Origin: an uncultured Verrucomicrobiae bacterium
Lineage (GTDB): Bacteria > Verrucomicrobiota > Verrucomicrobiia > Limisphaerales > UBA11358
Assembly: GCA_963804345.1 (NCBI GenBank)
Contig: CAWDPX010000004.1
Coordinates: 320,181-384,180, forward strand
DNA length: 64,000 nt
Direction: 5' to 3'
Shown here: piece by piece, positions 1 to 64,000 of the stretch
Layout: each line of letters starts with the position of its first letter
How positions within the stretch are numbered: the stretch's first letter is position 1
Notes under the pieces: generated by a model
What the model was told of the DNA's origin: nothing
Databases searched by the model: none
The model's input: the letters and a program-made list of their open reading frames with translations, nothing else
Position numbers and translations under genes: made by a program

Positions 1-204
1 AAGATCATACTTAATAAAAGCCCGGCTTGCAAGTTGGCAAAAGCGTGACTGCTGACAAAAAAGGAGCGCGCCAAACTGAAATGGTGGGCAAAAAATACGT
101 GGACAACGGCGCGTATTGCCTAAAACACAAAATCAACGTGGGCACGCCCGGCCTGTGAACAACTTTTGCTTTCAAACCAAAGGCGGCACACATAAAAGAG
201 TCCC

Positions 205-447
205 ATGAAAACCGCCATTTTAACGAGCAGCTTTCTGCTCGCCGGATCGCTGGTAATTTCCGCTTGGTTGTTGCATCCCCGACCAACGCCGCTATATGAA
301 CTTCAAAGTGGGAAATTTTGTGACTACTTGATCAACCATCAAACTGGATCGGTATGGCGATATTACCGCGACACAAACCCGACGAATGAGACCGGAATTA
401 CTTCCGAAGGCTTTGAGCTTCTTGGTCATTACAGTCCTGCAAAATAA
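205..447 (+). CDS. small hypothetical protein with hydrophobic N-terminus
   Basis: 80-aa ORF. N-terminus MKTAILTSSFLLAGSLVISAWLL looks like a signal/TM segment. AT-rich context, no recognisable family. Confidence 0.3.
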   Translation: MKTAILTSSFLLAGSLVISAWLLHPRPTPLYELQSGKFCDYLINHQTGSVWRYYRDTNPTNETGITSEGFELLGHYSPAK

Positions 448-464
448 TTTGAATTGATTTGCAG

Positions 465-1322
465 TTAAATTTCCGCTTTTCCGGGCCAAATACGCAGCGG
501 TCGGAACAAAATTTCCTCATCGTGCCTCACTTCATTTGTGTAAAAATCATTCCATTTGAATCTCCGTTTGATTTCAGTGAATTCGTGAACACATAGAATG
601 TTTCCGGCGTGAATCGGTTGCACAGCTACAGCACACGAAGGTTGAAGTCGCCGTCGTTCGGAATGAAGTAATCTCGTGAAAAAATCTTCCAGCATTGCAT
701 AGCTTCGTCCTCTCCAGAAAGCGGATTCTGATTCCAAAATACTTGTCGGTATCAGACATTCAACAATTAGGGGTTTCCCGCGAGCTTTAAGTTTGGCGAT
801 TTGTCCAAGACGAATTGCGATTCCAGCTAAATGCTCACTTCCATGCTGCATGTAATGCGGGTGATCTTTCAAACACGCGTCTTTGGTTAAAGACAGGAAA
901 ATTTTTCCATGATCATGGCTTTTACAAAAATGAAGTTCTGATATTGCATTTCGTAGTCCATCACCTTTGCCGAAGATTTCTTCGGCCTGTAAATTAAGAG
1001 CGTCTATATCGGCGAGTCGTATCCCATGCTCAATGAAACTGGTTGGGGAATTCGATCTGGTCCCATGAAACGCAATTATGAATTTGTAATAATCAGCGAG
1101 CCGTTGTGCGAGAATAGCTGGAACATTTTCCGGTTGCTTGGTGAAGGCTGCTACAACTGAATTTAACCACTCAAAACTGTCGCCGGCTGCACATTTCCAA
1201 TTTATTCGTCGGATTTCGGCAATGACTGTATCATTGATTTTGTCAGCAAGAAGATTGCGAAAAACGCGTTCCCAACTTTTTCGCTGACTCCATTTGAATA
1301 CTCGTGCCTTTCGAGCGCTCAC
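465..1322 (-). CDS. hypothetical protein, possibly ADP-ribosyltransferase/Tpt1-like fold (tentative)
   Basis: 285-aa ORF in a visibly AT-rich stretch. AFHGTRSNSPTSFIEHGIR followed by GKIFLSLTKD and PLIVECLIP resembles the HG[ST]..G[IL] / strand / E layout of PARP-Tpt1-type enzymes. Judged by eye only. Confidence 0.55.
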   Translation of the reverse strand: MSARKARVFKWSQRKSWERVFRNLLADKINDTVIAEIRRINWKCAAGDSFEWLNSVVAAFTKQPENVPAILAQRLADYYKFIIAFHGTRSNSPTSFIEHGIRLADIDALNLQAEEIFGKGDGLRNAISELHFCKSHDHGKIFLSLTKDACLKDHPHYMQHGSEHLAGIAIRLGQIAKLKARGKPLIVECLIPTSILESESAFWRGRSYAMLEDFFTRLLHSERRRLQPSCAVAVQPIHAGNILCVHEFTEIKRRFKWNDFYTNEVRHDEEILFRPLRIWPGKAEI

Positions 1323-1332
1323 AGAAAATTGG

Positions 1333-2679
1333 TCATCTCCGCAACATCCCTGGCAAACCGCCGCCCATCTTGGCCATCATCTTCTGGAACTTGCCCATCT
1401 TCTTCATCATCTGCTGCATCTGGCCGAATTTGTTCAGCATGGTGTTCAGTTCCGTCACGCTCACGCCACTGCCTTTGGCGATGCGGATGCGGCGCTTGGC
1501 GTTGAGGATGGCGGGGTTCTGCCGCTCCTTGGGCGTCATGCCGCAGATCATCGCCTCCATGCGCTTGAATTCCTTCTCCTGCTTCGATAAATCGCCCTGC
1601 TGCTTCAACATCTCCGCGCCGCCCGGCAGCATGCCCACGATGGATTCCAGCGAGCCGAGCTTTTTCATCTGGCGCAATTGCTCCAGGAAATCTTCCAGCG
1701 TGAACTGGCCCTTGCGCATCTTTTCTTCCATGCGCTTCGCATCATCCAGGTCCACGGTTTCGGCGGCCCGCTCGACGAGGCTGACGACGTCGCCCATGCC
1801 CAGAATCCGCGACGCCATGCGTTCGGGATGAAACGGCTCGAACTCGTCGAGTTTTTCACCCGTGCCGCCGAACTTGATGGGCTTGCCGGTCACGGCCTTC
1901 AAACTCAACGCCGCACCGCCGCGCGCGTCGCCGTCGAGCTTCGTCAAAATGGAGCCGGTAATTTGCAGCGCCTGGTCAAAGTGGGTCGCGACGTTGACGG
2001 CCTCCTGGCCGGTGGCGGCGTCGAGGACGAGCAAAATCTCCTGCGGCTTCACGAGGTCGCGCAGCCGGACGAGTTCCTGCACGAGCGGCTCGTCCATTTG
2101 CAGCCGCCCGGCCGTGTCGAAAATCAAAACATTGCGGCTGTTGGCTTTCGCAAAGTCGAGCGCTTCACGCGCGATTTTCAGAACGTCCGTTTCCCCGCGT
2201 TTCACGAACACCGGCAGTTCCAGTTGCTTGCCCAAGGTTTCGAGCTGGTCCATCGCCGCCGGGCGGTTTACGTCCGCCGCCACGAGCAACGGCTGGCGGC
2301 CCTGTTTTTGGAGCAGCCGCGCGAGCTTGCCGCTCGACGTGGTTTTGCCCGAACCGTGCAAACCGACCATCAGAATGCTGCTGGGGCTGCCGCTGAGATT
2401 CAGCCCGGCATTGGTCGAGCCGAGCAGGTCCACGAGTTCGTCGTAGATGATTTTGACGATTTGCTGGCCGGGCTGGACGCTCTGGACGACTTCCGCGCCG
2501 ATGGCCTTGGTTTTGACGCGTTCGATGAAATCGCGGGCGACCTTGAAATTCACGTCGGCTTCCAGCAGCGCCATGCGGACCTCGCGGAGAGCGTCGGTGA
2601 TGTTGGACTCGGAAATTTTTCCGAGCCCGCGCAGGTTGCGAAAGGCGTTCTGGAGCTTGCCGCTTAGAGAATCGAACAT
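1333..2679 (-). CDS. ffh: signal recognition particle protein Ffh
   Basis: N domain MFDSLSGKLQNAFRNL. GTPase motifs GLHGSGKTTSSGKLA, DTAGR, TKLDGDARGG. Met-rich C-terminal M domain. Confidence 0.97.
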   Translation of the reverse strand: MFDSLSGKLQNAFRNLRGLGKISESNITDALREVRMALLEADVNFKVARDFIERVKTKAIGAEVVQSVQPGQQIVKIIYDELVDLLGSTNAGLNLSGSPSSILMVGLHGSGKTTSSGKLARLLQKQGRQPLLVAADVNRPAAMDQLETLGKQLELPVFVKRGETDVLKIAREALDFAKANSRNVLIFDTAGRLQMDEPLVQELVRLRDLVKPQEILLVLDAATGQEAVNVATHFDQALQITGSILTKLDGDARGGAALSLKAVTGKPIKFGGTGEKLDEFEPFHPERMASRILGMGDVVSLVERAAETVDLDDAKRMEEKMRKGQFTLEDFLEQLRQMKKLGSLESIVGMLPGGAEMLKQQGDLSKQEKEFKRMEAMICGMTPKERQNPAILNAKRRIRIAKGSGVSVTELNTMLNKFGQMQQMMKKMGKFQKMMAKMGGGLPGMLRR

Positions 2680-2750
2680 TCCATCAGCCTAAGAAGAGCG
2701 AGGAGCATTTGCAACAATGGTTGACCCCCATGTTGAACCTCAAATCGTAA

Positions 2751-2823
2751 TCGTCCTCGTTCTCGTCGTCGTCCTCGAAACCAATGAATTCGAGGACGAG
2801 AACGAGGAGGAGGACGAGGACGA
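2751..2823. repeat. imperfect hairpin built from GAC/GAG-type triplets
   Basis: tcgtcctcgttctcgtcgtcgtcctcgaa / loop accaatgaa / ttcgaggacgagaacgaggaggaggacgaggacga. Lies between the ffh start and tRNA-Tyr. Confidence 0.6.
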
Positions 2824-2882
2824 ATCGAAATGCGTCGGATTGACAAGGCTCGTGCGGTTTGGCTTAATCTGCGTCCCTTAGT

Positions 2883-2967
2883 GGTAGGTTACCCAAGTGG
2901 CCAACGGGGGCAGACTGTAAATCTGCTGGCTATGCCTTCGATGGTTCGAATCCATCACCTACCACCA
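2883..2967 (+). tRNA. tRNA-Tyr (anticodon GTA), class II with long variable arm, CCA encoded
   Basis: Hand-folded. Acceptor GGTAGGT/ACCTACC; anticodon stem GCAGA/TCTGC with loop CTGTAAA; variable arm TGGCTATGCCTTC; T arm GATGG-TTCGAAT-CCATC; then A-CCA. Confidence 0.95.
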
Positions 2968-3076
2968 CCCCTTTTCCGGCTGCTGTGAAAGCTAAAAGAC
3001 TGCGCCTTTTAATGAGATTGTAAGGTGCCATTCAGCTTTACATACCCCACACGATGGCCATAATTCTCGACACATA

Positions 3077-3835
3077 ATGGGTATCACCCAAATTCAGAAA
3101 TGTTTTGGCTTTTTCTCGTGGCTGGCGTGTTTCCTACTGCTGTTCGTCGGTTGCGGAAAGCCGACAACGGCCTCTCCCCAGAAGGTCGTGACTGACACCA
3201 ACGTCGCGCCGTCCGCGCTGTCCTCGGCAGAAACAGCCGTTCCGGGCCCGGGTCAAAAAGTATGTTTCGCCTGCAAGGGCGAAGGGGCGGTGGCCTGTCT
3301 CGTTCCTGGTTGCAAGGATGGTCAGGTGGATTGTCCGGGACCGTGTCTCAAACTTTCCAAGGGAGTTTGGACCCACACCGACATTGATGGAAAACCTTCT
3401 GATCTCTGGTGGCAGTATTTTAATTCGGCTGACGGTAGCTACACGTTCGGTGTCAGCGAACATCATCTTGGAGAGGTCGTCGTGGTGCAGGATGGCAAAC
3501 CCACGCTCGGCGGCAAATGCAAGATTTGTGGTGGCACCGGCAAGGTGAAATGTCAGGTCTGCCAGGGTACGGGCCGGGTCACCTGCCCGGTTTGTGACGG
3601 CAAAAAGTTTGTCCCCATCGCCTGGACGCCTGTGGATAATCCCTATTTCAACCGCCAACCCGACATCATCCGGTTGGCGGACGGGCGGGTGTTGTTGGGC
3701 CGAATCGCTGCGGAAGCCGGAGAGGACCGAACGATTATTACGCGGGACAAGAAAATCCTGCACGTGAAAGTCGCGGACATCCTGCCCAAAGAAACCACCA
3801 ATTCGGTTGCCACTCAAACTGCGCCGGGCAGTTAA
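3077..3835 (+). CDS. lipoprotein with DnaJ-type CxxCxGxG zinc-finger repeats
   Basis: Lipobox-like LLLFVGCGK. Motifs CFACKGEG and CKICGGTGKVKCQVCQGTGRVTCPVCDGKK. Confidence 0.7.
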   Translation: MGITQIQKCFGFFSWLACFLLLFVGCGKPTTASPQKVVTDTNVAPSALSSAETAVPGPGQKVCFACKGEGAVACLVPGCKDGQVDCPGPCLKLSKGVWTHTDIDGKPSDLWWQYFNSADGSYTFGVSEHHLGEVVVVQDGKPTLGGKCKICGGTGKVKCQVCQGTGRVTCPVCDGKKFVPIAWTPVDNPYFNRQPDIIRLADGRVLLGRIAAEAGEDRTIITRDKKILHVKVADILPKETTNSVATQTAPGS

Positions 3836-4114
3836 TGCCGGTGACGGCGGCTCGGCACGATGGCCGGGAGGACTTTCAAACTTCATTCGTCAGCGTCTCT
3901 CCTGGACAGCGCGACGAACAACGCCACGGGCAGACTCATTTTGTTCCGGGGGCGAAGCTGGGGCGTGACGGCAGGACGGCTGGCCTTTGTTTCGCAGCCG
4001 CCATGACGACACGCTCCAGCAAAGAGGGAAGTTCCAAACCGAATTTGCACGCCGCTAAAATAAAAATGTCACTTTTCTAGGACTGACCCCTTCCACGACG
4101 GCCAGCGCGGTTTT

Positions 4115-4741
4115 ATGACCAACAAGGCTTATGCTGACGGCAAAGGCCCGTCCTACATCTACACCCCCGCCGGACGATTGCAGACCCGCACCTGGGCGCG
4201 CACGGTGGGAGGCCAGCCTCTCACAACGACTTATTCGTACGACAACGCTGGTTTGCTATCGGCTATCGGCTATTCGGACGCCACTCTCGGCGTCACGAAC
4301 ACCTTTGACCGTTTGGGCCGGCTCACTCAACAATCAACCCTCAACTCTCAACTGAATTCGACTTACAACGACGCGAACGAACCGTTGACCGAATCCTACA
4401 CCGGCGGCCCGCTAAACGGTCTGAGCGTGACAAATAGCTACGACCCGCTGCTCCGCCACACCAAACTTTCCCTCATCTCTCAACTCTCAACCCTCAACTC
4501 GACAGCATACGGCTATGACGCAGCCTCGCGTTTACAGAGCGTTTCCGACGGCACAAATACTGCTATTTACAGCTATATTGCGAATTCACCGTTGGTAGGG
4601 AACATTGTATTTCAGCAAAACGGGACGACACGGATGACAACAACGAAACAGTACGATTTCCTGAACCGCCTCACGAGCATCTCCTCTGTCGGAGGGGCCG
4701 AGTTCCACGAGTCCCATTTCTACTTTCAACTATCAATATAA
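4115..4741 (+). pseudogene. RHS/YD-repeat protein, 5'-truncated upstream part (frame lost near 4698)
   Basis: YD repeats (YSYDNAGLLSAIGYSD, AYGYDAASRL). YD-like sequence continues upstream of the ATG to about 4082 (TDPFHDGQRGF) and then stops. The frame is broken by one extra C inside a repeat element. Confidence 0.8.
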
Positions 4742-4813
4742 TCAAGCCAACCAACGTACCCGTGCCGATCTCGGAGGGGCATCTGTCGGAGGGGCGAGTT
4801 CCACGAGCCCCAC
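4687..4813. repeat. two direct half-copies (plus a 10-nt partial) of the TCGGAGGGGCGAG element inside the RHS gene
   Basis: tgtcggaggggCcgagttccacgagtccca at 4687-4717, tcggaggggc at 4771-4780, tgtcggaggggcgagttccacgagccccac at 4784-4813. Confidence 0.6.
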
Positions 4814-4847
4814 TTATTGGGTCTATCAATACGACTCCCTTGGCCAT

Positions 4848-6431
4848 GTGACGAGCGGCAAAAAATACTGGTCCGACGGCACACCCGTCGCCGGACAACA
4901 ATTTGAATACGGCTTCGACGACATCGGCAACCGGAAATCCACGAAGAGCGGCGGCGATCAAAGTGGCGCAGGCCTCCGGCCTGCTTCTTACAGCGTCAAT
5001 AATCTGAACCAATACACGAGCCGTGATGTGCCAGGCTACGTAACCGTCCTCGGCTCGGCCAACTCGAATGCCACCGTGACGGTGAATCTCCAGCGGGCAT
5101 ATCGTTATGGAAATTATTTCCAGGACGAACTGGGCGTGAACAATTCAAGTTCCGCTCTTTGGTTTTCGCTGACCAATCTGGCCGTGTTGAACAACGGAAC
5201 CAATGCGGACATTGTGGCAACGAACACAGGCAACATCTTTCTGCCTATGACGCCGGAAACCTTCGGCTATGACTTGGACGGGAATCTGACGAACAGCGGT
5301 CGCTGGACGGTGACTTGGGATGCTGAGAACCGGGCGACTTCGTTCGCGAGTTTGATCAGCGCACCATCGGCATCAATGAAGAAAGTGGATTGCGCTTATG
5401 ATTTTCAAGGGCGCAGGATTCAAAAGATTGTTTCGACGAATAATGGTTCAGCTTGGATTCCCGTGTCCACGAACCGGTTTGTTTACGATGGTTGGAATCT
5501 GGTTGCCATTCTCGATTCTCAATCCTCCATCCTCGCTTCGTTTCAGTGGGGCAATGACTTGAGTGGTTCACTCCAAGGCGCGGGCGGCGTGGGCGGACTC
5601 ATTTCCATGACCGTTTATGCAGGAACGAATGCAGGGGCGTATTTCCACAGCTTCGATGGCAACGGCAATGTGGCGGCATTGGTGAATGCGGCGAACGGAG
5701 CGATGGCCGCGCAGTATGAATATGACCCATTCCTGGGAATTACCCGCGCTTCGGGCGCGCTGGCGTTCGTAAACCCATTCCTCGGCTCGACCAAGTTCTT
5801 CGATGCAGAGACGGGACTCTATTATTATGGCTATCGGTTTTATGATCCGAGTGCGGGTAGGTGGCCAAACAGAGACCCATTAGAAGAAAGCGGTGGGATT
5901 AATCTATATGGATTTATTGGAAATGCGCCGGAAAACGGAGTTGATTGGCTTGGAGCAGCTCTAAACTCGCCCCCTGGCGGGAACGAATTTGACCAGTGGC
6001 CTTACGCCCAAATTCCACCCAATTTGGGTGTAACATATTCAGCTGGGCCAGATATCACTGAAGCCTTAAAAGCGACGCTAAAACAAGTTGATAAAGACTT
6101 CTGGGCTCATCCCGATAGACAGTGTAAAGCGTGCGATATGTTGAATTTCCCAGGGCCAACATTAACTACTGATGTAACTGGAGCATTGGGTTCTTGGGAT
6201 ATACAACCATTAAAGGATATGGGTCAATCAGGACAACCTTTGGCTGGTGGAAAAGCTGGAACTGGAGATTGGGTGAGGACAGTCCAATTCCGCTATCGGA
6301 GCGGAAAAAGTAAAGTATATTGGGGTGGTGCAGTTAATTATGCACTCTGGGGGAGGGCCAACGAGTTGTGTTATGCTAGATTTCATGCTACAGCGTTCAG
6401 CTTAGAAAGAGCCTTGTGGTTGTTCACTTAA
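4848..6431 (+). CDS. RHS repeat-associated core domain plus AT-rich C-terminal toxin tip (continuation of 4115-4741; frame open from ~4686)
   Basis: GLYYYGYRFYDPSAGRWPNRDPLEESGGINLYGFIGNAPENGVDWLG is the RHS core end. About 160 aa of unrelated AT-rich sequence follow. Confidence 0.85.
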   Translation: MTSGKKYWSDGTPVAGQQFEYGFDDIGNRKSTKSGGDQSGAGLRPASYSVNNLNQYTSRDVPGYVTVLGSANSNATVTVNLQRAYRYGNYFQDELGVNNSSSALWFSLTNLAVLNNGTNADIVATNTGNIFLPMTPETFGYDLDGNLTNSGRWTVTWDAENRATSFASLISAPSASMKKVDCAYDFQGRRIQKIVSTNNGSAWIPVSTNRFVYDGWNLVAILDSQSSILASFQWGNDLSGSLQGAGGVGGLISMTVYAGTNAGAYFHSFDGNGNVAALVNAANGAMAAQYEYDPFLGITRASGALAFVNPFLGSTKFFDAETGLYYYGYRFYDPSAGRWPNRDPLEESGGINLYGFIGNAPENGVDWLGAALNSPPGGNEFDQWPYAQIPPNLGVTYSAGPDITEALKATLKQVDKDFWAHPDRQCKACDMLNFPGPTLTTDVTGALGSWDIQPLKDMGQSGQPLAGGKAGTGDWVRTVQFRYRSGKSKVYWGGAVNYALWGRANELCYARFHATAFSLERALWLFT

Positions 6432-6670
6432 GGAAGGATGCACCATGGCCAATTGGGTTTGGTGGAGATCAAGATGCTGATGCTAGCGCGTTCACTAGGT
6501 TTGGATATGAGAACACTAGTCCCGAGTCCGTTGCTTTGCATCTTGGTTACACGGGGATTTATCCCCATATTGTAAACCACATTGCTGATCCTAAGAATAT
6601 ATTACACAGCTCGGACCCATTTGTTTATGATTGGGAAGGTCTCGTTAATGCAAATGACCATGGGAAATGA
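6416..6670 (+). CDS. small ORF overlapping the toxin end; either a frameshifted toxin tail or a separate small protein
   Basis: 84-aa ORF with a GTG start, overlapping the stop of 4848-6431 by 16 nt. AT-rich. No family recognised. Confidence 0.25.
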   Translation: MVVHLRKDAPWPIGFGGDQDADASAFTRFGYENTSPESVALHLGYTGIYPHIVNHIADPKNILHSSDPFVYDWEGLVNANDHGK

Positions 6671-6685
6671 CCATGAATAGATTTT

Positions 6686-7261
6686 ATGCAATGGAAACAT
6701 ACTAAAATACGATCGGTGGCAATTATAACCTGCGCGCTTCTGATTGTGGGGTTTTGTTATCTTTTCATCTATAATCCGAAACAACTGGCAGCATCAATCC
6801 GCAACAATGATGTAGTTAAGGCTGCTTCATTGATTAAACATTATCCCTATCTCATAAACTTAGCTTTAGACCATCAGACAAAATTGAAACCTTTGGATCT
6901 CGCCGTAGGTCTTGGTCGTTATGAGATATCAAGTAATTTGATCGCATCTGGCGCCGACGTCAATTCGAGGAATGTAGGCGGCGAAACGCCGATTTATCAT
7001 GTTTATGGCAACTTTAATTTAGACATATTCGACATGCTGATTGCTCACGGGGCTAGTGTTTCAAACTTAAATATGTATGCAAACACGCCATTATATTGTG
7101 CTGTGATTAATGAGAATGCTGAGGCAGTTAGAGTTCTTATTGTTCACGGTGCAAATCCTATGGGTACAAATGCGTTTGGTAAAACATGTCTGAACTATGC
7201 GGTCGAGAGTTCAAATTTAGATATTGTTGAGTTGTTAACGCGCTCGAATTCGCTACGTTAG
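6686..7261 (+). CDS. ankyrin-repeat protein with N-terminal TM segment; candidate RHS immunity protein
   Basis: Ankyrin-like repeats (PLDLAVGLGRYEISSNLIASGADVNSRN, TPIYHVYG...LIAHGASV, TPLYCAVINENAEAVRVLIVHGANP). Sits directly 3' of the RHS toxin tip. Confidence 0.8.
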   Translation: MQWKHTKIRSVAIITCALLIVGFCYLFIYNPKQLAASIRNNDVVKAASLIKHYPYLINLALDHQTKLKPLDLAVGLGRYEISSNLIASGADVNSRNVGGETPIYHVYGNFNLDIFDMLIAHGASVSNLNMYANTPLYCAVINENAEAVRVLIVHGANPMGTNAFGKTCLNYAVESSNLDIVELLTRSNSLR

Positions 7262-7379
7262 CAGTTTGCTGAAAAACTCCAAAAAAAATGCTTCTTCGAC
7301 GTTTGTATTTGAACTTTACACGCCAACCATAGCACGCGCGGTGCCAATGAAAATCAAACGCCGGGCTGGCTTCTCGGCT

Positions 7380-7392
7380 GTAAGCGTCACGC
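7380..7392 (+). repeat. solo IS66-type terminal 13-mer GTAAGCGTCACGC
   Basis: Identical to the first 13 nt of both IS66 inverted repeats at 7576 and 10061. Similarity ends after 13 nt. Confidence 0.35.
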
Positions 7393-7652
7393 TGTCACCG
7401 GTCACTTCAAAACCAGCCAGCCGGGGTCGAATCAAAACCGGCCAATCTGAGGCGCATTATTCATATCAGGTTTTTTGATTCAAGCAAGGGCTTTAGGCTC
7501 CATATCATCTAAGGCCATACGCTGTGCCGATTTGTGTCCAACTCAGAAAGCAACGCTTCCTTTGGCCAGTAAAACGTAAGCGTCACGCGGAGCACCTACT
7601 TGACAGAGCAACGGTTGGGGTCGTAGAAGCGAGAGATATTATGCTACGACGT

Positions 7653-9176
7653 TTATGATGCGAGCTGTCGTTGCAACGGAAGCTTCGACTTGCTCCAAGC
7701 TTCGGGCATCACTTCCGGGATTTGCCAGTTGGTCATGCGCGGCAGTCGCGCGAGCACCTCGCGCAGGTAGGCGTAAGGATCCAAACCGCGTCGTCGGCAA
7801 CTTTCAATGATGGTGTAAATGATGGCGCTACGTTCGCCGGCATCGGCATCGCCCACGAACAGCCAGTTCTTTTTGCCGATGGCGGTGGGGCGAATGGCGT
7901 TTTCGACCAGGTTGTTGTCAATCTCCACCCGGCCATCATCAAGATAAACGGTCAACGTGGACCACTGGCCCAAGGCATAATCCATAGCCTGGGCCAGCAG
8001 ACTTTGTGGCAGGTATCGTCCGCTGGCTTTGAGCCGAATCAGGGCGCGTTGGATTCGCTCCACGATGGGGCGGCTGTTACTGGCACGCACGGCTTGGCGC
8101 AACCGGGGACCGGCGCGATGTTCGCGCAAGTCCGCTTCGACCCGGTAAAGGTGCTGGATGTGTCGGACCATCCAGCCCGCCGTTCGCGGCGATGGTTCGA
8201 GGGCGTCGTAAAACTTTCGCCGCACGTGCGCCCAGCAACCTGCCAGTTCAATCGCACCGCCACGACTGTTGGCAAACGCGCGATAGGCCGAATAGTCGTC
8301 GCATTGCAACGTGCCGGTGAAGTTCGCAGGAACGACATGGTCCAAACACGCAGTGGCACGGCTGGTTTCCCAGCGGTAAAATACGTCGCCGCCGGGACGG
8401 CTGCCCGTCCAGAGATAACCTTGTCGCGTTCGTCCATGCCCCGGTTCCAAATAATCAATCGGCGTTTCATCCACCTGGACATAGCCGCCAGCCATCACCC
8501 CAGTGCGAATGTGTTCATAAATTGGCTTTAACCAGTCGGCGGCCAACCCCACCCAGCGGGCCAAAGTCTGCCGGGGCAGGTGTACCCCATGACGTTGGGC
8601 GTAAATTTGTTCCTGCCGGTACAGCGGCAGATGGTCGCAGTATTTGCCCACCAAAATATGCGCCAGCAAGCCGGGCGCCGGCAGGCTCCGATCCTGCAAC
8701 CGTTCGGGCAAGGGTGCGATCAACGGCGCCCGGTCAGCATCAGCACGATGAACGTATTTTCGGCGAATGGTCCGGCGGCGCAAAAAGCGCGCCGGCTCAA
8801 AATCCAGTTGCTCACTCACTTCCTGGCCGATGCAGCGCCAGCTTTGCGGTGCGGCCTTCACCGGTTCGGGATCAATCACTTCTTCCACTACCGGCAGGTT
8901 GTCCGGCAAACGGGGCGTGCGTTCCTTCCGGGAATGACGGACGGAGGTTTGGGATTCTTCGACCCTTGTAACGGCACTGTCCGTGTCGGCCAGGGCTGGC
9001 AGTTGCAGGAGCAGTTCCAGTTGCGCCCGGTCCAGCCGCTCGCTGCTCGACCCAAACACCCGCCGCACCAGCAAGTCTATCTTCTGCCGCAGCAGTTCAT
9101 TCTCCAGGCGCGCTTGCGCCAATGCCTGGCGGCATTCGGCTAACTGGCCAGTGAGTTCTTTTTCGCGCCGCGTCAT
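7653..9176 (-). CDS. tnpC: IS66 family transposase TnpC
   Basis: 507 aa. N-terminal coiled coil (LAQARLENELLRQKIDLL), then CDHLPLYRQEQIY, VQVDETPI, LQCDDYSAYR, CWAHVRRKF. Confidence 0.95.
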   Translation of the reverse strand: MTRREKELTGQLAECRQALAQARLENELLRQKIDLLVRRVFGSSSERLDRAQLELLLQLPALADTDSAVTRVEESQTSVRHSRKERTPRLPDNLPVVEEVIDPEPVKAAPQSWRCIGQEVSEQLDFEPARFLRRRTIRRKYVHRADADRAPLIAPLPERLQDRSLPAPGLLAHILVGKYCDHLPLYRQEQIYAQRHGVHLPRQTLARWVGLAADWLKPIYEHIRTGVMAGGYVQVDETPIDYLEPGHGRTRQGYLWTGSRPGGDVFYRWETSRATACLDHVVPANFTGTLQCDDYSAYRAFANSRGGAIELAGCWAHVRRKFYDALEPSPRTAGWMVRHIQHLYRVEADLREHRAGPRLRQAVRASNSRPIVERIQRALIRLKASGRYLPQSLLAQAMDYALGQWSTLTVYLDDGRVEIDNNLVENAIRPTAIGKKNWLFVGDADAGERSAIIYTIIESCRRRGLDPYAYLREVLARLPRMTNWQIPEVMPEAWSKSKLPLQRQLAS

Positions 9177-9234
9177 CGGTTGTTCTCTATACGCGCCACA
9201 ACCTGACAGGTTTCAAACTTTCTAAAATTTCTTT

Positions 9235-9591
9235 TCAGTCTTCCCGCTCATACCACGGTCGCAGTTTTCCTCCCCGCAAATCCACCCCGTCGGTCAGCAG
9301 CGCCAACGCCTGCGGCGTCAACTTCAACTTGGTCATTCCCTCTTCCAGGTGCTTGGGCCACGAAAACGTTCCCCGCTCCAAACGCTTGCTCAATACCCAC
9401 AGTCCAGTTCCGTCCCAACACAGGATTTTGATCCGCGTGTGCCGCCGGTTGCTGAAGATGAACAGTGCCCCCGCTCGCGGGTCTTCGCCCAGCCGTTCGG
9501 TCACCAGCGCGTACAGCCCGTTGAACCCTTTGCGCATATCGCAGGCTTCCACGGCCACCAATACTTTCAGGCTGCCCGAAAAACTCAGCAT
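9235..9591 (-). CDS. tnpB: IS66 Orf2 (TnpB)
   Basis: VAVEACDMRKGFNGLYALV...LFIFSNRRHTRIKILCWDGTGLWVLSKRLERGTFSWP. Confidence 0.93.
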   Translation of the reverse strand: MLSFSGSLKVLVAVEACDMRKGFNGLYALVTERLGEDPRAGALFIFSNRRHTRIKILCWDGTGLWVLSKRLERGTFSWPKHLEEGMTKLKLTPQALALLTDGVDLRGGKLRPWYERED

Positions 9592-9998
9592 GGCTTTTGT
9601 AGCGCCCGCAGCAAGGCCGCCGCCAGTTCAACCTGTTTGACATCGCCGATCTCCAGACGGGCATCGCCGGGCAATGCGACCATCACGGCCAGGGGATTTT
9701 TGCCACCCGGATTTTGGGCCGCTTCCACGACCGCCTCCAGCCACCGTACTTTATCAGGCAATCGGGCGGGAATCTCGCGTTGCCCAACGGCAGGATAAGT
9801 ACCGCGTTGTCGCCGCCGCTGCTGCGCCCACGTCGCAAACGTCGGATATTTGACGCCAGCCAACACCGCGAACTTCGGCCCGCTCAATCCGCTTCGCTCG
9901 AACTCATCCAACAAATGCTCCCGCCGTTCCCGAGGCGTTCGCACTCGCCCCAGCACATCGGTCTTCAAGATCGCTTCATCGGTCGGTGTCATATTCAT
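9585..9998 (-). CDS. tnpA: IS66 Orf1 (TnpA, HTH)
   Basis: 137 aa, overlaps tnpB by 7 nt. RTPRERREHLLDEFERSGLSGPKFAVLAGVKYPTFATWAQQRR. Confidence 0.85.
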   Translation of the reverse strand: MNMTPTDEAILKTDVLGRVRTPRERREHLLDEFERSGLSGPKFAVLAGVKYPTFATWAQQRRRQRGTYPAVGQREIPARLPDKVRWLEAVVEAAQNPGGKNPLAVMVALPGDARLEIGDVKQVELAAALLRALQKPC

Positions 9999-10327
9999 CG
10001 TAGCCGTTATGCTACGACGTTTATGGCTTCATTGAATAGAGGTGCTACGCGTGACGCTTACGGTAATTACGCGAGCCGTAAATCTTTTTCGGTTCGCCGG
10101 TGGGATAAAATTCGTTGGTCTTGCTGGTGTTGTCGGGCAGGACGGTTTTCCAGTTACGACCCGTGTTGTCGTAGAGCATCGTAGTGGTTTGCGGCGGGGC
10201 GCCGCTGCCACCTGGCGCGGGCGTGGTGACAGTTTGCGGCTGGTCGGCGGCGGTGTAGGTGGTGGTGGTAGTGCCGTTGCGTGCGTCGGTCACGGTGGAT
10301 TGACGGCCATAGGCGTCGTATCCGTAG

Positions 10328-10362
10328 TTGAGGGATGAGAGTTGATTGTTGAGAGTTGAGGG
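10328..10362. repeat. heptanucleotide array (CTCAACY-type) inside the RHS remnant
   Basis: Minus-strand read: tccctcaactctcaacaatcaactctcatccctcaa. Related arrays lie in the plus-strand RHS gene at 4331-4357 and 4471-4500. Confidence 0.5.
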
Positions 10363-10697
10363 ACTGGTATTCCTCCAATACCTGCACATAGCCGCTCGGA
10401 TTCCGGTCATCCAAAAGATAGTAAGTAGTGGTTCCAGTTGCAGCGATTGTTTTGCTCACCCGATTCCCGTCCCCGTCATACGTGATAAGGATTGTGCCAT
10501 TGTTCACGTTGATCACGTGATTCATCACGCCGTACTGATAGGAGTTGCCTGACGAGTTGGTTGTGTTGCCGTTGTTGTCGTAGCCATCGCCCGTCAACCA
10601 GTCGTTCGGATTGAATGTGAATGCCTGATTGGTCAGGGTGAGGCTGCCGGTAATATTGGTCCGAGTGGTTCGATTGCCAACGGAATCGTATTTGTAA

Positions 10698-10730
10698 CCG
10701 AGAGATTGGGGACTCGTGTAACCCTCCGAT
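10698..10730 (-). repeat. collapsed copy of the TCGGAGGGGCGAG element
   Basis: Minus-strand read: atcggagggttacacgagtccccaatctctcgg. It matches the argS copy arms but lacks GCGAG and the centre. Confidence 0.5.
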
Positions 10731-11219
10731 AATTTCGTTGGTCAGGCGATAGAGCGGATCGTAGCTCCAAGCGTAATTACGGTTGGCGCCGCTGTTTGTC
10801 TCCAAAAGTGACGTCCGGTTGCCGGTCAGACCAAGCTGGTAGTAGAAACTGGCCAGTGTTCCGGCGTTGAGTTTCCAAACCGAGTTGGTCAACCGGTTGA
10901 GCGAATCGTACTGGCAGAGATTCGTCACGCCGTTACCGTAGCGCATGGTTTGCAGATTGCCAGCCAAATCGTAGGAATACTGCGACAGGCTGGAAGCCGG
11001 TCCTCCGACGTTGGTCAGGCGGTTGAGCGCGTCATACTGATAAACATTCGTCACGCCATTGGCCGTGCTGGACCAGAGATTGGTCAGGTTGCCGTTCGCA
11101 TCGTAGCCGTAGTTGAGCGCCACGCTTAACTGGGCCGGCAAGCCACCACTTTCCATTTTCGATTTACGAGGGTAAAGTTTGCGCGTGACCAGATCGAAAA
11201 TCGCAAACCCAAAATCCGA

Positions 11220-11516
11220 ATGACCCGTCACTGCCACAACTGCGGCGAGGAATGGACGCTGACCGGCCAGCCGGGCCGGGGTGAAACCTGCATGAAATGC
11301 CGGGCCGACCTGCGCGTCTGCCGGAACTGCGCCCACCACGACCCGCGCGCAGCCCAGCAATGCCGTGAGCGCCGGGCCGAGCCGGTGCAGGAAAAGTACG
11401 TGGGCAATTTCTGCGAGTATTTTGAGTTTATCCGCCGAACCTGGACCCCGAAGGCCGGAGACAACCGGCGCGAAGCCGCCGCGCGCGAGCGGTTGAAAAA
11501 ATTGTTTGGCGATTGA
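11220..11516 (+). CDS. small Cys-rich (zinc-ribbon-like) hypothetical protein
   Basis: 98 aa. CHNC..CMKC..CRNC..C pattern. The opposite-strand long ORF here is judged an artefact. Confidence 0.6.
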   Translation: MTRHCHNCGEEWTLTGQPGRGETCMKCRADLRVCRNCAHHDPRAAQQCRERRAEPVQEKYVGNFCEYFEFIRRTWTPKAGDNRREAAARERLKKLFGD

Positions 11517-11532
11517 TGCGCCCGGTTCCGTT

Positions 11533-12537
11533 TCAACCGGAGGCCTTGCCGTCCATTTCGCTGAAAGCCCGCGCACAGGCGGCAATGACGGTTTCAGTCT
11601 CCACGTTGGAAATGATGCGGTCGTTGTTGGGTGACGCGAGCGCCCAGTCCGCGTGTTGATAGGGATGCGGCCGGCCCGGCGCCACGGACTCCATGATCAT
11701 CACCACCCGTTTGCCCATCGCCACAGCCAGATGCAACACCCCGGTATCGCCGCCCAGGGTCAGCGTGGACAGTTTGGCCAGCCCGCCGGTGACAAGCAAT
11801 GGCACGCCGGCCGAGACCGGAAAGCCCGCCAGGCGGGCCGGTTCCAGGGCGGCGCGTTCCGCCGGTCCACCGCCAAACAAGATTTGGACTCCGCGCTGCT
11901 GCCAATGCCGGGCGACCGCCAGATAGCGGTCGAGCGGCCAGTTTTTTTGCGGTGAACTGGTGAAGGGTTGAATAAGGAGGAGGGATGAGGCGGCATTTAG
12001 ATGGTGTGCGGCCAGAAAACTTCGCGCTTCGGCCAGCGCGCCGTCCGGCAGAACGAATTCGTTGAGAATTGTTCCCGAACGCAGGCCGCATTGCTCCAGC
12101 AGCGAGAGATACCAGTCCACGTGATGAATGCGCTCATTGCGCGTCACGCCGCGCGTGTAAGCCCAGCGCCGTCCCTGATGGTACACATTTCCCCAGCGGT
12201 GCGGCGCGCCACTCAACCAGGCCAGCCACGCCGTCTCGCCGTAGCCCTGAAAATCCACGACCCGCGAAAACTTTCCGCGGCGCAACCGGCGAATCAGGGA
12301 AAACGCCTCCGACACAATGGCCAGGGGATTTCCACTTTGAAACCGCGCGCGATTCAGCGTGATGACTTCGTCCACTTCCCGGAAGCCCTGCAACAGCGCC
12401 GCATTCTCGCTGGAAGTGAGAAAGGTGATGGTCGCGCCGGGGAAATTTCCCCGGATCACATGCACTGCCGGCAGGAGGAACAGGATGTCGCCGATGGATT
12501 TAAGGCGAATCAACAGAATGTTCTCGTTACGAACCAT
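11533..12537 (-). CDS. glycosyltransferase family 9 (heptosyltransferase-like)
   Basis: ILLIRLKSIGDILFLLPAVHVIRGNFPGATITFLT; C-terminal GGDTGVLHLAVAMGKRVV. Confidence 0.85.
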   Translation of the reverse strand: MVRNENILLIRLKSIGDILFLLPAVHVIRGNFPGATITFLTSSENAALLQGFREVDEVITLNRARFQSGNPLAIVSEAFSLIRRLRRGKFSRVVDFQGYGETAWLAWLSGAPHRWGNVYHQGRRWAYTRGVTRNERIHHVDWYLSLLEQCGLRSGTILNEFVLPDGALAEARSFLAAHHLNAASSLLLIQPFTSSPQKNWPLDRYLAVARHWQQRGVQILFGGGPAERAALEPARLAGFPVSAGVPLLVTGGLAKLSTLTLGGDTGVLHLAVAMGKRVVMIMESVAPGRPHPYQHADWALASPNNDRIISNVETETVIAACARAFSEMDGKASG

Positions 12538-12651
12538 GAGCCGTCAGGCTATGCACCCCGCCACCAATGGAAAAGCACAGATTTAAAGGCGCCGGTTTTC
12601 CTGCTGGACGGTTTTGGGAACAGCGGATTGAATGGGGGCATCCGGCATTGC

Positions 12652-13293
12652 ATGAACAAGCCATTGAGCAAAAATATTTTCTGGACCCGGGGCAAGGTCA
12701 CGGCGGAACAGCGCGCGCATCTGAGCGGCCACTCCGGCTGCGTCATCTGGATCACGGGTTTGAGCGCCTCCGGCAAATCCACGATTGCCACGGAACTGGA
12801 GCGCGAGTTGATCAGCCGGGGCAAGCTGGCCTATCTGCTGGACGGCGACAACACACGCCACGGCCTTTGTTCCGACCTGGGCTTCTCACCGGAAGACCGG
12901 CGCGAGAACATCCGGCGGGTGGGGGAAGTTGTCAGACTGTTTGCCGATGCCGGCATCATTTGCATCACGGCGTATATATCTCCCTACCGTTCCGACCGGG
13001 ACAAGGCGCGCCAGTTGGTGCCGCCGGGAAAATTCATCGAGGTGTATTTGAATGCGCCGCTGGCCGTCTGCGAGCAGCGCGACCCCAAGGGGCTTTACGC
13101 CAAAGCGCACAGCGGTGAAATCAAGGAGTTTACCGGCGTCTCCGCCCCCTACGAACCGCCCTTGAAACCGGAACTCGAATTGCACACCGACAAAATGAGC
13201 GTGGCCGAATGTGTGGCTGCCATTCTGGCGAAGCTGGATCGGATGTCAGCCATTGTTGATGGCGCTCCCGCCGACGATGGCAAAAAAGGCTGA
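12652..13293 (+). CDS. cysC: adenylyl-sulfate (APS) kinase
   Basis: GCVIWITGLSASGKSTIA, YLLDGDNTRHGL, FSPEDRRENIRRVGEV, ISPYRSDR, RDPKGLYAKA. Start moved to the ATG at 12652; the longer ORF runs antisense through the GT9 gene. Confidence 0.93.
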   Translation: MNKPLSKNIFWTRGKVTAEQRAHLSGHSGCVIWITGLSASGKSTIATELERELISRGKLAYLLDGDNTRHGLCSDLGFSPEDRRENIRRVGEVVRLFADAGIICITAYISPYRSDRDKARQLVPPGKFIEVYLNAPLAVCEQRDPKGLYAKAHSGEIKEFTGVSAPYEPPLKPELELHTDKMSVAECVAAILAKLDRMSAIVDGAPADDGKKG

Positions 13294-13302
13294 CGGCATG
13301 GT

Positions 13303-14241
13303 TCATCGCGGAAGCCCCGCCTTTGCCGGGCAGCCGCACAGGTGCCACCCAACCAGCGCCGTGCAGACGCGGCAACGCAAACGCCAGCGCCCGTTTTGGC
13401 CAAAGGTGACGAGAACCAGCACCAGCGCCGCGAGCCAGTCCAGAAGCAACCGCGTCATCAGGCCGGCGGTCAGGATTGACCGTGTCAACGGGGATTGATT
13501 TTTAGCGAAGTAAGCGTAACGCGAGCGCCAGTATTCAATTCTTGCCGCAGCGGAGATTTGTTTCGCCGTTTGTCCCTGGTCATGCCAGACCCGCACGCCG
13601 GGCAGGTGCATCACCCGCAAACCCGCCCGGCGGACTTGCCGGCAAAAATCCGTTTCCTCGAAAAAGAAAAAATAGCGCTCATCCAGGCCGCCGAGCTTGT
13701 CCCACACTTCCTTGCGGATCAGCATGAACGCGCCCACAACCGTCTCGACCTCCGTCGGTCCGGTGAAGTGATGTTCCTTGCCGGGAAACCGGCGGGGGAA
13801 CAACCGCCGCAGCAGCGACTTGTTCAACAGTTCCGTCGCCAGCGTCGGGAAATTGGCGATGGAATTCTGGCGCGAACCGTCCGCGTTGAGCAGTTGCGCC
13901 CCGGCAACGGCGCAATCGGGATGGGCGCGCATCCATCCGGCCGCCTGTGCCAGCGCGTCCGGTTGCAGCCGGGCATCCGAATTGAGCAACAGCAGAAAAT
14001 CCCCGCGCGCCGGTTTCGCCGCGAGATTGCAGGCGCGCGCAAAGCCGAGGTTGGTTTCGGAACGGATGAGCTTGACGGATGAAAATTCACGCGCCAGCAC
14101 CGCGGCCGTGTCGTCGGTCGAGCAGTTGTCCACAATGATGATTTCCGTCGCCAATGAATCCTGTGCCGCCTGCACCGAGCGGATGGCCGCGCAAGTCAAG
14201 ACGCCGGTGTTGCGCGTGGGGATGATAACGGACAGGTCCAT
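13303..14241 (-). CDS. glycosyltransferase family 2
   Basis: MDLSVIIPTRNTG...IIIVDNCSTDDT...LLLLNSDA. Confidence 0.85.
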   Translation of the reverse strand: MDLSVIIPTRNTGVLTCAAIRSVQAAQDSLATEIIIVDNCSTDDTAAVLAREFSSVKLIRSETNLGFARACNLAAKPARGDFLLLLNSDARLQPDALAQAAGWMRAHPDCAVAGAQLLNADGSRQNSIANFPTLATELLNKSLLRRLFPRRFPGKEHHFTGPTEVETVVGAFMLIRKEVWDKLGGLDERYFFFFEETDFCRQVRRAGLRVMHLPGVRVWHDQGQTAKQISAAARIEYWRSRYAYFAKNQSPLTRSILTAGLMTRLLLDWLAALVLVLVTFGQNGRWRLRCRVCTALVGWHLCGCPAKAGLPR

Positions 14242-14244
14242 GGC

Positions 14245-15009
14245 TTATGCCGGTGGTTTCCCCCGCTGCTGCAATTCCCACAACTTGGCGTATTTGATGA
14301 AGGTGTAGTAGGCGTGCAATGCTGCAATTAAAAATCCGCGCGTCCCTTCACGAAAACCCTGCTGGAAAAAGTACTTCTTCACAAACCCGCCGACCGGGTG
14401 CAATGCCAGTTGCGTGAATCCCGCCCGGCGGCCGGCGGCAAAATAGCGTTGGGCCATCAGCGTGGTGTATTTTTCATTTTTGGCCATCACCACGGCGAGC
14501 GTGGGGAAAGGATGTTGTAAAATGGAATTTTTGAAATAGCCGATGCGGCCGGAACATTCAAAGCCTTCATGCACCAAATCCGGGCGGTACCGAAAGAGCC
14601 GGCGGTCAAACACCTGCGGCTGGCGATAATCCGGATACCAGCCGCAAAACCGGATGGGCCGGCCAAGAAAGGTGTTGCGCCGCGGCACAAACCAGGCGGC
14701 GTAACCAGGCGATTGCAGCCGTTCGCGAAGTTCCGCAACGAATTCCGGCGTGCTGCGCTCGTCGGCATCAATGCTCACAATCCAGTTGTGTTTCAGCAAG
14801 GCCAGCGCCTGGTTGCGCAATTTGCCGAAGCCGTCGAAGGGCAGGTTGACGTGGTGCACGCCGAATTGCGCGCAAACCTGCGCCGTGTCGTCGGAGCTGA
14901 ACGAGTCCACGACGACGACTTCATCCGCCCACAACACCGTCGGCAGCACCTCCCGCAGGTTGGCTGCTTCCTGATAAGCGATGATGTAAAGGCTGACCGG
15001 TTCGGGCAT
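14245..15009 (-). CDS. glycosyltransferase family 2 (LPS-core WaaE/KdtX-like)
   Basis: VSLYIIAYQEAANLREVLPTVLWADEVVVVDSFSSDDT...SIDADER. The ORF is open up to 15117; the internal ATG at 15009 is preferred. Confidence 0.8.
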   Translation of the reverse strand: MPEPVSLYIIAYQEAANLREVLPTVLWADEVVVVDSFSSDDTAQVCAQFGVHHVNLPFDGFGKLRNQALALLKHNWIVSIDADERSTPEFVAELRERLQSPGYAAWFVPRRNTFLGRPIRFCGWYPDYRQPQVFDRRLFRYRPDLVHEGFECSGRIGYFKNSILQHPFPTLAVVMAKNEKYTTLMAQRYFAAGRRAGFTQLALHPVGGFVKKYFFQQGFREGTRGFLIAALHAYYTFIKYAKLWELQQRGKPPA

Positions 15010-15158
15010 GGCGTTGAAATTCAATGGATTCTGCGCAGTTCGCGCGGCGCTTGAACTGCGGACAGTGTATCCCACCCTTCTCGCCGCCCGCAAAAGAATT
15101 GTGAAACGACCCGGCAAATCCCGGCGCCCGCCCGGCGGCTTCGCGGCTGGCTCCCGGC

Positions 15159-15971
15159 TTACATCACAACCGCATCGCTCGAAGGCGCCGGTGCGGAAAA
15201 ATACTTGTTACGAGCTTTGCAGACCTGCCGGTAGAACGACATGTTGTAAAGGTGGCAGAGCAAATATTTCCATTTTATCTCGCTTGTATAACGATCGTGA
15301 GACGCGACCTGGTTCGCAGCACCCAACCCGGCTTTGGCGCACAGTCCGGGAAAAATCTCATTGACCCCGAAGGAATAGAGTTCGAGGTCCAGCTGGTTGT
15401 ATTCCCTGGCCATTTCGACCAGCCGGCGGTCGTTCTCCAGGGATTTTTTGATCCGATTGTCCGGCGCGAGATTTTTCCGTTTATAGTTCAGGTTCAGCGG
15501 GTAGGGGCTGAGTTGCTCCAGGACGCGCAGGGAAAGCTCAAATTTTTCCGTCAAACCGACAAAGCCGCACGTTTCCAGGTAGCGTTTGGCCCGGTCCAGA
15601 TTTCGCCCGCCCGCCATCAGTTTTACATGCAGGTTTTCAAGATCTTCGTTTTGACGCAATTCCTCTTCAAACGTCCGGCGGTTGCCGTTGAGGACCGAAG
15701 CCTGATATTGGGAAAAAACCCTGGCCACCGGGTCCCTCAGGAAGGTCATGTGAAAAGGGTTGGGGACGGACAGGCTTAACGGATCGAACAGATTATGACC
15801 GGCGATGCTCCGCAATCCGGGGAACATTTTCCTCGCAAAATCCAGGTCCCGCTGGGTGAAAACGGGCCTTTTGGTATGATTGGTATGGCACGCGAACACA
15901 CCCAGGCTGTTTTCGAGTATGAACTGGAAACTTGAGCCCGCAGTTCTTGGAATGTGACAAAAAACAATCAT
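15159..15971 (-). CDS. sulfotransferase family protein
   Basis: N-terminal FCHIPRTAGSSF resembles the PAPS 5'-phosphosulfate-binding loop (HIPKTGGTS type). Context includes cysC and ATP sulfurylase. Confidence 0.75.
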   Translation of the reverse strand: MIVFCHIPRTAGSSFQFILENSLGVFACHTNHTKRPVFTQRDLDFARKMFPGLRSIAGHNLFDPLSLSVPNPFHMTFLRDPVARVFSQYQASVLNGNRRTFEEELRQNEDLENLHVKLMAGGRNLDRAKRYLETCGFVGLTEKFELSLRVLEQLSPYPLNLNYKRKNLAPDNRIKKSLENDRRLVEMAREYNQLDLELYSFGVNEIFPGLCAKAGLGAANQVASHDRYTSEIKWKYLLCHLYNMSFYRQVCKARNKYFSAPAPSSDAVVM

Positions 15972-16074
15972 TGCCTGATTTCAGCCACGAGTGTTGCGAG
16001 CCGCAACCGCTGGAAGCAAACTAATTCCGCGCCGGGGCGAAGCGTTTCAGAAGCCTGGTCCCGTGATGCCTGGT

Positions 16075-17130
16075 TCACGGGACCTCCTCCAAATTGGAGA
16101 CGGTGAACCGGTCACGTTCAACCCGGGCGTCGCCGCTGCGGAGGTGATACAGCGGCTTGTTGCCGTAAAAGGACGCCCATTGCGAAAGGGTGCTCGGAGG
16201 TCCCAGAAGGTAATCACACCCGGCCAGCGTGTATAAGTCCACCACCAGCGTTCCGGTGCCAATCACGACCGTGAGTCCGGTGAATTCCGACGCCTGCCGC
16301 GGTTCGTCGCTGCATACGAAAAATGCCGTCTTCCGGCCGGGAAATTGTCCGGCCAGTTCGCGCATCCAGGCGGCATACTGGTTCACGGCGAAAAAAAACC
16401 GCCCTTCCCTCCAGGTACGATAATCCGTGCGCCGGATGTGGACCCCGACCACGATATCCGCCTGCTGCCGCAGGAACTCGACGCTTTGACGGACGGCCTG
16501 TCCGACCTCGCTGATGGGCTGGAAAAACTCCCGGATGCGGTCCGCCTGCCGCCGTACGGATTCAGGCGCGCGAAACCGCCAGCCATGGAAAAAAACAATT
16601 TTGGCATCGGCCATGCGGGATTGCACCTCCGCGTCGTCCAGCAAAATGGTCTGGCGGGGAATCTCCCGGAGCGTAAACATGCGTTTGCCCAGAATCGGAA
16701 AATAATCATTCCACCCGCTGGCGCGGTGGATGAGATGGTAGAAAATCCGCGTCTTGCGGATGGCCGGCGCGGCACCGGGAATCAGGTCAAACAGGCTCTG
16801 GCGCCGGGCAACCGGATAGCGGCAATAGATGTCATGGCGCGTGGACTCGAAAAGGTGGGCGTAGGAATGAAAGGCGACATTAACGACGCGATGGCCGTGT
16901 TCGGCGGCGAAGCCGATGACATTGGCAAACAGCACCAGCCGATTCCCCAGACGGCCGGTTCGCAGGCCGATGACGAGGATTTTGTTATCAGCCGACTGCA
17001 TGGATTTCAGAAATTGACGGATTATTTCGGGTAAATCTTCCCGGTTGCCGGGCATCTGGCAAGCTTTCATCAAAAACAGACAGCCTGAGGCGCGGATTTC
17101 GCGACCGATTATTGTGCAATCCGACGGCAA
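16075..17130 (-). CDS. glycosyltransferase, GT11/fucosyltransferase-like (tentative)
   Basis: GRLGNRLVLFANVIGFA (cf. GGLGNQ) and VGVHIRRTDY (cf. HVRRGDY). The true start may be an internal Met. Confidence 0.5.
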   Translation of the reverse strand: MPSDCTIIGREIRASGCLFLMKACQMPGNREDLPEIIRQFLKSMQSADNKILVIGLRTGRLGNRLVLFANVIGFAAEHGHRVVNVAFHSYAHLFESTRHDIYCRYPVARRQSLFDLIPGAAPAIRKTRIFYHLIHRASGWNDYFPILGKRMFTLREIPRQTILLDDAEVQSRMADAKIVFFHGWRFRAPESVRRQADRIREFFQPISEVGQAVRQSVEFLRQQADIVVGVHIRRTDYRTWREGRFFFAVNQYAAWMRELAGQFPGRKTAFFVCSDEPRQASEFTGLTVVIGTGTLVVDLYTLAGCDYLLGPPSTLSQWASFYGNKPLYHLRSGDARVERDRFTVSNLEEVP

Positions 17131-17331
17131 AGTAAAACGAACCGGGGCTTTCTGGCTTGACCCTCTCCGTCCCGGAGTTGTTTACTATCCGCACGGGTAC
17201 CACGATTGGCCAGCCACCCGCTACACTTTTCAACCGCCGTTGGCATGCAATCAGGCATGCCCAAGTGGTATGGCGGCCGAAGGCCATCGGCGAGCGGATC
17301 GTTAGAAACATTGCGCGAGATAATCTCAATC

Positions 17332-19482
17332 ATGAACAAAAGAATCCTATGCACGATTGGGCCCGCCACGCGCCATCCCAAAATCCTCCGGCGACTTCAG
17401 GCCCTGGGGGTCAGCCTGTTTCGAATTAATCTCTCGCACACCAGGATTGAGGACGTCCGTCCAACCATCGCCTTTCTACAGGAACACTCGAACGTGCCGG
17501 TCTGTCTCGACAGTGAAGGCGCGCAGATTCGGACGGGCACGTTCGAGTCCGCGCCGTTGAGTCTGGATGAAAACACGTTCGTCGAAGTCCATAGTTCTCC
17601 GCCGCCCGGGAAGGAAGCGGGGCTGACGTTCACGCCGGAGAACATCTGCGACCAACTAGAGGTCGGCGACCTGATCACGATCGACTTTAACGCAGTCGTG
17701 GCGCAAGTGACCGCGCAGCAAGACGATCACGCCACCCTGCGAATCCTCAACGGCGGCCAGGTTGGCATCAACAAGGCGGTGACCGTGCATCGGGACATCG
17801 CCCTGCCCGCCATCACCCCCAAGGATCGTGAAGCCATCAGAATTGGGCGCGAGATGGGCGTGAAACATTTCGCCCTCTCGTTCGCGAATCGGGAGGATGA
17901 TGTTCTCCAAATGCGGGCTCTCATCGGCGAAGGTGCAACGCTGATTTCCAAGATTGAATCGCTCAATGGCATTGCAAATCTTGAGGGGATCGCCCGGCAT
18001 TCCGACGCCATCCTCATTGATCGCGGCGACCTTTCCCGGCAGGTCGCGCTGGCGAAGATCCCGGCACATCAGAAGGACATCATTCGTCGCGCCAAGGCCG
18101 TCGGCCGGCCGGTTTTCGTCGCCACCAATCTGCTCGAGTCCATGATTAAACTGCCCGTGCCGACGCGGGCCGAAATCAACGACATTTACAACACGCTGGC
18201 CGATGGCGCCGACGGCCTCGTTCTCGCTGCGGAAACCGCCGTCGGTCATTATCCCATTGCGTGTGCCGGCATGGTGGCGAAAGTGATCTCCGAGTTCGAG
18301 CAGGCGCATGGCGGACGCATCATCCCGGATGGATCGTTGCTTGTCCGGCCGCATGGCGGAACGCTGGTGGAACGGGTTCTTTCACGATTTGATGAAGCGG
18401 ACCTTGCGCTCCTCCCTCGGGTGGTTGTGGCCGATACCGACCTGATGGATGCGGAGCAAATTGCGCTGGGCACCTACTCGCCGCTAACCGGCTTCATGGA
18501 CCGGGCCAGCCTGACTTCCGTGCTGGAGCGGAACCGGCTCGTTGACGACACGGTGTGGACGCTGCCGATCACACTGCAGGTCAATGCGGACCATGACCGT
18601 CATCTGGCCGCGGGCGCCCGCGTTGCGCTTTGTTCCAAAGAAGGAACAGTTCACGCAATTCTGGATGTCACCGAACGCTTCGAACTCGATCCCCTGCGCC
18701 TCGTCGAAAAATGGTTTGGGACCTCCTCAACCGACCACCCGGGGGTCGCCCGCATCCTCGGTCGCGGACCCATTTTCCTGGCGGGTGAAGTAACCCTGGT
18801 CCGGCGGCTGACATCCCCCCAAAACCAGTTCATGCTAACTCCGTCGCAGACGCGGTTTCTGTTCAATCAAAAAGGCTGGGAGCGGGTCGTGGGCTTCCAC
18901 ACCCGGAATGTCGCCCATCGCGCCCACGAGCACATCCAGATCGAAGCACTAAGGCTGACCGACGCAGATGGTCTTCTAATCAGTCCGGTCATCGGCCCCA
19001 AAAAGCGCGGGGACTTTCAATCGAGCGCGGTCCTTGCCAGCTATCAGGCGTGTCTGGAGAACGGCATTTATCCCAAAAATCACGCGGTGTTAAGCGGCTT
19101 CGCCTCCTACCCGCGGTATGCCGGCCCGCGCGAAGCGGTCTTCACGGCGATCTGCCGCCAGAACATGGGCTGCAGTCATTTCATCATCGGCCGCGATCAC
19201 ACCGGCATCAAGGACTACTACAAACCCGATGACAGCCAAAGACTCTTTGAGACCGTCGGGGACATCGGCATCGTGCCGGTCTTCTTTGGCGCCATTGGCT
19301 ATGATGCAACGCGGGATTCATACGGTGAAGAATTGAACGGCCACCTCACTCCCATCAGTGGAACGGAAGTGCGGGAGGCTGTCCGCGAGGGCCGCCCGAT
19401 TCCAAACTGGATGGTGCGGCAATGCGTTCAAGATGCCCTTCGTTCCGAGCGGAAAGCTGGCCGCAGTGTGTTTGTGGAATGA
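17332..19482 (+). CDS. fusion protein: pyruvate kinase A/B-domain barrel + ATP sulfurylase (sulfate adenylyltransferase)
   Basis: PK motifs: FRINLSHT, LDSEGAQIRTG, ISKIES, IDRGDLS, ATNLLESM, PTRAEINDIYNTLADGADGLVLAAETAVGHYP. Sat motifs: RPHGGTLV, GFHTRNVAHRAHEHIQ, YAGPREAV, FIIGRDHTG. One uninterrupted ORF. Confidence 0.85.
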   Translation: MNKRILCTIGPATRHPKILRRLQALGVSLFRINLSHTRIEDVRPTIAFLQEHSNVPVCLDSEGAQIRTGTFESAPLSLDENTFVEVHSSPPPGKEAGLTFTPENICDQLEVGDLITIDFNAVVAQVTAQQDDHATLRILNGGQVGINKAVTVHRDIALPAITPKDREAIRIGREMGVKHFALSFANREDDVLQMRALIGEGATLISKIESLNGIANLEGIARHSDAILIDRGDLSRQVALAKIPAHQKDIIRRAKAVGRPVFVATNLLESMIKLPVPTRAEINDIYNTLADGADGLVLAAETAVGHYPIACAGMVAKVISEFEQAHGGRIIPDGSLLVRPHGGTLVERVLSRFDEADLALLPRVVVADTDLMDAEQIALGTYSPLTGFMDRASLTSVLERNRLVDDTVWTLPITLQVNADHDRHLAAGARVALCSKEGTVHAILDVTERFELDPLRLVEKWFGTSSTDHPGVARILGRGPIFLAGEVTLVRRLTSPQNQFMLTPSQTRFLFNQKGWERVVGFHTRNVAHRAHEHIQIEALRLTDADGLLISPVIGPKKRGDFQSSAVLASYQACLENGIYPKNHAVLSGFASYPRYAGPREAVFTAICRQNMGCSHFIIGRDHTGIKDYYKPDDSQRLFETVGDIGIVPVFFGAIGYDATRDSYGEELNGHLTPISGTEVREAVREGRPIPNWMVRQCVQDALRSERKAGRSVFVE

Positions 19483-19682
19483 TATTCGCCATCCGGTGCA
19501 AGCAGAGCGCCAATCCGACACCCCCGGGATAAATCTAGCGCGCTGCCCACCGTAAGACTGTTCGCCAGGGTGCCGTCGGCGGACAAGGGCCATGCCTTCA
19601 AACCGGTTTGATCCGGGAGACAGCTTGGAAAGAAATCGTCCAGCGGCACAAATCGTAGCTGCTGGTCTGGGCCGCCCGACGC

Positions 19683-20558
19683 TTATCTGATGAGCCGGTA
19701 GTTGCGGTGAACGCCTATTTCGACCCCGGTGCAGTCTTTGACCAGGGCCGCCACATCCTTCCAAAAATATTTGCGACGCAAACGGATCAGCGGGTTGCGG
19801 GAGGTGTACGTCCAGTTTGCAGCAGCGACAATCTCCCGCATGACGGCCGGGTGGGTGCCGGTGAACGGTTTGACTTTTTGGTCCTCCTCGTAGAATCCGT
19901 CCGGTCGGCGGCAGAGTTTTTCGACGGAGGCGTCATCGTGCCACAGGCGGGACAGGTTTTGAAGCTTGATCCGGGCCGTGTCCGGGTGCAGGGCGTGGCC
20001 ATAATGGCAGTAATGCCCGCCGGATTTCTTCACCCGGAGCTTCCGTCCGTCCAGGGTGCGGAAACCCTGGGCGTCGCCGCGCGAGCCAATGGCCGGGTCG
20101 CGCCGCACCACCCGCACTTCCTGCGGGTACCAGCCGAACGAACAGGCATGGGTCCAATAGCTGCCGTAAAAATGCGTGTAATCCACCAGCAAGCCCTGAA
20201 CCTGGGGCTGGTCATGTTCCCGCTCCATCGCGGAACGCATGGCGGGGAGCGTGTCCTCGTGCAACACTTCGTCGCCCTGGATGTAAACGCACCAATCGCC
20301 CGTGCATTGCTTCAGGGCCAGATTGGTGTGATGAGAGAGCGCCAGTCCGGCCGTGCGTTGATTCTCGTCCCATGCGGATTCGAGGATGCGGATTTTGGGA
20401 TCGTTGATTGCCCGGACGCTTTCCAGCGTGCCATCGGTCGAGTGCGGCACGTTGACGATCAGTTCGTCGCACAGCGGCAGCAACGACTTGATGGAGGCGG
20501 CAAACGGGTAGCCCAGGCTGTTGCCGTTGCGGATGAAAGTAAAGCCGCTGATTTTCAC
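19683..20558 (-). CDS. glycosyltransferase-like protein (GT2-like fold, tentative)
   Basis: ISGFTFIRNGNSLGYPFAASIKSLLPLCDELIVNVPHSTDGT...YIQGDEVLHED. Confidence 0.6.
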   Translation of the reverse strand: MKISGFTFIRNGNSLGYPFAASIKSLLPLCDELIVNVPHSTDGTLESVRAINDPKIRILESAWDENQRTAGLALSHHTNLALKQCTGDWCVYIQGDEVLHEDTLPAMRSAMEREHDQPQVQGLLVDYTHFYGSYWTHACSFGWYPQEVRVVRRDPAIGSRGDAQGFRTLDGRKLRVKKSGGHYCHYGHALHPDTARIKLQNLSRLWHDDASVEKLCRRPDGFYEEDQKVKPFTGTHPAVMREIVAAANWTYTSRNPLIRLRRKYFWKDVAALVKDCTGVEIGVHRNYRLIR

Positions 20559-20704
20559 GCGGGCAGTATTAAATTGAACCGAACCCCGCGGGACAACGAA
20601 AATTCACGCAATCTTGAGCCGGCCGGCCGCAAAAAAATCTGGTGTCCGCAGCACCCCCCGAACATATTGGCCCGGCAGCAACAATCGAAAGCCGCCGCCG
20701 CGTC

Positions 20705-21721
20705 ATGAAAATCCTGGCCATTCAATTCCGCTACTTCGGTGACGCGGCGTTGATGACGACTGCCTTGCGCGCCATCAAGGAGCATTTTCCGAATGCCGCG
20801 CTGCATGTGCTGGTGGCCGAAGAAGTTGCGCCGCTGTTCCAGCATCTGTCCTGGCTCGAACGCGTCTGGGCCTTCCCCCGCGCCCGGGGCAAGGCCAGAC
20901 TGAGACAATCCTGGCCGATCATCCGGGCTCTGCGCCGGGAACGCTTTGATCGCTCGGTGGATTTCGGAAGCGGCGACCGCAGCGCCATCATCAGCTTGTT
21001 GTGCGGCGCGCGGCAACGGCTGGCCCCCTTTTGGCCGGGCGGCTTCCTCGGTCGCCGTTATTGTTACACCCAAACCGTTCCAATTCCTGAATCATTGCAC
21101 GAGGCCCGGCGCAATTTGCATCTCCTGTCGGCCTGGGGCATCGGCCCCCCCGTTTCTTTGGAGATGGAAATCCACACCGATCCGGTGTGTGACAGTGCCG
21201 CGGCACGGCTGTTGCCGCGGCCAGCCATCCTTTGCCACCTCGCCACCGGCCAGCCCAAGAAGGAATGGCCGCTGGCCTCCTGGGCGGAATTTTATCGCCA
21301 AGCGACCGGCGCCGGCTACGAAGTGATTTTTTCCACGGGGATTTCGCCGCGCGATCAGGCCGGATTGGAGGGCTTAAAAAAACTGGCGCCGGAGGCTCCC
21401 AGCCTGCCGCCCAACCCCGACCTGGCCCTGTTTCTGGCGGTGCTCAAGCGGGCGCGGTTGTTTGTCGCTGGCGATACCGGGCCCCTGCATTTTGCCGCCG
21501 GCTTGGGGGTTCCGACCGTTGCATTGTTCGGCCCGACCTTGATCCGCCGGTGGGCACCGCTCGGCAAACAGCACCGGGTGCTGCAGGGCGGCCCATGCAC
21601 TTGCGGCGGCGAGGTGGGAGTTTGCCAAAGCGCGAGTCCCTGCATGGCGGCAATTTCGCCGGAAGCGGTGATGCAACTGGTCCGGCAAGCCCTGCCGTCA
21701 TCCCGGGTTGCGTCCAGGTAG
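20705..21721 (+). CDS. glycosyltransferase family 9 (heptosyltransferase-like)
   Basis: MKILAIQFRYFGDAALMTTALRAIKEHFP...VAGDTGPLHFAAGLGVPTVALFGPT. Confidence 0.85.
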   Translation: MKILAIQFRYFGDAALMTTALRAIKEHFPNAALHVLVAEEVAPLFQHLSWLERVWAFPRARGKARLRQSWPIIRALRRERFDRSVDFGSGDRSAIISLLCGARQRLAPFWPGGFLGRRYCYTQTVPIPESLHEARRNLHLLSAWGIGPPVSLEMEIHTDPVCDSAAARLLPRPAILCHLATGQPKKEWPLASWAEFYRQATGAGYEVIFSTGISPRDQAGLEGLKKLAPEAPSLPPNPDLALFLAVLKRARLFVAGDTGPLHFAAGLGVPTVALFGPTLIRRWAPLGKQHRVLQGGPCTCGGEVGVCQSASPCMAAISPEAVMQLVRQALPSSRVASR

Positions 21722-21868
21722 GCGAAAGAGTCCGCCAGGGAAATGGGTTGGAATGGATTTTGGCCGCCGTGCTCAGGTCGGCGACCAAGCCAAGGAAGCC
21801 CGGCGCGGCGCGCCAGGACGAAAACAAAACTTTCGCTTTTCCCCGCGGTTCGCCAAGAATACAGGCAA

Positions 21869-23698
21869 ATGACCGATTTCCTGCGCCAACTCTGGGGCTT
21901 CGTCCGGCCTTATCGCGGGCGGTTTTTTCTCGGCCTGCTCTGCGGCATTCTGTACGGCCTGACCAATGGCGCGCTGCTAGGTGCCGCCAAGGTGGTTACG
22001 GACCTGATTTTCACCGGCTCGACCAATTTCCACGAGCAGATCGCCAAACATCTGGCGAAGACACCGCACTGGATTCATCCCTTCACGGACTGGCTGGTCT
22101 CGGTGGCGCCGGAATTGCCCGCCCCCACTTCGCAACTGGGCTGGGCGCTGGTGGCGGGCGCCATTCCCGCCATCGTGCTGCTCCGCAACACACTGTCCTA
22201 CTTGAGTGTTTATCTGACGAACTGGTCGGCCATGCACGCCATCGCCGATATCCGCACAAAACTGTTCGGTCACCTGCAAAACCTTTCGCTTGGATTTTTC
22301 AACCGCGCCAGCACTGGCGATTTGATCGCGCGTATCACCAACGACACGCAGGTGCTTTACAGCATCGTCGGCAGTTCGTTTTCCTCCGCCGTCAAAGACC
22401 CGGTAACCATCCTTTGCACGCTCGTCGTCCTGCTGATCCTCCAGCCCACGTTGACGCTGGTGTCCATCGTGGTTTTTCCCGTGTGCATCGTGCCGATCAT
22501 TATTTATGGACGCAAGGTCCGCAAATCCGCGCGCGCCGTTCAGGCATACAACGCCGAACTGACCAATCTCATGCACGAGTCCTTCACCGGCAACCGTGTT
22601 ATCAAAGCCTACAACCTGGAAGCCACCGTCATCGAACAATTCAAGGCCACGACTAAAAAATACGTCAGCCAGCTCATGCGCGTCATCCGCGCCAATGAAA
22701 TTCCCAGCCAGCTCATGGAATTATTCGGGGCCACGGGAATCGCGCTGGTTTTCTTTTATGTGCAGAACCTGCCGGCCAACCAGCGGCCCAAGGCGTCGGA
22801 TTTCTTCATGTTTATCCTCGCCATCGTGGTGATTTACCCGCCCATCAAGGCGTTTACGCGGCTCTACAACCAGCTTCACCAGGCGCGCGCCGCCAGCGAA
22901 CGCGTCTTCCAGTTGCTCGCCATGAAAAATTCCGTGCCGGAACCTGCCGCGCCCAAAATGCTTCAGGCGGACCAGGCTGACATTCTGTTTGAAAACCTCG
23001 ATTTTAATTACGGCGAAAAACCGGTCCTGCACAACATCAACCTCACCGTCAAAGCCGGCCAGCTGGTTGCGCTGGTCGGCGCCAGCGGCTCCGGCAAAAC
23101 CACGCTGGCCAATTTGCTCCTGCGTTTCTACGATCCCGTGCAGGGCGCGGTTAAAATCGGCGGCGTGGATTTGCGCGACGTTTCCACGCGCGACCTGCGC
23201 AATCAAATTGCCGTCGTTGCCCAGGAAAACATTTTGTTCAACGACACCGTCCGCCGGAACATCGAGCTGGGCCGCCTCGGCGCAACGAACGACGAAATTA
23301 TCGCCGCCGCCAGACACGCCTACGCCTACGATTTCATCACACAAAAACCCGAGGGCTTCGACGCCGTCATCGGCGAGAAGGGCGTCTCCCTTTCCGGCGG
23401 CCAGCGCCAGCGCCTCGCCATCGCCCGCGCCGTCTTGAAAAACGCGCCGATTCTGGTCCTGGATGAAGCCACCAGCGCGCTCGACACCGAGTCCGAACGC
23501 GCCGTGCAGGCCGCGCTCGACGAATTAATGAAAGGCCGCACGACCATTTGCATCGCCCACCGGCTCTCGACCATTCTCCATGCCGATGTCATCGTTGTCC
23601 TGGACCAGGGCCGCATCGTGGAAACCGGCACACACACGGAATTGATCCAGCACGGCGGCATTTATCAAAAGCTGCACGAACTTCAGTTCCAAAGCTGA
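21869..23698 (+). CDS. msbA: ABC transporter permease/ATPase, MsbA-like lipid A exporter
   Basis: Six-TM N-terminal half. Walker A GASGSGKTT, signature LSGGQRQRLAIARA, Walker B ILVLDEATSALD. Confidence 0.9.
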   Translation: MTDFLRQLWGFVRPYRGRFFLGLLCGILYGLTNGALLGAAKVVTDLIFTGSTNFHEQIAKHLAKTPHWIHPFTDWLVSVAPELPAPTSQLGWALVAGAIPAIVLLRNTLSYLSVYLTNWSAMHAIADIRTKLFGHLQNLSLGFFNRASTGDLIARITNDTQVLYSIVGSSFSSAVKDPVTILCTLVVLLILQPTLTLVSIVVFPVCIVPIIIYGRKVRKSARAVQAYNAELTNLMHESFTGNRVIKAYNLEATVIEQFKATTKKYVSQLMRVIRANEIPSQLMELFGATGIALVFFYVQNLPANQRPKASDFFMFILAIVVIYPPIKAFTRLYNQLHQARAASERVFQLLAMKNSVPEPAAPKMLQADQADILFENLDFNYGEKPVLHNINLTVKAGQLVALVGASGSGKTTLANLLLRFYDPVQGAVKIGGVDLRDVSTRDLRNQIAVVAQENILFNDTVRRNIELGRLGATNDEIIAAARHAYAYDFITQKPEGFDAVIGEKGVSLSGGQRQRLAIARAVLKNAPILVLDEATSALDTESERAVQAALDELMKGRTTICIAHRLSTILHADVIVVLDQGRIVETGTHTELIQHGGIYQKLHELQFQS

Positions 23699-23919
23699 AC
23701 CCAACCGCCCCTGAAATACCAAGCCGCCAGAGAAGCCGCTTGAAATCCATGCGGTTCAGTTCCGGTGTTTTAGTGACCCCGTTCCGTTGCATTTTACCGC
23801 CGGCGTGGGCGTGCCGCCCCTGGCCCGGATCGGGGCCGCTTTGCCGGTGCTTTGGGCTCCGATTGGAGCGCGCCACCGCTTGCCAGAGCGCGAATCACTG
23901 CATAGCGGCAACTTCAACC

Positions 23920-25791
23920 CTATTTGAAAAACTCCCGGATTTCCTGCAGGGCCTGAAGAGTTTCACTGCCGGGGGTGCGGCGCGGGTCGTCCTTGGGCAG
24001 TTCATGGTCGCTCATGTCCAGGTAAAGCGTTCGCGACGGCTTGAAAATCGTGATGCTGTCTTCGTTGAACAGCGCCGTGTCCCGCCAGCCGGCGAGCAGC
24101 GCCCAGTTCCGGATTTCTTTCCCTTCGATCGGTTCCCCCGTGGTGTAGTCTCCGAGTGTGTTCGTGATGCCCATCCAGATCAACACGGACGGCGCAAAAT
24201 CCACGTGGGAAGTCACGTGGTTGATCAACCGGGGATTTTCTCCCGGCAGGTGCAGGACGCCGAACGTCTGTGTCTGAAAGCGGTTGAAGGAACTGCAGTG
24301 TCCGAAATGCCCCAATTCGCCAAATTCCTCCCCGTGATCACCAGCCACGACGATGACGGTCCGCCCGTATTCACCCCGGTCTTGGAGGGCTTTCACGATC
24401 CGGCCAATCTGCCGGTCGATATAATGGAGGGAATTCAAATAAGAGCCTTTCAAGGCCTGCGCCCCGGCGGGTGACAGCGTAAGTTTAAGATAGTTGATCT
24501 CACCGGACTTTGAGCCTTCATATAAATTGTCCTCCGGCGGATGCTCGTAAGGCTGGTGCGAGCCATCGAAGAAAAGGAACCCAAAGAACGGGTGTGCCGG
24601 AGCCGGCTGGCCGGCGCGCTCCGTCAGGTAATTGAGGAACTTGTCGGTCATCAGCCGGTCCCGGTCCAGATGGGGTGCGTTCCACTGATCCGTGATGTCG
24701 TTCGTCAGCTTCACAAAGCAGGTCTGCCGGAATTCCGGGTAGTTCAGGTCCGTGCAACTCATGATTCTGAATTCATAGCCGCAGCGGGCGAGCAGGTCGA
24801 ACCACGGCGGGCTTACGCTTTGTGCCAGCGCCCCGTGCCAGTAAGTGCCCGGGATCCCGTACAGCAGGCCGAAGATGCCAAAGCGGGTTTCGTTGCCGGT
24901 CGAAAAATGCTTCGTCAGGCGGAAGCTGTCTCCGGCGAGCTTGGAGAGATTGGGCATGGTCTTGTCGTCGAGCGCGTCAGACCGGCCGCCCTCGATGGCA
25001 ATGAACAGGATATTGGGTTCACGTGCGCCGGTCTGCAGACCCAGCGGATGTTGGGGGAGGTGGAGCGACTTCGCGCTGTCCGGCAGGACGCGTATTTCGC
25101 CGGGGGGCCGCTTGTAACCGAACCTTTTTGCCAGGTGTTTGATGGTCAGGGGCTGGTAGAGCGGCAATGTGTCGCGCACGGCCTGTACGGTTGAGTTGTC
25201 CCGCAAATCAATCACCGCAAAGGCGGTTCGTTCCAGGACCAGGGCGATGAGTATCGTTGCCAGCCCAAACCGCACCCGCCGGGGCGCCAGCCTCGGCGCC
25301 ACCCACAAGGCAAACGCCAGGCTGCCGCCGATGAGCATGAACACGATGGCAGTGGCCGTCACAACGCTGGCAGGGTCAACCCGCACACTGTCCCCGGCGC
25401 CTTTGGTGGTCAGTACGTTCCAAACCAGGCTGTCGAAATGCCGCTGAAAAAGCCGGAAGATGACGATGTCCGCGAGCAAGGACACCTGTAGCAGCGCAAA
25501 CATGAATCCCGCGAAGAGTCGCGCCCAAGTCCGGTGTCGCCAGCGGAGCAACGGCCAGGCCGTCAACAGGGCAGGCACGAGGTTTAGAAAACCGGCCTGA
25601 CTTATAATGGACAGCTCAAAGGGCACACAGACAATCCCATGAAGTCCGGTGGAAAGCCCCAGGATGTAACCCAGCTGCAACACCATCGTGAAAATGCAGT
25701 TGCTGAGATAAAGCCAGACCCACTCACGCCAGGGGCTTGGATTCGTGGCCGTGGTCATATCTCGACCGGATGCAGCGTGCATGCCTGTCAA
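23920..25791 (-). CDS. membrane-anchored sulfatase-fold protein, YejM/PbgA(LapC)-like
   Basis: Multi-TM N-terminus. HFSTGNETRFGIFGLLYGIPGTYW resembles the YejM SSGNTT..GIFGLFYGI. Also VVAGDHGEEFGE. Confidence 0.75.
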   Translation of the reverse strand: MTGMHAASGRDMTTATNPSPWREWVWLYLSNCIFTMVLQLGYILGLSTGLHGIVCVPFELSIISQAGFLNLVPALLTAWPLLRWRHRTWARLFAGFMFALLQVSLLADIVIFRLFQRHFDSLVWNVLTTKGAGDSVRVDPASVVTATAIVFMLIGGSLAFALWVAPRLAPRRVRFGLATILIALVLERTAFAVIDLRDNSTVQAVRDTLPLYQPLTIKHLAKRFGYKRPPGEIRVLPDSAKSLHLPQHPLGLQTGAREPNILFIAIEGGRSDALDDKTMPNLSKLAGDSFRLTKHFSTGNETRFGIFGLLYGIPGTYWHGALAQSVSPPWFDLLARCGYEFRIMSCTDLNYPEFRQTCFVKLTNDITDQWNAPHLDRDRLMTDKFLNYLTERAGQPAPAHPFFGFLFFDGSHQPYEHPPEDNLYEGSKSGEINYLKLTLSPAGAQALKGSYLNSLHYIDRQIGRIVKALQDRGEYGRTVIVVAGDHGEEFGELGHFGHCSSFNRFQTQTFGVLHLPGENPRLINHVTSHVDFAPSVLIWMGITNTLGDYTTGEPIEGKEIRNWALLAGWRDTALFNEDSITIFKPSRTLYLDMSDHELPKDDPRRTPGSETLQALQEIREFFK

Positions 25792-25992
25792 AAATAACCT
25801 TTGTCGGGTTTGATGTAAATATTTCCCAGATCAACTTCAGGATACGAGCCGGGCGCCACCGCCAAGTTGAGCCGCTCCATGAGCGTCACCATTTCCGATG
25901 GTTCTATGGCGATGGTCTCAGAACGCTGCTGCAACAAATCACGAATATTTGGATTGTTTATCGCCATGCAACCGGATTATTTTCACCGCGAA

Positions 25993-27105
25993 ATGGACGA
26001 CAAAATTCCCTATCTCGACCTCGTGGCGCAATTGCGCCCGCTCCGCAAAGAACTGGACGCCGCCATTGCGCGAACGATTGACCATTGCTCCTTTTGCCTC
26101 GGCCCCGACGTGGCGCAGTTTGAAAAGGACTTCGCCAAGTTCATCGGCGCGGAACACTGCGCCGGGTTCAACAGCGGCACCTCGGCATTGCACGCGGCGA
26201 TGCTGCTGCTCGGCGTCGGCCCCGGCGATGAAGTCATCACCACGCCCTTTACGTTCGTCGCCACGAGCTGGGCGATTTCCTACGTCGGCGCGAAGCCGGT
26301 CTTTGTGGACGTTGACGACGCCACCTTCAATCTCGACCCGAAGCGGGTTGAACGTGCCATCACGCCGCGCACCAAGGCCGTCATGCCGGTGCATCTCTAC
26401 GGCCATCCGTTCGACCTCGATCCGATCCTGGCAATTTGCCGTAAACACAAATTGCCGCTCGTCGAAGACGCCGCCCAATCGCATGGCGCGAAATACAAGG
26501 GCAAAATCGTCGGCACGTTTGGCGAAATTGCCTGCTTCAGCTTTTATCCGGGCAAAAACCTCGGCGCTTGCGGTGAAGGCGGCGCGCTGGTGACGAACAA
26601 CCCGGCTTTTGACAAACGCGCCCGCGCCCTGCGCGAGCATGGCTCCACCGTGCGTTATTATCACGACGAAGTTGGATACAATTACCGGATGGAAGGCATT
26701 CAAGGCGCGGTGCTCGGCGTGAAGCTGAAACATCTGGCCCAATGGACGACGGAACGCCGCCGCGTGGCGCATCGCTACCACGAACTGCTGGCGGGCACAC
26801 CGCTGCAACTGCCGCGCGAAGCTGCCTGGGCCGAAAGCGCGTATCATCTCTACGTCGTGCGCCATCCGCGCCGCGATGATTTGAAGAAACATCTCGAAGC
26901 CAACGGCGTTGGTTGCGCGCTGCATTACCCGCTGCCGCTGCACCTGCAAAAGTGCTATGCCAGCCTCGGCCACAAGCCCGGCGATTTCCCGGTGGCCGAA
27001 AAAGCCGCGCACGAATGCCTCAGCCTGCCGATTTTCCCTGAATTGACCGACCCGCAAATCCAGCGCGTGGTCGCGGTCATCAAGGATTTTTTCAAAAAGG
27101 GCTGA
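25993..27105 (+). CDS. DegT/DnrJ/EryC1/StrS-family sugar aminotransferase
   Basis: IPYLDL..., GDEVITTPFTFVAT, AVMPVHLYGHP, SFYPGKNLGACGEGG. An alternative ATG lies at 25966. Confidence 0.9.
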   Translation: MDDKIPYLDLVAQLRPLRKELDAAIARTIDHCSFCLGPDVAQFEKDFAKFIGAEHCAGFNSGTSALHAAMLLLGVGPGDEVITTPFTFVATSWAISYVGAKPVFVDVDDATFNLDPKRVERAITPRTKAVMPVHLYGHPFDLDPILAICRKHKLPLVEDAAQSHGAKYKGKIVGTFGEIACFSFYPGKNLGACGEGGALVTNNPAFDKRARALREHGSTVRYYHDEVGYNYRMEGIQGAVLGVKLKHLAQWTTERRRVAHRYHELLAGTPLQLPREAAWAESAYHLYVVRHPRRDDLKKHLEANGVGCALHYPLPLHLQKCYASLGHKPGDFPVAEKAAHECLSLPIFPELTDPQIQRVVAVIKDFFKKG

Positions 27106-27118
27106 TTGAATCGCAAAC

Positions 27119-27336
27119 ATGGAAGCCACACCGCCAGCGAACCAGACGAGCGTCGCGGAAAAATTGCGCGCGATGGAATCGCTTTGGGCCGGCGCGAGCC
27201 GGGACGACGCGCAATTCGAGTCGCCCGCGTGACGAGGCGATGTCCTGCGCGACCGCGAGGAACATGTCAAGCCCGGTCGGGAATCGTTCATGGATTGGGA
27301 AGCCGCCAAAAAACAATCGCGCGAACGGCTCACATG
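27119..27336 (+). pseudogene. addiction-module antitoxin (putative addiction module component family) with in-frame TGA
   Basis: MEATPPANQTSVAEKLRAMESLWAGASRDDAQFESPA*RGDVLRDREEHVKPGRESFMDWEAAKKQ. The TGA at 27230 sits where this family usually has Trp. Confidence 0.55.
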
Positions 27337-27475
27337 AAAACTGTCATTTTGCCTTCGGTCCGTGACGATCTGGAAGCCGGCTTCCAGCATTACGAACACC
27401 GGCAGGGATTCATCGGTGAATATTCCCTGGATTCGCTTTTCTCCGACTTCGGGTCGCTGCGTTTATATGCCGGAG
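27334..27475 (+). pseudogene. ParE/RelE-type toxin, 3'-truncated
   Basis: ATGA overlap with the antitoxin. MKTVILPSVRDDLEAGFQHYEHRQGFIGEYSLDSLFSDFGSLRLYAG, then runs into an ISL3 fragment. Confidence 0.5.
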
Positions 27476-27849
27476 TTGGTGACGTGATGGCGCAGATAGG
27501 TCCGCAGGTTCTTCAAGTGCCGCTTGAGTAATCGCACCACGTCGGCCATCGGTTTGAGTTGGCTTCGGCTCACCCGGCCAAACCAACCCTTGAAAAATCG
27601 TCGGACCCAGCCCTCCTCCTGATAGTCCCAGAACTTACTGAACAGTTCCTTCATCGCCCATGCCCGCGCCACTTTCAATTCCAGATCCTTCAGCCCGGAA
27701 AATTCCTCCCGTTGCTCCGCGCTGAAATGCTGCGGATTATACAGCCACACCTCGGTCTCTTGGCCGAAGCTGGATTGCGACATCAGTTCCGACTGCCTGC
27801 TGCGCGGTGCGAAGGAAGCCCGCAAATTTGCCGAACGCGCCTGGCGCAA
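27463..27849 (-). pseudogene. ISL3-family transposase C-terminal fragment
   Basis: LKVARAWAMKELFSKFWDYQEEGWVRRFFKGWFGRVSRSQLKPMADVVRLLKRHLKNLRTYLRHHVTNSG. No N-terminal catalytic part is present. Confidence 0.7.
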
Positions 27850-27914
27850 AAAAACAAAGCTGGCCGCAGTTTAGAACCGCAGTTTCCAGACCTTCCGCGC
27901 AATAGCGACTTGAA

Positions 27915-27955
27915 CGCGCCAGCGTCTTGGACTGCGGCAGCCCTCTGCCGCTTTC
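27915..27955 (+). repeat. REP-like element (forward copy) upstream of rayT
   Basis: cgcgccagcgtcttggactgcggcagccctctgccgctttcg. Confidence 0.6.
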
Positions 27956-28015
27956 GCACACACGCGATTGAAATTTGACTTCACTTCCAGCTTCGCTGAC
28001 AGCATCGTCAGGCGC

Positions 28016-28582
28016 ATGCCAGAACCAAAAACGCCCTGGCCGCACGCGCCCACACACCAGCTTTCCGGGCAGGGGACTTATTTTGTAACCGCCTCGACTT
28101 ATCAAAAGGCGCATCATTTTCGCGGTGCGAAACGGCTTCGGGTTTTGCATCGCGGCTTGCTGGCCGTGGCCGGCAAGTTTGGCTGGCAACTGGAGGCATG
28201 GGCGGTGTTCTCAAATCACTACCATTTTGTCGCCCACTCGCCTGCCGCCGCCGACGCTTCCAGCTTGAGTGACATGTTGAGCTTGTTGCATGTCAAGACG
28301 GCGGAGTGGGTCAACAAACTTGACAAGTCGCCGGGCCGGCAGGTCTGGTTCAACTTCCGCGAAACCAAGCTCACACATCAACGCTCGTATCTGGCGCGGT
28401 TAAACTACGTCCATCAAAACGCGGTGAAACACGGGCTGGTGCCGGTGGCCTGTCAGTATCCGTGGTGTTCGGCGGCGTGGTTTGAACGCACAGCTTCGGC
28501 GGCGATGGTGAAGGCAATTTACCGGTTCAAGACGGACCGGATTTTGGTGGCGGATGAATTTGAGGTGAGCGCGGATTGGTAG
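28016..28582 (+). CDS. REP-associated tyrosine transposase (RAYT, IS200/IS605 Y1 HUH family)
   Basis: HUH motif SNHYHFV. Catalytic-Tyr region LNYVHQNAVKHGLV. Flanked by REP-like palindromes. Confidence 0.8.
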   Translation: MPEPKTPWPHAPTHQLSGQGTYFVTASTYQKAHHFRGAKRLRVLHRGLLAVAGKFGWQLEAWAVFSNHYHFVAHSPAAADASSLSDMLSLLHVKTAEWVNKLDKSPGRQVWFNFRETKLTHQRSYLARLNYVHQNAVKHGLVPVACQYPWCSAAWFERTASAAMVKAIYRFKTDRILVADEFEVSADW

Positions 28583-28592
28583 CCGGTCGGTG

Positions 28593-28697
28593 GAAAAGCG
28601 CCAGAGGGCTGGCGCAGTCCAAGACGCTGGCGCGAGATTTGTGTGACTTTCGTGAACGCGAAGCGTCGTGGAGTGCGGCGGCCCTCCGCCGCTTTTT
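28593..28697. repeat. REP doublet (inverted copy 28593-28634 plus forward variant 28657-28697)
   Basis: gaaaagcgccagagggctggcgcagtccaagacgctggcgcg is the reverse complement of the 27915 element. It is followed 22 nt later by cgcgaagcgtcgtggagtgcggcggccctccgccgcttttt. Confidence 0.65.
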
Positions 28698-28791
28698 ACG
28701 GGGCATGCGTCCCGCAATGCGGGATCAGATAAAACGAGCGCGATGGCGCCTTGAGCAAATCAACCAGCAATTCTTTGTGTACGGCAAACAT

Positions 28792-29628
28792 CTATGTTTC
28801 AGCCGAAATGGAAATTCCAAGCTCGGCAAAGACTTCATTCGGAACACAACTAAGAGTTAAGTTCATTGTCTGCTTATCTCCTTCGGTTTTTACTTCTGGT
28901 CCGTCAGGTATGAAATACATTCTAAAACCGCCGTCGATCTTTTGTACTTCTTTCGTTAGTTCGAAATAAAATTGGGCGGCAGGAAATAAATCAGGGGAAA
29001 AAGTTTTGGCTACATGCCCACCATAAGGCCCCAACATGCGGTGGTGAAATTCGTGCAATAGCTTGGCGAGTTCAAGCTGCCCCTCTTTGCCGGTTAATTT
29101 GCTTCTCTTCCATTCTTTACTGTCTGCTGCGAGTTGTGCCGCATCTTGGGTGATTTGCAACGTGACCGATGTTAAAGATCTATGACGATTGAAATGACCG
29201 ATTCCCAATCCGCAATGTTGCACATATCCGCGAAAGTCTAGAAAGAAGGCAAATTCCCAAGAATTCTTACATAAACCGTTAATAAAATCGTCATATTCTT
29301 TGAGTTTTGCTTCGTTTTTCCGAAATCGGCGACGGAATGAAGTCTTGAAGTGTTCGTGAATTGTATAAGCACATGACAAGTAATTCAGCAGCAATCTATC
29401 CAGTTGCAGCATTGCATCTTCATCATTATTTGTCAGAGGGTTGAGAAGTAAATTGATGTAAGAAGTCCACTCGACGTAATTTCGACCAAGAATTTTGAAG
29501 AGATGAAAACGGCTACGAGCATCTGTAAAAACAGATATATATTTTTCATGCTTCGCAATCTCGTCGCTACTTAAATCTCGAACGAATTGAAGACGGTTCC
29601 CGTTAGGATTGAAACCAACCAATTTCAT
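28792..29628 (-). CDS. AT-rich orphan hypothetical protein, possible HEPN-like (Rx4H) domain
   Basis: 278 aa starting MKLVGFNPNG. Its ATG overlaps the argH TGA (ATGA). Contains FLDFRGYVQHCGLG. Composition is far more AT-rich than the flanks. Confidence 0.65.
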   Translation of the reverse strand: MKLVGFNPNGNRLQFVRDLSSDEIAKHEKYISVFTDARSRFHLFKILGRNYVEWTSYINLLLNPLTNNDEDAMLQLDRLLLNYLSCAYTIHEHFKTSFRRRFRKNEAKLKEYDDFINGLCKNSWEFAFFLDFRGYVQHCGLGIGHFNRHRSLTSVTLQITQDAAQLAADSKEWKRSKLTGKEGQLELAKLLHEFHHRMLGPYGGHVAKTFSPDLFPAAQFYFELTKEVQKIDGGFRMYFIPDGPEVKTEGDKQTMNLTLSCVPNEVFAELGISISAET

Positions 29629-31025
29629 GAAAGCTGTGTCCGCCACCTCGCCAGTTGCTTCGCGACTTCCTTCGTTCCCGGTGCGCCAATCATATTCCGT
29701 TTCGCCATCGCGCGTTGCAAATCGAACACGTCCAGCGCGTCGCGGCCAAATTTTTTGTCCACGGATTTCAATTCCGCGAGCGTGAGCAGATTCAACGGCT
29801 TGTCCAATTCTTCCGCCAGCGCCACGACCGTGCCAACGGTGCGGTGCGCCGGCCGGAACGGCACGCCTTTGCGCACGAGATAATCCGCCAGGTCGGTCGC
29901 CAGCAGCGCCGGGTCGTTGGCGGCAACCGCGCAGGCGCTGGGATTGATCTGGGTGTTTTGCAGCATCGCGGCCATGAGCCGCGTGGTGGCGCGCAGGGTG
30001 TCGGCGGTGTCGAACACCCGTTCCTTGTCTTCCTGCAAATCGCGGTTGTAGGTCATCGGCAGGCCCTTGAGCAGCGTGAGCAGCGCGACGAGGTTGCCGA
30101 TGACGCGGCCGGTCTTGCCGCGCGCGAGTTCGGCGACATCGGGATTTTTCTTTTGCGGCATCAACGACGAGCCGGTGGCGTAGGCGTCGGCAATCTTGAT
30201 GAAATTGAATTCCACGCTGGTCCAGAGAATCACGTCTTCCGCGAGCCGTGAAAGGTGGACGGCCAGCAATGCGCCGGCGGCGCAGAATTCGACGGCAAAG
30301 TCGCGGTCGCTCACGGCGTCCATGGAATTTTGCGTGAGCTGCGGTTTGCCGCTGGCGTCCACGAAGCCGAGCAGTTTGGCGACGAACACGCGATCGAGCG
30401 GCAGCGTGGAACCGGCGATGGCGCCGCTGCCGAGCGGGCAGACGTTCACGCGTGAGTGGCAGTCCCAGAGGCGCTCGCAGTCGCGTTCGAGCATCTCGAC
30501 GTAGGCGAGCAGATGGTGGGCAAGATAAACCGGCTGGGCGCGTTGCAGATGCGTGTAGCCGGGAATGAGCACGCCGGAATTTTTTCCGCCGAGCGAGACG
30601 AGCGCGCGTTGCAGGCCGGCGATTTCGCCGAGCAGCAGGAAAATTTCGTCGCGCAGCCAGAGGCGGACGTCGAGGGCAACCTGTTCGTTGCGGGAGCGGG
30701 CGGTGTGGAGTTTGGCCCCGGCGGGGACGCGCCGGGTCAGTTCGGCCTCGATGTTCATGTGGACGTCTTCGAGTCCGGGCTTCCACTTGAATTTGCCCGC
30801 GGCGATTTCGCGGGCGATCCGGTCGAGTCCGCGCTTGATGCTGCGGGCCTCGGCTTTCGAGAGCACGCCGATTTTGCGGAGCATGGCGGCGTGGGCGAGC
30901 GAGCCGAGGATGTCCTGCCGCCAGAGCCGCCAGTCAAAGGAAACGGATTCGGTGAATTGGGTCGCGTCCGCGCCGGGGTCGCGCGCGAAGCGTCCGCTAC
31001 GGGAAACGGGAGAGATTTTTTTCAT
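29625..31025 (-). CDS. argH: argininosuccinate lyase
   Basis: SGRFARDP..., SVSFDWRLWRQDILGSLAHAAML, GYTHLQRAQP, GSSLMPQKKNPDVAE. Confidence 0.95.
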   Translation of the reverse strand: MKKISPVSRSGRFARDPGADATQFTESVSFDWRLWRQDILGSLAHAAMLRKIGVLSKAEARSIKRGLDRIAREIAAGKFKWKPGLEDVHMNIEAELTRRVPAGAKLHTARSRNEQVALDVRLWLRDEIFLLLGEIAGLQRALVSLGGKNSGVLIPGYTHLQRAQPVYLAHHLLAYVEMLERDCERLWDCHSRVNVCPLGSGAIAGSTLPLDRVFVAKLLGFVDASGKPQLTQNSMDAVSDRDFAVEFCAAGALLAVHLSRLAEDVILWTSVEFNFIKIADAYATGSSLMPQKKNPDVAELARGKTGRVIGNLVALLTLLKGLPMTYNRDLQEDKERVFDTADTLRATTRLMAAMLQNTQINPSACAVAANDPALLATDLADYLVRKGVPFRPAHRTVGTVVALAEELDKPLNLLTLAELKSVDKKFGRDALDVFDLQRAMAKRNMIGAPGTKEVAKQLARWRTQLS

Positions 31026-31146
31026 GCGCTTCAACAGTTTCGAATGTGCGCCCGACGGTGTCAAAAGTCACTCCGAAATGTCGCGCGATTCCGCCAAAAA
31101 CCACGTTGCCGTTGGTGCATGAATGTGGAATGCTTTTCCGGCAGCC

Positions 31147-31995
31147 ATGAGCGAGTTCAAATATGCGTGTCCGGTGTGCGGCCAGCACATGAAGTGCGAT
31201 TCGTCGCAAAGCGGCACGGTGATGGAATGCCCGACCTGCTTCCAGAAGATCACCGCCCCGCAGGCCCCCGCGACAGACGCGCCGAAATTCATCATCACAG
31301 GAACGAAGGTGGGCGAACGTCCCATTCCGACTGCGCCGGTGGCTTCAGGGACGGCAATCCCGCCCGAGAAGGATTTTCCGGCGACGACGTTCGTTCTCAT
31401 TGTTTTGCTTTGTTCGGTGATTGGGGCGGCGTTTCTGTTTCGCGGAAAAATTTTTAAAACGGTTCCAACCAAAACAACCGTCGTCACCAATGCCTCCGGC
31501 ACAGCGTCGAATCCGGCGTCGCGCGGCTCCCCGGCAACTGTGTCGGTTGGGAACATTGCCTTGGGCCGGCAGGCGTATGCCAGCAGCCAGCAGGATGGAC
31601 ACCCGGTTCAAGCTGGCAATGATGGAGACAGCACGACTCGTTGGTGCGCTGACGACGGCAGCATATTGCAATGGTGGGAGGTTGACCTTGGCGCCATGGC
31701 GGTCATCACCAATACCCAGGTTCTGTGGGAACATACTTCCAAATACCAATACAAGGTTGAGGTGTCGCCCAACAACACAAACTGGACAATGGCGGCCAAT
31801 CGAACCACAAATTTCACACTTGCCCAGGCCAGTTCCGATAATTTTTCCGCCACCGGAAGATATGTGCGAATCACGTTCACCGGACTCCCGCCGGGCTCCT
31901 GGGCAAGTTTTTATGAATTCCAGGTGTTTGGTTCCTTCAACAACGGGGGCGATGGCGGATTCAAAACCAATGGTCATTCCACCAATCAACCATGA
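31147..31995 (+). CDS. zinc-ribbon / single-TM protein with extracytoplasmic F5/8 type C (discoidin) domain
   Basis: MSEFKYACPVCGQHMKCD..CPTC; TM FVLIVLLCSVIGAAFLF; NIALGRQAYASS...DGDSTTRWCA...WWEVDLG...YVRITF...FYEFQVFG. Confidence 0.8.
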   Translation: MSEFKYACPVCGQHMKCDSSQSGTVMECPTCFQKITAPQAPATDAPKFIITGTKVGERPIPTAPVASGTAIPPEKDFPATTFVLIVLLCSVIGAAFLFRGKIFKTVPTKTTVVTNASGTASNPASRGSPATVSVGNIALGRQAYASSQQDGHPVQAGNDGDSTTRWCADDGSILQWWEVDLGAMAVITNTQVLWEHTSKYQYKVEVSPNNTNWTMAANRTTNFTLAQASSDNFSATGRYVRITFTGLPPGSWASFYEFQVFGSFNNGGDGGFKTNGHSTNQP

Positions 31996-32134
31996 TTCCC
32001 GGTGGCTGACTCCGATCAAGATCAGGAAACCACCGGCTTGCCAGCAGCCTGAACCCGCCCGAAATTGGTTGGCTTGCAGTCCGGTTTTGAAAATGGGACG
32101 TTAAAGCAGGCAAAATACAGATTCCCCCTGTGCC

Positions 32135-32986
32135 ATGAGCGAATTTAAATATGCGTGTCCGGTGTGCGGCCAGCACATGAAGTGCGATTCGTCGCAAAGC
32201 GGCACGGTGATGGAATGCCCGACCTGCTTCCAGAAGATCACCGCCCCGCAAGCCCCCGCGACGGACGACCCGAAATTCATCATCACGGGCACGAAAGTGG
32301 GCGAACGTCCCATTCCGGCTGCGGTGGCGGATGCGGGCGCGGTGCCCGCATCCGCACCACAGGAAAATTCTTCCCTGCCGGCCATTCTCTTCATCGTCTT
32401 GCTCTGCGCCGCGGCGATGGCACTGTTTGCGTTCCATGGAAGGATTTTCAAGTCCGCCGGCGGACAAGGCGCGTCCGGGACCTCCCAACCTCAACCGCCC
32501 GTCAAGCCGCCGCCACCGCCCAAACCCGTCGTCGTCGCGCCGCCGGCCAATGATGCGAGCTGGAGGTTGGAACTCGCTGCCGCAACGGTTCCTGATTCGA
32601 CGGTGGCGGGGCGTATCCATGGGCGGGATTTTATTTGCGAACGCGCGATTTTGCAGGGGGGCGCGTTGACGTTGCGCAGCGCGACGGATTTGGGCGCGAC
32701 GATCAATTTCGGCGGCGTGCTGCCCGAAGCGCTCGCCGGACAGTCCATCAATGTCGCCACCAACGCGGACAAGGCGGCGCGTGTCGTATTGCGTTGGAAG
32801 GAGGACAACCTGTCCCTGCGGGAAAGTTTCACGAACGGCTACGCGCTGCGGATCGAATTCGGCCAGCTTGCCGGCAATCGCATGCCGGGGAAAGTTTATC
32901 TATGCATGCCGGACACCGAGAAAAGTTACATTTCCGGGAACTTCGATGCCGAAATCCGCAAGCCCAAACCGCCCCGACAACAGTGA
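32135..32986 (+). CDS. paralogous zinc-ribbon / single-TM protein with a different C-terminal domain
   Basis: The first ~63 aa are nearly identical to 31147-31995. Pro-rich linker PQPPVKPPPPPKP, then an unrelated ~150-aa domain. Confidence 0.75.
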   Translation: MSEFKYACPVCGQHMKCDSSQSGTVMECPTCFQKITAPQAPATDDPKFIITGTKVGERPIPAAVADAGAVPASAPQENSSLPAILFIVLLCAAAMALFAFHGRIFKSAGGQGASGTSQPQPPVKPPPPPKPVVVAPPANDASWRLELAAATVPDSTVAGRIHGRDFICERAILQGGALTLRSATDLGATINFGGVLPEALAGQSINVATNADKAARVVLRWKEDNLSLRESFTNGYALRIEFGQLAGNRMPGKVYLCMPDTEKSYISGNFDAEIRKPKPPRQQ

Positions 32987-33113
32987 AGCGTGGTTGTTTG
33001 AAGTCCCGTCCCATCCGGCAGGACGGTCCGAGCGCCCTTTTTTTGCCGCGTGAAGGCCGGACTCCGAACGCAAAAACTTGCCACGCGCCGTCCCGGCGCG
33101 GAAACTCCCGCGG

Positions 33114-34424
33114 GTGAACATCGAACTGCTCAACACCGGCAGCGAATTGATGCTGGGCCGCGTGCTCAACACGCATCAGCAATGGCTCTGCCGGCGTCTT
33201 GCCGATCTCGGTTATATTGTGACGCGCCAGGTGGCCGTGCCGGACACGGCACCCGACATTCAATCCGCCGTTCGAGAGGCGTTGAGCCGCGCGGATTTGA
33301 TCGTCACCACCGGCGGCCTCGGCCCGACCTCCGATGATTTGACGCGTGATTTGATTGCGCAACTGCTCGGCAAAAAGCTGCGGCTCGATGATGCGGTGCT
33401 CGACCACATCAAAAGGCGTTTTGCGGCGCGCAACCTGCCGATGCCAAAAAACAATGAAGTCCAGGCGCTGGTGCCCGAAGGCGCGCTGGTGCTGGCCAAT
33501 CCGAACGGCACCGCTCCGGGGCTGGCGATGGAAATCAAACCTTCGGAGGGGCGAGTTCCACGATCCCCAAATCCAATTCAAGTTGGGGGCTCGCAGAGCT
33601 CGCCCCTCCGAAAACAATGGCTCATCCTGCTGCCCGGCCCGCCGCGTGAGTTGCGTCCGATGTTCGACAATTTGGTCGTGCCATTGCTCCGGCGCGAATT
33701 CCCGCTGGACGTGCCGTTTGTCTGCCGCACGTTGCGGACGAGCGGCATCGCCGAATCTCTGGTGCAGGAAAAAATTGAAGCGCCACTGAACTCGCTCACG
33801 GCCGCCGGGCTGGGAATCGGCTATTGCGCGCGGACAGGGCAGGTGGACGTGCGATTGTCTGCGCGCGGCGGGGACGGGGGGAAAATTGTCCACGCGGCAG
33901 AAGCGGTCGTTCAAAAAATTCTCGGCGCGCAAATTTACGGTTTTGACGATGAGGAAATGGACTCGGTTGTCGTCCGGCTTTTGACCGGACGAAAGAAAAC
34001 TTTGGCGCTGGCCGAGTCCTGCACCGGTGGATGTATCGCAAATCATGTGACGAATGTGCCAGGCGCATCGGCAGTTTTTCTGGGCTGCTTCGTGACTTAC
34101 AGCAACGAATTAAAGCGGAAATTTCTCGGCGTTCACGCCGAAACGCTGGCGGCACACGGAGCGGTGAGCGAAGCGGTGGCGCGTGAAATGGCCGAAGGTG
34201 CACGCCGGCAAACTGGCGCGGATTTTGCCCTTGCCGTCACGGGCATCGCCGGGCCGGGCGGCGGAACAAAAGAAAAACCGGCGGGGACGGTTTTCATCGG
34301 GCTGGCCGGAGAGTTTGGAACGGTGGTTGAGCGTAAAATGAATCCTTTTGAGCGCGGGACATTCAAGGAAGTCACGGCGTGGCAGGCATTGGAAATGCTG
34401 CGTGTACGATTGGTTTGTTCTTGA
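33114..34424 (+). CDS. cinA: CinA-family competence/damage-inducible protein (MoCF + PncC-type deamidase domains)
   Basis: VNIELLNTGSELMLG (GTG start), VTTGGLGPTSDDLT, NPNGTAPG, LLPGPPRELRPMF, ESCTGG...GVS. The ORF is open from 33078. Confidence 0.9.
   Translation: MNIELLNTGSELMLGRVLNTHQQWLCRRLADLGYIVTRQVAVPDTAPDIQSAVREALSRADLIVTTGGLGPTSDDLTRDLIAQLLGKKLRLDDAVLDHIKRRFAARNLPMPKNNEVQALVPEGALVLANPNGTAPGLAMEIKPSEGRVPRSPNPIQVGGSQSSPLRKQWLILLPGPPRELRPMFDNLVVPLLRREFPLDVPFVCRTLRTSGIAESLVQEKIEAPLNSLTAAGLGIGYCARTGQVDVRLSARGGDGGKIVHAAEAVVQKILGAQIYGFDDEEMDSVVVRLLTGRKKTLALAESCTGGCIANHVTNVPGASAVFLGCFVTYSNELKRKFLGVHAETLAAHGAVSEAVAREMAEGARRQTGADFALAVTGIAGPGGGTKEKPAGTVFIGLAGEFGTVVERKMNPFERGTFKEVTAWQALEMLRVRLVCS
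33542..33612 (+). repeat. palindromic MITE/RPE-like element, full copy, in frame within cinA
   Basis: TTCGGAGGGGCGAGttccacgatccccaaatccaattcaagttgggggctcgcagagCTCGCCCCTCCGAA. Translated as SEGRVPRSPNPIQVGGSQSSPLR. Confidence 0.75.
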
Positions 34425-34500
34425 GGGTAAAAAAAATTGGGGTAAAATTGTGCCATTCAACGTCTTTGCTCAAATTGAATAGAAAGGTTGATTTCCATAC

Positions 34501-35790
34501 ATGGCTTTGACCATAGAACCATTGATTGCCAAGAGCAATCCGGTTGAGGGCGACAGCACGACGTTTCGCAAGCGCCGCGGCACGTTGCTGGTGGTGGACG
34601 ATGAGGACGGGCCGCGGCAGTCGCTGCGGGTCATTTTCAAGGACGAATACGACATGCTGATGGCCGAGGACGGGCCAACGGCGATTGATCTGGCGCAGAA
34701 GCATCCCATTGACGTGGCGGTGCTGGACATTCGCATGGCCGGCATGTCGGGCATCGAAGTTTTGGAACGCCTCAAATACGTGAATCCCGACATCGAGGTG
34801 ATCATGATGACGGCGTTTGAAACGACGGATACGATTCGTCAGGCGTTGCGGCTGCGCGCGTGCGATTACATCAACAAGCCGTTCGACCTGGCCACCATCC
34901 GCTCCGCCGTCAGCCAGGCCATGCAACGGCGCACGATCGAAAGTGAAATTCACAGCAGCGCCGAAAAAGTGCAGGAATTGCTTTCCGAACTGCAAAACCA
35001 GAAGGTCGAGGAGCAAATTGCCAAAACGCGCGGCGACATTTACGCCAGCATCATCCACGACATCAACGGCCCGCTGACGGTCATTTCCGGTTTCGTGCAG
35101 GTGCTCAACCAGCGCCTTAATCGCAATTCGCGGCTGGAAATGGAGGATTTGGAATTCATCAAGGACCGCCTGCGCATCATCGCGCGGCAGGTGGGGAATT
35201 GCGTGGAAATTTCCCGGCGCTACCTCGGTTTTCTCCGCCGTCAAACAGAGGAAGCCCCGCGCGTGAGCGTGAATCAATTGTTCAAGGACCTCGAACAACT
35301 CATCCGCGTTCATCCCGGCCGGAGCGACAACGAATTCGGCGTCCAGCCGATGGCCGAAGACCTGGGCGTCAAAATGAACGGCACCGACGTCATCCAGATT
35401 TTACTGAACCTCACCGTCAACGCCTTTCAATGCGCGCCGATGAGTCATCGCGTTGATGTCGGCGGTGAAATTTTGCGCGAGCCGCTCGATTTGACCCGGT
35501 TCAAGGACGGGCCCAACGACCGGCTGCTGAACGTCGAGAGCATGGACAACACCGCCCCGCTGGTGAAGTTGTGGGTGCGCGACACCGGGCCCGGCATCCC
35601 GCCGGAAGTGCTGCCGAAAATTTTCCAGCCGTACTTCACCACCAAAGGCCCGCGCCAGGGGACCGGCCTCGGTCTTAACATCGTGCAGCGGCTCATCAAG
35701 GAAGGGAAAGGCGCATTGCACGTCCACACGCGGCCGGGCGAAGGGACGACGTTCACGATTTATCTGCTCGGCGCGAATCTGGCGAAGTAA
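34501..35790 (+). CDS. hybrid response-regulator receiver / histidine kinase
   Basis: REC: LLVVDDEDG...VLDIRMAGMSGIE. HisKA: IIHDINGPLTVISGF. HATPase: DTGPGIP...GTGLGLNIV. Confidence 0.85.
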   Translation: MALTIEPLIAKSNPVEGDSTTFRKRRGTLLVVDDEDGPRQSLRVIFKDEYDMLMAEDGPTAIDLAQKHPIDVAVLDIRMAGMSGIEVLERLKYVNPDIEVIMMTAFETTDTIRQALRLRACDYINKPFDLATIRSAVSQAMQRRTIESEIHSSAEKVQELLSELQNQKVEEQIAKTRGDIYASIIHDINGPLTVISGFVQVLNQRLNRNSRLEMEDLEFIKDRLRIIARQVGNCVEISRRYLGFLRRQTEEAPRVSVNQLFKDLEQLIRVHPGRSDNEFGVQPMAEDLGVKMNGTDVIQILLNLTVNAFQCAPMSHRVDVGGEILREPLDLTRFKDGPNDRLLNVESMDNTAPLVKLWVRDTGPGIPPEVLPKIFQPYFTTKGPRQGTGLGLNIVQRLIKEGKGALHVHTRPGEGTTFTIYLLGANLAK

Positions 35791-35799
35791 CCATGAAAT

Positions 35800-36540
35800 A
35801 TGCGCGCCCAAGGTTTCATCGCGTTCGGTTTGATCGTTGCGGTTTGGGTCGCGCGGGCGAATGAAAAGCTGCCGGTGCTCAATGCCGGCAGCGAAGTTTA
35901 CAGCAACGTGACAGTTACCACGGTCACGACCACGGACATCTACTTCACCTACGCCGGGGGAATGGCCAATGTGAAACTGAGCAAGCTCGATCCCGCGCTG
36001 CAAAAGCATTTTGGTTACAACCCGGTGAAGGCAGGCGAGGTGGCACAAAAACAGGCCGCAGCCAACGCCCAATACCACATTCAAGTCATCAACCAGCCGG
36101 CGCCGCGGCCTCCGATTGATGAAAGCGCAGCGCAGCCGCCTTCAGCAGGACCGGCTTCAGACTCGTCATTGGGCGCCTCCTTGTCAGCGGCCCTGAGCCG
36201 GGCGCGGTCGGAAAACAAGATGGTACTGCTCGACTTCACCGGTTCGGATTGGTGTGGCTGGTGCATTAAATTCGACAAAGACGTGCTGTCCACGGACAAA
36301 TTCGCCGGCTACGCCAAAAGCAGGCTCGTGCTGGTGACGCTGGATTTTCCCAGCCACAAAAAGCAGGACGCCGCGCTTAAACAGGCCAATCAGGAGCTTG
36401 GGAAGCGATTCGGCGTGAACGGTTTTCCCACCTTTGTGCTGTTGAATTCCGCCGGCAAGGAACTTGGACGCCAGGTCGGTTATTTAAAAGGCGGCCCGGA
36501 TGCCTTCATCGCCGAACTGGATGGGTTCAGCAAACGTTGA
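35800..36540 (+). CDS. secreted thioredoxin-fold protein
   Basis: Signal-like N-terminus. VLLDFTGSDWCGWCIKFDKDV...FGVNGFPTFVLL. Confidence 0.8.
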   Translation: MRAQGFIAFGLIVAVWVARANEKLPVLNAGSEVYSNVTVTTVTTTDIYFTYAGGMANVKLSKLDPALQKHFGYNPVKAGEVAQKQAAANAQYHIQVINQPAPRPPIDESAAQPPSAGPASDSSLGASLSAALSRARSENKMVLLDFTGSDWCGWCIKFDKDVLSTDKFAGYAKSRLVLVTLDFPSHKKQDAALKQANQELGKRFGVNGFPTFVLLNSAGKELGRQVGYLKGGPDAFIAELDGFSKR

Positions 36541-36571
36541 TTGGGTGGCGCGCCTGCATGCGGTTGTTGAA

Positions 36572-37162
36572 TCAGCCTTCCGGGTTGTCGAGCAATTCTT
36601 GCAAACGAGTGCGCAACGCCTCCGGCACCCGCTCTCGCCAGCTTTCGTCCACCAATCCCACTTCCATCAGGTCGCGCAGATGCACGCGGTCCTTGTCGCG
36701 GAATGCAGTGAGTTTCATCCGCACCAGGGCGTCAAGTGAAAGCAGGCGGAAGGTTTCCGTTTCCTCCGATTCGAAAACGTCAGGCGCGGTCGCGGCGTAA
36801 TCAGGCCGCACCTTTTCCGCGGCAAAAACAATATGAACCGCATCGCGTGCCTTTGCATCCGGCCCGTCGAGAAACATGTCCAGGTCCGCTGCGTGACGAT
36901 AAACAAATCCGGCTTCTTCCAGCGCCTTGCGCGCCGCAGGCAGGTCTGCCCGGCGCAATACAATGTCCACGTCCTGCGTGTTTCGCACCGCGGCTTCATC
37001 CACGCGTGAAACCCAGGCGGCCACGGCGTTTCCACCGGCCACGGCGTAGGGAACTTTCGCCTGCTTCAAAGCGCTTGCCGCACGCAACAAACGCCGACGC
37101 ACATTTTCAACCGCGTTATTCATACGTTCCCAGGAAACTTCGTTGTATGTGGCAATGGCCAT
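36572..37162 (-). CDS. nucleotidyltransferase-fold protein (minimal NTase-like)
   Basis: PYAVAGGNAVAAWV...TQDVDIVL; C-terminal LVRMKLTAFRDKDRVHLRDL. Same layout as 45543-46073. Confidence 0.55.
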   Translation of the reverse strand: MAIATYNEVSWERMNNAVENVRRRLLRAASALKQAKVPYAVAGGNAVAAWVSRVDEAAVRNTQDVDIVLRRADLPAARKALEEAGFVYRHAADLDMFLDGPDAKARDAVHIVFAAEKVRPDYAATAPDVFESEETETFRLLSLDALVRMKLTAFRDKDRVHLRDLMEVGLVDESWRERVPEALRTRLQELLDNPEG

Positions 37163-37173
37163 CTGACGTCCAG

Positions 37174-38550
37174 TTAATTCCCCAGATACTCGCGCGGGTC
37201 AACAATCTTTCCGGCAATCGCGCTCGCGGCCACGGTGGCCGGCGAGGCGAGAAACACCTCTGATTCCTTGTTGCCCATGCGACCGGGAAAATTGCGGTTG
37301 GTCGCGCTGATGCACTTGATGCCGGCCTTGTTGATGCGGCCAAAGGTGTCCACCGGCCCGCCCAGGCACGCGGCGCAGCCGGCGTTCTCCGTCATCTGCA
37401 CGCCCGCGCTCACAAGAATCTCCCAGATCGTCTGGTTGCCCCAGTAGGTTGTCTGCAAATCGCCGACGATCTCCGGTGTCGCCGGCACGCCGAACGTGTC
37501 AATTTTGACGTGCTTCCCGCGCAACACGCGCGCGAACTCCACAAAATCGCTCGTCTTGCCGCCCGTGCAGGAGCCGACATAGGCGCGGTCGAGCTTGATG
37601 TGGCCGAGTTCCTTGGCCTTCTTGCGCTGGCCGGGATTGGGATGGCACGCCACCGTCGGTTCGAGTTGATCCAGGTTCACGACGATCTCATAGACGAACT
37701 TTTGTTTTTTGTCCGGCGCGACGGGTTCGTAGGTGGATTTGGTGCCGTTCAATTTCACGCGCGCATCCACGTATTCCGCCGTGCGCGAATCGAATTCAAA
37801 AATGGCATTCTTGCCGCCCGCTTCGATGGCCATGTTGGCAATCGTCATGCGGTCGTCCATGGAAAGCGACGCCGCGCCGGGACCGTCGAACTGCATCGCG
37901 CGATACGTCGCGCCGTCGAAACCGATTTCGCCGATGCAATGGAGGATCACGTCCTTCGCCATCACGCCCGGCTGCAATTTGCCTTCGAGCAGGAAGTGCA
38001 TGGTTTCGGGGACCTTGATGAGCAGCTTGCCGGTGCCCAGGACGAAGCCGGCGTCCGTGTTGCCGATGCCGGTGGCGAACAGGTTGAACGCGCCGGCCAT
38101 GCATGTGTGCGAGTCGGTGCCAAACAACACTTCACCCGGGCGCGTGTGGCCCTTGGCCGGGAGCGCCGTGTGGCAGACGCCGGCGTAATGCGAGCCGAAC
38201 TGCCGTTTCAAATTGCCCTTGGCGGCGTCGAATTTCCATGAGCCGTTCGGGTCGTCAATCACGTCGTAAAAATACGTGATGCCCTGTTCGCGGACGAAAT
38301 CGCGCAGGATGTCCACGTTGCGATTCGAGAGCGAGTCGGCGGTGAAAATGTAATGGTCGGGGATGATGACGATTTTGTTTTTGTCCCAGACCTTTGCGGT
38401 CTTGCCGAACTCGCGTTTAAAGATGCCGATGGTGCCCGGTCCGCAGATGTCATGCGTCATAAGCACATCGGCGCTCACCCAGATGTTATCACCGGCCCGC
38501 ACCCGCGCCTTGCCGGACGCGCGCGCGAGCAATTTTTCCGTCAATGTCAT
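37174..38550 (-). CDS. aconitase-family dehydratase large subunit (LeuC/HacA-like)
   Basis: MTLTEKLL...LMTHDICGP, GTDSHTCMAGAFN, VGSCTGGK, CAACLG, ATNRNFPGRMG. The ORF is open to 38637. Confidence 0.85.
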   Translation of the reverse strand: MTLTEKLLARASGKARVRAGDNIWVSADVLMTHDICGPGTIGIFKREFGKTAKVWDKNKIVIIPDHYIFTADSLSNRNVDILRDFVREQGITYFYDVIDDPNGSWKFDAAKGNLKRQFGSHYAGVCHTALPAKGHTRPGEVLFGTDSHTCMAGAFNLFATGIGNTDAGFVLGTGKLLIKVPETMHFLLEGKLQPGVMAKDVILHCIGEIGFDGATYRAMQFDGPGAASLSMDDRMTIANMAIEAGGKNAIFEFDSRTAEYVDARVKLNGTKSTYEPVAPDKKQKFVYEIVVNLDQLEPTVACHPNPGQRKKAKELGHIKLDRAYVGSCTGGKTSDFVEFARVLRGKHVKIDTFGVPATPEIVGDLQTTYWGNQTIWEILVSAGVQMTENAGCAACLGGPVDTFGRINKAGIKCISATNRNFPGRMGNKESEVFLASPATVAASAIAGKIVDPREYLGN

Positions 38551-38821
38551 AGGCTGGACAAAATAGCCGATGAACAGCTCAACTTCAACTGAACAAACAA
38601 GATGGCAATCGGCTGCGTACAATTTATTCCACTTCATCCGAAATCCGCCCGCGTCAGGGGGTTTTTTGCGGTTGCCGGATGCCCTGAAACAGGGAAACGC
38701 GCGGTGTCAACTTTCAGGCCATTGCTGGCATCATTCATGCTAATCCGCGACTGGCGATTATTTGCACCGTGCCGTGATGTTTTCGGCGTTGAACGTGTTG
38801 GCACATGTTAACCAGGTTCCT

Positions 38822-39253
38822 ATGCGAAAAAAAATATTGGTGGTGGAGGATGAACCAGATCAGCTTGAAGTGATACGTTTCACTTTGAAAAATGCAGGGT
38901 TTGCCGTTGGCACGGCCACCAACGGCATTGAAGCGCTCAAAAAAGCCCAGACCGTGTCACCCGATTTGATTATCATGGATGTGATGATGCCCGAATTGGA
39001 CGGGTTCGCCGTTTGCGAAACGTTGCGGGGGAATCCCGCCACCGCCTCCATCCCGGTTCTCCTGTTGACAGGGTTATGCAGCCATATCAGCCGACTGGTC
39101 GGGTATGAGTCTGGTGCCACCGATTATGTCGTAAAACCGTTCGATGCGGATGAACTTGTCTCAAAAGTGGAAAAGTTGCTGTCTCAGGCGGCGGAAGCCT
39201 CAAAAACCCCGGGCAAATCCAGATCAAAACCTGTTGCGGTATCGTCCAAATAA
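38822..39253 (+). CDS. single-domain response regulator (receiver)
   Basis: KILVVEDEPD...DLIIMDVMMPELDGF...VVKPF. Confidence 0.85.
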   Translation: MRKKILVVEDEPDQLEVIRFTLKNAGFAVGTATNGIEALKKAQTVSPDLIIMDVMMPELDGFAVCETLRGNPATASIPVLLLTGLCSHISRLVGYESGATDYVVKPFDADELVSKVEKLLSQAAEASKTPGKSRSKPVAVSSK

Positions 39254-39534
39254 AAGCCCTGCCGCCATTTCTTGGGGCACCAAACTAAATATCCGCTGTC
39301 CCGGTCGGAAAGTAGATTTCTACAACCGACCCAAGGCTAATTCTCTCTAGGGCGTTTTCAAAAAATGTGCCGACGACGTCAGTCGGCGCAAATCGAATTA
39401 CGGAAAATGATATGGCGCGAACTGACGTTCGCGGCTACAGAATTATTTGAATTGCTCTAGCACCCGGCCAAATCAATGCCGGTGGTCGGCGGGCATCGCG
39501 AGTGGTCGGTACCGCTGCCAACGGCGACAGGTTT

Positions 39535-40338
39535 TTACTTCACCTTGACCCGGAATTCACTCGCCGCGCGAATCTTCTCAAATTCTCCGTCGTAAAATTC
39601 TTTGCGGTATTCGTCGGTTTCCAGCAGGTGCTGGGTAAGGTCCTTTTTGTCGCGCTTGATGATGAACTTGAGTTCGTCGAGGTCGTCCGACCAGCGGAAG
39701 CCGTTGAAAAATTCCGCGCCGGCAAACTGCGTTTTATACAGCGCGGTTTGCGAATAGCACGTACCGAGATAGAAGTGCTTGAAACCGCGCTCGGCGAACA
39801 GCGCCGCCGCCGAGGTCATCATGAACATGCCAAGATTGCGCGCATAATAATTCAAATCGTAGAACGCGTAGTAGTAATACGCGAGGTCCCGGCCCTCGAT
39901 GTACAGCGTCGCCACGCCGGTTTCCGCGCCGGTCTTCGCGTCGGTGAACACGAGCAGATGCGAGATGATGGGCGAACCAAACAGCGCGTCGAGCCGCTCG
40001 AACGTCATCACGTCCTTGCCGAATTTGATGTCGGCGTAGGTCTTGAAAAAATCCCGGCGTTCCGGCGTGTAATTATATTTGTCGCGCGGCACGAGCTTCA
40101 CCTCGATGCCCGCGCCCTTGCGCAGAATGCGGCGGTTTTCAGATGACGGCTTGAATTTGGCGAGGTTCACGCGCACCTGGCGGCAGAGGTAAAAACGGTC
40201 GAGGTTGCGCGACGACGGCAGGAAACCGGCATTGAAAATGTCCGACGGCGTTTCGCCCGGCTCCGGCAAAGCCCAGATGGCGTAGGGAAACTGGTAGTGT
40301 TCGTAGTCCGAGTTTTGTTCGGAGAAGAGAAGTTTCAT
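39535..40338 (-). CDS. arginyl-tRNA-protein transferase (ATE/Bpt) family-like protein, divergent
   Basis: AYYYYAFYD...NLGMFMM...HFYLGTCYSQTALYKTQFAGAEFFNGFRW parallels Bpt SAFYTFFEPD..SLGT..LYLGY....YK..F. The N-terminal Cys cluster is absent. Confidence 0.6.
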   Translation of the reverse strand: MKLLFSEQNSDYEHYQFPYAIWALPEPGETPSDIFNAGFLPSSRNLDRFYLCRQVRVNLAKFKPSSENRRILRKGAGIEVKLVPRDKYNYTPERRDFFKTYADIKFGKDVMTFERLDALFGSPIISHLLVFTDAKTGAETGVATLYIEGRDLAYYYYAFYDLNYYARNLGMFMMTSAAALFAERGFKHFYLGTCYSQTALYKTQFAGAEFFNGFRWSDDLDELKFIIKRDKKDLTQHLLETDEYRKEFYDGEFEKIRAASEFRVKVK

Positions 40339-41486
40339 TGTTTGTTTTTACCGTTCACTGATTTTCGCCGCAGCCGCAACCGCCAGCTGGTGAGCACTTC
40401 GTAGCTCACCGAGTTTTTCAGCTTCGCCAGGTCATGCACGGTGATTTCCTCGCTGCCCTGGCGGCCCATGATGACGGCTTCGTCCCACATCTGAGCCTCG
40501 GGGATGTCCGTGATGTCCACCATCAGCGCGTCCATGGCAATGCCGCCGACGAGCGGGGCGCGTTGGCCGTGGATGAGCGCGCCGCCCTGGTTGCGCACAC
40601 GCGGAAAACCGTCGCCGTAACCGATGGGCAGCACGGCGATGCGCCGTTCGCCCGGCGCGGTGTAACGCATGCCGTAACCGACCACTTCGCCGGGTTTCAA
40701 TTTTTGGATGGCCGCGATGCGTGCTTTCACGGACATAACCGGTTCAATGCCGGGAATCCGCCGGCAGACCGACGATGGGAAAACGCCATACATCAAAATT
40801 CCGACGCGGACCATGTCGAGATGCGCGTGCGGCAGATCGAGAAACCCGCCGCTGTTGCAGGTGTGGCGTAGTTTCACGGCGATGCCCCGCGCGGCCATGC
40901 CTTGGAGGACTTCGTTGAAACGGGAGAACTGGAGGTTGGCAAACGTCTTGTCCGTTTCGTCGGATTGCGCGAAGTGGGTCATCACGCCTTCGAGCGACAG
41001 CGATTTCTCGGCGCCAATCTGTTCGATGAGCGGCAGGGCCTCGTCCCAGCGCACGCCGAAGCGGCTCATGCCCGTGTGAATTTTCACATGCACGGGCACG
41101 CGCTTGTTGCTGGCGGCGGCGGCGCGGGCGAGTTTGCGGACGGTATGAGGTTCATTGACGCAGATGCTTAGATTGTGTTCCACGCACCACGGCAGTTCGG
41201 CTTCCTGCCGTTCACCGAGCAACAGCAGCGGCGCGGTGATGCCCGCGTCGCGGAGCGCCACCGCCTCTTCCAGCGTGCTAAGGCCGAACCCCCAGGCGCC
41301 TTCTTCGAGCGCGATGCGCGCCACGTCGAGCGCGCCGTGCCCATAGGCCTCGTCCTTGGTGACGGCCAGCAACCGCACGTTTTGCGGCAGGTCGCGGCGG
41401 ATGAGTTGCAGGTTGCGGCGCAGCCGGGCGAGGTCAATTTCTACCCACGCCGGACGAAGCGGAAAACTTGTTGAATCAAAATCCAT
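40335..41486 (-). CDS. alr: alanine racemase
   Basis: LLAVTKDEAYGHGA (PLP Lys), HVKIHTGMSRFG, VGYGMRY, IGYGDG. Confidence 0.92.
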   Translation of the reverse strand: MDFDSTSFPLRPAWVEIDLARLRRNLQLIRRDLPQNVRLLAVTKDEAYGHGALDVARIALEEGAWGFGLSTLEEAVALRDAGITAPLLLLGERQEAELPWCVEHNLSICVNEPHTVRKLARAAAASNKRVPVHVKIHTGMSRFGVRWDEALPLIEQIGAEKSLSLEGVMTHFAQSDETDKTFANLQFSRFNEVLQGMAARGIAVKLRHTCNSGGFLDLPHAHLDMVRVGILMYGVFPSSVCRRIPGIEPVMSVKARIAAIQKLKPGEVVGYGMRYTAPGERRIAVLPIGYGDGFPRVRNQGGALIHGQRAPLVGGIAMDALMVDITDIPEAQMWDEAVIMGRQGSEEITVHDLAKLKNSVSYEVLTSWRLRLRRKSVNGKNKQ

Positions 41487-41730
41487 TAAATTGCCGGAAA
41501 CTGTTTAACCACGAATCGTGCCAAATAACACGAAAAATATGGGATCGGGCGCAGCCCGGCAGCGGCATTTCAAAGCCGTGCGGTATTTGCGCGCCCGGAG
41601 TGCGATAAATCCATTGCGGCCAGGACCAATATTCCCACATCTCCCAGAATTGATCCCGCCGGGGTCCGGGTCAAGGCACTCCCGCGCACGCAACCTTGAC
41701 CACGTGGTCGGGCGGACTATCCTTCCGCCC

Positions 41731-43410
41731 ATGAAAACGGCGGCAATCAGATCGGCGGGGCTGGTCGCGGTATCTGTGCTGCTGGTTGGCCTGGTGTTTG
41801 CGGTCTTCACTCAACACGCATGGGAGGATTATTGGATCACTTTTCGCGTCAGTCGAAACCTGGCGACCGGCCATGGCCTTGTTTTTACTCCCGGCGAACG
41901 GCTGCACTCGTTCACCTCGCCGCTGGGGGTTCTCCTGCCGGCGGCGTTTTGCTGGCTGACGGGCGATCAATCGGACAATCTGGTTCTGTGGCTGTTTCGG
42001 CTGGTGAGCCTCGGGGCGCTGGCGGCCGGGGCGGTCCTGCTTTTCCGGGTTCTTCAGACTTTGCAACTGCGCCGGGTTTCCTGCTGGCTGACGGTGGCGC
42101 TGATTGGTCTGGATGCCAAGATCGTGGATTTCAGCATCAACGGCATGGAAACCGGTCTGTTGATCTTTTTTCTGGCGCTGGCGATTCACGGTTTGATGGT
42201 GCCCGGGCCGCGTCAGATGCTTCGTGTCGGCGTAGGTTGGGCGGGTTTGATGTGGACGCGTCCGGACAGTTGCGTCTATATCGCCATACTGGGCGCGGGA
42301 ACGCTGCTGTTCCTTTCCGGCAAGACGGCCGGCCGTTCCGGGAAGGGATGGGGAAAACTTCTTTTCCGCGCCGGATTGGTGTGCGCTGTTTTGTATCTAC
42401 CGTGGTTTTTATGGGCCTGGTCGTATTATGGCTCGCCCATTCCGCACACCATCATTGCCAAGGGGACAAACCAGCCGCCGATAGCCGCTGTGCCCCTTTT
42501 GACCGACTTGTTGCTGTTCCCCCTTAGGATACTGACAGCAACTGATTCAAGCATTCAGTTTACATTTTTACCCGGCTATGCAGATCATGGCGGCTGGTCT
42601 GATGCTTTTGTGCGTGTTGCCTATGAGTTGGGAGTGGTGGCCGCCCTTGCCTGGCTGATTCCGGTGTTGCGCCAACCAACCCGGTTCTTCTCGCTGGCAT
42701 ATTTGCTTGGAAATTTTTACCTGACGGACGTTTTGAGATACTTTCCCCCCTGGTATTTGCCGACCGTGGCAGTGCTTGGCTACCTGACCATCGGTTTGTT
42801 GTTCGACCAGGCGCTTTGTCTGGCAATGAAGTTCCCGCAACTCGGCTGGAACCGCGGCTGGTTTGCGCAGCTCCCGAAAATTTTGCGCTTCTCCGCCGTC
42901 GGCCTCGTGGCCGGCCAGGTGTTGGTCACGGTCTGTGTTGCCCGGCAACTGCAGGTTCAGCAGGCCCTCATCGAAAACGGCCTGCGCCGACAGATCGGTT
43001 TTTGGCTGCGCGACCACGCGCAAACTCCCCACGACACCGTGCTGCTCGAACCGCTCGGTTACATCGGCTATTATTCCGGGCTAAAGATGCTGGATTTTCC
43101 CGGCCTGGCTTCCAGGGAAATGGTCGAAGCCCGGAAACGGTTGGGGCCGGGCAAACAAAACCAGGTCTATCTTGAACTGAAACCCGACTGGGTGGTCTTG
43201 CGCCCGTGGGAGGCTGAATGCGGAATTTATGTGGATACAAATGGCCTGCAGAATGATTACGAACAGGTTCGCGTGTTTGACGCGGCAGACAAAATCCAGG
43301 CGATTAGCTGGCTGCCCGGAAGGCCTTACCTCCAATTCGACCAGACTTTTTTGGTTTTCCATCGCAAACCGGACACAACCGTCAAGCCTCCGGCTTCCGG
43401 AACCGGTTAA
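41731..43410 (+). CDS. polytopic membrane protein, GT-C-type glycosyltransferase-like (tentative)
   Basis: More than 10 predicted TM segments. N-terminal [34 protein letters not shown] resembles arabinofuranosyl/mannosyl GT-C enzymes. Confidence 0.6.
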
Positions 43411-43460
43411 TGAGAATTGCCGTTGAAGGCCCCGGTTCACCATTCCGGCGGGAGAAGGTT

Positions 43461-43643
43461 GCGCTGGTGCTGGAAGACAACCCGTCCGCGCCGAGCGGCT
43501 TCGCCTACCCCGCCGTAATCCAGACGGGCAACGGCCTGGTTCACATCACCTACACCTGGAAACGCAAACGCATCAAGCATGTTGTCATTGATCCGGCAAA
43601 ATTGGAATTGCGTCCCTTGCCGCACGGCGAATGGCCGAAATAA
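43461..43643 (+). pseudogene. 3' fragment of a BNR/sialidase-like gene (left copy)
   Basis: [60 protein letters not shown]. No upstream part; starts at the stop of the preceding gene. Confidence 0.55.
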
Positions 43644-43826
43644 TTTTTTGTGCTTGCAGAACGCAGCGGGAAAATCTTTTTACCACGGATGGACACAGAT
43701 GAATACGGATAGGAAAAAGGGATTCAGCAATGCAAACGAGTTTGCCAATGAGTGAGGCCGTCCGGATTTGCTGAATAGACTATCGGTTTTGTTTTAATCC
43801 GTGTTTATCCGTGTCCATCCGTGGTT
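43461..43826 (+). repeat. left arm of a ~360-bp inverted repeat (gene fragment plus long hairpin element)
   Basis: Aligns by eye, at roughly 90% identity, with the reverse complement of 55613-55972. Confidence 0.8.
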
Positions 43827-43860
43827 TCATATGAATTGATACGGCTTGCCCTCGCGCGGA

Positions 43861-44082
43861 TTATTTCTTTTTCCCGGTTTCCGGGCGATATTCCAAAATC
43901 TCGCCGGGCTGGCATTCGAGCTGCGCGCAAATGGCTTCCAGCGTGGAGAAGCGAATGGCCTTGGCCTTGCCCGTTTTGAGGATGGAAAGGTTTTGCGGCG
44001 TGATATCCACGGCGGCGGCCAGATCGTTCAGCCGCATTTTCCGCTGGGCGAGAACCACATCCAAATTGACGATGATGGGCAT
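43861..44082 (-). CDS. XRE-family HTH regulator (YozG-like)
   Basis: IIVNLDVVLAQRKMRLNDLAAAVDITPQNLSILKTGKAKAIRFSTLEAICAQLECQPGEIL. Confidence 0.85.
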   Translation of the reverse strand: MPIIVNLDVVLAQRKMRLNDLAAAVDITPQNLSILKTGKAKAIRFSTLEAICAQLECQPGEILEYRPETGKKK

Positions 44083-44086
44083 AAGC

Positions 44087-44665
44087 TTAAACGGTCAGTT
44101 CCTGTTCCTCCTGAATCTTCCGGCCCTCGTCCATGATCCAGGCGATCAGCACGATGACAATTCCGGCAAAAAGCAGTCCAAAATTTATGCCGGTGCCGAA
44201 ATCAAACGAGAAGAATCCCATCCGATAACTAGTAACCATGACCCCTTTAATAACCGTGGCTTCCGGCGGATGAGTTTGAATGATTTGGGAAGACGGCAAA
44301 GGATGGGGCAAAATCTGCAATAAGGTCATCAACGCCCATCCGACAGCACACAGAACACCAAGAATTTTAATGCAACGGATGGTTTGGGCTGAAAAAATCA
44401 AGCCTCGTTCGTACAAGTTGAACAACTGAAACAGTTTCCAGTACCAAACCCATAGAATAATTTGAGAAACTGTCGTGAGGACATCCAGCAACGAAAACCC
44501 TCCCCTTTTAAAAGAAGGCGACAGAACTTGGAAAATATAAGTTCGGATCGGGAAATACAACGTGAAGATTAAAAGGCCGAGCATCACGATTTTTGCAATC
44601 CGGCTGACAATTCTTATCCGATTCATCCGAAGATTGGTCTTCGGGGCAATTTCATTCGCCTTCAT
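44087..44665 (-). CDS. multi-TM membrane protein, DUF2975-like
   Basis: Four or more hydrophobic segments. C-terminus IAWIMDEGRKIQEEQELTV. Directly upstream of the YozG-like regulator. The ATG at 44665 is preferred. Confidence 0.6.
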   Translation of the reverse strand: MKANEIAPKTNLRMNRIRIVSRIAKIVMLGLLIFTLYFPIRTYIFQVLSPSFKRGGFSLLDVLTTVSQIILWVWYWKLFQLFNLYERGLIFSAQTIRCIKILGVLCAVGWALMTLLQILPHPLPSSQIIQTHPPEATVIKGVMVTSYRMGFFSFDFGTGINFGLLFAGIVIVLIAWIMDEGRKIQEEQELTV

Positions 44666-44685
44666 AGATTTGCAAAGTTGGTTTG

Positions 44686-45249
44686 TTAAACGGTCAATTC
44701 CTGTTCCTCCTGAATTTTCCTGCCCTCGTCCATGATCCAGGCAATGAAAAGAATCACAAAACCGGCAACCAGATTGTGAACCAGGTGAAAGAGAATCATT
44801 TGAAGATAAAGGACAATTTCGACAATCCATGGCGAAGAATTAACGTGCTGAAACCATCCATTATGCAGTTGATGATGCAATGCGTCGAAAACGTTTCCGA
44901 TTCCCATCAACAAGCTGACAATTCCAATGCATCGAATATAGCGGACGGTAGTGGGAGAGAATAAATCGCCACGGACATAACACGCGAACAGTTTGTATGC
45001 GAACCAGCATTCCACGGCGCGACCGAGGGATGAAAGATTCAAGTAAAACGACAGCGAAGGATGCAGTCCGGCCAGGGTAATGCCGTAGCCGAGTATGCCG
45101 ATAAAACCAAAAATCACCGCAGAGGCGAAAAAGACGATTCTTAAAAATGTGCTGATTTTTTGGATCCGATTCAACAGGGAGTTGACCTTCAGAGATATTT
45201 CATTCGTATTCACGGCGCAATGAATACACCCACCAATTCCGTTAGTCAA
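44686..45249 (-). CDS. multi-TM membrane protein, DUF2975-like paralogue
   Basis: Same C-terminal IAWIMDEGRKIQEEQELTV. The last ~60 nt are almost identical to 44087-44149. Confidence 0.6.
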   Translation of the reverse strand: MTNGIGGCIHCAVNTNEISLKVNSLLNRIQKISTFLRIVFFASAVIFGFIGILGYGITLAGLHPSLSFYLNLSSLGRAVECWFAYKLFACYVRGDLFSPTTVRYIRCIGIVSLLMGIGNVFDALHHQLHNGWFQHVNSSPWIVEIVLYLQMILFHLVHNLVAGFVILFIAWIMDEGRKIQEEQELTV

Positions 45250-45321
45250 GTATTATTTATCGATAAACGATAAGTTTATTACAATTAACAGCATTTTTAG
45301 CCCCGTTTCCGTCCCCTTGCT

Positions 45322-45579
45322 TTGTCCGGCATCGCAGCTTATGCTGAAAGCGCCGTGAAACAGCCGTTCATCAACGTCGAGGAAAAGATAGACCGCTTTG
45401 TCGGGCGTCGCACCCGGACGCCGGACGGGCTGAAGGCCGGAATGCGGATGCAGGCCTCGGGATTGGAATTTCACAAGGCTTTCAAGCATCGCTGGCTGGC
45501 GAAGGGCGTTCATCGTTTCAAAACCCACGAAGAGGCGGACCAATGGATGATCAAAATGCTGGTGCGAAGCGGGATGTGA
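45322..45579 (+). CDS. small hypothetical protein (start uncertain)
   Basis: 85-aa ORF with a non-ATG start. Ends ...KGVHRFKTHEEADQWMIKML. Overlaps the next gene by 37 nt. Confidence 0.3.
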   Translation: MSGIAAYAESAVKQPFINVEEKIDRFVGRRTRTPDGLKAGMRMQASGLEFHKAFKHRWLAKGVHRFKTHEEADQWMIKMLVRSGM

Positions 45580-46073
45580 AAGACCTGGAGTGCCGTCCGC
45601 CGGTGGAAGGCGATATTGCCGCGCTTTGCCGCGAATTGAACCGGCGGGGCGCGAAATATGTGGTCGTAGGCGGATTTGCAATCATCGCGGCGGGGTTTCC
45701 GCGTTTTACGGGTGATGTTGATTTGATCGTGGCCGCCGATGCGGAAAATGAAGCGAAAGTATTTTCCGCTCTTTCCACCTTGCCCGATAATGCTGTGCGC
45801 GATCTTCAGCCCGGCGAATTGCAACAATACAATGTCATCCGCGTGGGCGATGAAATTCTCGTGGATTTGATGCGTTCGGCGGGCGGCATTGATTATGCCG
45901 AAGCGGCGAAGGATGTTGTCGTGCGTGAATTGGCTGGCGTGCCGATTCCCTTTGCCTCACCGCGGCTGCTCTGGCGCATGAAGGCCGTCACGCATCGGGC
46001 AAAGGATGCCGGCGACCTGGTTTTTCTTCGCCAATGGTTTGCCGAACGCGGGGAACAGCCGCCGCACGTTTAA
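45543..46073 (+). CDS. nucleotidyltransferase-fold protein (minimal NTase-like)
   Basis: KYVVVGGFAIIAAGFPRFTGDVDLIV; C-terminal LLWRMKAVTHRAKDAGDLVFL. Confidence 0.55.
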   Translation: MDDQNAGAKRDVKDLECRPPVEGDIAALCRELNRRGAKYVVVGGFAIIAAGFPRFTGDVDLIVAADAENEAKVFSALSTLPDNAVRDLQPGELQQYNVIRVGDEILVDLMRSAGGIDYAEAAKDVVVRELAGVPIPFASPRLLWRMKAVTHRAKDAGDLVFLRQWFAERGEQPPHV

Positions 46074-46166
46074 GCCGGCTTCTTTTACAAGCCATTTTTC
46101 CAGAATTCAGGCGTTGACAGCCCGGCGCGGTTCTGGCTTAATACCCGACCCTTTGCGGGTCAATTT

Positions 46167-46478
46167 ATGTACGCCGTTTTAGAAACCGGTAGCAAACAGT
46201 ATCGTGTGGCCGCGGGCGACACGCTGGAAATCGAACGTCTGGCCGTCGAGGCCGGCAAACCGTTCACGTTTGACCGCGTGTTGCTGGTCAATCGCGACGG
46301 CAAGGTTGCGGTCGGCTCGCCCACCGTCAGCGGCGCCAGCGTGCTGGCCGACGTGGTGGCGCACAAACGCGGCGAGAAAAAACTCACTTTCAAGATGAAA
46401 CGCCGCAAGGGCTATCACAAAACAATCGGTCATCGCCAGGAATTAACGGTGGTCAAGATCACGGAAATCAAAGGCTGA
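46167..46478 (+). CDS. rplU: 50S ribosomal protein L21
   Basis: [25 protein letters not shown]...[11 protein letters not shown]. Confidence 0.97.
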
Positions 46479-46482
46479 TTTT

Positions 46483-46743
46483 ATGGCACATAAGAAAGGT
46501 CAAGGCAGCATCCGCAACGGCCGCGACAGCGTCAGCAAACGGCTCGGCGTGAAAACGTACGGCGGCGAATCGGTCACCGCCGGTAGCATCATTGTCCGGC
46601 AGCGCGGCACGAAGTTTGTGGCGGGCGAAAACGTCGGCACCGGCCGCGATTGGACGCTCTTCGCGCTCGTGGACGGTAAAATCGCCTTCGACAAAAATGG
46701 ACGGCGCGTGAATGTGAAGACCGAACCCGCCGCGAAGAATTAA
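46483..46743 (+). CDS. rpmA: 50S ribosomal protein L27
   Basis: [29 protein letters not shown]...[10 protein letters not shown]. Confidence 0.97.
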
Positions 46744-46764
46744 CCGGGCACCAATGAATTTCCC

Positions 46765-46791
46765 GGCGAGGCCACGCGCCTCGCCTTTTTT
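46765..46791 (+). terminator. intrinsic terminator after rpmA
   Basis: GGCGAGGC-cacgc-GCCTCGCC followed by TTTTTT. Confidence 0.7.
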
Positions 46792-46899
46792 GTTTCAGGA
46801 AACCAATTTGAATAAGGAAACCATGAAACCAGGAATCAGACCGAACTAATTTTATCTTCATGGTTTCCTGGTCTCCTTATAAAATCTTTTGGACCGTTC

Positions 46900-48102
46900 A
46901 TGTTTGTTGACGAAATAAAAATTTACACGCGCGCGGGGCACGGCGGCAAAGGCTGCATCGCATTTCATCGCGAGGCTTACATCGCCAAGGGCGGGCCGAG
47001 CGGCGGCAACGGCGGGCGCGGCGGCAGCGTGATTTTGCAGACCGACCACGACCTCAACAATCTCATCGCCCAGTATTATCAGCCGCGCCTCATCGCCCAG
47101 GCCGGCGAGCCGGGTTTCGGCAAGGGCATGGACGGCCACGCGGGCAAGGACCTCGTCGTGAAAGTCCCCTGCGGCACGCTGGTGTGGCGGTTGCCGTCAG
47201 TGACAAATCCAGGGGGCAATTTCGAGGGCGAGCCGTCTCCGTTACACTTCACCGCGCCAAGGGACGAAAACGAAAAGCCTGCTTTTAAAACCAGCGCGAG
47301 CAAACGGCCATTGATTCGCAGTGCCAGCGGCGGGCAGGCGCAGGAAATTGATTTGAGCCGGGAAGATGTTGGAGAATTTTCCGCCGGCAATTTGGTAAAG
47401 GGCGAGCTGGTCGCCGATTTGACTGAAAACGGGCAGCAATTCGTGATTTGCAAAGGCGGTCGTGGTGGATTGGGCAACCGGAACTTTGCGACGGCCGCGC
47501 GCCAGACGCCGCGTTTCGCCCAGCCGGGCGAGCCGGGCGAGGAAGGCGATTATCTTCTGGAGTTGCGCATCATGGCCGAAGTCGGGCTGGTCGGCTATCC
47601 CAACGCGGGCAAGTCCACGCTGCTCACGGCCATTTCCAAGGCGCGGCCAAAAGTCGCGCCGTATCCGTTCACCACGCTGCACCCGCAGATTGGCATCGTG
47701 GAATATACCGACTGGCATCGGCTCACGGTTTGCGACGTGCCGGGTTTGATTGAAGGCGCGCACAAAAACGTCGGGCTCGGCCACGAGTTTCTGCGCCACA
47801 TCGAGCGCTGCAAAATTCTGGTGCTGCTGCTCGACATGGCCGGCACGGATAATCGCGCGCCGTGGGACGATTACAAACAATTGCTAAAGGAACTGGAGCT
47901 TTACGACCCGGCTCTGCTGGAAAAACCGCGGCTGGTGATGGCGAACAAAATGGATGAGGCGGCGGCCGAAAAGAATTTGAGGCAGTTCAAAAAGAAATTC
48001 AAAAAGGTTTCATTGCTGCCGATTTCCGCCGCATTTGATCAAGGCATCGAGAAATTCAGGGAAACCATTCGCGAGGCGGTCAAGGAAGCAACGGAAGATT
48101 AA
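46900..48102 (+). CDS. obgE: GTPase Obg/CgtA (with a ~70-aa insertion in the Obg fold)
   Basis: MFVDEIKIYTRAGHGGKGCIAFHRE, GGPSGGNGGRGGSV, GGRGGLGNRNF, GYPNAGKSTLL, DVPGLIEGA, NKMD. Confidence 0.93.
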   Translation: MFVDEIKIYTRAGHGGKGCIAFHREAYIAKGGPSGGNGGRGGSVILQTDHDLNNLIAQYYQPRLIAQAGEPGFGKGMDGHAGKDLVVKVPCGTLVWRLPSVTNPGGNFEGEPSPLHFTAPRDENEKPAFKTSASKRPLIRSASGGQAQEIDLSREDVGEFSAGNLVKGELVADLTENGQQFVICKGGRGGLGNRNFATAARQTPRFAQPGEPGEEGDYLLELRIMAEVGLVGYPNAGKSTLLTAISKARPKVAPYPFTTLHPQIGIVEYTDWHRLTVCDVPGLIEGAHKNVGLGHEFLRHIERCKILVLLLDMAGTDNRAPWDDYKQLLKELELYDPALLEKPRLVMANKMDEAAAEKNLRQFKKKFKKVSLLPISAAFDQGIEKFRETIREAVKEATED

Positions 48103-48202
48103 AATTGGCAGGGCTGTGCGGCAGCGCAGCCTGCAAACCCGGCGGCGAAGCAGTGTCGTCCCAATTTCGAGGCAGAGCGGCAGCTCTGCCCTGCCGTACA
48201 AT

Positions 48203-48775
48203 TCAACCGCACTCGAAAAAACGCATCAGGCTGTCGCCATGCTTGAGCAGTTTCACTTCACGCCAGGGTGCGACGATGTCCAGCGTGTCGCGCTTGGTGT
48301 GGCCGAGAACGAACCGCCCGCCGGGCGCGAGCAATTTCGGCAAATTGTGGTCATCGAGGAGTTGCTGCGCGAAAGAGGTCGAACGGCGGCCCACGTTTTT
48401 TTCGCCGTGGGGCGGGTCGGCTAGAATCAAATCAAATTGCCGTTCGCTTTCCGCGAATTGCGCCAGCGCGGTGAATACGTCCTGCACGCGCACGTCAAGC
48501 GAGCCGCCGAGATCCGCCGCGTCCGCGTTGGCCCGGATAAATCCGGCATGCTTGTGTGATTTCTCGATGCACATGGCCGACACCGCGCCGCGGCTCAGGC
48601 AATCCAGGCTCAACGCGCCTGTGCCGGCAAACAGTTCCAGCACGCGGGCGCCCACGACCCGCGCGCCAAGGCTGTTGAAGACCGCCTGCTTGACGAGGTC
48701 GGGCGTGGGACGCACGGCCAGGCCTTTCGGTGTTTTCAAAATCCGCCGTGCCGCGTTGCCGCCGGTAATGCGCAT
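48203..48775 (-). CDS. rsmD: 16S rRNA (guanine966-N2)-methyltransferase RsmD
   Basis: MRITGGNAARRILKTPKGLAVRPTPDLVKQAVFNSLG, LELFAGTGALSLDCLSRGA, ILADPP. Confidence 0.85.
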   Translation of the reverse strand: MRITGGNAARRILKTPKGLAVRPTPDLVKQAVFNSLGARVVGARVLELFAGTGALSLDCLSRGAVSAMCIEKSHKHAGFIRANADAADLGGSLDVRVQDVFTALAQFAESERQFDLILADPPHGEKNVGRRSTSFAQQLLDDHNLPKLLAPGGRFVLGHTKRDTLDIVAPWREVKLLKHGDSLMRFFECG

Positions 48776-48858
48776 GGTGAATTTTTACCACGAAATACTC
48801 GAACCACACGAAAATTTATCCGTGTCCTTCCGTGTCCTTCCGTGTTTAAATTATTTCC

Positions 48859-50682
48859 GTGCTGCCGAACAAACAGATTGAACTGAAATTGCAACAAGCC
48901 GTCCGCACGGTCCTGCCGGACGCGGATGCCTCCGCCGTTCTCGCCCGTCCGTGTCCCGATCCGAAATTCGGCGATTACCAAAGCAACGCGCTGATGTCGC
49001 TGGCCAAGTCGCGGAAAATGAATCCACGCCAACTCGCCACCGATGTGCTTTCCAAACTCGACGTCGCTGATTGGTGTGAGAAGGTGGAAATCGCCGGCGC
49101 CGGCTTCCTGAATTTCCGATTGAAAAGCTCCGCGCTCGCCAGCGCACTTCAATCTGCCGTCCGCGGCGAGCACCTTTTTTTCGATAAGACCGCGAGTCCG
49201 CGAACCGCCGTGATTGATTTCAGTTCGCCGAACGTGGCCAAGCCGATGCACGTGGGCCACATTCGCTCCACGATCCTCGGAGACAGCCTCGCGCGCACGC
49301 TGCGTCTGCTCGGCCACCGGGTCATCACCGACAACCACATCGGCGACTGGGGCACGCAGTTCGGCATGTTGCTGCTCGGCTGGAAACATCATCTCAAGCC
49401 CGACGGCTTGAAGGCCGATCCCATCGGCGAGATGGAGCGGCTCTATAAAATGGTCAGCGCCACCAGCGAAACCATGGAAACCGTCCGGGACGCCGCCCGC
49501 CAGGAACTCGTCAAGCTCCAGGGCGGTGATGCTGAAAACCTGAAGATCTGGCACGAGATGATTGCGCTGTCGCAACAGCAGTTTGACACGATTTACGGGC
49601 GGCTGGGCGTGAAGTTCGACCACACCTTCGGCGAAAGTTTTTACAATCCGCGCCTCAAACCGCTGGTGGACGAACTCGTCGCCAGAGGCATCGCGCGCGA
49701 AAGCGAGGGCGCGATTGCCATTTTCTTCGACGATCCGTCCCTGCTCAAGGAACAGCCCGCGCTCATCCGCAAGAGCGACGGCGGGTTCAATTACACGACC
49801 ACGGACCTGGCCACGCTAGCGTACCGGCTGGAAACCTGGCGGCCGGATGAAATCATTTACGTCACCGACGGCCGGCAGCAACTGCATTTCCAGCAGGTCT
49901 TCACCGCGTTCCGCAAATGGCAATCCGTTCTTTCGGAGGGGCGAGTTACACGAGTCCCCAATTCACAAGCCCTTGATTTTTCCGGCGAAAACAGTTTGGG
50001 TCTCTCGGAGCTCGCCCCTCCGAAAAATGAGGCGAAACTGGCGCACGTCTGGTTCGGCTCGATTCTCGGTGAGGACGGCAAGCCGTTTAAAACCCGCAGC
50101 GGCGAGACGGTGAAGCTGTCGGATCTGCTCGACGAAGCGGAGGCGCGGGCCCTTAAACTTGTTTCCGAAAAGAATCCGGCCCTGCCGGAGGCGCAACGCC
50201 GCGAAATTGCGCGGGTCGTCGGGCTGGGCGCCGTGAAATACGCCGATCTGCTGCCGAATCGCCAGAGCGATTACGTATTCAGTTGGGACAAGATGCTGGC
50301 GCTGCAAGGCAACACCGCGCCGTATCTGCAATACGCCTACGCGCGGATTAAAAGTATCTTTCGCAAAATCGGGGAAACTTCCAACTTCCAACCTCCAACA
50401 GCCAGCATCCACTTGGCCGCGCCGGAAGAATTTGCGCTGGCCAAGCATTTGTTGAATTTTGGGCTGACGCTGGAAGCGGTGGCGGAGGAATATCGGCCGA
50501 ATTTTTTGTGCAATTATCTCTACGAACTGGCCGGCAAGTTTACGTCTTTTTACGAAAATTGCCCCGTGCTCAAGGCCGACGACGCCACGCGCACGAGCCG
50601 GCTGGCGCTGTGTGACCTGACCGCCCGGGTTTTGAAGCGGGGTCTGGACGTCCTCGGCATCGAAACCGTCGAGCAGATGTAG
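48859..50682 (+). CDS. argS: arginine--tRNA ligase
   Basis: SSPNVAKPMHVGHIRSTILGD (HIGH), ..TRSGETVKL.., anticodon-binding C-terminus ..GIETVEQM. GTG start. Confidence 0.95.
   Translation: MLPNKQIELKLQQAVRTVLPDADASAVLARPCPDPKFGDYQSNALMSLAKSRKMNPRQLATDVLSKLDVADWCEKVEIAGAGFLNFRLKSSALASALQSAVRGEHLFFDKTASPRTAVIDFSSPNVAKPMHVGHIRSTILGDSLARTLRLLGHRVITDNHIGDWGTQFGMLLLGWKHHLKPDGLKADPIGEMERLYKMVSATSETMETVRDAARQELVKLQGGDAENLKIWHEMIALSQQQFDTIYGRLGVKFDHTFGESFYNPRLKPLVDELVARGIARESEGAIAIFFDDPSLLKEQPALIRKSDGGFNYTTTDLATLAYRLETWRPDEIIYVTDGRQQLHFQQVFTAFRKWQSVLSEGRVTRVPNSQALDFSGENSLGLSELAPPKNEAKLAHVWFGSILGEDGKPFKTRSGETVKLSDLLDEAEARALKLVSEKNPALPEAQRREIARVVGLGAVKYADLLPNRQSDYVFSWDKMLALQGNTAPYLQYAYARIKSIFRKIGETSNFQPPTASIHLAAPEEFALAKHLLNFGLTLEAVAEEYRPNFLCNYLYELAGKFTSFYENCPVLKADDATRTSRLALCDLTARVLKRGLDVLGIETVEQM
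49932..50024 (+). repeat. palindromic MITE/RPE-like element, full copy (93 bp), in frame within argS
   Basis: TTCGGAGGGGCGAGttacacgagtccccaatt...tttgggtctctcggagCTCGCCCCTCCGAA. Translated as SEGRVTRVPNSQALDFSGENSLGLSELAPPK. Confidence 0.75.
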
Positions 50683-50829
50683 GTGTGGTTTTGTGAATAA
50701 GGTGTTAGTAATTTTTCCGGCTGGGGACTTGAACTCCCCGCATTTTTTCCCAAGGATGTTCTTGTCTTTTTAAGTGGCTTTCTAAACCTAGAGCTGTTTG
50801 AAAAGCAGTATTCAGAAAGGTAAAATTCT

Positions 50830-51648
50830 ATGAAAAAATTTGTTGTATATTTAGCCGTTGTTTTGTTGTTCTCCAGTCCAAGAACTTTCGCCACGACAGT
50901 CTTTTCGGACAATTTTGATTCTTATGTAAACGGGAATCTGGCGGGCACCTCTCAAGACGCATTGGGCCAGGGAACCTGGCGTCAAACCAGCACGTCGGCC
51001 ACAACCCCGATCCAGGTCGTCAATGGCGCAATTGCCCTCGGCTCCTCCGGGCAGGACGTATATTCGCCCTTGACCACGCCGACAATTTTATCCGACGGAC
51101 AAAGCATCTATTTTAGCCTGGCCATTAATGTTTCCGCCGCACAATCCGGCGGCGATTATTTTTTGCATTTTTCCCCGAACGCCGGTAATTCCTCTCTTTT
51201 TTACAGCCGCTTGTTTATCAAATCCGTCACGGGCGGTTTTGAGCTGGGTTGGCTGGGAACGAGCGGCGGAACCGGCCTCCCCACTTATGGAACTTCTGTG
51301 TTGAGTTTGAACACCCCTTACCAGGTGGTCATGGCATATAATTATTCCGCCACCACGCCAACCAATTCCACCGGCGCTGTATATGTCAACCCGACGGATC
51401 CTAATATCGGCAACAACACGGCTTACTTGACGGCCAACTGGCTTACCACCGCAACCCCGGATACCAATTCGATTGCGGCGGTGAATTTTCGCCAGGGATC
51501 GGCCGGAAGTGCTCCAACTTTGACGGTGGATAATCTGGTCGTGGCAACTTCTTTTTCTGACGTGGTGACAGTTCCAGAGCCGTCCACTCTCGTTTTGGCT
51601 GGACTGGGCGGGCTGGCGTTTCTAGGTGCCCTGCGGCGCAAACGCTGA
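50830..51648 (+). CDS. PEP-CTERM sorting-domain secreted protein
   Basis: Signal peptide. C-terminal VPEPSTLVLAGLGGLAFLGALRRKR. Confidence 0.85.
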   Translation: MKKFVVYLAVVLLFSSPRTFATTVFSDNFDSYVNGNLAGTSQDALGQGTWRQTSTSATTPIQVVNGAIALGSSGQDVYSPLTTPTILSDGQSIYFSLAINVSAAQSGGDYFLHFSPNAGNSSLFYSRLFIKSVTGGFELGWLGTSGGTGLPTYGTSVLSLNTPYQVVMAYNYSATTPTNSTGAVYVNPTDPNIGNNTAYLTANWLTTATPDTNSIAAVNFRQGSAGSAPTLTVDNLVVATSFSDVVTVPEPSTLVLAGLGGLAFLGALRRKR

Positions 51649-51669
51649 TTTTCCCACGCAACAAAGGAA

Positions 51670-51700
51670 AGAGCCGGATTCTCCGGCTCTTTTCTTTTTT
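51670..51700 (+). terminator. intrinsic terminator after the PEP-CTERM gene
   Basis: AGAGCCGGA-ttc-TCCGGCTCT followed by tttctttttt. Confidence 0.75.
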
Positions 51701-51730
51701 CTCCGCCGGAGGAATGGTGTAACCCGACTG

Positions 51731-51780
51731 CTCGGGTTTTGAAGCTGGGGCTGGACGTTCCCGGCATCAAAATTGTCGAG
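51731..51780 (+). repeat. degenerate relic copy of the argS 3' end
   Basis: 42 of 50 positions (counted by hand) match argS 50624-50673: ctcgggttttgaagctggggctggacgttcccggcatcaaaattgtcgag. Confidence 0.6.
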
Positions 51781-51793
51781 TTGCTGTGTTTCC

Positions 51794-52903
51794 CTAACTC
51801 AACCGCATGGGCATGACGACATAGAGGAACGGGCCGTTGATCTTGAGAACGCCGGGGCTGAGTTCGTCAATCAATTCGAAGAACACCTCATCCTCGGTCA
51901 ACGAATTGAGCGGGTCGATGAGATAGCGCGGATTGAAGGCGATGGCGATTTCCTTTCCTTTGTAGTTCACCGCCAGGGTTTCCCGCGCCTCGCCGACCTC
52001 CGGCGAATTGGCGGTGATGGCGAGGTTGTTTTTGCCGAAGGTGAGCTTGACGGAATTGGCCTTTTCGCTGGTCATGATTTCGGCGCGGCGCAGGGCCTGC
52101 AGAAACTCCTCGCGATTGAGCGGCACACGCTCCTTGACCTCGGCGGGTATGACCTGGCGGTAATTCGGGTAATTGCCTTCGATTAATTTCGTGATGACGA
52201 GCACGGAAAATCCCTTGTCGTCCTTGAGCGCGAACGACGCCTGGTTCTCGCCAAACTTGATTTCCACATCGCCTTTTTCCTGGAGCAGGCGGTTCAATTC
52301 TGTCACCGCTTTGGCCGGCACTATGAAATCGCCGCTGCTTTTTTCGGCAATGTCCACTTCTTCATCCACCAGCGCGAGCCGGCGGCCGTCCGTGGCGACC
52401 ATGGTCATTTTATGGTCTTTCAGACTGATAAAAATGCCATTGAGAACGTAACGCGATTCATCGGTGGACACGGCGAACGAGGTCTTGCGCATCATCGCCT
52501 TTACGGTTTCCTGGGGCAGGGAAACTTTTTTATCATCCTTGAATTTTGGCAAGGGTGGAAACTCATCCGCCCCCAAGCCGTTGATTTTATAAAAAGAGGC
52601 ATTACACCGGATGCTGGTGACGTTTTTATCGTCGGTCTCGATGTCTATTTCATTGCCGCCCAATTCCCGGACGATGCCAAACAGCTTTTTCACCGGGACG
52701 GTGGTGCTGCCGCCCTTTTTAACCTTTGCTTCAACCTTGCAAGCAACCGTCACATCCAGGTCCGTTGCGGTAAATTCCACACGGTCGCCCTCGGCGCGCA
52801 TCAGCACATTTGAAAGAATGGGCAGCGTCGTGCGTGTGCTGACGACATTTTGAACAGCTTGCAGGCCGATGAGAATTTGATCCTTGGCAATGGTAAGGTT
52901 CAT
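51794..52903 (-). CDS. dnaN: DNA polymerase III beta sliding clamp
   Basis: MNLTIAKDQILIGLQAVQNVVSTRTTLPILSNVLMRAEGD...ATDGRRLA...MPMRL. Confidence 0.95.
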   Translation of the reverse strand: MNLTIAKDQILIGLQAVQNVVSTRTTLPILSNVLMRAEGDRVEFTATDLDVTVACKVEAKVKKGGSTTVPVKKLFGIVRELGGNEIDIETDDKNVTSIRCNASFYKINGLGADEFPPLPKFKDDKKVSLPQETVKAMMRKTSFAVSTDESRYVLNGIFISLKDHKMTMVATDGRRLALVDEEVDIAEKSSGDFIVPAKAVTELNRLLQEKGDVEIKFGENQASFALKDDKGFSVLVITKLIEGNYPNYRQVIPAEVKERVPLNREEFLQALRRAEIMTSEKANSVKLTFGKNNLAITANSPEVGEARETLAVNYKGKEIAIAFNPRYLIDPLNSLTEDEVFFELIDELSPGVLKINGPFLYVVMPMRLS

Positions 52904-52954
52904 GCGCGTTTAATAGTAATTCTTTCCAGATATTAAATTATCCGTATTAAGGGC

Positions 52955-53072
52955 TGTGAATAAAGCAAACAACTTTAAATGTCAAGGCGGCTACTGGGTT
53001 TTGTAAAGGAAAGAAAGACGAGAAACGCCGGATTTTAAAAACGTAAAGCTCTCAAAGTGGGAGTTTTCCACA
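52955..53072. promoter_or_regulatory. AT-rich dnaN upstream region with two DnaA-box-like 9-mers
   Basis: tgtgaataa (52955-52963; reverse complement TTATTCACA) and ttttccaca (53064-53072) both fit TTWTNCACA. Confidence 0.4.
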
Positions 53073-53086
53073 CAGTTCTCATTCCA

Positions 53087-54259
53087 TTAACAGGAAAAGG
53101 ACGGGTTATTTCCCAGTTGTGCCCGACGGACAATTTCAGGCAACAATTGTCCGACCCGAACAACCTCCTGCGCTGTCGAATCTCGCCCCAGGGAAAAGCG
53201 CACGAGCGAATTTGCCTGGGCCCGCCGGCCCAAAGCGACAATCACGTGCGAAGGTTCGAGGGAACCCGCCGAACAAGCCGAACCGCTTGAAGCACAAATG
53301 CCTTCCAGGTCCAGCCCGGCCAGCAGCGCAATGCTATCCGCACCGTGAACAATGAACGCAACCGTGTTCGCCAAAACTCGTTTGCGCGACCCGATCAAAA
53401 CCGCGCCGTCAATTTTCTCAATCTTTCCTGTCAATTTTGCCACCAGCGGAGCCAGCTTGGACCGGTCAAAGACCGGAGCTTTGACAAACCTTTCCATCGC
53501 TTCGACCAAACCGGCGATGCCCGCCAGATTTTCCGTCCCCGCCCGCCGTTCATTTTCATGCCCGCCGCCCAACAAAACCGGGTCGGGAAGCAACGGGGAC
53601 CGGATAAAAAGCAGGCCCGCCCCTTTCGGCCCGTGGAATTTGTGCGCACAGACCGAAACCAGGTCCGCGTTGAACTGGCCGACGGTTGCAAACGGTTCCT
53701 TGCCCATCCACTGGACCGCATCCGTGTGAAAAACAATTCCACGCTCCCGGCAAATCGCGCCGAGTTCAGCAACCGGCTGAATCGTGCCGATTTCATTGTT
53801 TGCCGCCATGATTGAAACCAGAATCGTGTCCGGGCGGATGGCTTTCATCAAATCATCCACGGAAACCAATCCTTCCGAATCCACCGGCAGCCGGGTGACC
53901 TCAAAACCTTCCGTATGCTCGAGGGAATCGAAGCAATTCAGCACCGCGTGGTGCTCAATGGCCGAAGTGATCAGGTGGCGGCCTTTCGGTTTGAGCCGCC
54001 GGGCTGTGCCGAAGATTGCGAGATTGTTGCTCTCAGTGCCGCCGCTGGTGAAAACGATTTCGCTGGTCTTCGCGCCGAGGACTTTGGCGGCGCGGTCGCG
54101 CGCGTCGTCGAGCAACGCCCTGGCGCGCCGCCCAACATGATGGACGGACGAAGGATTGCCCCAGATTTCGCCGAGAAACGGCAGCATTGCCTCGCGCACC
54201 GCCGGGTTGAGCGGCGCCGTGGCGTTGTAATCGAAGTAAATCGTCCGTGGCATCAACAC
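53087..54259 (-). CDS. cysteine desulfurase (NifS/IscS family)
   Basis: IYFDYNATAPL, FTSGGTESNN, CAHKFHGPKGAG (PLP Lys), SSGSACSAGSLEPSHV (active-site Cys). Confidence 0.9.
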   Translation of the reverse strand: MLMPRTIYFDYNATAPLNPAVREAMLPFLGEIWGNPSSVHHVGRRARALLDDARDRAAKVLGAKTSEIVFTSGGTESNNLAIFGTARRLKPKGRHLITSAIEHHAVLNCFDSLEHTEGFEVTRLPVDSEGLVSVDDLMKAIRPDTILVSIMAANNEIGTIQPVAELGAICRERGIVFHTDAVQWMGKEPFATVGQFNADLVSVCAHKFHGPKGAGLLFIRSPLLPDPVLLGGGHENERRAGTENLAGIAGLVEAMERFVKAPVFDRSKLAPLVAKLTGKIEKIDGAVLIGSRKRVLANTVAFIVHGADSIALLAGLDLEGICASSGSACSAGSLEPSHVIVALGRRAQANSLVRFSLGRDSTAQEVVRVGQLLPEIVRRAQLGNNPSFSC

Positions 54260-54326
54260 AGTCTGGGAGGAAACCGGCGCTTGGGACGAGTCAAAAATGC
54301 ACGGAGAAAAATACCGCAGGTTGCAA

Positions 54327-54354
54327 TTTACGATTTACGATTTACGATTTACGA
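54327..54354. repeat. tandem heptamer TTTACGA x4
   Basis: tttacgatttacgatttacgatttacga in the divergent intergenic region. A partner tcgtaaatc lies ~25 nt downstream. Confidence 0.8.
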
Positions 54355-54405
54355 AATTGCGGTCAAAAGCCGCGTCAATCGTAAATCAAACATCGAAAAT
54401 CCAAG

Positions 54406-55032
54406 ATGAGCACGAGAGTCAAGATTTGCGGCATCACGAATCTGGCGGACGCGCAAGCCGCCGTTGCGGCGGGCGCGGACGCACTGGGCTTCATCTTATA
54501 CGAAAAAAGCCCGCGGCGTACGACCCTTCCCACGGTCGCCAAAATTTCCCAACAATTGCCGGCGTTCGTCCTGCGTGTTGGCGTTTTCGTGAATGCGGCG
54601 GAGGAACTGGTTTCGCGCGCCATCGGGGAATGCGGCCTGGGCCTGCTCCAGTTTCACGGTGATGAAACGCCTGAATTTTGCACGGGGTTCGGCCTGATGA
54701 GCATGAAAGCCTTCCGCATCCGCGACGCCGAATCGCTGAAGGAGTTGCCGAAATACCCCACCGAGGCATGGCTGCTCGACGCTTACTCGGCCGAAAGCCC
54801 GGGCGGCACGGGTGAAAAATTCAACTGGGACTTGGCCGTCGAGGCGCAAAAATTTGGCAAACCGGTTTTTCTCGCCGGCGGATTGACCCCGGAAAATGTC
54901 GCTGCCGCCGTACGCAAGGTGCGGCCGTTCGGCGTGGACGTTTCCAGCGGTGTGGAATCGTCGCCCGGGAAAAAGGACCACGCGAAGGTGCGCGCGTTCA
55001 TCGCCAGCGTTCGCCAGGCGGAGCAAAAATGA
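54406..55032 (+). CDS. trpF: phosphoribosylanthranilate isomerase
   Basis: VKICGITNLADAQAAVAAGADALGFI...LQFHGDE...GGTGEKFNW...LAGGL. Confidence 0.9.
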   Translation: MSTRVKICGITNLADAQAAVAAGADALGFILYEKSPRRTTLPTVAKISQQLPAFVLRVGVFVNAAEELVSRAIGECGLGLLQFHGDETPEFCTGFGLMSMKAFRIRDAESLKELPKYPTEAWLLDAYSAESPGGTGEKFNWDLAVEAQKFGKPVFLAGGLTPENVAAAVRKVRPFGVDVSSGVESSPGKKDHAKVRAFIASVRQAEQK

Positions 55033-55598
55033 AACGCATCGCCGTCTATTGCGGGTCGAACAAGGGCACCCGTGCCGCCTATGCCGAAGCGGCGGAAAAC
55101 CTTGGACGCCAGTTGGCCAAACGCGGAATCGAACTGGTTTATGGTGGCGGGTGTGTCGGACTGATGGGCGTTCTGGCGGACGCCGTGCTTCAAAACGGAG
55201 GACACGTCATCGGCGTGATCCCGCAATCGCTCGTCATCAAGGAGGTGGTGCATGAAAAACTGCCCGACCTGCGCGTGGTGAAAAACATGCACGAACGCAA
55301 GGCGTTGATGGCTGAACTCGCTGACGGGTTCATTGCGATGCCCGGCGGTTATGGCACTTACGAGGAATTTTGCGAGGTGCTCGCTTGGAGCCAGCTCGGC
55401 TATCACCAAAAACCGTTCGGGTTGCTGGACGTGGCGGGCTTTTACCGCAGCTTCCTGGAATTTTTCGACCACGCGACGCGCGAAGGCTTCATCCGTCCCA
55501 AGCACCGCGAACTGGTCCTCGTGGAGGAAGACGTGGAAAAACTGCTGCACCGCCTGGAGACGTTCCAGCCGCCACAGGAAGTGAAGTGGACCAAGTAG
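55029..55598 (+). CDS. LOG-family (TIGR00730) cytokinin riboside 5'-monophosphate phosphoribohydrolase-like protein
   Basis: IAVYCGSNKG, LVYGGGCVGLMG, PGGYGTYEE. 4-nt overlap with trpF. Confidence 0.88.
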   Translation: MKRIAVYCGSNKGTRAAYAEAAENLGRQLAKRGIELVYGGGCVGLMGVLADAVLQNGGHVIGVIPQSLVIKEVVHEKLPDLRVVKNMHERKALMAELADGFIAMPGGYGTYEEFCEVLAWSQLGYHQKPFGLLDVAGFYRSFLEFFDHATREGFIRPKHRELVLVEEDVEKLLHRLETFQPPQEVKWTK

Positions 55599-55612
55599 CT
55601 GCCAAATTTTTC

Positions 55613-55972
55613 AACCACGGATGGAAACGGATGGATTAAAACAAAACCAACAGTCTCTTCAGCAAATCCGGGCGGCCTCACTGATTGGCCAACTCGTTTG
55701 CATTGCCGAACCCCTTTTTCCTATCCGTGTTCATCTGTGTCCATCCGCGGTAAAAAGATTTTCCCACTGCATTTTGCGAGCACAAAAATTTATTTCGGCC
55801 ATTCGCCTTGCGGCATGGGACGCAATTCCAATTTTGCCGGGTCAATGACGACATGCTTGATGCGTTTGCGTTTCCAGGTGTAGGTGATGTGAACCAGACC
55901 GTCGCCCGTCTGGATTACGGCGGGATAGGCGAAGCCGCTCGGCGCGGACGGGTTGTCTTCCAGCACCAGCGC
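55613..55972 (-). repeat. right arm of the ~360-bp inverted repeat
   Basis: Reverse complement aligns with 43461-43826 (gene fragment plus hairpin element). Confidence 0.8.
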
Positions 55973-56113
55973 GGCCATGCATTCCCAACCGTCAGTGGGC
56001 GAGATTGACGTAGATGGAGACAGGCGCGACGCCTGTCCTACACGCCCGATTGCACGCGCTGTGCCAGCTTTGTTTCTCAAATTTCGGGAAATCAGGTTGA
56101 CTGCACATGCCAT
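55790..56113 (-). pseudogene. 3' fragment of a BNR/sialidase-like gene (right copy)
   Basis: ..[70 protein letters not shown]. The N-terminal part is missing. Confidence 0.55.
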
Positions 56114-56519
56114 TACGGTGTATCATTAAATGCAGCCGCTATGAAATCGGGGCTTATCATTGGGTTGTGCTTGTTTTCCCAGGTGATTTTTGCGGATGGA
56201 CTTCCGGTCATCACGGTTTCGCCCGCGAATCAGATCGTGTCTCCGGGCAGCACTGCGACGCTGACGGTTGCCGTGACCGGGGCCACCAGTTACCAGTGGC
56301 GATTCAACGGCGCGGACATTTCCGGAGCGACGAGTTTCACGCTGCAAATCCTGAATGCCCAAACCAACAATAGTGGTTATTACATGGCGGTGGCGAAAAA
56401 TGCCACCGGTTGGATGCCGAGCAAGATGGGTTATCTTTCCGTCGTTGCCAGTTCGGGAATCGTGCCTTTTTCAAATGCAACCAACACCGGCTTTCAAGCG
56501 CAAGCATGTTACCAAGCGG

Positions 56520-58063
56520 TGTCGGAACTCCATGAGAATGTCCCCATGATAACTCGATAAGAATGTCCCCATTTGGGCGGGGTTGCGGTAGCAATCCCGG
56601 CCATAACATGGAGACATTAACAATGAGTCGGAAGGAACGGGATCGATTGACAGTCATGGCGGGCGTTACGAAGCAGGAACTGACGCTGGTGCAGGCGAGC
56701 GAGTTGATGGAGGTGGGTTACCGTCAGGGCAAGCGCATCTGGCGGCGGTATCAGGCCGAAGGCGACGCGGGACTGGTGCATCGGTTGCGGGGTCAACCCA
56801 GCGCGCGGCGCAAGCCGCCCGAACTGCGGGCGCAGGCCCTGGCCCTCTATGAGGAGGAACGCTACGCGGACTTCGGCCCGACGCTGATGGCGGAGCATCT
56901 GGCCCAGGAAGGGCTGGTGGTGGATCACGAGACGTTGCGGCGCTGGCGGCTGGCGGCGGGCCAGCACACGGTGCGTCGCCGCAAGCAAGTGCATCGGCAA
57001 TGGCGGGAACGCAAGCCGAGCTTTGGGGCGATGGTGCAACTGGACGGGTCGCACCACGACTGGTTCGAGGGGCGCGGCCCCCGGTGCGTGCTGATGGTGA
57101 TGGTGGACGATGCGACCAACCGGATGCGTGCCTGGTTCTTCGAGGAGGAGACCACGCTGGCCAGCTACGATGTGTTGGCAGGCTGGGTGCGCAAGCATGG
57201 GCTGCCGGCCAGCCTGTATGTGGATCGGGACAGCATCTATCGGTGTGAAGGCGTGGCGAGCCTTGCCGAGCAACTGGCAGGAAAGCAGCCGCAGACGCAG
57301 TTTGGGCGGGCGATGGGGCAGTTGGGCATCAAACTCATCCTCGCCAACAGCCCCCAGGCCAAGGGTCGCGTGGAACGGATGAACGGAACGCTGCAAGACC
57401 GGCTGGTCAAAGAGATGCGACTGGCCGGGATCAATGACATTGAAAGTGGAAACCGGTTTTTGGACGGGAAGTATTTGCAGGCATTCAACCGGCAGTTTGC
57501 GCGGGAAGCGGCCAGCCCGGCGGACGCGCATCGCGCCGTGCCGAGGAACTTGAATGAAGTGTTGAGTTGGGAAGAAGAGCGTGTGGTGCAAGGCGACTGG
57601 ACGGTGGCGTGTGAAGGGAAGCGGTATCAGTTGGACCGACAACACGAGGCGTTGAGCCTGGTGCGACGGAAGGTGATCGTGCGGAGGCTGCGCAACGGGC
57701 GGGTGCAACTGGTGTATCGGGGTCAGCAACTCAAGTGGCGGGAACTGCCTGCCGGCAGCGTGAGGAAACCGCTGGGAGCGAAGCCGGTGCGGGCGGAGAA
57801 AAGGAAACCGGAGGGACAGGCGCCGGCGTTGAGCCATCCGTGGCGGCGGGATGGCGTGGGATTGGGGCGGCAGTATTGGCGTGGGATCAAGGCGCGTGGG
57901 CGCGCGGTGCGGCTGGCGGTGCGGGACTTCGGTCAGCCTCCGCTACGCTCCGGCCTCCCTGCGTCCCGCACCGCCAGCCGGAGAAACCGAACGATGAACA
58001 ACAACCAAAGAAGGGGACATTCTCTCGTGAGTTATACAGGGGACATTTCTAAAGAGTTTTGAC
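56520..58063 (+). mobile_element. ISNCY-type insertion sequence with ~50-bp imperfect IRs and a 17-bp target duplication
   Basis: IRs tGTCggAACTC..GAATGTCCCC..GATAACTC..GAATGTCCCC at both ends. AGCATGTTACCAAGCGG is duplicated at 56503-56519 and 58064-58080. Confidence 0.85.
56608..58062 (+). CDS. ISNCY-family transposase (HTH + integrase-core DDE)
   Basis: MSRKERDRLTVMAGV..., FGPTLMAEHL, VQLDGSHHDWFE, MVMVDDATN, YVDRDSIY, SPQAKGRVERMNGTLQDRLVKEMRL. The ORF is open from 56563. Confidence 0.9.
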   Translation: METLTMSRKERDRLTVMAGVTKQELTLVQASELMEVGYRQGKRIWRRYQAEGDAGLVHRLRGQPSARRKPPELRAQALALYEEERYADFGPTLMAEHLAQEGLVVDHETLRRWRLAAGQHTVRRRKQVHRQWRERKPSFGAMVQLDGSHHDWFEGRGPRCVLMVMVDDATNRMRAWFFEEETTLASYDVLAGWVRKHGLPASLYVDRDSIYRCEGVASLAEQLAGKQPQTQFGRAMGQLGIKLILANSPQAKGRVERMNGTLQDRLVKEMRLAGINDIESGNRFLDGKYLQAFNRQFAREAASPADAHRAVPRNLNEVLSWEEERVVQGDWTVACEGKRYQLDRQHEALSLVRRKVIVRRLRNGRVQLVYRGQQLKWRELPAGSVRKPLGAKPVRAEKRKPEGQAPALSHPWRRDGVGLGRQYWRGIKARGRAVRLAVRDFGQPPLRSGLPASRTASRRNRTMNNNQRRGHSLVSYTGDISKEF

Positions 58064-58896
58064 AGCATGTTACCAAGCGGGTTATTCGATGGGCGCACCA
58101 ATTACCAACGGCACGGCACAAGTCATTGCCGGTCCGGCCCTGGATCAAATGCAGCCTGTTGGTCTGAGCCTAGCCGTTGAAAACGGATATTATGGCAACT
58201 CTTCCACGATCCGGACCGTCCCCACCGTTGCCCCCGGGCAAACCGTTTTCTATCGCGTGGATATTTCCTACCCGTATGAGTCCGGCACGTTCACGCAACA
58301 TTCCAGAGTGTTGGTTCTGGAAGCTGGAGGGGGCACCTACCCGACTCCTTCGGCTGGAAATCTCCTGTTTCCCTACTACATCGAGTGGCCCGATCCCGAC
58401 CCATACGGCAGCACCCCGACAAACCAAGTGCGAGTTCCTGGTGAGACGGTTGGCTTAAGCAGCGAGTATTACGCGTGCTATGATTATGGCTATCCTCAAT
58501 TTCAATGGCGAAAAGATGGAAATCCTATCCCGGGGGCAACGAATTATGTCCTGGTCTTTGACTCTTATCCGTGGGGTGGCGAATACCAGCCAGTGTTCAC
58601 AATTACAAATGCGCAAGCTTCTGATGCGGGCACCACGACCTCGTCGTCAACGGCAGCTATTGTTTTGTTGATGTCGTGACTACCTTAAGCATCCAAATCA
58701 CGAACGGCTGCGGGGTTTTTCAATCTCCGCGATTTCGGGGCACCAATTTTGTCTGCGACCTGCTTGGTGCCGCCAGTAGAAACTACGCCATTCAATGGTC
58801 AACAAATTTGACCGACTGACATAACTTTACCACTCAATACAATTCCACCGGTACAATCACTTTCAGCAACGCGCCGGCATTGGGCGGCGTGCAATT

Positions 58897-59631
58897 TTAC
58901 CGGGCCTGGCTCCAGCCTTGAACCAGCTCACGCCGCCGGAGACACTGTTCCTGTCTTTTAATTTCATCACCCAAAAGCTCTTCCGCCGACCAACCGCGCG
59001 CTTGGGCAAATTCCGCCAAATTAAAAAGCTCGCGGGCCAGGACCGCTTCGCTCAATTTTTTCTGGTAGGGACGCGCTGCCGCGCGTCCAGTTTTTCCCTG
59101 CGAGGAAGTTTGGGCGGCGCGGCAGCGCCGCCCTACCGATACATCAAACAGACCCGCTTTGCGCGCCTTTTTCACGAGTTTTTCGGCGCGCAGCAGGGCT
59201 GGCAGATGTTTCGGAATGCCGTCGAGGGCGGAATGCCGGGCGTGTTTGGTGCCATGTTTTTCGTCCTTTTTGATTTTTTCCCAGTTGGCCCAGACTTCGC
59301 CCACGTTCTTGACTTTCGTCGTGCCAAAGACGTGCGGGTGCCGGCGCACCAGCTTCTCCGCGATCATCCGGCAGACCTTCTCAAAATCAAACGCGCCGCG
59401 CTCATTCGCCAACTGACAGTGGAAAACAATCTGCAACAGCAAATCCCCAAGTTCCTCCGCCATTTCGTGGTCGTCTTCCGCCTCGATGGCGTCAATCAAT
59501 TCATAGACTTCCTCAATCGCATGACGGCGGAGCGTGTGATGGTTCTGCTCGCGGTCCCACGGACAGCCCGTCGGCGAGCGCAGCCGGGCCATGACTCTTA
59601 GGAGGTCATTGATTGCGGGAGATTTTTTCAT
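58897..59631 (-). CDS. mazG: MazG nucleoside triphosphate pyrophosphohydrolase (with in-frame palindrome insertion)
   Basis: CPWDREQNHHTLRRHAIEEVYELIDAIE...EELGDLLLQIVFH...RRHPHVFG. The ORF is open to 59649. Confidence 0.88.
   Translation of the reverse strand: MKKSPAINDLLRVMARLRSPTGCPWDREQNHHTLRRHAIEEVYELIDAIEAEDDHEMAEELGDLLLQIVFHCQLANERGAFDFEKVCRMIAEKLVRRHPHVFGTTKVKNVGEVWANWEKIKKDEKHGTKHARHSALDGIPKHLPALLRAEKLVKKARKAGLFDVSVGRRCRAAQTSSQGKTGRAAARPYQKKLSEAVLARELFNLAEFAQARGWSAEELLGDEIKRQEQCLRRRELVQGWSQAR
59064..59137. repeat. GC-rich imperfect palindrome in frame inside mazG
   Basis: GGTAGGGACGCGCTGCCGCGCGTCC...GGGCGGCGCGGCAGCGCCGCCCTACC. Translated on the minus strand as GRRCRAAQTSSQGKTGRAAARPYQ. 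Confidence 0.6.
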
Positions 59632-59636
59632 TTGGA

Positions 59637-59736
59637 AAACATCGAACATTCAACATTCAACATCGAACATCCAATGAATCGCGGTTGCACCACAACTTGG
59701 ATGTTGGGCGTTCAATGTTGAATGTTGAATGTTCGG
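59637..59736. repeat. long hairpin whose arms are CATTCAA-type heptamer arrays
   Basis: cgaacattcaacattcaacatcgaacatccaa / 22-nt loop / ttggatgttgggcgttcaatgttgaatgttgaatgttcgg. Lies between the proB stop and the mazG start. Confidence 0.75.
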
Positions 59737-59738
59737 CT

Positions 59739-60815
59739 TCAAAGAATCACCAGATCGTCGCGATGCACCACCTCAACCCGCGCCAGTTTCCGGCCGCGCA
59801 CCTCGGCGGCGCCGAACTTCGCGATGCCGCGCGCGAATTCGGTTCCGTTCAAATCACAAATCCGCACCACGTCCCCGGCGGCAAATTCGCCTTCACAGCG
59901 CGCCACCCCCGGCGGCAGGAGGCTCTTGCCCTTTTCGCGCAAGGCCAGCTTCGCTCCGTCATCCACGAACAACGCGCCCTGGGGATGATGGAAAAACGCG
60001 ATCCAGCGTTTGCGTCCCTGCAGCTTCGTGGGATGCGCGACGAACAGCGTGCCTTCTTCCTCGCCGCCGAGGATTTTCGCCAGCACGTTTTTCTTTTTGC
60101 CCGACGCAATGACGAGCGGGATGCCGGAACGCACGGCGATTTTGGCCGCCTGGATTTTCGAGGCCATGCCGCCGACGGCGGTTTCGCTATCCGTGCCGCC
60201 GGCGAGTTTTTCAATCGTCGAATCAATCTTTTCGATGACGGAGATCGTCTTTGGATTGGCTTTGCTGAAATTTTCAATCACGCCGTCCACCGTGGTCAGA
60301 ATGACGAGCAAATCGGCGGGCAGCAGCGACGCCACCAGCGCGGACAGGGTGTCGTTGTCGCCGAAGTTGATTTCGGTGAACGAGACGGCGTCGTTTTCGT
60401 TAATGATGGGCACGACGCCGCGCCCGAGCAGCGTGACGAGCGTATTGCGCGCGTTGAGGTGGCGTTCGTGATGTTCGAGATCATCATGCGTGAGCAAAAC
60501 CTGCGCGACGTGCAGATTATGCCGCGCAAACAGGTCCGCGTAGGTGGCCATGAGCCGCGACTGGCCGACGGCGGCGCACGCCTGCAATTCGGCGAGGTCG
60601 CCGGGACGTTTTTCATAACCCAGCGCGCCCATGCCTGCGCCGACGGCCCCGGAGGTGACGAGCACGATTTCCTTGCCGGCCTTCCGCAACGCGGCGACCT
60701 GGGCGACGAGTTGTTCCAATTGCACCGGGTCGGGCTGCTTGCGGCTGTCGGTGAGCACGCCCGTGCCGAGTTTCACGACCAGGCGGGCGGCGGTTTTGAC
60801 GGATTCACGATGCAC
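59739..60815 (-). CDS. proB: glutamate 5-kinase (with PUA domain)
   Basis: RLVVKLGTGVLTD, LVTSGAVGAG, INENDAV, FGDNDTLSA; C-terminal PUA ..GDVVRICD. Confidence 0.95.
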   Translation of the reverse strand: MHRESVKTAARLVVKLGTGVLTDSRKQPDPVQLEQLVAQVAALRKAGKEIVLVTSGAVGAGMGALGYEKRPGDLAELQACAAVGQSRLMATYADLFARHNLHVAQVLLTHDDLEHHERHLNARNTLVTLLGRGVVPIINENDAVSFTEINFGDNDTLSALVASLLPADLLVILTTVDGVIENFSKANPKTISVIEKIDSTIEKLAGGTDSETAVGGMASKIQAAKIAVRSGIPLVIASGKKKNVLAKILGGEEEGTLFVAHPTKLQGRKRWIAFFHHPQGALFVDDGAKLALREKGKSLLPPGVARCEGEFAAGDVVRICDLNGTEFARGIAKFGAAEVRGRKLARVEVVHRDDLVIL

Positions 60816-60938
60816 GTGGTGAAGTTAGAGAAAAATCCGCGCTCGGAAAATGTAAAAATTAAGAGACTTTCGCCGGGACGGAACGCCGCATTCATGCGGC
60901 AGCGAGTCCGGGCAATTGAATGCCCTGTCGCAACCAAA

Positions 60939-61073
60939 TTTTATGGACTGCGGCGGGAAGCGAAGCGCCACGCCGCTTTGGAAGCTCGGTCCGCAATCGA
61001 AAAGCGGTGTCGCCGCTGCGCTCCAGTCTTCGCTGCGCTTCGCCTCGGCAAGCTGCCACCGCAGTCCAAAATC
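60939..61073. repeat. REP-like elements (forward plus inverted) related to the RAYT-flanking REPs
   Basis: ggactgcggcgggaagcgaagcgccacgccgcttt, then inverted aaagcggtgtcgccgc...gccaccgcagtcc. They share the GGACTGCGG...GCCGCTTT ends. Confidence 0.55.
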
Positions 61074-61115
61074 TTCGCGGTTGCAGGGTCCGGGTGCGCC
61101 CCGCTTGCTACCATT

Positions 61116-61793
61116 TCAATTCCCGAGCAAGCCGTGCTTGGGCAGGCCAACCATCGATCCAAAAAAATCCCCGCCGCGCAACGCGATGAGCACGGCCAAC
61201 CCGGCAAGGTCAGCCTGGGTCTTCACATTTTTCATCACACAGTTTTCGAGGCCAATTTTTTGCGTGCGGTTGTTGCGCTGGTCTTTCAGGTCAATAAACT
61301 TCATCGTGCCGACGGAGACATTCAGCACATCAATGGACTGGAACTCGAAGCCGGTTTGTTTCTTAAACGCTGCCGCCCCCTTGCCGCCGCCGGATTTTTT
61401 TGATGGCAGGGTGACGCCGAGCGAAAAAACGTTCGTGCGTCCGGCCTCGTTTTTCACAATGTCGAGTTCGCCGAGGTTGAAACGCACGAGGGTGAGGTGA
61501 AGCTCGTGTCTGGCGAGTGCGGCGCGGTCGTATTCGACGTGGATTTCCCGGAAGTCCAGAAACGGCGTACCGCCAAAGTCCGGCGGGTTGTAGAGCTTGA
61601 AATTTTGAATTGTCACCGTCGGCTCAACGAGGCCGATTGAAAATTTTCCAATTTCCGCGTCCATGCCGGTCTGCGCGCGGATGCGATGTTCAACATAAAC
61701 CCGGAGAATTGAATTGAGCGAGAGCAGCAAAATGACGATCACCGCGACCGCCAACAGGAACAGCCGGAACAGCCATTTGAACAACCATTTCAT
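61116..61793 (-). CDS. AsmA-family-like small membrane-anchored protein
   Basis: N-terminal TM MKWLFKWLFRLFLLAVAVIVILLL, then beta-rich repeats typical of AsmA N-terminal regions. The ORF is open to 61844. Confidence 0.5.
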   Translation of the reverse strand: MKWLFKWLFRLFLLAVAVIVILLLSLNSILRVYVEHRIRAQTGMDAEIGKFSIGLVEPTVTIQNFKLYNPPDFGGTPFLDFREIHVEYDRAALARHELHLTLVRFNLGELDIVKNEAGRTNVFSLGVTLPSKKSGGGKGAAAFKKQTGFEFQSIDVLNVSVGTMKFIDLKDQRNNRTQKIGLENCVMKNVKTQADLAGLAVLIALRGGDFFGSMVGLPKHGLLGN

Positions 61794-62398
61794 AATTGCA
61801 CGTCCTCCGGTCGCACTTCGAGACATTCGTCCTGATCCTCCCAAATGACGGCGGGATAAAAATTCAGCAGTTTCGGCGCGAGTTCGCGGCCCGCGCGCGC
61901 GAGCAAACGCTCGGCTTCTGCCGCGGCGTTTTCATAGGCGCGGTCGTAATCGCTCGCGCGCCGGCGCTGATGGTCGTCCCAATGCGCGACGGCGTGAACG
62001 GGTTCATATTGTTGCGCCCAGGCATCGAGTTCGGCGCGGATGTCAGCGGAAATTTCGTCGAACGGCACGAGCGTTTCATTGCAATGCTGGCAGATCAAGC
62101 CCGACTCGCGCACATCCCGCGTGAACAATGGCAAAAGCGGGGCGCGGCAGCACGGCGATTCCGCATAAGCCGCCGGCGGCGTGGCCAGCCGCTTGAACCA
62201 GACCTGCCGGTCGTGCGCGAGCTGTGCCGCCAGCCGGTACGCGCCGATGAGCGGGTGCGAGAGCCGCCACGCCCGGCCTTCAAGCTGGCCAAGTGTCTGC
62301 GCCAGCCAGCGCCCGAGCGTCAGGTCGTCCCAGTCCTGAAACGCCCGGCCGTATTCCTTCCACAACGAGTCGAGCGGTGAATCCGATTCAAATGCCAT
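61790..62398 (-). CDS. hypothetical protein (ATGA-coupled to the AsmA-like gene)
   Basis: About 200 aa from MAFESDSPLDSLWKEY. CC...CQHC motif. The ORF is open to 62686, but its upstream part covers repeat DNA. Confidence 0.5.
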   Translation of the reverse strand: MAFESDSPLDSLWKEYGRAFQDWDDLTLGRWLAQTLGQLEGRAWRLSHPLIGAYRLAAQLAHDRQVWFKRLATPPAAYAESPCCRAPLLPLFTRDVRESGLICQHCNETLVPFDEISADIRAELDAWAQQYEPVHAVAHWDDHQRRRASDYDRAYENAAAEAERLLARAGRELAPKLLNFYPAVIWEDQDECLEVRPEDVQL

Positions 62399-62436
62399 CT
62401 TCGGCAGGATGCCGCGCGCGGGGAATTTTGTCGAGC

Positions 62437-62477
62437 GGCGTTGCAAAGAGTGGCGTTGCAAAGAGGCGTTGCAAAAG
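62437..62477 (-). promoter_or_regulatory. three tandem GGCGTTGCAAAGAG-type direct repeats upstream of 61790-62398
   Basis: ggcgttgcaaagag t ggcgttgcaaagag gcgttgcaaaag, spaced 15 and 14 nt. They lie 39-79 nt upstream of the ATG at 62398. Confidence 0.35.
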
Positions 62478-62900
62478 CCGACCTCGACTGAAATCAATTT
62501 CGCCCAATAGACTCCGAAAGATCGATGGCTGGCTTTTAAAAAGTTCATCCACCTCCCGGATTCCCACAAAGCTTCCGTTGGGAAAATCCGCCGGGCCGAC
62601 TGTGCGCCGCTCTTTTTGGGTTGCGCGGTCCAGTGCCTGGGCTCGCGACGATTACTGCTCTTTTTCAAGACGACCACTGTCTTCAAGACTTTTCATCAGA
62701 ACCGGATGGATGCCGATTATTGAGGCATGGTGGCTAAAAATTATTATTATTATTTTGCTTCCGCGTTGAAACCCGGGGTTCTGGTATCAATCTGTATCAA
62801 TTTGGGCATTTCCCTTGTCCCAAAGTTTGTTGGCCGTTTAAAAAAATTTTCACAAGTGCATCGCTGTTTGGTTGGCAAGCTGTATGCATAGAGAACCACC

Positions 62901-63530
62901 GTGCTGTATCCAGTGGAAGTATTTGTCCGGTCGAGATGTGCCATTCGAGGTTCTTTTCTCTTCAGCGTCTTGTTTGCCGTTATACCGCTTTCAGTCTTCG
63001 CAACCGGGAGTGTAACGTTGGCGTGGAACGCAAGCACGGACCCAAGCGTCGCGGGTTACAACGTTTATTACGGAGGAGCCAGCGGCATCTATACCAACGA
63101 GATTTGTGCTGGTAATGCAACCCAGGCAACCATTTCCGGCCTGGTCGAGGGAACCACCTACTATTTTGTGGCGACAACGTATGCAGCTTCGGGCATGGAA
63201 AGTTCGTTCTCCAGCGAGGTGCCCTGTCTGGTTCCCCTGAATGTTCCGATTATGAATTATACAAACACCTATACCGCCGTTGTTTGCACAAACTTTTTCC
63301 AGTTCAAGACCAACACGCTGCCGTCCGGGAAAACAATCATCAGGTCACTCCCGCCAATTTACACGAATCTTGTTTTCACCGGCTCTTGGATTTATTACCC
63401 GCCATCGGGGGTGTGGACACTTCAATCAAGCTCGAACCTGCTGACTTGGTTTGATTATGCGACCGGCACCAATGCCGTGTATGTCCCCTATACCGGCGGG
63501 AATTGGTATTTCCGGTTCAGAGCGTCTTGA
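62901..63530 (+). CDS. secreted fibronectin type III domain protein
   Basis: Signal-like N-terminus. VTLAWNASTDPSVAGYNVYYGGASGIYTNE...ISGLVEGTTYYFVATTY. Confidence 0.7.
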   Translation: MLYPVEVFVRSRCAIRGSFLFSVLFAVIPLSVFATGSVTLAWNASTDPSVAGYNVYYGGASGIYTNEICAGNATQATISGLVEGTTYYFVATTYAASGMESSFSSEVPCLVPLNVPIMNYTNTYTAVVCTNFFQFKTNTLPSGKTIIRSLPPIYTNLVFTGSWIYYPPSGVWTLQSSSNLLTWFDYATGTNAVYVPYTGGNWYFRFRAS

Positions 63531-63657
63531 CTGGCCGGAACGGGGGCACCCGGGAAGCGCGAGTGTTTGTCAACTCCGTCTGCGCACGGTTAAGCAAACC
63601 GTGGTTCGACGGCGGAATTGAAGTGCTTCAGGGGAATGTGCGAGGTTTCGCGCCTTC

Positions 63658-63903
63658 ATGACCAAGGAGAAAGTGGCCGAGGCGTTGGGCATCGGCAAAC
63701 ATAACATTCCGCCACTGGTACGGGCGGGCCGGCTCAAGCCGCTCGGCCATCCGGGGCGTTATTGCGTGAAGCATTTTTCCCGTGACGCACTCGCGGAGAA
63801 ATTTACCAGCCTAGAGTGGCTCGATAAAGTGGTGGCGGCCATCCACCGGCACTGGCGCAACAAGAACGCACGGAAGCGGGCACGGCTGACCCAACCGGCA
63901 TGA
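63658..63903 (+). CDS. small hypothetical protein, possibly an HTH/excisionase-like regulator
   Basis: 81-aa ORF at the window edge. MTKEKVAEALGIGKHNIPPLVRAGRLKPLG; basic C-terminus. Confidence 0.35.
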   Translation: MTKEKVAEALGIGKHNIPPLVRAGRLKPLGHPGRYCVKHFSRDALAEKFTSLEWLDKVVAAIHRHWRNKNARKRARLTQPA

Positions 63904-64000
63904 GGACGGGCGAGTCCGCAACGCAGTAGCGGCTGGCGGCGGCGGTCGCGAAGGTGGTCACATGACAGCATAAAACCCTTCATGCGTTTAAGTCCCACCT

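Follow-up and report, generated by a model that had tools for sequence, protein, structure and literature searches.

Why does a soil-type Verrucomicrobium of the order Limisphaerales carry genes for sulfate activation and a sulfotransferase (ST) among genes resembling those for LPS core assembly, and on what would the sulfate be placed? The question arises from a 64,000-nucleotide stretch of DNA (the window) belonging to a MAG assembly that is 89% complete. All twelve genes proposed in the initial annotation at positions 11533-27105 were borne out in both coordinates and family by Pfam/NCBIfam profile matches, and a thirteenth conserved gene, encoding a 98-aa protein (h98), was recognized beside them (Table 1). 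We consider it reasonably likely that positions 11220-27105 form an LPS (LOS) core assembly locus with an added sulfation module, in which the core is sulfated before it is flipped by MsbA.

Table 1. Features of the locus, with profile scores and relationships to genes in related genomes
Feature	Position	Strand	Evidence
h98, Cys-rich 98-aa protein, zinc-ribbon-like, several CxxC	11220..11516	+	74-91% identity to ORFs edging relatives' loci; no match in Pfam search
GT9b, heptosyltransferase-like	11533..12537	-	PF01075 89 bits; TIGR02193 (heptosyltransferase I) 101 bits, under equivalog cut-off; orthologues (54-76% identity) at same place in relatives
CysC, APS kinase	12652..13293	+	PF01583 228 bits; NF003013 281 bits, over cut-off; start refined to 12652
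GT2, 312 aa	13303..14241	-	PF00535 89 bits; orthologues 70-78% identical in ST-bearing and ST-free loci alike
GT2, about 254-290 aa	14245..15117	-	PF00535 61 bits; start probably near 15009; 84% identity to counterpart in ST-negative G136, only about 30% to same-position gene in other ST-bearing loci
ST, Sulfotransfer_2 / HS2ST-HS6ST-like	15159..15971	-	PF03567 25.5 bits (cut-off 22)
GT11/NodZ-like, fucosyltransferase-superfamily, first gene of ST operon	16075..17001	-	PF01531 22.5 bits, just under cut-off 23.9; ORF 16075-17130, start most likely at 17001 (308 aa); orthologues 48-68% identical in relatives' loci, one with weak GT11 and NodZ marks
PK-Sat: PK A/B barrel + PUA_2 + Sat, one frame	17332..19482	+	226, 136, 219 bits; start most likely 17332 rather than 17206 (716 aa, as in relatives); divergent from ST operon
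h291, GT2-like, 291 aa	19683..20558	-	PF00535 26.7 bits, weak; 96% identity in G141, 35-41% to 291-aa gene of every related locus
GT9a, co-transcribed with MsbA	20642..21721	+	PF01075 95 bits; TIGR02201 121 bits, under cut-off; orthologues (53-92% identity) adjoin MsbA in relatives
MsbA-like lipid A-core flippase, ABC exporter	21743..23698	+	TIGR02203 520.6 bits (cut-off 602)
YejM/PbgA architecture: DUF3413 + Sulfatase, membrane protein	23920..25791	-	PF00884 109 bits, PF11893 64 bits; NF038282 139 bits (cut-off 825)
DegT-family PLP sugar aminotransferase	25867..27105	+	PF01041 427 bits; start probably near 25987; 82-94% identical copies adjoin GT9a/MsbA in relatives; dN/dS about 0.10-0.12

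Recurrence of the locus and placement of the sulfotransferase gene

The same gene set recurs with its order kept in more than 12 related genomes, and the grouping is therefore not a matter of chance. In two ST-negative genomes (G136 and G138) the locus consists of h98, h291, GT9b and genes like the 312- and 290-aa GT2s, followed by divergent MsbA, GT9a and DegT, while a third (G121) contains a partial version (GT9a, MsbA, GT2s, GT9b). Three metagenome loci (L006, L008 and L010) are arranged as in the ST-bearing genomes. The YejM-like gene, whose sulfatase-type domain is of the alkaline-phosphatase superfamily, was absent from all related loci examined and occurs only in the present genome's version. 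IS66 and RHS remnants lie on the left flank.

The ST gene was found in 13 of the 101 family genomes. Only about 38 bp separate GT2 from MsbA in ST-negative G136, and it is at exactly this position that ST is found in ST-positive G137. Seven of the 13 ST-positive sampled genomes have ST no more than 6.2 kb from the MsbA orthologue, and two more have it together with GT9b, h291 and h98. ST is thus accessory, an addition to a conserved core locus at the head of its glycosyltransferase operon.

Lipid A-core or another acceptor

The initial annotation had assigned the cluster to the lipid A-core pathway rather than to a capsule. This assignment is supported by the family-wide conservation of the locus, which centers on two GT9 genes and the gene that matches MsbA best in this genome, as well as by the only convincing WaaP/Kdo-kinase genes in the family sample, which adjoin ST in two relatives. 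TIGR02203 matched three genes in the genome, the other two being a tandem pair on another contig (C2). The scores of MsbA, the two GT9s and the YejM-like protein are all under the NCBIfam equivalog cut-offs, and WaaA is located on a different contig. Canonical gmhA was not found in the genome (48 bits; cut-off 209), so that heptose is only a candidate for the sugar transferred by the GT9 enzymes.

It is also conceivable, although fairly unlikely, that ST is active on some other acceptor (an O-antigen or EPS unit carried on undecaprenyl, a glycan destined for secretion, or a small metabolite) and that its gene is only a passenger in the core locus. The acceptor is not readable from the sequence, four Wzy_C-type genes occur elsewhere in the genome, the accessory glycosyltransferases near ST differ from genome to genome, and in other phyla the genes clustered with PK-Sat are of the Wzy_C or nonulosonic-acid type and not core genes. 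However, ST is surrounded by conserved GT9b, GT2, h291 and h98 in every ST locus examined, mostly 0.25-6 kb from MsbA, and lies on the same strand as the core glycosyltransferase genes with short intergenic gaps, while a Pfam profile search detected no Wzx, Wzy, Wzz, Bac_transf or Kps within the locus. These features argue against such an alternative acceptor.

The sulfotransferase and its probable supply of activated sulfate

The Sulfotransfer_2 match of ST is weak and covers only its N-terminal 100 residues (the N-terminal third), which include the motif FCHIPRTAGSSF at residues 4-15. Alignment of the family profile and a fold model nevertheless support the presence of PAPS-binding motifs: a 5'-PSB loop (HIPRTAGSS), a 3'-PB element (FLRDPVARVFS) and an aligned catalytic His59. 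The AF2 model has a pLDDT of 91.6, and its top 50 Foldseek matches are all sulfotransferases, the best being animal HS 2-O- and 6-O-sulfotransferases (4ndz, 3f5f, 5t03; E 2e-5 to 5e-4, probability 1.0). Sequence identity to these enzymes is only 17-20%, but the ST family profile aligns with HS6ST/HS2ST at the 5'-PSB, 3'-PB, GH and C-terminal N..D..LY motifs; the 5'-PSB loop, the 3'-PB RDPxxRxxS, a His base in a GH context and a C-terminal LN.LD..LY.FA are common to both. In contrast to the animal enzymes, the bacterial protein is predicted to be soluble and cytoplasmic with no Golgi anchor: it contains no signal peptide or TM segment, and in the AF2 model its first beta-strand starts at residue 2. 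An alignment of 25 orthologues has 50 invariant columns, and dN/dS (0.19-0.28) resembles that of the neighboring genes, indicating purifying selection. ST is therefore modeled as a credible cytoplasmic carbohydrate-type sulfotransferase. At position 9, in the PSB loop, the catalytic Lys is kept by 90% or more of the 25 orthologues, and G141 has it as well, but the present genome has Arg and G207 has Thr; the enzyme of this strain may therefore be less active or act differently.

The initial annotation further proposed that sulfate activation is dedicated to the cluster, which held for Sat but not for CysC. No APS kinase besides CysC was found in the 89%-complete genome (a single genomic match). 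CysH is of the PAPS type, having no Fe-S cysteine pairs and matching PAPS-reductase models best, which makes it probable that CysC serves both sulfation and sulfur assimilation. CysC is present in 84 of the 101 family genomes regardless of ST, with dN/dS of 0.22-0.29 against G141 and G207. Canonical CysC lies inside the locus in the window, G141, G207 and L006, whereas a conserved APS-kinase paralogue of roughly 145 aa adjoins ST in L008, G142, G150 and G076; no APS-kinase gene was found in four ST-negative loci.

Sat, by comparison, was found in only 3 of the 101 family genomes, adjoining ST each time, and CysD, CysN, CysH and CysI are encoded on a different contig (C18) from the locus. For these reasons Sat does not appear to be the assimilatory enzyme, and the PK-Sat fusion looks dedicated. 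The same association is seen further afield: in six sampled unrelated genomes with PK-Sat (one of them an alphaproteobacterium, another a Chloroflexi MAG), the fusion always lies amid glycan, nucleotide-sugar or related biosynthetic genes, and in five of the six its immediate neighbor encodes an APS kinase or a sulfotransferase. Homologues number about 2,900, and the architecture was seen in 120 of the 120 listed; a literature search found no description of it. The PK catalytic motifs are intact when aligned with solved PKs, and purifying selection is strong on both halves (dN/dS 0.08-0.15; about 0.09-0.10 for the PK half), so the PK half is probably active. No Sat or PK barrel other than those of PK-Sat was found in the genome. 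Because the closest sampled relative (G141) has a separate canonical PK in addition to the fusion, the missing PK may sit in the unassembled 11%.

Two further explanations bear on these genes. The Arg substitution could mean that ST has been weakened or retired here, leaving the LPS unsulfated and CysC and PK-Sat serving general sulfur metabolism, as the sole APS kinase, the PAPS-type CysH and the wide occurrence of CysC would allow. We regard this as unlikely, however, given that the gene is intact and under purifying selection, that Arg preserves the positive charge and persists in at least six distinct sequences (82-94% identity), and that Sat is confined to ST-bearing genomes although CysDN is present here. 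It is very unlikely that PK-Sat is a housekeeping pyruvate kinase and/or the main sulfate activator brought beside ST by a rearrangement accident near the RHS/IS66 debris, despite those remnants and the single PK barrel, since G141 carries both kinds of PK, Sat was not found in 98 of the 101 family genomes, and the fusion adjoins an APS kinase or sulfotransferase gene in five of six unrelated genomes.

Comparison with known systems and proposed pathway

In proteobacterial waa/rfa core loci, heptosyltransferases (WaaC/WaaF/WaaQ) build the core, and the kinases WaaP/WaaY add anionic phosphate to it. The present locus is similar in that its GT9s cluster with other core glycosyltransferases, that it is predicted to encode an enzyme adding an anionic group, and that a WaaP/Kdo-family kinase lies beside ST in two relatives. 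It differs in that the group would be sulfate instead of phosphate, that MsbA and DegT lie inside the locus with WaaA elsewhere, and that the GT9 scores fall short of equivalog level. Bifunctional PAPS synthases (NF004040) are Sat-APS kinase fusions found in animals, fungi and some bacteria. Here too Sat is joined to another enzyme, one that would help to pull unfavorable APS formation, but the partner is an N-terminal pyruvate-kinase barrel.

The main precedent for sulfated LPS is LpsS, which, like the predicted role of ST, is a PAPS-type sulfotransferase modifying LPS in a Gram-negative bacterium. The Sinorhizobium meliloti enzyme is listed as Stf0-family in PMC12445080, whereas ST matches only Sulfotransfer_2 (PF03567), has an HS2ST/HS6ST-like fold and comes from another phylum. 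PAPS genes and sulfotransferases within a polysaccharide cluster are described as a hallmark of sulfated polysaccharide synthesis in PMC11641403, which includes an NMR-proven sulfated CPS. The CPS cluster of Vibrio sp. KMM 8419, which has second copies of cysN, cysD and cysC (PMC11641403), likewise combines glycan-assembly genes, sulfate-activation genes and a carbohydrate sulfotransferase, and in both cases sulfation is presumed to be cytoplasmic, ahead of export. However, the present scaffold is a GT9/MsbA lipid A-core locus and not of the Kps or Wzx/Wzy capsule/O-antigen type, activation would rely on a PK-fused Sat in place of CysDN, CysC is a sole rather than a second copy, and the sulfated glycan is a predicted one.

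Under the core-sulfation reading, two GT9, three GT2-type and one GT11-like enzyme would assemble the core on Kdo-lipid A, on the cytoplasmic side of the inner membrane. The locus would have gained the PK-Sat fusion in the present subclade, with the Sat half converting sulfate and ATP to APS and the PK half probably remaking ATP on site from PEP and ADP, thereby pulling the unfavorable reaction. The adjacent CysC would convert APS to PAPS, probably also feeding CysH of the assimilatory pathway. Soluble ST, inserted into the operon, would then move sulfate from PAPS onto a core-sugar hydroxyl, giving a sulfated, more anionic core, and the finished core would be flipped by MsbA. The only solved verrucomicrobial LOS, that of Akkermansia muciniphila, contains heptose and Kdo, with sulfate not reported (PMC11436972). 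The locus described here predicts a sulfated outer-membrane glycolipid in a Limisphaerales bacterium.

Composition of the locus

The source genome comprises 4.64 Mb on 29 contigs and is 89% complete, the window corresponding to positions 320181-384180 of its contig C4; the source names of close homologues assign it to Limisphaerales (Verrucomicrobiota). Every gene family named for the cluster in the initial annotation, together with its placement, was confirmed by Pfam and NCBIfam scans. Two GT9 proteins (PF01075, 89 and 95 bits) are clustered with three GT2-type genes (one of them a weak match) and one GT11-like gene that scored just below the cut-off, accompanied by a DegT aminotransferase, an MsbA-like exporter, an APS kinase (CysC), a protein with the DUF3413 plus sulfatase-domain architecture of YejM, and a single open frame that joins a pyruvate-kinase barrel, a PUA_2 domain and an ATP sulfurylase (PK-Sat, the last part being referred to as Sat). 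The sulfotransferase gene (ST), PK-Sat and CysC all lie inside 7 kb and are interleaved with the glycosyltransferase genes. The protein of the additional ORF h98 contains several CxxC pairs (zinc-ribbon-like), is 66-91% identical across the family, had no Pfam match, and is always positioned at the edge of the LPS-core locus.

Coordinates of the locus and of related features (window positions unless another sequence is named)
Feature	Position	Strand	Remarks
h98, 98-aa Cys-rich ORF	11220-11516	+	Added to the locus; accompanies the locus in relatives
GT9b	11533-12537	-	
CysC, APS kinase	12652-13293	+	Start revised to 12652
GT2-type gene (counterparts: GT2_312-like)	13303-14241	-	
GT2-type gene (counterparts: GT2_290-like)	14245-15117	-	
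ST, sulfotransferase	15159-15971	-	
GT11-like gene	17001 (start)		Start revised to 17001
PK-Sat fusion	17332-19482	+	Start revised to 17332
h291, GT2-like	19683-20558	-	
GT9a	20642-21721	+	
MsbA	21743-23698	+	
DUF3413 + sulfatase-type protein	23920-25791	-	PF11893 residues 25-226; PF00884 residues 259-542
DegT aminotransferase	25867-27105	+	
APS-kinase paralogue, ~145 aa	L008:16480-16923; L038:5867-6298; L039:9449-9877; L040:7772-8272		In relatives; adjoins ST and h98
WaaP/Kdo-kinase matches	G154:C61:82791-83231; G149:C41:1472-1915		In relatives

The gene of YejM architecture occurs only in the source genome's version of the locus, none of the relatives examined having it at this place, and its protein scored 139 bits against NCBIfam NF038282, below the cut-off of 825. 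In the nearest sampled relative (G141), in G207 and in the other loci examined, the MsbA-GT9a pair is followed directly by DegT, with no YejM-like gene between them. The locus is bracketed on both sides by mobile or degenerate DNA, with an IS66 transposase and RHS-repeat remnants to its left (7653-11200) and an ORF without a Pfam match to its right (27106-28700). Elsewhere the window carries housekeeping genes (ffh, cinA, argH, alr and an aconitase-family gene).

The sulfotransferase and its distribution

The protein encoded by ST is 270 aa long and matches Sulfotransfer_2 (PF03567) over its N-terminal third, the sole Pfam match at E<=0.01; the NCBIfam scan gave no match. Its homologues number more than 390; identity is 60% or higher for the best 120, and those among them that bear a name all come from Limisphaerales or Verrucomicrobia. 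Twenty-five orthologues were aligned, with 50 columns invariant, and the AlphaFold2 model derived from this alignment reached a pLDDT of 91.6 and a pTM of 0.87. When this model was searched against the PDB with Foldseek, the top 50 matches were all sulfotransferases, the best being 4ndz and 3f5f (both HS2ST) and 5t03 (HS6ST) (TM ~0.5, probability 1.0).

The ST family profile aligns with HS6ST and HS2ST over the 5'-PSB, 3'-PB and C-terminal segments, so the earlier proviso that the protein might lack PAPS-binding motifs on proper alignment falls away. The 5'-PSB loop (residues 6-14, HIPRTAGSS) aligns with HIQKTGGTT of HS6ST and VPKTASTS of HS2ST, the profile alignment reading MIVFLHIPKTAGSTF versus VIVFLHIQKTGGTTF, and P8, T10 and G12 are invariant among the 25 orthologues. 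The 3'-PB motif (residues 77-87, FLRDPVARVFS) aligns with LRDPVSRYLS of HS6ST and IRDPIERLVS of HS2ST (in the profile, FLREPVARVLS versus LRDPVSRYLS), with R79, P81, R84 and S87 invariant in the same set; the third shared segment is a C-terminal LN.LD.ELY.FA motif. Residues G58-H59 fall on the GH of YHGHVSY in HS2ST; all 25 orthologues have G58, and at least 90% of them have H59. The histidine in this GH context, with which H59 aligns, is the catalytic base of HS2ST. The catalytic lysine of the PSB loop is replaced in the ST of the source genome: position 9 is arginine there and in five close homologues, which retains the positive charge, and threonine in G207, whereas 90% or more of the 25 aligned orthologues, that of G141 among them, have lysine. 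Codon 9 lies at 15945-15947 of the window; the genomes with the R, K and T variants (source genome, G141 and G207, respectively) all carry PK-Sat, and elsewhere in the family the residue is almost always lysine. The dN/dS of ST (0.19-0.28) indicates purifying selection similar to that on the adjoining CysC and GT9b. In the AlphaFold2 model the protein begins right at the first strand, and because neither a signal peptide nor a transmembrane helix was found in ST, and PAPS is made in the cytoplasm, the cytoplasm should be its site of action.

ST was found in 13 of 101 genomes sampled from the family and in 3 of an order-wide sample of 121, and in a phylum sample of 300 genomes its profile recovered distant relatives only (at most 104 bits, versus 489 for ST itself). 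The window proteins were mapped onto 16 related loci, the related genomes being non-independent samples. ST-positive and ST-negative genomes have a common core, consisting of h98, h291, GT9b, and the GT2_312-like and GT2_290-like genes on one strand, with MsbA, GT9a and DegT as a divergent arm; accessory glycosyltransferases (GT11-like, GT1, GT10, GT25) vary between loci. In the ST-negative genome G136 the last GT2 gene stands ~38 bp from MsbA, and in the ST-positive genome G137 ST sits exactly in that gap. ST is thus an accessory gene, one that joined the operon of core glycosyltransferases at its promoter-proximal end. ST is at most 6.2 kb from the MsbA orthologue in seven of the 13 ST-positive genomes and lies among GT9b, h291 and h98 in two more, the remaining ones being fragmented or outside the comparison. 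The MsbA of one close relative appears as two ORFs (278 and 350 aa) in locus L007 (2184-4023) and as one 612-aa ORF in the same sequence of locus L006 (2185-4023), the split in L007 probably being an assembly frameshift.

Sulfate activation and the pyruvate kinase-ATP sulfurylase fusion

On another contig of the source genome, C18, cysN (439 aa, without a kinase domain) forms a single block with cysD, cysH and cysI. Because these genes sit there, Sat is a second, non-assimilatory sulfate-activating enzyme, and its being the only sulfate-activation enzyme of the genome is ruled out. The block (4223-10321 of L005, the stretch C18:25000-41000) is interrupted by a 205-aa ORF between cysN and cysD. 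In the family sample, Sat was found in 3 of 101 genomes (the source genome, G141 and G207), in each case fused to the pyruvate kinase and 2-3 kb from ST. No APS kinase other than CysC was found in these genomes, and APS kinases occur in 84 of the 101 family genomes irrespective of ST. The CysH of the source genome is without the CC and CxxC pairs (Fe-S cysteines) of APS reductases and scored 144 bits against the PAPS-reductase model versus 62 bits against the APS-reductase model, both below cut-off. Since CysC is the sole APS kinase found, such kinases are common regardless of ST, and CysH is of the PAPS type, CysC is probably also needed for assimilation, its location in the locus being merely acquired. 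The dedicated sulfate-activation set proposed in the initial annotation thus stands for Sat, which is additional to the C18 genes, and does not stand for CysC.

Beside ST in locus L008 and in the related genomes G142, G150 and G076 lies an APS-kinase paralogue of ~145 aa, which keeps the P-loop, LDGD, FS..GR..NIR, SPFR and YEPP motifs but is shorter in the lid, where ~14 residues are deleted. A standard CysC is present elsewhere in the genome for at least G142 and G150, and four ST-negative loci showed no APS-kinase gene. The paralogue may be a dedicated mini APS kinase and, judged from gene neighbourhoods, the link between ST and APS phosphorylation is one that recurs independently.

Homologues of PK-Sat number ~2,900. 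Among the 120 listed, all combine PK, PUA_2 and Sat, and those from outside Limisphaerales, which include Mesorhizobium amorphae, Rhodospirillales and Caldilineaceae, are ~53-57% identical; the few labelled homologues are named 'pyruvate kinase', 'ATP sulfurylase' or 'sulfate adenylyltransferase' in their sources. Six PK-Sat genes were sampled outside Verrucomicrobia. Five have an APS kinase, a sulfotransferase or both as direct neighbours, each of the six is surrounded by genes for glycan, nucleotide-sugar or related biosynthesis (Wzy_C, GT4, nonulosonic-acid, radical-SAM), and cysH or cysI adjoined PK-Sat in none of the six genomes. Over its full length the PK half aligns with pyruvate kinases in the PDB (E=2.5e-55) and conserves the catalytic motifs R.N.SH, D.. 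G..R.G, SKIE, RGDL, AT..LESM and ETA.G.YP. The PK_C regulatory domain had no match in the fusion, PUA_2 and ATP sulfurylase coming after the barrel, and the matches to NCBIfam PK models reach only to about position 340 of 476. An in-frame comparison of the Sat domain gave 92-94% identity, and both halves are under strong purifying selection (dN/dS 0.08-0.15). No other PK barrel was found in the 89%-complete source genome; this may be an assembly gap, since G141 carries both the fusion and a separate canonical PK. A literature search found no paper describing the PK-Sat architecture. PK-Sat consistently adjoins APS kinases and sulfotransferases, which provides a role for it that can be tested and might put many annotations right, and the fusion is a possible compact PAPS-regeneration part for enzymatic sulfation.

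A predicted sulfated lipid A-core

Several lines of evidence bear on the identity of the locus. The best scores of the GT9 proteins against NCBIfam heptosyltransferase models are 101 bits, where the cut-off is 185, and 121 bits, where it is 170, which makes them family-level matches and not equivalogs. The cluster MsbA scored 520.6 bits against TIGR02203 (cut-off 602) and clearly outscores the two other matches of the source genome. RfaE domain I (heptose kinase; 341.4 bits, cut-off 345) is on the same contig as the locus and WaaA on a different one, and gmhA has no convincing match (48 bits versus a cut-off of 209), the genome being 89% complete. ST-positive and ST-negative family genomes were compared for WaaP/Kdo kinases with a view to an exchange of phosphate for sulfate, and almost all matches to PF06293 were weak and to generic kinases. 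The only convincing WaaP/Kdo-kinase matches in the 101-genome sample (72-76 bits), in two relatives, lie within ~1 kb of ST, and their position agrees with an LPS-core locus. The only solved verrucomicrobial LOS, that of Akkermansia, contains heptose and Kdo, with sulfate not reported (PMC11436972).

In the proposed pathway, sulfate would be converted to APS by Sat, assisted by the PK half, or by CysDN. From PEP and the ADP that APS kinase releases, the PK half would regenerate ATP, and this regeneration would both drive the thermodynamically unfavourable APS-forming step and relieve ADP inhibition. CysC would then convert APS to PAPS, and ST, as a putative PAPS-using enzyme, would move the sulfate to a hydroxyl of a core sugar, the core being built by the GT9, GT2 and GT11-like enzymes. 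Core assembly and sulfation would take place on Kdo-lipid A at the inner leaflet, after which the sulfated lipid A-core would be flipped by MsbA and exported by Lpt. The GT2 gene at 14245-15117 is 84% identical to the copy of an ST-negative genome and ~30% identical to the gene at the same position in other ST-positive loci. GT9b, h291 and h98 are always present in the loci compared. There is thus a weak hint that ST acts on the inner, conserved portion of the core.

Capsule clusters in which PAPS genes lie together with sulfotransferases are the closest published parallel, this arrangement being described as a hallmark of sulfated polysaccharide synthesis (PMC11641403). The locus likewise has a sulfotransferase, an ATP sulfurylase and an APS kinase inside a glycan cluster. 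In a cluster with a private PAPS supply the activation genes would be extra copies beside the assimilatory set; here Sat is additional to CysDN, CysC is the only APS kinase found, and CysH is of the PAPS type. LpsS, the LPS sulfotransferase of S. meliloti, belongs to the Stf0 family (PMC12445080). ST is unrelated to it at the family level, and homology to LpsS is ruled out, as the only Pfam match of ST is to PF03567, a different family. In the literature searched, LPS sulfate esters were tied to a gene in one system only, S. meliloti LpsS; neither a sulfated inner core nor a sulfated outer core came up there, nor did anything relevant on sulfated verrucomicrobial LPS or on a sulfotransferase in a heptosyltransferase cluster. 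The finding is thus a predicted sulfation module that sits in the LPS-core locus of a new phylum, draws on another sulfotransferase family and has PK-Sat, which is uncharacterised, as its activation enzyme.

A joint reading of these observations, which we offer as possible but rather doubtful, is that strain-variable core sulfation supplies outer-membrane anionic groups, with sulfate standing in for phosphate, in a family largely without WaaP-type core kinases, and that PK-Sat is an undescribed self-driving PAPS-supply module, coupling PEP-dependent ATP regeneration to sulfate activation, that has spread horizontally into glycan-sulfation clusters of several phyla. If this reading is true, sulfate replacing core phosphate may help in phosphorus-poor habitats or against phage. 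The same locus with and without ST constitutes a natural experiment in which the LOS of ST-positive and ST-negative Limisphaerales can be compared, and such a comparison bears on core sulfation and on its effect on charge, cation bridging, susceptibility to phage or antimicrobial peptides, and immune recognition.

Follow-up and report, generated by a model that had tools for sequence, protein, structure and literature searches.

Hairpin element in cinA

The window, which is the whole 64-kb stretch of DNA analysed here, carries the gene cinA on the plus strand at positions 33114–34424. The gene has a GTG start and encodes a nicotinamide-nucleotide amidase/competence-damage protein of 436 aa, as assigned by phmmer, Pfam, and an AlphaFold model. 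The Pfam domains MoCF_biosynth (PF00994), CinA_KH (PF18146), and CinA/PncC (PF02464) were recorded for a near-identical protein (P0001), and phmmer matched the product to the solved structures 6mr3 and 4ct8 (E ~1e-58). A near-perfect hairpin of 71 nt was located in frame in cinA at positions 33542–33612. Its sequence was exactly as quoted in the preliminary description, and the perfect outer arms of 14 nt, the inner stem, and the in-frame position reported there were confirmed.

The element was assigned as a REPIN-like doublet of a hairpin repeat termed family A, read on the plus strand and encoding approximately PSEGRVPRSPNPIQVGGSQSSPLRK. It consisted of a left arm of the TTMYA subtype (33542–33571, plus strand; TTCGGAGGGGCGAG-TTCCA-CGATCCCCAAA; nhmmer 33.5 bits), a variable spacer forming the terminal loop of the hairpin (33572–33582, plus strand), and a right arm of the CTCYG subtype (33583–33612, minus strand; reverse complement TTCGGAGGGGCGAG-CTCTG-CGAGCCCCCAA; nhmmer 38.0 bits). 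The folding energy was -49.1 kcal/mol as RNA (z = -8.3), with none of 200 shuffles as stable, and -26.3 kcal/mol as single-stranded DNA (z = -6.6). Rfam analysis of the whole window at gathering thresholds gave a single match, a tRNA, and at E ≤ 1 only sub-threshold miRNA-precursor hairpins were found around the element. A known RNA family was rejected for the hairpin, as none fitted by Rfam.

The phmmer alignment of CinA with the solved structures was interrupted at the insert, where query residues 140 to 171 corresponded to chain residues 141 to 148. The solved structures have a connection of 6–8 residues here, and the loop in this CinA is about 24 residues longer; the earlier statement that an extra peptide coincides with the palindrome, where other CinA proteins have only a few residues, held. 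CinA proteins from unrelated taxa had no homologous peptide at this position. In the AlphaFold2 model the insert was a loop, with pLDDT < 50 at residues 147–165, between strands 136–141 and 168–173. Judging from the open frame and the model, the cinA copy probably yields a disordered loop on the protein surface. The predicted CinA peptides spanning the insert junctions were EIKPSEGRVPR and SPNPIQVGGSQSSPLR.

Other copies in the window

The 14-mer arm occurred five times in the window at ≤2 mismatches, against about 0.97 expected, and none of 100 shuffles reached five. A second full copy of 93 nt (49932–50024, plus strand) was found in frame in argS (48859–50682, plus strand), which encodes an arginyl-tRNA synthetase of 607 aa; the copy adds 31–32 residues or so (LSEGRVTRVPNSQALDFSGENSLGLSELAPPK). 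Alignments of ArgS to solved structures were interrupted exactly at the insert. From the open frame we infer that the argS copy is translated as a disordered loop of about 31 residues. The predicted ArgS peptide spanning the insert junction was VPNSQALDFSGENSLGLSELAPPK.

The solo arms of the window were located in two broken RHS/YD genes. One of these genes carried an arm with one extra C (GGGGCCGAG; 4688–4716, plus strand) that disrupts the frame and, 96–97 nt 3' of it, a second arm (4785–4813, plus strand) that encodes VGGASSTSP. The other gene, a YD-repeat gene on the minus strand, carried a degenerate arm without GCGAG (10705–10730, minus strand), and this deletion disrupts the frame. That further copies exist, as the preliminary description would lead one to expect, was borne out by argS and the RHS genes and by many related genomes.

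Family A in related genomes

The consensus unit of family A was about 30 nt (5'-ttTCGGAGGGGCGAG-YTMYR-CGAGYCCC-3'), and two units were inverted around a variable spacer of 10–35 nt. A reference-genome scan, whose pattern demanded two perfect 11-mers and so biased the set, revealed at least 78 distinct copies among the loci listed, nearly all in Verrucomicrobiota/Limisphaerales MAGs. Copies were 62–95 nt in size. Pattern matches in Devosia, Solirubrobacterales, Gemmatimonadales, and Phycisphaerales had only the 11-mer in common and were rejected as unrelated palindromes.

The fetched DNA (1.48 Mb) contained 94 doublets of paired arms versus 31 solo arms; most of the latter had a partner arm with more than one mismatch, flanked the Y1 gene, or were parts of unrelated palindromes. 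Outer stem positions 6–17 were Watson-Crick paired in 98–100% of copies, positions 7–17 being fixed by the search pattern, and inner stem positions were 85–94% paired. Folding of a single arm was not significant against shuffles (z = 0.09 for the window and -1.47 for locus L197). The flank logo was ttTC/GAaa, with conservation ending at ttTC on one side and GAaa on the other, and showed no GTAG tag; CGTC ahead of the arm was limited to the TTCTCGTCGG subfamily.

Family A was found in at least 20 unrelated genes and in intergenic DNA; of the copies sampled, about a third were intragenic. At least 25 of the 78 distinct hairpins among the loci listed lay within genuine genes with the frame maintained, for example in ligA, metH, hemL, lpxB, rsmA, tlyA, and tilS, and all three reading frames were used. 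The encoded peptides were SEGRV.R.P, GGAS.TSP, RRGEL.E, GLAELAPPK, GARVTRPSE, and SSPLRK. Pfam domains were present in all 20 candidate host ORFs tested, and the insert was internal in 18 of them. All 27 copies counted as genic were in frame and without stop codons. One frame of TGTAA-type right arms holds a stop, and none of the listed genic copies had such an arm in this frame. The L071 copy, taken at first sight as genic in RsmA, lay in a spurious ORF, and the inserts of L019 and L080 probably lay a short way before the true start codons; these were left out of the genic count.

The core-to-core arm length of the genic copies, in a tally that took in three copies later reclassified, was 0 modulo 3 in 11 cases, 1 in 5, and 2 in 12, so the constant insert length modulo 3 that had been expected was rejected. 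Because this length varies, whether a copy is in frame depends on junctions that vary or on deletions that accompany the insertion, and no single fixed insertion unit could be defined.

Candidate cognate transposase

A gene for a 163-aa HUH/Y1 tyrosine transposase was adjoined by family-A arms in seven related loci, on both sides in six of them. In L056, L081, and L089, which had been reached via the repeat, the gene was revealed by tblastn with published RAYT/TIRYT sequences, and it was flanked by a family-A arm at one end and by a family-A hairpin at the opposite end. The protein matched NCBIfam NF047646 (REP-associated tyrosine transposase) with 84.9 bits at a cut-off of 80, and Pfam gave no match at E ≤ 0.01. 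Four more homologues (L195–L198), 61–75% identical, were reached via protein identity only; in all four, over 20 kb of locus, arms were confined to about 150 nt around the Y1 gene. The inverted arms of L197 were perfect over 33 nt. In L196 both arms of a variant pair were changed with pairing preserved (GGGACGAG/CTCGTCCC), and in L198 both arms were downstream of the gene. Control RAYTs in L154, L146, and L097 had other repeat families alongside.

These arrangements indicate that the Y1/RAYT is likely the cognate transposase of family A, with a predicted transposition activity. No RAYT gene was found within the window, so the transposase link rests on related genomes. Most contigs with a RAYT gene extended for just ~1 kb, a possible sign that assemblies break at the repeats.

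Occupancy and drift of insertion sites

Site 1 of argS was occupied in the window, L065, L115, and L162, and most orthologues had a loop of 5 codons there; site 2 was occupied in L025 and L115 only and was empty in the window. This variable occupancy among related genomes argues for insertion over an ancestral peptide. The copies at site 1 differed in length by whole codons (15 and 18 nt). Where argS or cinA lacked a copy, the site was a variable loop, often with other repeats or deletions, so the exact junctions could not be reconstructed.

Among 33 orthologues, the cinA insert had an identity of 80% versus 88% for the remaining protein, and its substitutions at codon positions 1, 2, and 3 were 14:18:24. 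In the cinA orthologue of L114 the outer stem was broken by two synonymous, uncompensated changes, and the orthologues of L111 and L108 retained shorter, decayed remnants of the element.

Nature of the element

Taken together, the 71-bp element is quite probably a non-autonomous mobile element of the REPIN/TIR-repeat type, belonging to a family cognate to the ~163-aa HUH/Y1 RAYT. The RAYT would cut and rejoin the single-stranded hairpin form, which would scatter copies without target-site duplication. Genic copies would survive only where the frame is kept, no stop codon is introduced, and the loop entered is permissive and at the protein surface. Such survivors would include the copies in cinA and argS, translated as disordered loops of 24 and about 31 residues, and inserted copies would then drift almost neutrally. 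The kind of element is known, from the Rickettsia RPEs and the intragenic REPs of Opitutus terrae, and family A is a new family within it.

The two arms of about 30 nt resemble terminal inverted repeats flanking a short non-coding core, as in a classical MITE. Such elements arise by deletion from a DDE insertion sequence, move in trans by way of their terminal inverted repeats, and leave target-site duplications behind. However, among 75 copies no direct repeat of ≥3 nt was enriched at any boundary offset (a weak 2-nt signal, 19/75, appeared at one offset), the 1.48 Mb of fetched DNA held no longer element with family-A termini and a DDE gene, and the Y1/RAYT was the only gene found bracketed by family-A arms. 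We regard a MITE origin as unlikely. L060, in which two opposed copies lie 3.5 kb apart, was rejected as a transposon; a TPR/ArnT-like protein and a PEP-CTERM protein were encoded between the copies, and no transposase. Of the label "MITE/RPE-like" used in the preliminary description, the RPE-like in-frame behaviour stood, and the strict MITE sense did not, there being no target-site duplication, no DDE parent, and a link to a RAYT. A selected cis-acting structure in the cinA mRNA or DNA, such as a translational pause, RNase site, attenuator, or protein-binding site, would account for the very stable fold, for the strong conservation of the outer stem over copies, and for the retention of the insert in 33 related CinA protein clusters. 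Against a role of this kind, the repeat occurs in at least 20 unrelated genes, with every reading frame used, and in intergenic DNA, the stem is broken without compensation in L114 and reduced to remnants in L111 and L108, Rfam gave generic sub-threshold hairpins only, and stem conservation among copies is partly due to the search pattern. Selection for such a structure seems distinctly improbable.

Removal of the insert as an intervening sequence at the RNA or protein level, the open frame being incidental, is very improbable. The unit is compact and strongly structured with precise palindromic ends, and its arms coincide with frame breaks in the two RHS genes; yet the intact frames of all 27 genic copies and the argS length differences in multiples of three would be needless if it were excised, TGTAA-type arms were not seen in the stop-bearing frame among the listed genic copies, no ribozyme or intron matched, and the 24 residues contain no intein-like motif. 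It can hardly be upheld that the CinA loop is ancestral, or selected for a function, and the palindrome incidental. Of the 120 CinA homologues nearest to this one, almost all do have some extra sequence here, but the solved structures have the short connection only, the loop of close relatives holds unrelated sequences, including heptamer-arm hairpins and a GTAG-REP dimer, and the same DNA is present in many other genes and in other frames.

Comparison with known repeats

The REPIN concept is reportedly that of Bertels and Rainey. As a REPIN-like family, family A resembled the TIRtron/TIRYT and REPIN/RAYT systems (PMC3733652) in that a small HUH/Y1 gene (NCBIfam REP_Tyr_transpos) is bracketed by inverted repeat copies, dispersed copies are mainly inverted hairpin-forming doublets, often heterodimers of two unit subtypes, and no target-site duplication was detected. 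Some TIRYT-flanking repeats have a common motif, GGGGWSAS, with a RAYT-like gene between long non-REP terminal inverted repeats (Di Nocera et al. 2013, PMC3733652). The family-A arm has GGGGCGAG, which covers 7 of the 8 positions of this motif, and inverted arms of ~30–33 nt flank the gene. Family A differs from classical REPs, since one unit alone does not fold on itself as a palindrome and has no GTAG tag, CGTC being found in one subfamily only. REPs are also by definition mostly extragenic, in contrast to the intragenic third of sampled family-A copies. Family A and its RAYT clade are not known to have been described before.

The remark in the preliminary description that no such report was known for this kind of genome needs correction, as intragenic GTAG REPs, of other repeat families, are already listed for Opitutus terrae (Verrucomicrobia) in Additional file 3 of PMC3733652. 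These belong to the same phylum, and their dimers contribute 20–30 residues in frame to housekeeping genes (DNA ligase, helicases, uvrA). However, each unit in O. terrae is short, folds on itself, and bears a GTAG tag, the encoded peptides are GTGVPPV, HGRDARAT, VAGVADP, and VGPALAAG, and the hosts of family A are of another order (Limisphaerales-like MAGs).

According to the passages on RPEs (Ogata et al. 2000) in PMC3733652 and PMC10969869, these palindromic repeats are likewise in frame in many unrelated genes, essential ones included, and are presumed to be translated at places compatible with the fold. RPEs measure ~100–150 bp (family A, 62–95 nt) and occur in obligate intracellular Alphaproteobacteria rather than free-living soil/peat Verrucomicrobiota; each RPE family has one conserved peptide in one frame, whereas family A uses all three. 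The resemblance is functional and not a matter of membership. RPEs have no known cognate transposase, and family A likely has one in its RAYT partner, so the mechanism becomes testable. The bacterial MITEs Correia/NEMIS, ERIC, RUP, and Nezha (PMC10969869) are similarly short, non-coding, hairpin-forming, dispersed, and sometimes intragenic as in-frame fusions; they also carry target-site duplications and originate from DDE insertion sequences, and neither feature was found for family A.

Possible turnover of protein loops

Family A extends the reach of selfish DNA inside coding genes from reduced intracellular Rickettsia to abundant free-living soil/peat Verrucomicrobiota. For annotation, such repeats add low-complexity loops of 20–30 residues to essential enzymes and give spurious "conserved" peptides, for example SEGRVPRAP and GLAELAPPK. 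Proteins in which one loop is repeatedly remodelled by a mobile element represent a natural experiment in insertion tolerance.

A tentative and rather doubtful generalisation is that hairpin repeats preferentially enter or replace pre-existing hairpins, so that RAYT-type turnover might be a continuing generator of loop diversity rather than a series of rare tolerated accidents. Such a preference would yield the same loops with unrelated occupants. The CinA beta-hairpin loop and the two ArgS loops carried unrelated hairpin repeats in different lineages of the verrucomicrobial clade, the occupants including family A, GTAG-REP dimers, and hairpins with arms of 3–5 tandem heptamers.

Family A hairpins in the window

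The family A hairpin in cinA (33542-33612, plus strand) was 71 nt long, lay in frame, and read exactly as in the preliminary description, including the perfect pairing of its outer 14 nt. Its arms (33542-33571 and 33583-33612) were 30 nt each, 83% complementary and separated by an 11-nt spacer. The RNA fold was estimated at -49.1 kcal/mol (z = -8.3), and 0 of 200 shuffles were as stable; the ssDNA fold was estimated at -26.3 kcal/mol (z = -6.6).

The cinA ORF (33114-34424, plus strand, 436 aa) was open across the element, and three CinA Pfam domains were found on a database protein near-identical to its product. The phmmer alignment with the solved CinA structures 6mr3 and 4ct8 divided into two blocks at the insert, residues 140 to 171 of the window protein corresponding to chain residues 141 to 148; the window CinA thus had about 24 extra residues. 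These results agreed with the proposed in-frame insertion and extra peptide. Just upstream of cinA there was a 211-nt direct repeat (31144-31354 and 32132-32342, 91% identical, 988 nt start to start), and its second copy overlapped the start of ORF 32135-32986.

With up to 2 mismatches allowed, the window contained the 14-mer arm five times, against about 0.97 expected, and no shuffle reached five. A second complete hairpin (49932-50024, 93 nt) lay in frame in the arginyl-tRNA synthetase gene argS (48859-50682), and the alignment of the window ArgRS with that of E. coli was broken at the insert (query 354 to 392 against chain 356 to 363). An nhmmer search of the window with an arm profile gave solo arms at 4688-4716 and 4785-4813 in one RHS/YD-repeat gene and a degenerate one at 10705-10730 in another, on the minus strand. 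With the argS hairpin, these three solo arms and many copies in relatives, the cinA element was not a single occurrence.

The first RHS/YD-repeat gene (4115-6431, plus strand) was interrupted, giving two ORFs (4115-4741 and 4848-6431). Deletion of one C from GGGGCCGAG at 4698/4699, within the solo arm, gave a single 771-aa ORF in which two units derived from the arm stood in tandem and were read as VGGASSTSP...YQY. A frameshift mutation, slippage or an error of sequencing in a G/C run could account for the break. In the second gene (10476-11585, minus strand), the solo arm lacked GCGAG; with these 5 nt restored, the ORF reached 478 aa instead of 369 and had good YD repeats (IIGGASYTSPQSLGYKYDSVGNR...). 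Since repair of the arm restored the frame in each, both RHS paralogues were broken precisely inside an arm. A 507-aa ORF between the two genes (7653-9176, minus strand) resembled, by eye, an IS66-family transposase.

Family A in related genomes

Scanning one genome per species with the pattern GGAGGGGCGAG-N40-70-CTCGCCCCTCC returned at least 107 loci, and at least 78 distinct hairpins among those listed had the full family A architecture: ttTCGGAGGGGCGAG, a 5-nt box (TTMYA or CTCYG), CGAGYCCC, a variable spacer and the mirror image. This sample of copies was biased by the search pattern. Nearly all of the hairpins listed came from peat, bog and soil MAGs assigned to Verrucomicrobiota, Limisphaerales or 'Verrucomicrobiae'. 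The pattern was also matched in Devosia, Solirubrobacterales and other taxa; these matches had only the 11-mer in common and were rejected as unrelated palindromes. The box subtypes were usually unlike between the two arms of one copy, and the boxes were fully complementary in only 8 of the 78 copies.

A long open frame spanned the element in 37 hairpins. Twenty of these hosts were tested against Pfam, and all 20 were real proteins. In 18 of them the insert lay inside a domain, between domains, or well within the coding region past the matched domain: LigA (between zinc-finger cysteines), HemL, RsmA, TlyA, MetH, HisC, PrmC, TilS, protoporphyrinogen oxidase, MutY, LpxB, PepF, a SpoU methylase, an MGDG-synthase-like glycosyltransferase, a DUF255 thioredoxin-like protein, a helicase, an SDR and a methyltransferase. 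The inserts of loci L019 and L080 were probably just upstream of the true start codon. Counting also cinA and argS of the window and the five orthologous copies of L025, L039, L044, L069 and L095, at least 25 of the 78 copies lay inside genes.

All three reading frames were in use in the genic copies, so that the same DNA gave different peptides (SEGRV.R.P, GGAS.TSP or RRGEL.E at the 5' end; GLAELAPPK, GARVTRPSE or SSPLRK at the 3' end), and this speaks against the peptide itself being functional. The distance separating the arm cores varied modulo 3. Right arms of the TGTAA type, which carry a stop codon in one frame, were not seen in that frame among the genic copies listed.

Occupancy of the insertion sites

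Family A occupied the cinA loop in 33 of the 120 closest homologues (77-100% identical), and the loop was filled with something in nearly all of them. In the DNA of representative loci, the other occupants were unrelated hairpins, some with tandem-heptamer arms, or a GTAG-REP dimer (REP, the repeat class with which RAYT transposases are associated); the loops of L111 and L108 looked like decayed, partly deleted family A copies. The solved CinA structures of other phyla had only a connection of 6-8 residues at this position.

Site 1 of argS was a 5-codon loop (W-H-PEAKT-KL) in most orthologues, with 96 extra nt in the window, 78 in L115, and 81 in L162 and L065; the length differences (15 and 18 nt) were both multiples of three. 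At site 2, L025 and L115 carried a different family A copy and the window had none; the net gain fell well short of the length of the element, which implies that deletions took place as well. Site occupancy thus differed among relatives, and the sequence comparison indicates that the copies in the argS and cinA loops are insertions, not ancestral peptide.

Other repeats were observed in the same loops. Tandem-heptamer hairpins or runs of 3-5 heptamers (GGAAGAT, GGGTCTG, CAGTCCG, GAACTCC, AACATCC) were found in the cinA loop of L109, L110 and L112, at argS site 1 of L116, L025 and L155, and at argS site 2 of most orthologues, read for example as ETSNIQHPTSNIQ or DEDGRWKMEDG...PSSILHPPSS. The window had a decayed AACATCC run at argS site 2 (50374-50399) and an intergenic heptamer-arm hairpin at 59638-59735. 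Classical GTAG-tagged REP dimers (for example GTAGGGCCGGGCTGCCGCCCGGCC...GGACGCGCGGCAGCGCGTCCCTAC) were in frame in the CinA loop of L113 and at ArgS site 2 of L154.

Fate of the insert in CinA

The window CinA was modelled with AlphaFold2 from an alignment of 41 sequences (mean pLDDT 81.8, pTM 0.65), and the model placed insert residues 147-165 in coil with pLDDT < 50, between the adjacent strands 136-141 and 168-173. The insert is thus predicted to be a disordered, extended beta-hairpin loop, a location that the preliminary description had left to a structure model.

In the 33 family A orthologues, the insert was 80% identical to that of the window, against 88% for the rest of the protein. 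Five pairs of orthologous inserts differed by 14, 18 and 24 substitutions at the first, second and third codon position; 13 codon changes were synonymous and 25 non-synonymous, indicating that the peptide is little constrained. The outer stem of L114 was broken by two synonymous changes (GAG to GAA, GGG to GGA), which were uncompensated. The orthologue comparison gave no sign that hairpin or peptide was maintained for function in cinA, and the insert fits a tolerated passenger. We infer that the inserts are translated and selectively near-neutral.

Probable RAYT partner of family A

A palindromic repeat lying in frame in genes, as first proposed, was correct in outline. The label of MITE was abandoned: no target-site duplication was detected for family A, whose conservation stopped at ttTC / GAaa, and the family was tied instead to a gene for a REP-associated tyrosine transposase (RAYT). 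When published RAYT and TIRYT proteins (PMC3733652, Additional file 5) were compared by tblastn with all fetched DNA, a Y1 transposase gene was found in L056, L081 and L089, with a solo family A arm on one side and a family A hairpin on the other; the outermost arms were perfect inverted repeats. The protein (163 aa) had the HUH motif MPDHLHLF and the tyrosine motif Y-x3-NP-x3-GLV, and matched NCBIfam NF047646 'REP-associated tyrosine transposase' (84.9 bits, cut-off 80), with no Pfam match. It had 946 homologues at E <= 1e-20, many labelled by JGI as 'REP element-mobilizing transposase RayT'. No RAYT gene was found in the window itself.

As an independent test, four homologues (61-75% identical) were chosen by protein identity alone, and in all four 20-kb loci arms occurred only within about 150 nt of the RAYT gene. 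The inverted arms of L197 were perfect, 33 nt long and of the type found in the window; L196 had the variant pair GGGACGAG / CTCGTCCC, in which both arms were changed and pairing was kept, L195 had further variant arms, and L198 had only a doublet with a long spacer, downstream of the gene. Across 708 kb from loci chosen independently of the repeat, arms were found only in the closest relatives and beside the RAYT gene. The control RAYTs of L154 and L146 were flanked by GTAG REPs, and that of L097 (about 3216-3821, minus strand) by a third repeat family (TTGGAGTTCAAGCTT...-type); several RAYT-repeat pairs therefore coexist in the clade. Because the arms adjoin the RAYT gene in related loci and control RAYTs are flanked otherwise, family A is, as judged from these loci, cognate to a RAYT clade of its own, and this RAYT would mobilise the family A doublets.

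GTAG- and CGTC-tagged REPs have been described, the largest numbers of intragenic REPs being reported from Opitutus terrae (Verrucomicrobia) and Rickettsia conorii, and the Rickettsia palindromic elements RPE-4 and RPE-6 correspond to CGTC REPs (Di Nocera et al. 2013, PMC3733652). The RPE precedent is summarised in a MITE review (PMC10969869). The peptides of the O. terrae intragenic REPs were unlike those of family A. The suggestion that such an element was not described for this kind of genome held in part: full-text literature searches gave no description of family A or of in-frame repeats in Limisphaerales, whereas intragenic REPs were known in O. terrae.

Unlike classical REPs, a single family A arm had no significant fold by itself and lacked the GTAG tag. 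Among published categories, family A therefore comes nearest to the TIR repeats of TIRtrons, with doublets that resemble REPINs in behaviour. Some RAYT-like genes, the TIRYTs, have long inverted repeats on both sides, and these repeats make up families (PMC3733652). The system is of a kind already known; within it, family A is a new repeat family whose RAYT partner can be identified.

In L056, L081 and L089, the family A RAYT locus was bracketed by a duplication of the final ~85 nt of hemN. In the window, the last 71 nt of argS were duplicated (50610-50680 and 51717-51787, 80% identity), flanking a ~1-kb insert with a PEP-CTERM protein gene (50830-51648). Contigs with family A RAYT homologues (P0121-P0240) were mostly only about 1 kb, which points to metagenome assembly breaking off at the repeats that flank the gene.

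Other repeats in the window

Two 340-nt inverted repeats (43461-43800 and 55633-55972), 94% complementary and 11.8 kb apart, may represent a composite element or a segment able to invert, and short ATCCGTGT-type repeats clustered at their inner ends (43682-43825 and 55595-55751). Inverted repeats of 45 nt (27915-27959 and 28590-28634, 91% complementary) flanked 630 nt. An 89-nt imperfect palindrome with CGTCCT/GAGGAC-type short repeats (2740-2828) lay immediately upstream of the only tRNA gene of the window (2883-2964).

Follow-up and report, generated by a model that had tools for sequence, protein, structure and literature searches.

A palindromic element lies in frame within argS

The window (the whole 64,000-nt stretch of DNA analysed) contains at 48859..50682 (+) an ORF of 607 aa which hosts the insert described here and which is assigned to argS (arginine–tRNA ligase) from its Pfam domains (PF03485, PF00750 and PF05746) and from the names of its homologues (arginyl-tRNA synthetase). 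The insert is a palindromic element, T1 (TCGG...CCGA, 91 bp, 49933..50023 (+), corresponding to C4:370113-370203 of the source genome, G000), which codes for S359-K389. Its left arm (49933..49958 (+)) consists of outer stem, internal loop and inner stem in the order TCGGAGGGGCGAG-TTACA-CGAGTCCC and codes for SEGRVTRV; the right arm (49998..50023 (+)), which is of the ‘B’ flavour, reads GGGTCTCT-CGGAG-CTCGCCCCTCCGA and codes for GLSELAPP. Between them lies a variable apical loop (49959..49997 (+)) which in G000 includes an additional 15-nt block, coding for SQALD, that is missing from most orthologous copies. The general layout of T1 is an outer stem of 13–15 bp, a 5-nt internal loop, an 8-bp inner stem and a variable apical loop, with ends T-CGGAGG / CCTCCG-A.

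The first-pass annotation had described a full copy of an element also found in cinA, and this was borne out: the 14-mer TTCGGAGGGGCGAG is present exactly at both ends (49932-49945 (+) and 50011-50024 (−)) and at 33542/33599 in cinA, and when up to two mismatches are allowed it has five matches vs 0.97 expected, a number reached (≥5) in none of 100 shuffles. The whole forms a near-perfect in-frame hairpin of 91–93 bp (window 49932-50024) with a folding energy of −51.4 kcal/mol (z = −6.4). The proposed 93-bp unit does add 31 residues (S359-K389), but the conserved unit is the 91-bp TCGG...CCGA at 49933-50023, the 93-bp span (49932-50024) beginning at the third base of a codon. The sister copy in cinA (33542..33612 (+), ORF 33078-34424) lies in frame with a MoCF_biosynth domain spanning the insert, and on formal alignment the two copies share both arms and differ in the centre alone. 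Solo or partial left arms of T1 also occur at 4700..4820 (+), between two ORFs of an RHS/YD-repeat region.

The insert extends a short loop of ArgS

The argS insert reads SEGRVTRVPNSQALDFSGENSLGLSELAPPK and stands directly ahead of LAHVWFGSILGEDGKPFKTRSG, the conserved block just upstream of which the first-pass annotation had placed it. The frame is open and in register across the insert, so that a 31-residue extra loop is predicted by read-through. The insertion point, located by sequence alignment to Escherichia coli ArgS (4OBY; aligned to G000 residues 10-353 and 392-607), is the loop that joins the helix ...QQVFTAFRKW to the strand KLAHVWFG, which precedes the KMSKS-type loop; this loop has 7 residues in E. 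coli ArgS vs 38 in G000. An AlphaFold model built with 40 close homologues was set aside (mean pLDDT 51). The ancestral form of the loop is RWHPEAKVKL, found in 43 relatives, and a short loop is present in order-level relatives as well as in E. coli. The peptide SEGRV..ELAPP is always accompanied by the DNA palindrome, and distant lineages have no insert, whereas its retention there without the palindrome would have spoken against a DNA insertion. Judged from these alignments, the argS insert is a true lineage-specific insertion.

T1 is a dispersed family with many genic copies

A genome-wide census, as proposed in the first-pass annotation, showed that the argS and cinA copies belong to one dispersed family. 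G000 is a Limisphaerales MAG (89% complete, 3% contamination) in which the T1 core GGAGGGGCGAG occurs 134 times vs 5.7 expected, and the arm consensus was built on these 134 exact cores. The inventory comprises 99 paired copies and 35 solo arms, each paired copy being a nested palindrome of two inverted 26-nt arms around a variable spacer, with an element length of 59–99 bp. T1 was found in 34 of 163 genomes of the same genus and 19 of 301 order-level genomes (a reversed-pattern control gave 0), with a maximum of 60 copies seen in another family of the order; the arms are conserved across these families. CTCGCGTAGCTCG is an order-level variant in which GTAG is present solely within the internal loop. 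No Rfam family matched. As part of an explanation that we hold, as a whole, to be likely, T1 would be a non-autonomous nested-palindromic repeat family of Limisphaerales (peat) Verrucomicrobia.

About two-thirds of the 99 paired copies are intergenic, copies of the kind that the first-pass annotation had asked about as a possible mobile source. Another 32 are in-frame parts of ORFs whose coding signal continues on either side. These genic copies were defined by a single stop-to-stop ORF and thus have open frames by construction, and the G000 gene calls derive from our own codon model. For 24 of the 30 genic copies tested, Pfam domains extend across the insert or lie beside it. Host genes with Pfam support include LigA, XseA, Lnt, PheT, IleS, MetH, PurM, HisC, BioA/F and KsgA among others, and insert-free orthologues exist for argS, cinA and ileS.

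The argS and cinA copies were initially thought to share frame and orientation. This holds for the orientation and for the frame at the left end (SEGRV), but the copies exit in different frames (ELAPPK in argS, SSPLRK in cinA), their lengths of 91 and 69 bp being unequal modulo 3. The argument that the same stop-free frame in two genes speaks for insertion followed by selection turned out to be weak, since none of the three frames of the left arm contains a stop and a mean of 3.3 out of six frames are open per copy. Nor was there a significant frame bias among the genic copies (16/6/10; chi-square about 4.8, p about 0.09). A fixed length rule for keeping frame was rejected: divided by 3, the TCGG..CCGA lengths of the genic copies leave remainders of 0, 1 and 2, and therefore no simple fixed-end rule lies behind frame preservation. 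Translational bypass, as in the T4 gene 60 hop or the mitochondrial byps, was also discarded, the 32 genic copies lying inside open ORFs by definition and the 67 copies outside the ORF set giving only four weak candidates for a gene split by T1.

The argS copy is old and its arms are constrained as DNA

Identical junctions together with an alignable loop were found for the argS copy at no fewer than 18 loci or lineages. The insert occurs at the same junctions in an independent metagenome contig (L094, 97% identity), and a further 17 contigs or MAGs from different studies, together with dozens of protein clusters, share it. From this we infer that the argS copy is old, inherited and orthologous among its carriers. 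Mean pairwise identity between these copies is 88–93% in the arms but 62% in the loop (the loop and immediate flanks range from 59 to 67%), and pi4 in the arms is 0.10 vs 0.36 at 216 other fourfold sites of argS (Mann–Whitney p = 2.5e-4). Pair 24-98 co-varies, being GC in nine sequences, AU in eight and unpaired in none (17/17), and a compensatory G-C/A-U change of this type entails an Ala/Val replacement. Four stem pairs are altered on both sides, and the observed values were reached by 0–2 of 500 shuffles. As far as the aligned sequences go, the arms of the argS copy are constrained at the DNA level. Conserved arms and compensatory change are also compatible with a selected hairpin.

Different cassettes occupy the same site in close relatives

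The argS site is occupied by at least seven palindrome types as well as by heptamer arrays, and some relatives retain the short ancestral loop. Sister sequences with 92–97% identical flanks differ only by the cassette, and the insert type is discordant with the ArgS tree (a quick IQ-TREE with many short branches), on which T1 requires at least nine changes on well-supported branches; a single clade of T1-bearing ArgS was thus rejected. T3 and T4, two of the other occupants, form dispersed families of their own in G000. The same pattern of cassette replacement was repeated at cinA and ileS (3/3 sites tested): at cinA there are orthologous T1 copies in two relatives (G093 and G083) and other cassettes in the remainder, some of them inverted heptamer arrays, and at ileS the alternative cassettes are tagged GTAG...CTAC. 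At the three sites hardly any member of the genus is without a strong hairpin (−30 to −77 kcal/mol) or, in its place, a repeat array, the heptamer-array alleles at argS folding weakly (−3 to −12 kcal/mol). The argS flanks TTCCGCAAATGGCA and AAACTGGCGCACGTCTGG are nearly invariant, and the T1-argS alleles all have the argS-specific junctions CAATCCGTTCTT.. / ..AAAATGATGTG. Divergence was not raised in the 60-nt windows beside the cassette in four sister pairs, and no target duplication was seen in one empty/filled argS pair (L004/L104). By these comparisons the argS site is a hotspot holding different palindromes in close relatives. The hotspot character of the site, the age of the copy and the DNA-level constraint on its arms had all been overlooked in the first reading.

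No candidate mobilizing gene with T1 arms on both sides was found

A cognate RAYT or other transposase had been suggested as a thing to look for, and none was found for T1. Of 73 Y1_Tnp loci in 11 genomes (G000 and 10 carriers) not one had T1 arms on both sides; at two, a T1 arm or whole element lay on just one side, no more than 1.5 kb away, which we regard as incidental. G000 has 13 Y1_Tnp genes, two of which bear classical REP flanks and not T1; small Y1 proteins are encoded, for example, at C4:544947, C4:730248, C5:45210 and C21:111154. None of its GIY-YIG and DUF559 genes is adjacent to T1, all lying at least 3 kb from any copy. There is no long arm-bounded element with an ORF in G000, where the sole long arm-bounded unit (C2:70229-70587, 359 bp) holds another repeat and no ORF. 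The bases flanking T1 extend the palindrome (TTT...AAA) rather than forming a direct repeat.

Relationship to known repeat families

Selfish palindromes that are translated have long been a curiosity, with most known cases coming from Rickettsia. The Rickettsia palindromic elements (RPE; Ogata et al. 2000, 2002), as outlined in PMC10969869, are present in many copies, lie in frame in unrelated housekeeping genes to which they add a tolerated peptide segment, and encode no transposase. T1 resembles them in being palindromic, multi-copy, in frame in housekeeping genes and without an encoded transposase; it is a dispersed palindrome with many in-frame, stop-free genic copies that are missing from orthologues. 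It differs in size (59–99 bp vs about 100–150 bp), in its host, a free-living peat Verrucomicrobium, and in having a hypervariable apical loop between conserved arms. To our knowledge, RPE have not been described as alternating with other cassettes at one site. By analogy T1 appears to work like RPE-like in-frame palindromic elements, which is proposed as a likeness of functional class and not as membership in RPE-1 to RPE-10.

REP dimers inside ORFs code for 20–30 residues and have tRNA synthetase genes among their hosts (Di Nocera, De Gregorio and Rocco 2013, PMC3733652); in that study the verrucomicrobium Opitutus terrae was the species richest in intragenic GTAG repeats, and recB of two Xanthomonas species carried different REPs at about the same site. 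The GTAG...CTAC-tagged alternatives at ileS are like these intragenic GTAG REPs. T1 in G000, in contrast, has TCGGA/TCCGA ends with no terminal GTAG or CGTC tag, a two-tier stem and no RAYT association, and the same-site replacement across a genus at three loci and the DNA-level constraint documented here go beyond the GTAG/CGTC REP report. REPINs consist of two inverted conserved units that form one hairpin around a variable spacer, the system being defined by RAYT flanking (Bertels and Rainey 2011, PMC3116915). T1 shares with REPINs the inverted doublet of 26-nt units, the single long hairpin, long-term vertical persistence and the lack of target duplication, and G000 resembles REPIN genomes in having several repeat families and several Y1 genes; however, T1 has neither a flanking RAYT nor the terminal GTAG/CGTC tag, and about a third of its copies lie within genes, REPINs being found overwhelmingly between them. 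Classical bacterial MITEs (Correia, ERIC and others) are short, have terminal inverted repeats and many copies, and occasionally form in-frame ORF fusions (PMC10969869). T1 has the terminal inverted repeats and the small size but, unlike MITEs, shows no target-site duplication, has no related autonomous IS in G000 and is conserved between copies only in its arms. The in-frame palindrome is a kind already known from Rickettsia RPEs and Opitutus terrae REPs, but same-site cassette turnover is much less described. The small dispersed repeats of Nostoc that Elhai and co-workers reportedly described in 2008 are said to be hairpins of 21–27 nt with compensatory changes, nested, tied to tandem heptamer arrays and moved by an enzyme not known at the time. 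Small hairpins, compensatory changes, nesting and heptamer arrays are found here too, but the present elements, unlike the cyanobacterial ones, are 60–100 bp hairpins in frame in essential genes.

Origin and maintenance of the argS cassette

In our judgement a non-autonomous palindromic element probably inserted into the ArgS loop, its arms being kept at the DNA level and the site being reused as a landing pad. T1 is best read, by analogy, as a selfish element akin to RPEs and to REP dimers within genes, and tolerated in permissive loops. Survival would be limited to insertions that preserve the frame, contain no stop and land in a permissive surface loop. The arms of the argS copy may be held near the family consensus, and complementary to each other, by a DNA-level process, the candidates being a mobilizing or binding protein that recognizes them, conversion by other members of the family and correction templated by the hairpin. 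The argS loop would be one of several fixed landing pads at which, from one close relative to the next, cassettes of unlike palindrome families and heptamer arrays take each other's place without a seam. This may be explained most economically by a peel-and-paste (Y1/RAYT-like) process acting in trans, in which cassettes leave and enter specific targets without a scar, with short-patch homologous recombination perhaps adding to the spread of alleles. Recombination among species, and not transposition, could also yield the patchy distribution of alleles.

A different account would give the hairpin a function in place, as a structured RNA or DNA element selected at argS, cinA and ileS (a pause site, an mRNA-stability or processing site or a protein-binding site) at which any strong hairpin is interchangeable. 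The conservation of the arms at synonymous sites and across the families of the order, the G-C/A-U compensation despite its Ala/Val cost and the presence of a strong hairpin or repeat array in nearly all genus members at three fixed sites would all fit. We nevertheless think it quite improbable: the short loop without a hairpin is ancestral and is found in several members of the genus, the heptamer-array alleles fold only weakly, T1 is scattered across some 100 unrelated places, intergenic as well as genic, and has no Rfam match, and arm sequence is conserved beyond pairing, which points to sequence recognition.

Mobility might also have ceased, each cassette having arisen once (by an old insertion or by local snap-back or template-switch synthesis) and an ancient polymorphism having since been shuffled by short-patch homologous recombination through the conserved flanks. 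The argS-specific junctions of all T1-argS alleles do argue for a single origin of that allele, the flanks are near-invariant and the inverted heptamer arrays of cinA look locally generated. This seems unlikely, as the windows beside the cassette lack elevated divergence and the scheme demands that eight or more alleles were retained through many speciations at three separate loci; moreover T1, T3, T4 and T8 are dispersed and multi-copy and have therefore spread by some insertion process. That a repeat was wrongly collapsed into argS during assembly or binning is hardly credible: G000 is a MAG and palindromic repeats are hard to assemble, but the independent contigs, MAGs and protein clusters described above share the junctions. 

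The reading set out at the start of this section can be carried further, although here we consider it rather doubtful. Surface loops of essential enzymes (argS, cinA, ileS and probably some 30 more) might be reusable landing pads for hairpin cassettes of several REPIN-like families and for heptamer arrays. A scar-free single-strand mechanism (Y1/RAYT-type or other) would put these in, cut them out exactly and trade them without loss of frame. It would recognize short end-like motifs (the ancestral argS loop CCGGAGGCGAAG mimics the element end TCGGAGGGCGAAG), and the arms would be maintained by the enzyme and not by the host. Such loops would then be natural hypervariable peptide-insertion sites in housekeeping proteins.

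T1 indicates that in-frame palindromes are abundant in free-living soil and peat Verrucomicrobia. The argS insertion, common to many lineages, provides a dated example in which DNA- and protein-level constraint are separable within one essential gene, and unrelated hairpin families reuse one codon position in three conserved genes in near-identical backgrounds, which makes REP/REPIN-type mobility (target choice, seamless excision) testable by comparative genomics and in vitro assays. Loops of ArgS, IleS, CinA and other proteins are marked as tolerating 20–35 extra residues, and caution is needed in annotation, such inserts inflating protein lengths and possibly misleading alignments and phylogenies.

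The argS element and its host gene

The 14-bp termini that the first-pass annotation had described as common to this element and a sister copy in cinA were recovered: argS has exact copies of the 14-mer TTCGGAGGGGCGAG at 49932 (+) and 50011 (−), cinA has them at 33542 and 33599, and the window has five matches with up to two mismatches against 0.97 expected (0 of 100 shuffles reached five). The likeness to the cinA copy (33542–33612, also in frame) survives formal alignment, both arms being kept and the centre being different. The palindrome itself is present but its extent had to be corrected, as the conserved unit runs from TCGG to CCGA at 49933–50023 (translated as S359–K389) and is 91 bp, not 93. 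A single long hairpin is predicted for 49925–50031 (−51.4 kcal/mol, z = −6.4). The element does lie in frame, inside a 607-aa ORF (48859–50682) identified as arginine–tRNA ligase by its homologues (PF03485, PF00750 and PF05746 and their product names); alignment of E. coli ArgS (4OBY) with the product gave E = 3e-151. Alignment with orthologues confirmed that this is an insertion: in 43 relatives at a greater distance the loop is short, reading (R/K)W(H/Q)PEAKVKL, and loop length at the site is 7 residues in E. coli against 38 in the source Limisphaerales MAG (G000). Judging by class I synthetase topology, the loop probably lies where the last Rossmann-fold strand has its N-terminal end, which faces away from the active site. 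The ORF directly 3′ of argS (50830–51648) ends in a PEP-CTERM-like sorting signal (VPEPSTLVLAGLGGLAFLGALRRKR).

The T1 family and its copies inside genes

The argS copy belongs to a nested-palindrome repeat family, T1. G000 (4.64 Mb, 29 contigs, 57.6% G+C; the window is C4:320181–384180) has as nearest named relatives 'Limisphaerales bacterium' and 'Verrucomicrobiota' MAGs that come from palsa and SPRUCE peat. Its sequence contains 134 copies of the 11-mer T1 core where 5.7 would be expected, and a census with a degenerate 26-nt arm gave 99 paired elements of 59–99 bp plus 35 solo arms. Each arm consists of an outer stem (T-CGGAGGGGCGAG), an unpaired 5-nt internal loop of two flavours (TTACA or CTCTG) and an inner stem (CGAG(C/T)CCC), after which comes a copy-specific apical loop of 15–40 nt. 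A 78-bp subfamily at 26 intergenic loci (e.g. C19:43237 and C21:17346) has a conserved loop, CATTTTCAGAGGCATTCGATGAGTCAGGG, and sits inside a longer palindrome of about 130 bp, TGTCTCAAAACAATTTCTCG[T1]ATACTTTTGAGACGGTCTC. Within its GTDB genus T1 is carried by 34 of 163 genomes, and an order-wide sample has it in 19 of 301, with up to 60 copies in one genome of another family; controls with the reversed pattern gave 0 matches. A nested insertion is seen at C2:70229–70587, a 359-bp unit with perfect T1 arms as its ends and, in its loop, another inverted-repeat element (TTTTGGATTGCGGTGG...CCGCCGCAGTCCAAAA) but no ORF. In the window, two or three solo left arms lie at 4700–4830, in an RHS/YD-repeat region, between ORFs 4115–4741 and 4848–6431. 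In the RHS frame one of these arms reads as GGASSTSP, and a frameshift or rearrangement may have disrupted an RHS gene here.

Copies were counted as genic when a paired T1 lay within one ORF with a positive coding score on both sides, using a codon-usage model trained on G000; 32 of the 99 paired copies qualified. Pfam matches were obtained for 28 of 30 tested segments, and in 24 of the 30 a domain spanned the insert or domains lay on both sides. Hosts include LigA, HemL, XseA, Lnt, PheT, TlyA, BioA, BioF, HrpB, RsmB, HypF, KsgA, IleS, HemY, PrmC, GlnE, MetH, peptidase U32, CinA, HisC, a PEP-utilising enzyme and PurM; the copy at C18:5808 probably precedes its gene on the 5′ side. The frame shared by the argS and cinA copies, previously offered as an argument for selection, is weak evidence. 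Genic copies enter in all three frames (SEGRV 16, GGAS 6, RRGEL 10) with no significant bias among them. A mean of 3.3 of the six frames is open per copy, and no constant element length modulo 3 was found. The frame that would read CTC GTG TAA occurs only with the stop-free 'B' arm (the CGGAG-type right arm, ..GLAELAPP..), a pattern that fits a survivorship filter. Several proteins contain a palindrome of a different family, GGTAGGGC...GCCCTACC, translated in frame as ..GRA(E/G)LP.GQDAQQRVPT.. (HypF at C21:68566, a DUF3516 protein at C24:17691 and the cinA product of genome G036, L177).

Cassette turnover at argS, cinA and ileS

T1 is present in argS at 18 loci, seven of them in genomes of GTDB species and 11 in metagenome contigs; junctions and orientation are identical throughout, and the loops can be aligned. 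The same insert peptide is found in many protein clusters at 80–96% identity. The insertion in argS is genuine, but it is old. The site is bounded by invariant ...TTCCGCAAATGGCA and AAACTGGCGCACGTCTGG..., and its alleles across the genus are, besides T1, six or more other near-perfect hairpins, tandem heptamers and the short loop. The other hairpins (−28 to −61 kcal/mol) include T2 (coding SGILPEE..), T3 (ERGSPEP..), T4 (ERRAP..LGAP), T5 (a flavour-2 element in reverse orientation in genome G014), T7 and T8; T3 and T4 arms are also dispersed repeats in G000. In-frame 7-nt arrays occupy the loop in many genomes, such as (CAATCCG)4-5, (CGAACTC)4 and (CTCGACA)3 (orthologues L057–L063 and L110–L121). 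In an intergenic stretch of G000 (C4:97,900–98,260), (AACATTC)n arrays abut solo T1 right arms.

On an ArgS tree built with the insert loop masked, insert type does not cluster: T1 (17 rows) needs 15 changes, at least nine on branches with SH-aLRT ≥95. Sister sequences with flanks 92–97% identical differ only in the cassette (L102 T1 and L111 T3; L098 T1 and L107 T2; L095 T1 and L109 T8), and raised divergence was not found in the 60-nt windows adjoining it. One metagenome contig, L104, has T1 in argS, and its nearest ArgS (SH-aLRT 100), L004 from genome G022 of another family of the order, is empty at this site, with a short loop. The loop and upstream junction of the L104 element are unlike those of other T1-argS alleles, and T1 may have entered the same codon here independently.

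All three sites tested behave as cassette hotspots. At cinA the alleles are T1, heptamer arrays (inverted or plain) and the short loop; in many genomes (orthologues L174–L203) the hairpin arms are tandem heptamers and their complement, as in (GGATGGA)n...(TCCATCC)n, at −77 kcal/mol the most stable, and (GGGTCTG)n...(CAGACCC)n, and these look to have been generated locally by inverted duplication of a heptamer array. At ileS, between QWFIKIDH and TFRAAALAEIDRVKW (orthologues L314–L343), T1 is present in seven genomes (C21:163181–163244 in G000), G144 retains only the left T1 arm, and further alleles include at least seven other palindromes, mostly GTAG...CTAC-tagged; the T8 family recurs here, and empty alleles read CAC-GAGAAA-TTCCGC. 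The cyanobacterial SDRs of Elhai et al. in 2008 are reportedly small hairpin repeats associated with heptamer arrays, and in this respect resemble what is seen here.

Constraint on the arms and interpretation

Among T1-argS sequences, fourfold-degenerate sites have pi = 0.10 in the arms (nine sites) whereas the rest of argS has pi = 0.36 (216 sites; Mann–Whitney p = 2.5e-4), and pairwise identity is 88–93% in the arms, 62% in the apical loop and 59–67% in the adjoining argS-specific flanks. At the sole variable arm site G/A always co-varies with C/T opposite (GC 9, AU 8, unpaired 0), which entails an Ala/Val change; pairs changed on both sides number four in total, and the observed values were reached by 0–2 of 500 shuffles. 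Together these observations argue that the arms are held at the nucleic-acid level and not at the peptide level. The conserved arms, and the fact that one codon position is reused seamlessly and repeatedly, suggest a sequence-specific, scar-free mechanism, which might be Y1 'peel and paste' supplied in trans. Alternatively, the hairpin may be selected for a function where it is located, or ancient alleles may have been shuffled by recombination.

The Rickettsia RPEs are known in-frame palindromes (PMC10969869), REP dimers coding 20–30 residues have been reported inside genes of several species, with two Xanthomonas species having different REPs at roughly one position in recB (PMC3733652), and REPINs and RAYTs have been described (PMC3116915). 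Our data fit a selfish element like RPEs and intragenic REP dimers, frame-filtered and loop-tolerated, and T1 itself is a further case of an already known kind of element. What sets it apart is that cassettes are replaced across the genus at three fixed positions in essential genes and that constraint at the DNA level can be measured.

Mobilizing enzyme and insertion site

The proposed check for a cognate transposase or RAYT came out negative: 11 T1-bearing genomes yielded 73 Y1 loci, and none had T1 arms on both sides. G000 has 13 Y1_Tnp matches, two of them small RAYT-like genes (C4:544947–545285 and C4:730248–730589) with multi-copy short REPs on both flanks (ATAG-CCCGGCGTTnnAACGCCGGG and GTCCCnnnGGGAC) in the classical REP/RAYT layout (ATAG-CCCGGCG...); both arrangements are unrelated to T1. 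In G000 no GIY-YIG or DUF559 genes adjoin T1 copies, and no long autonomous T1 form was found. No target duplication is visible at T1 insertions, the flanks prolonging the palindrome. The ancestral argS loop CCGGAGGCGAAG resembles the T1 end TCGGAGGG(G)CGA(A/G)G, a post hoc likeness that may offer a lead, as yet unproven, to the mechanism. T1, T3, T4, T5 and T8 all start xxG GAG, in phase with the ancestral Glu codon.
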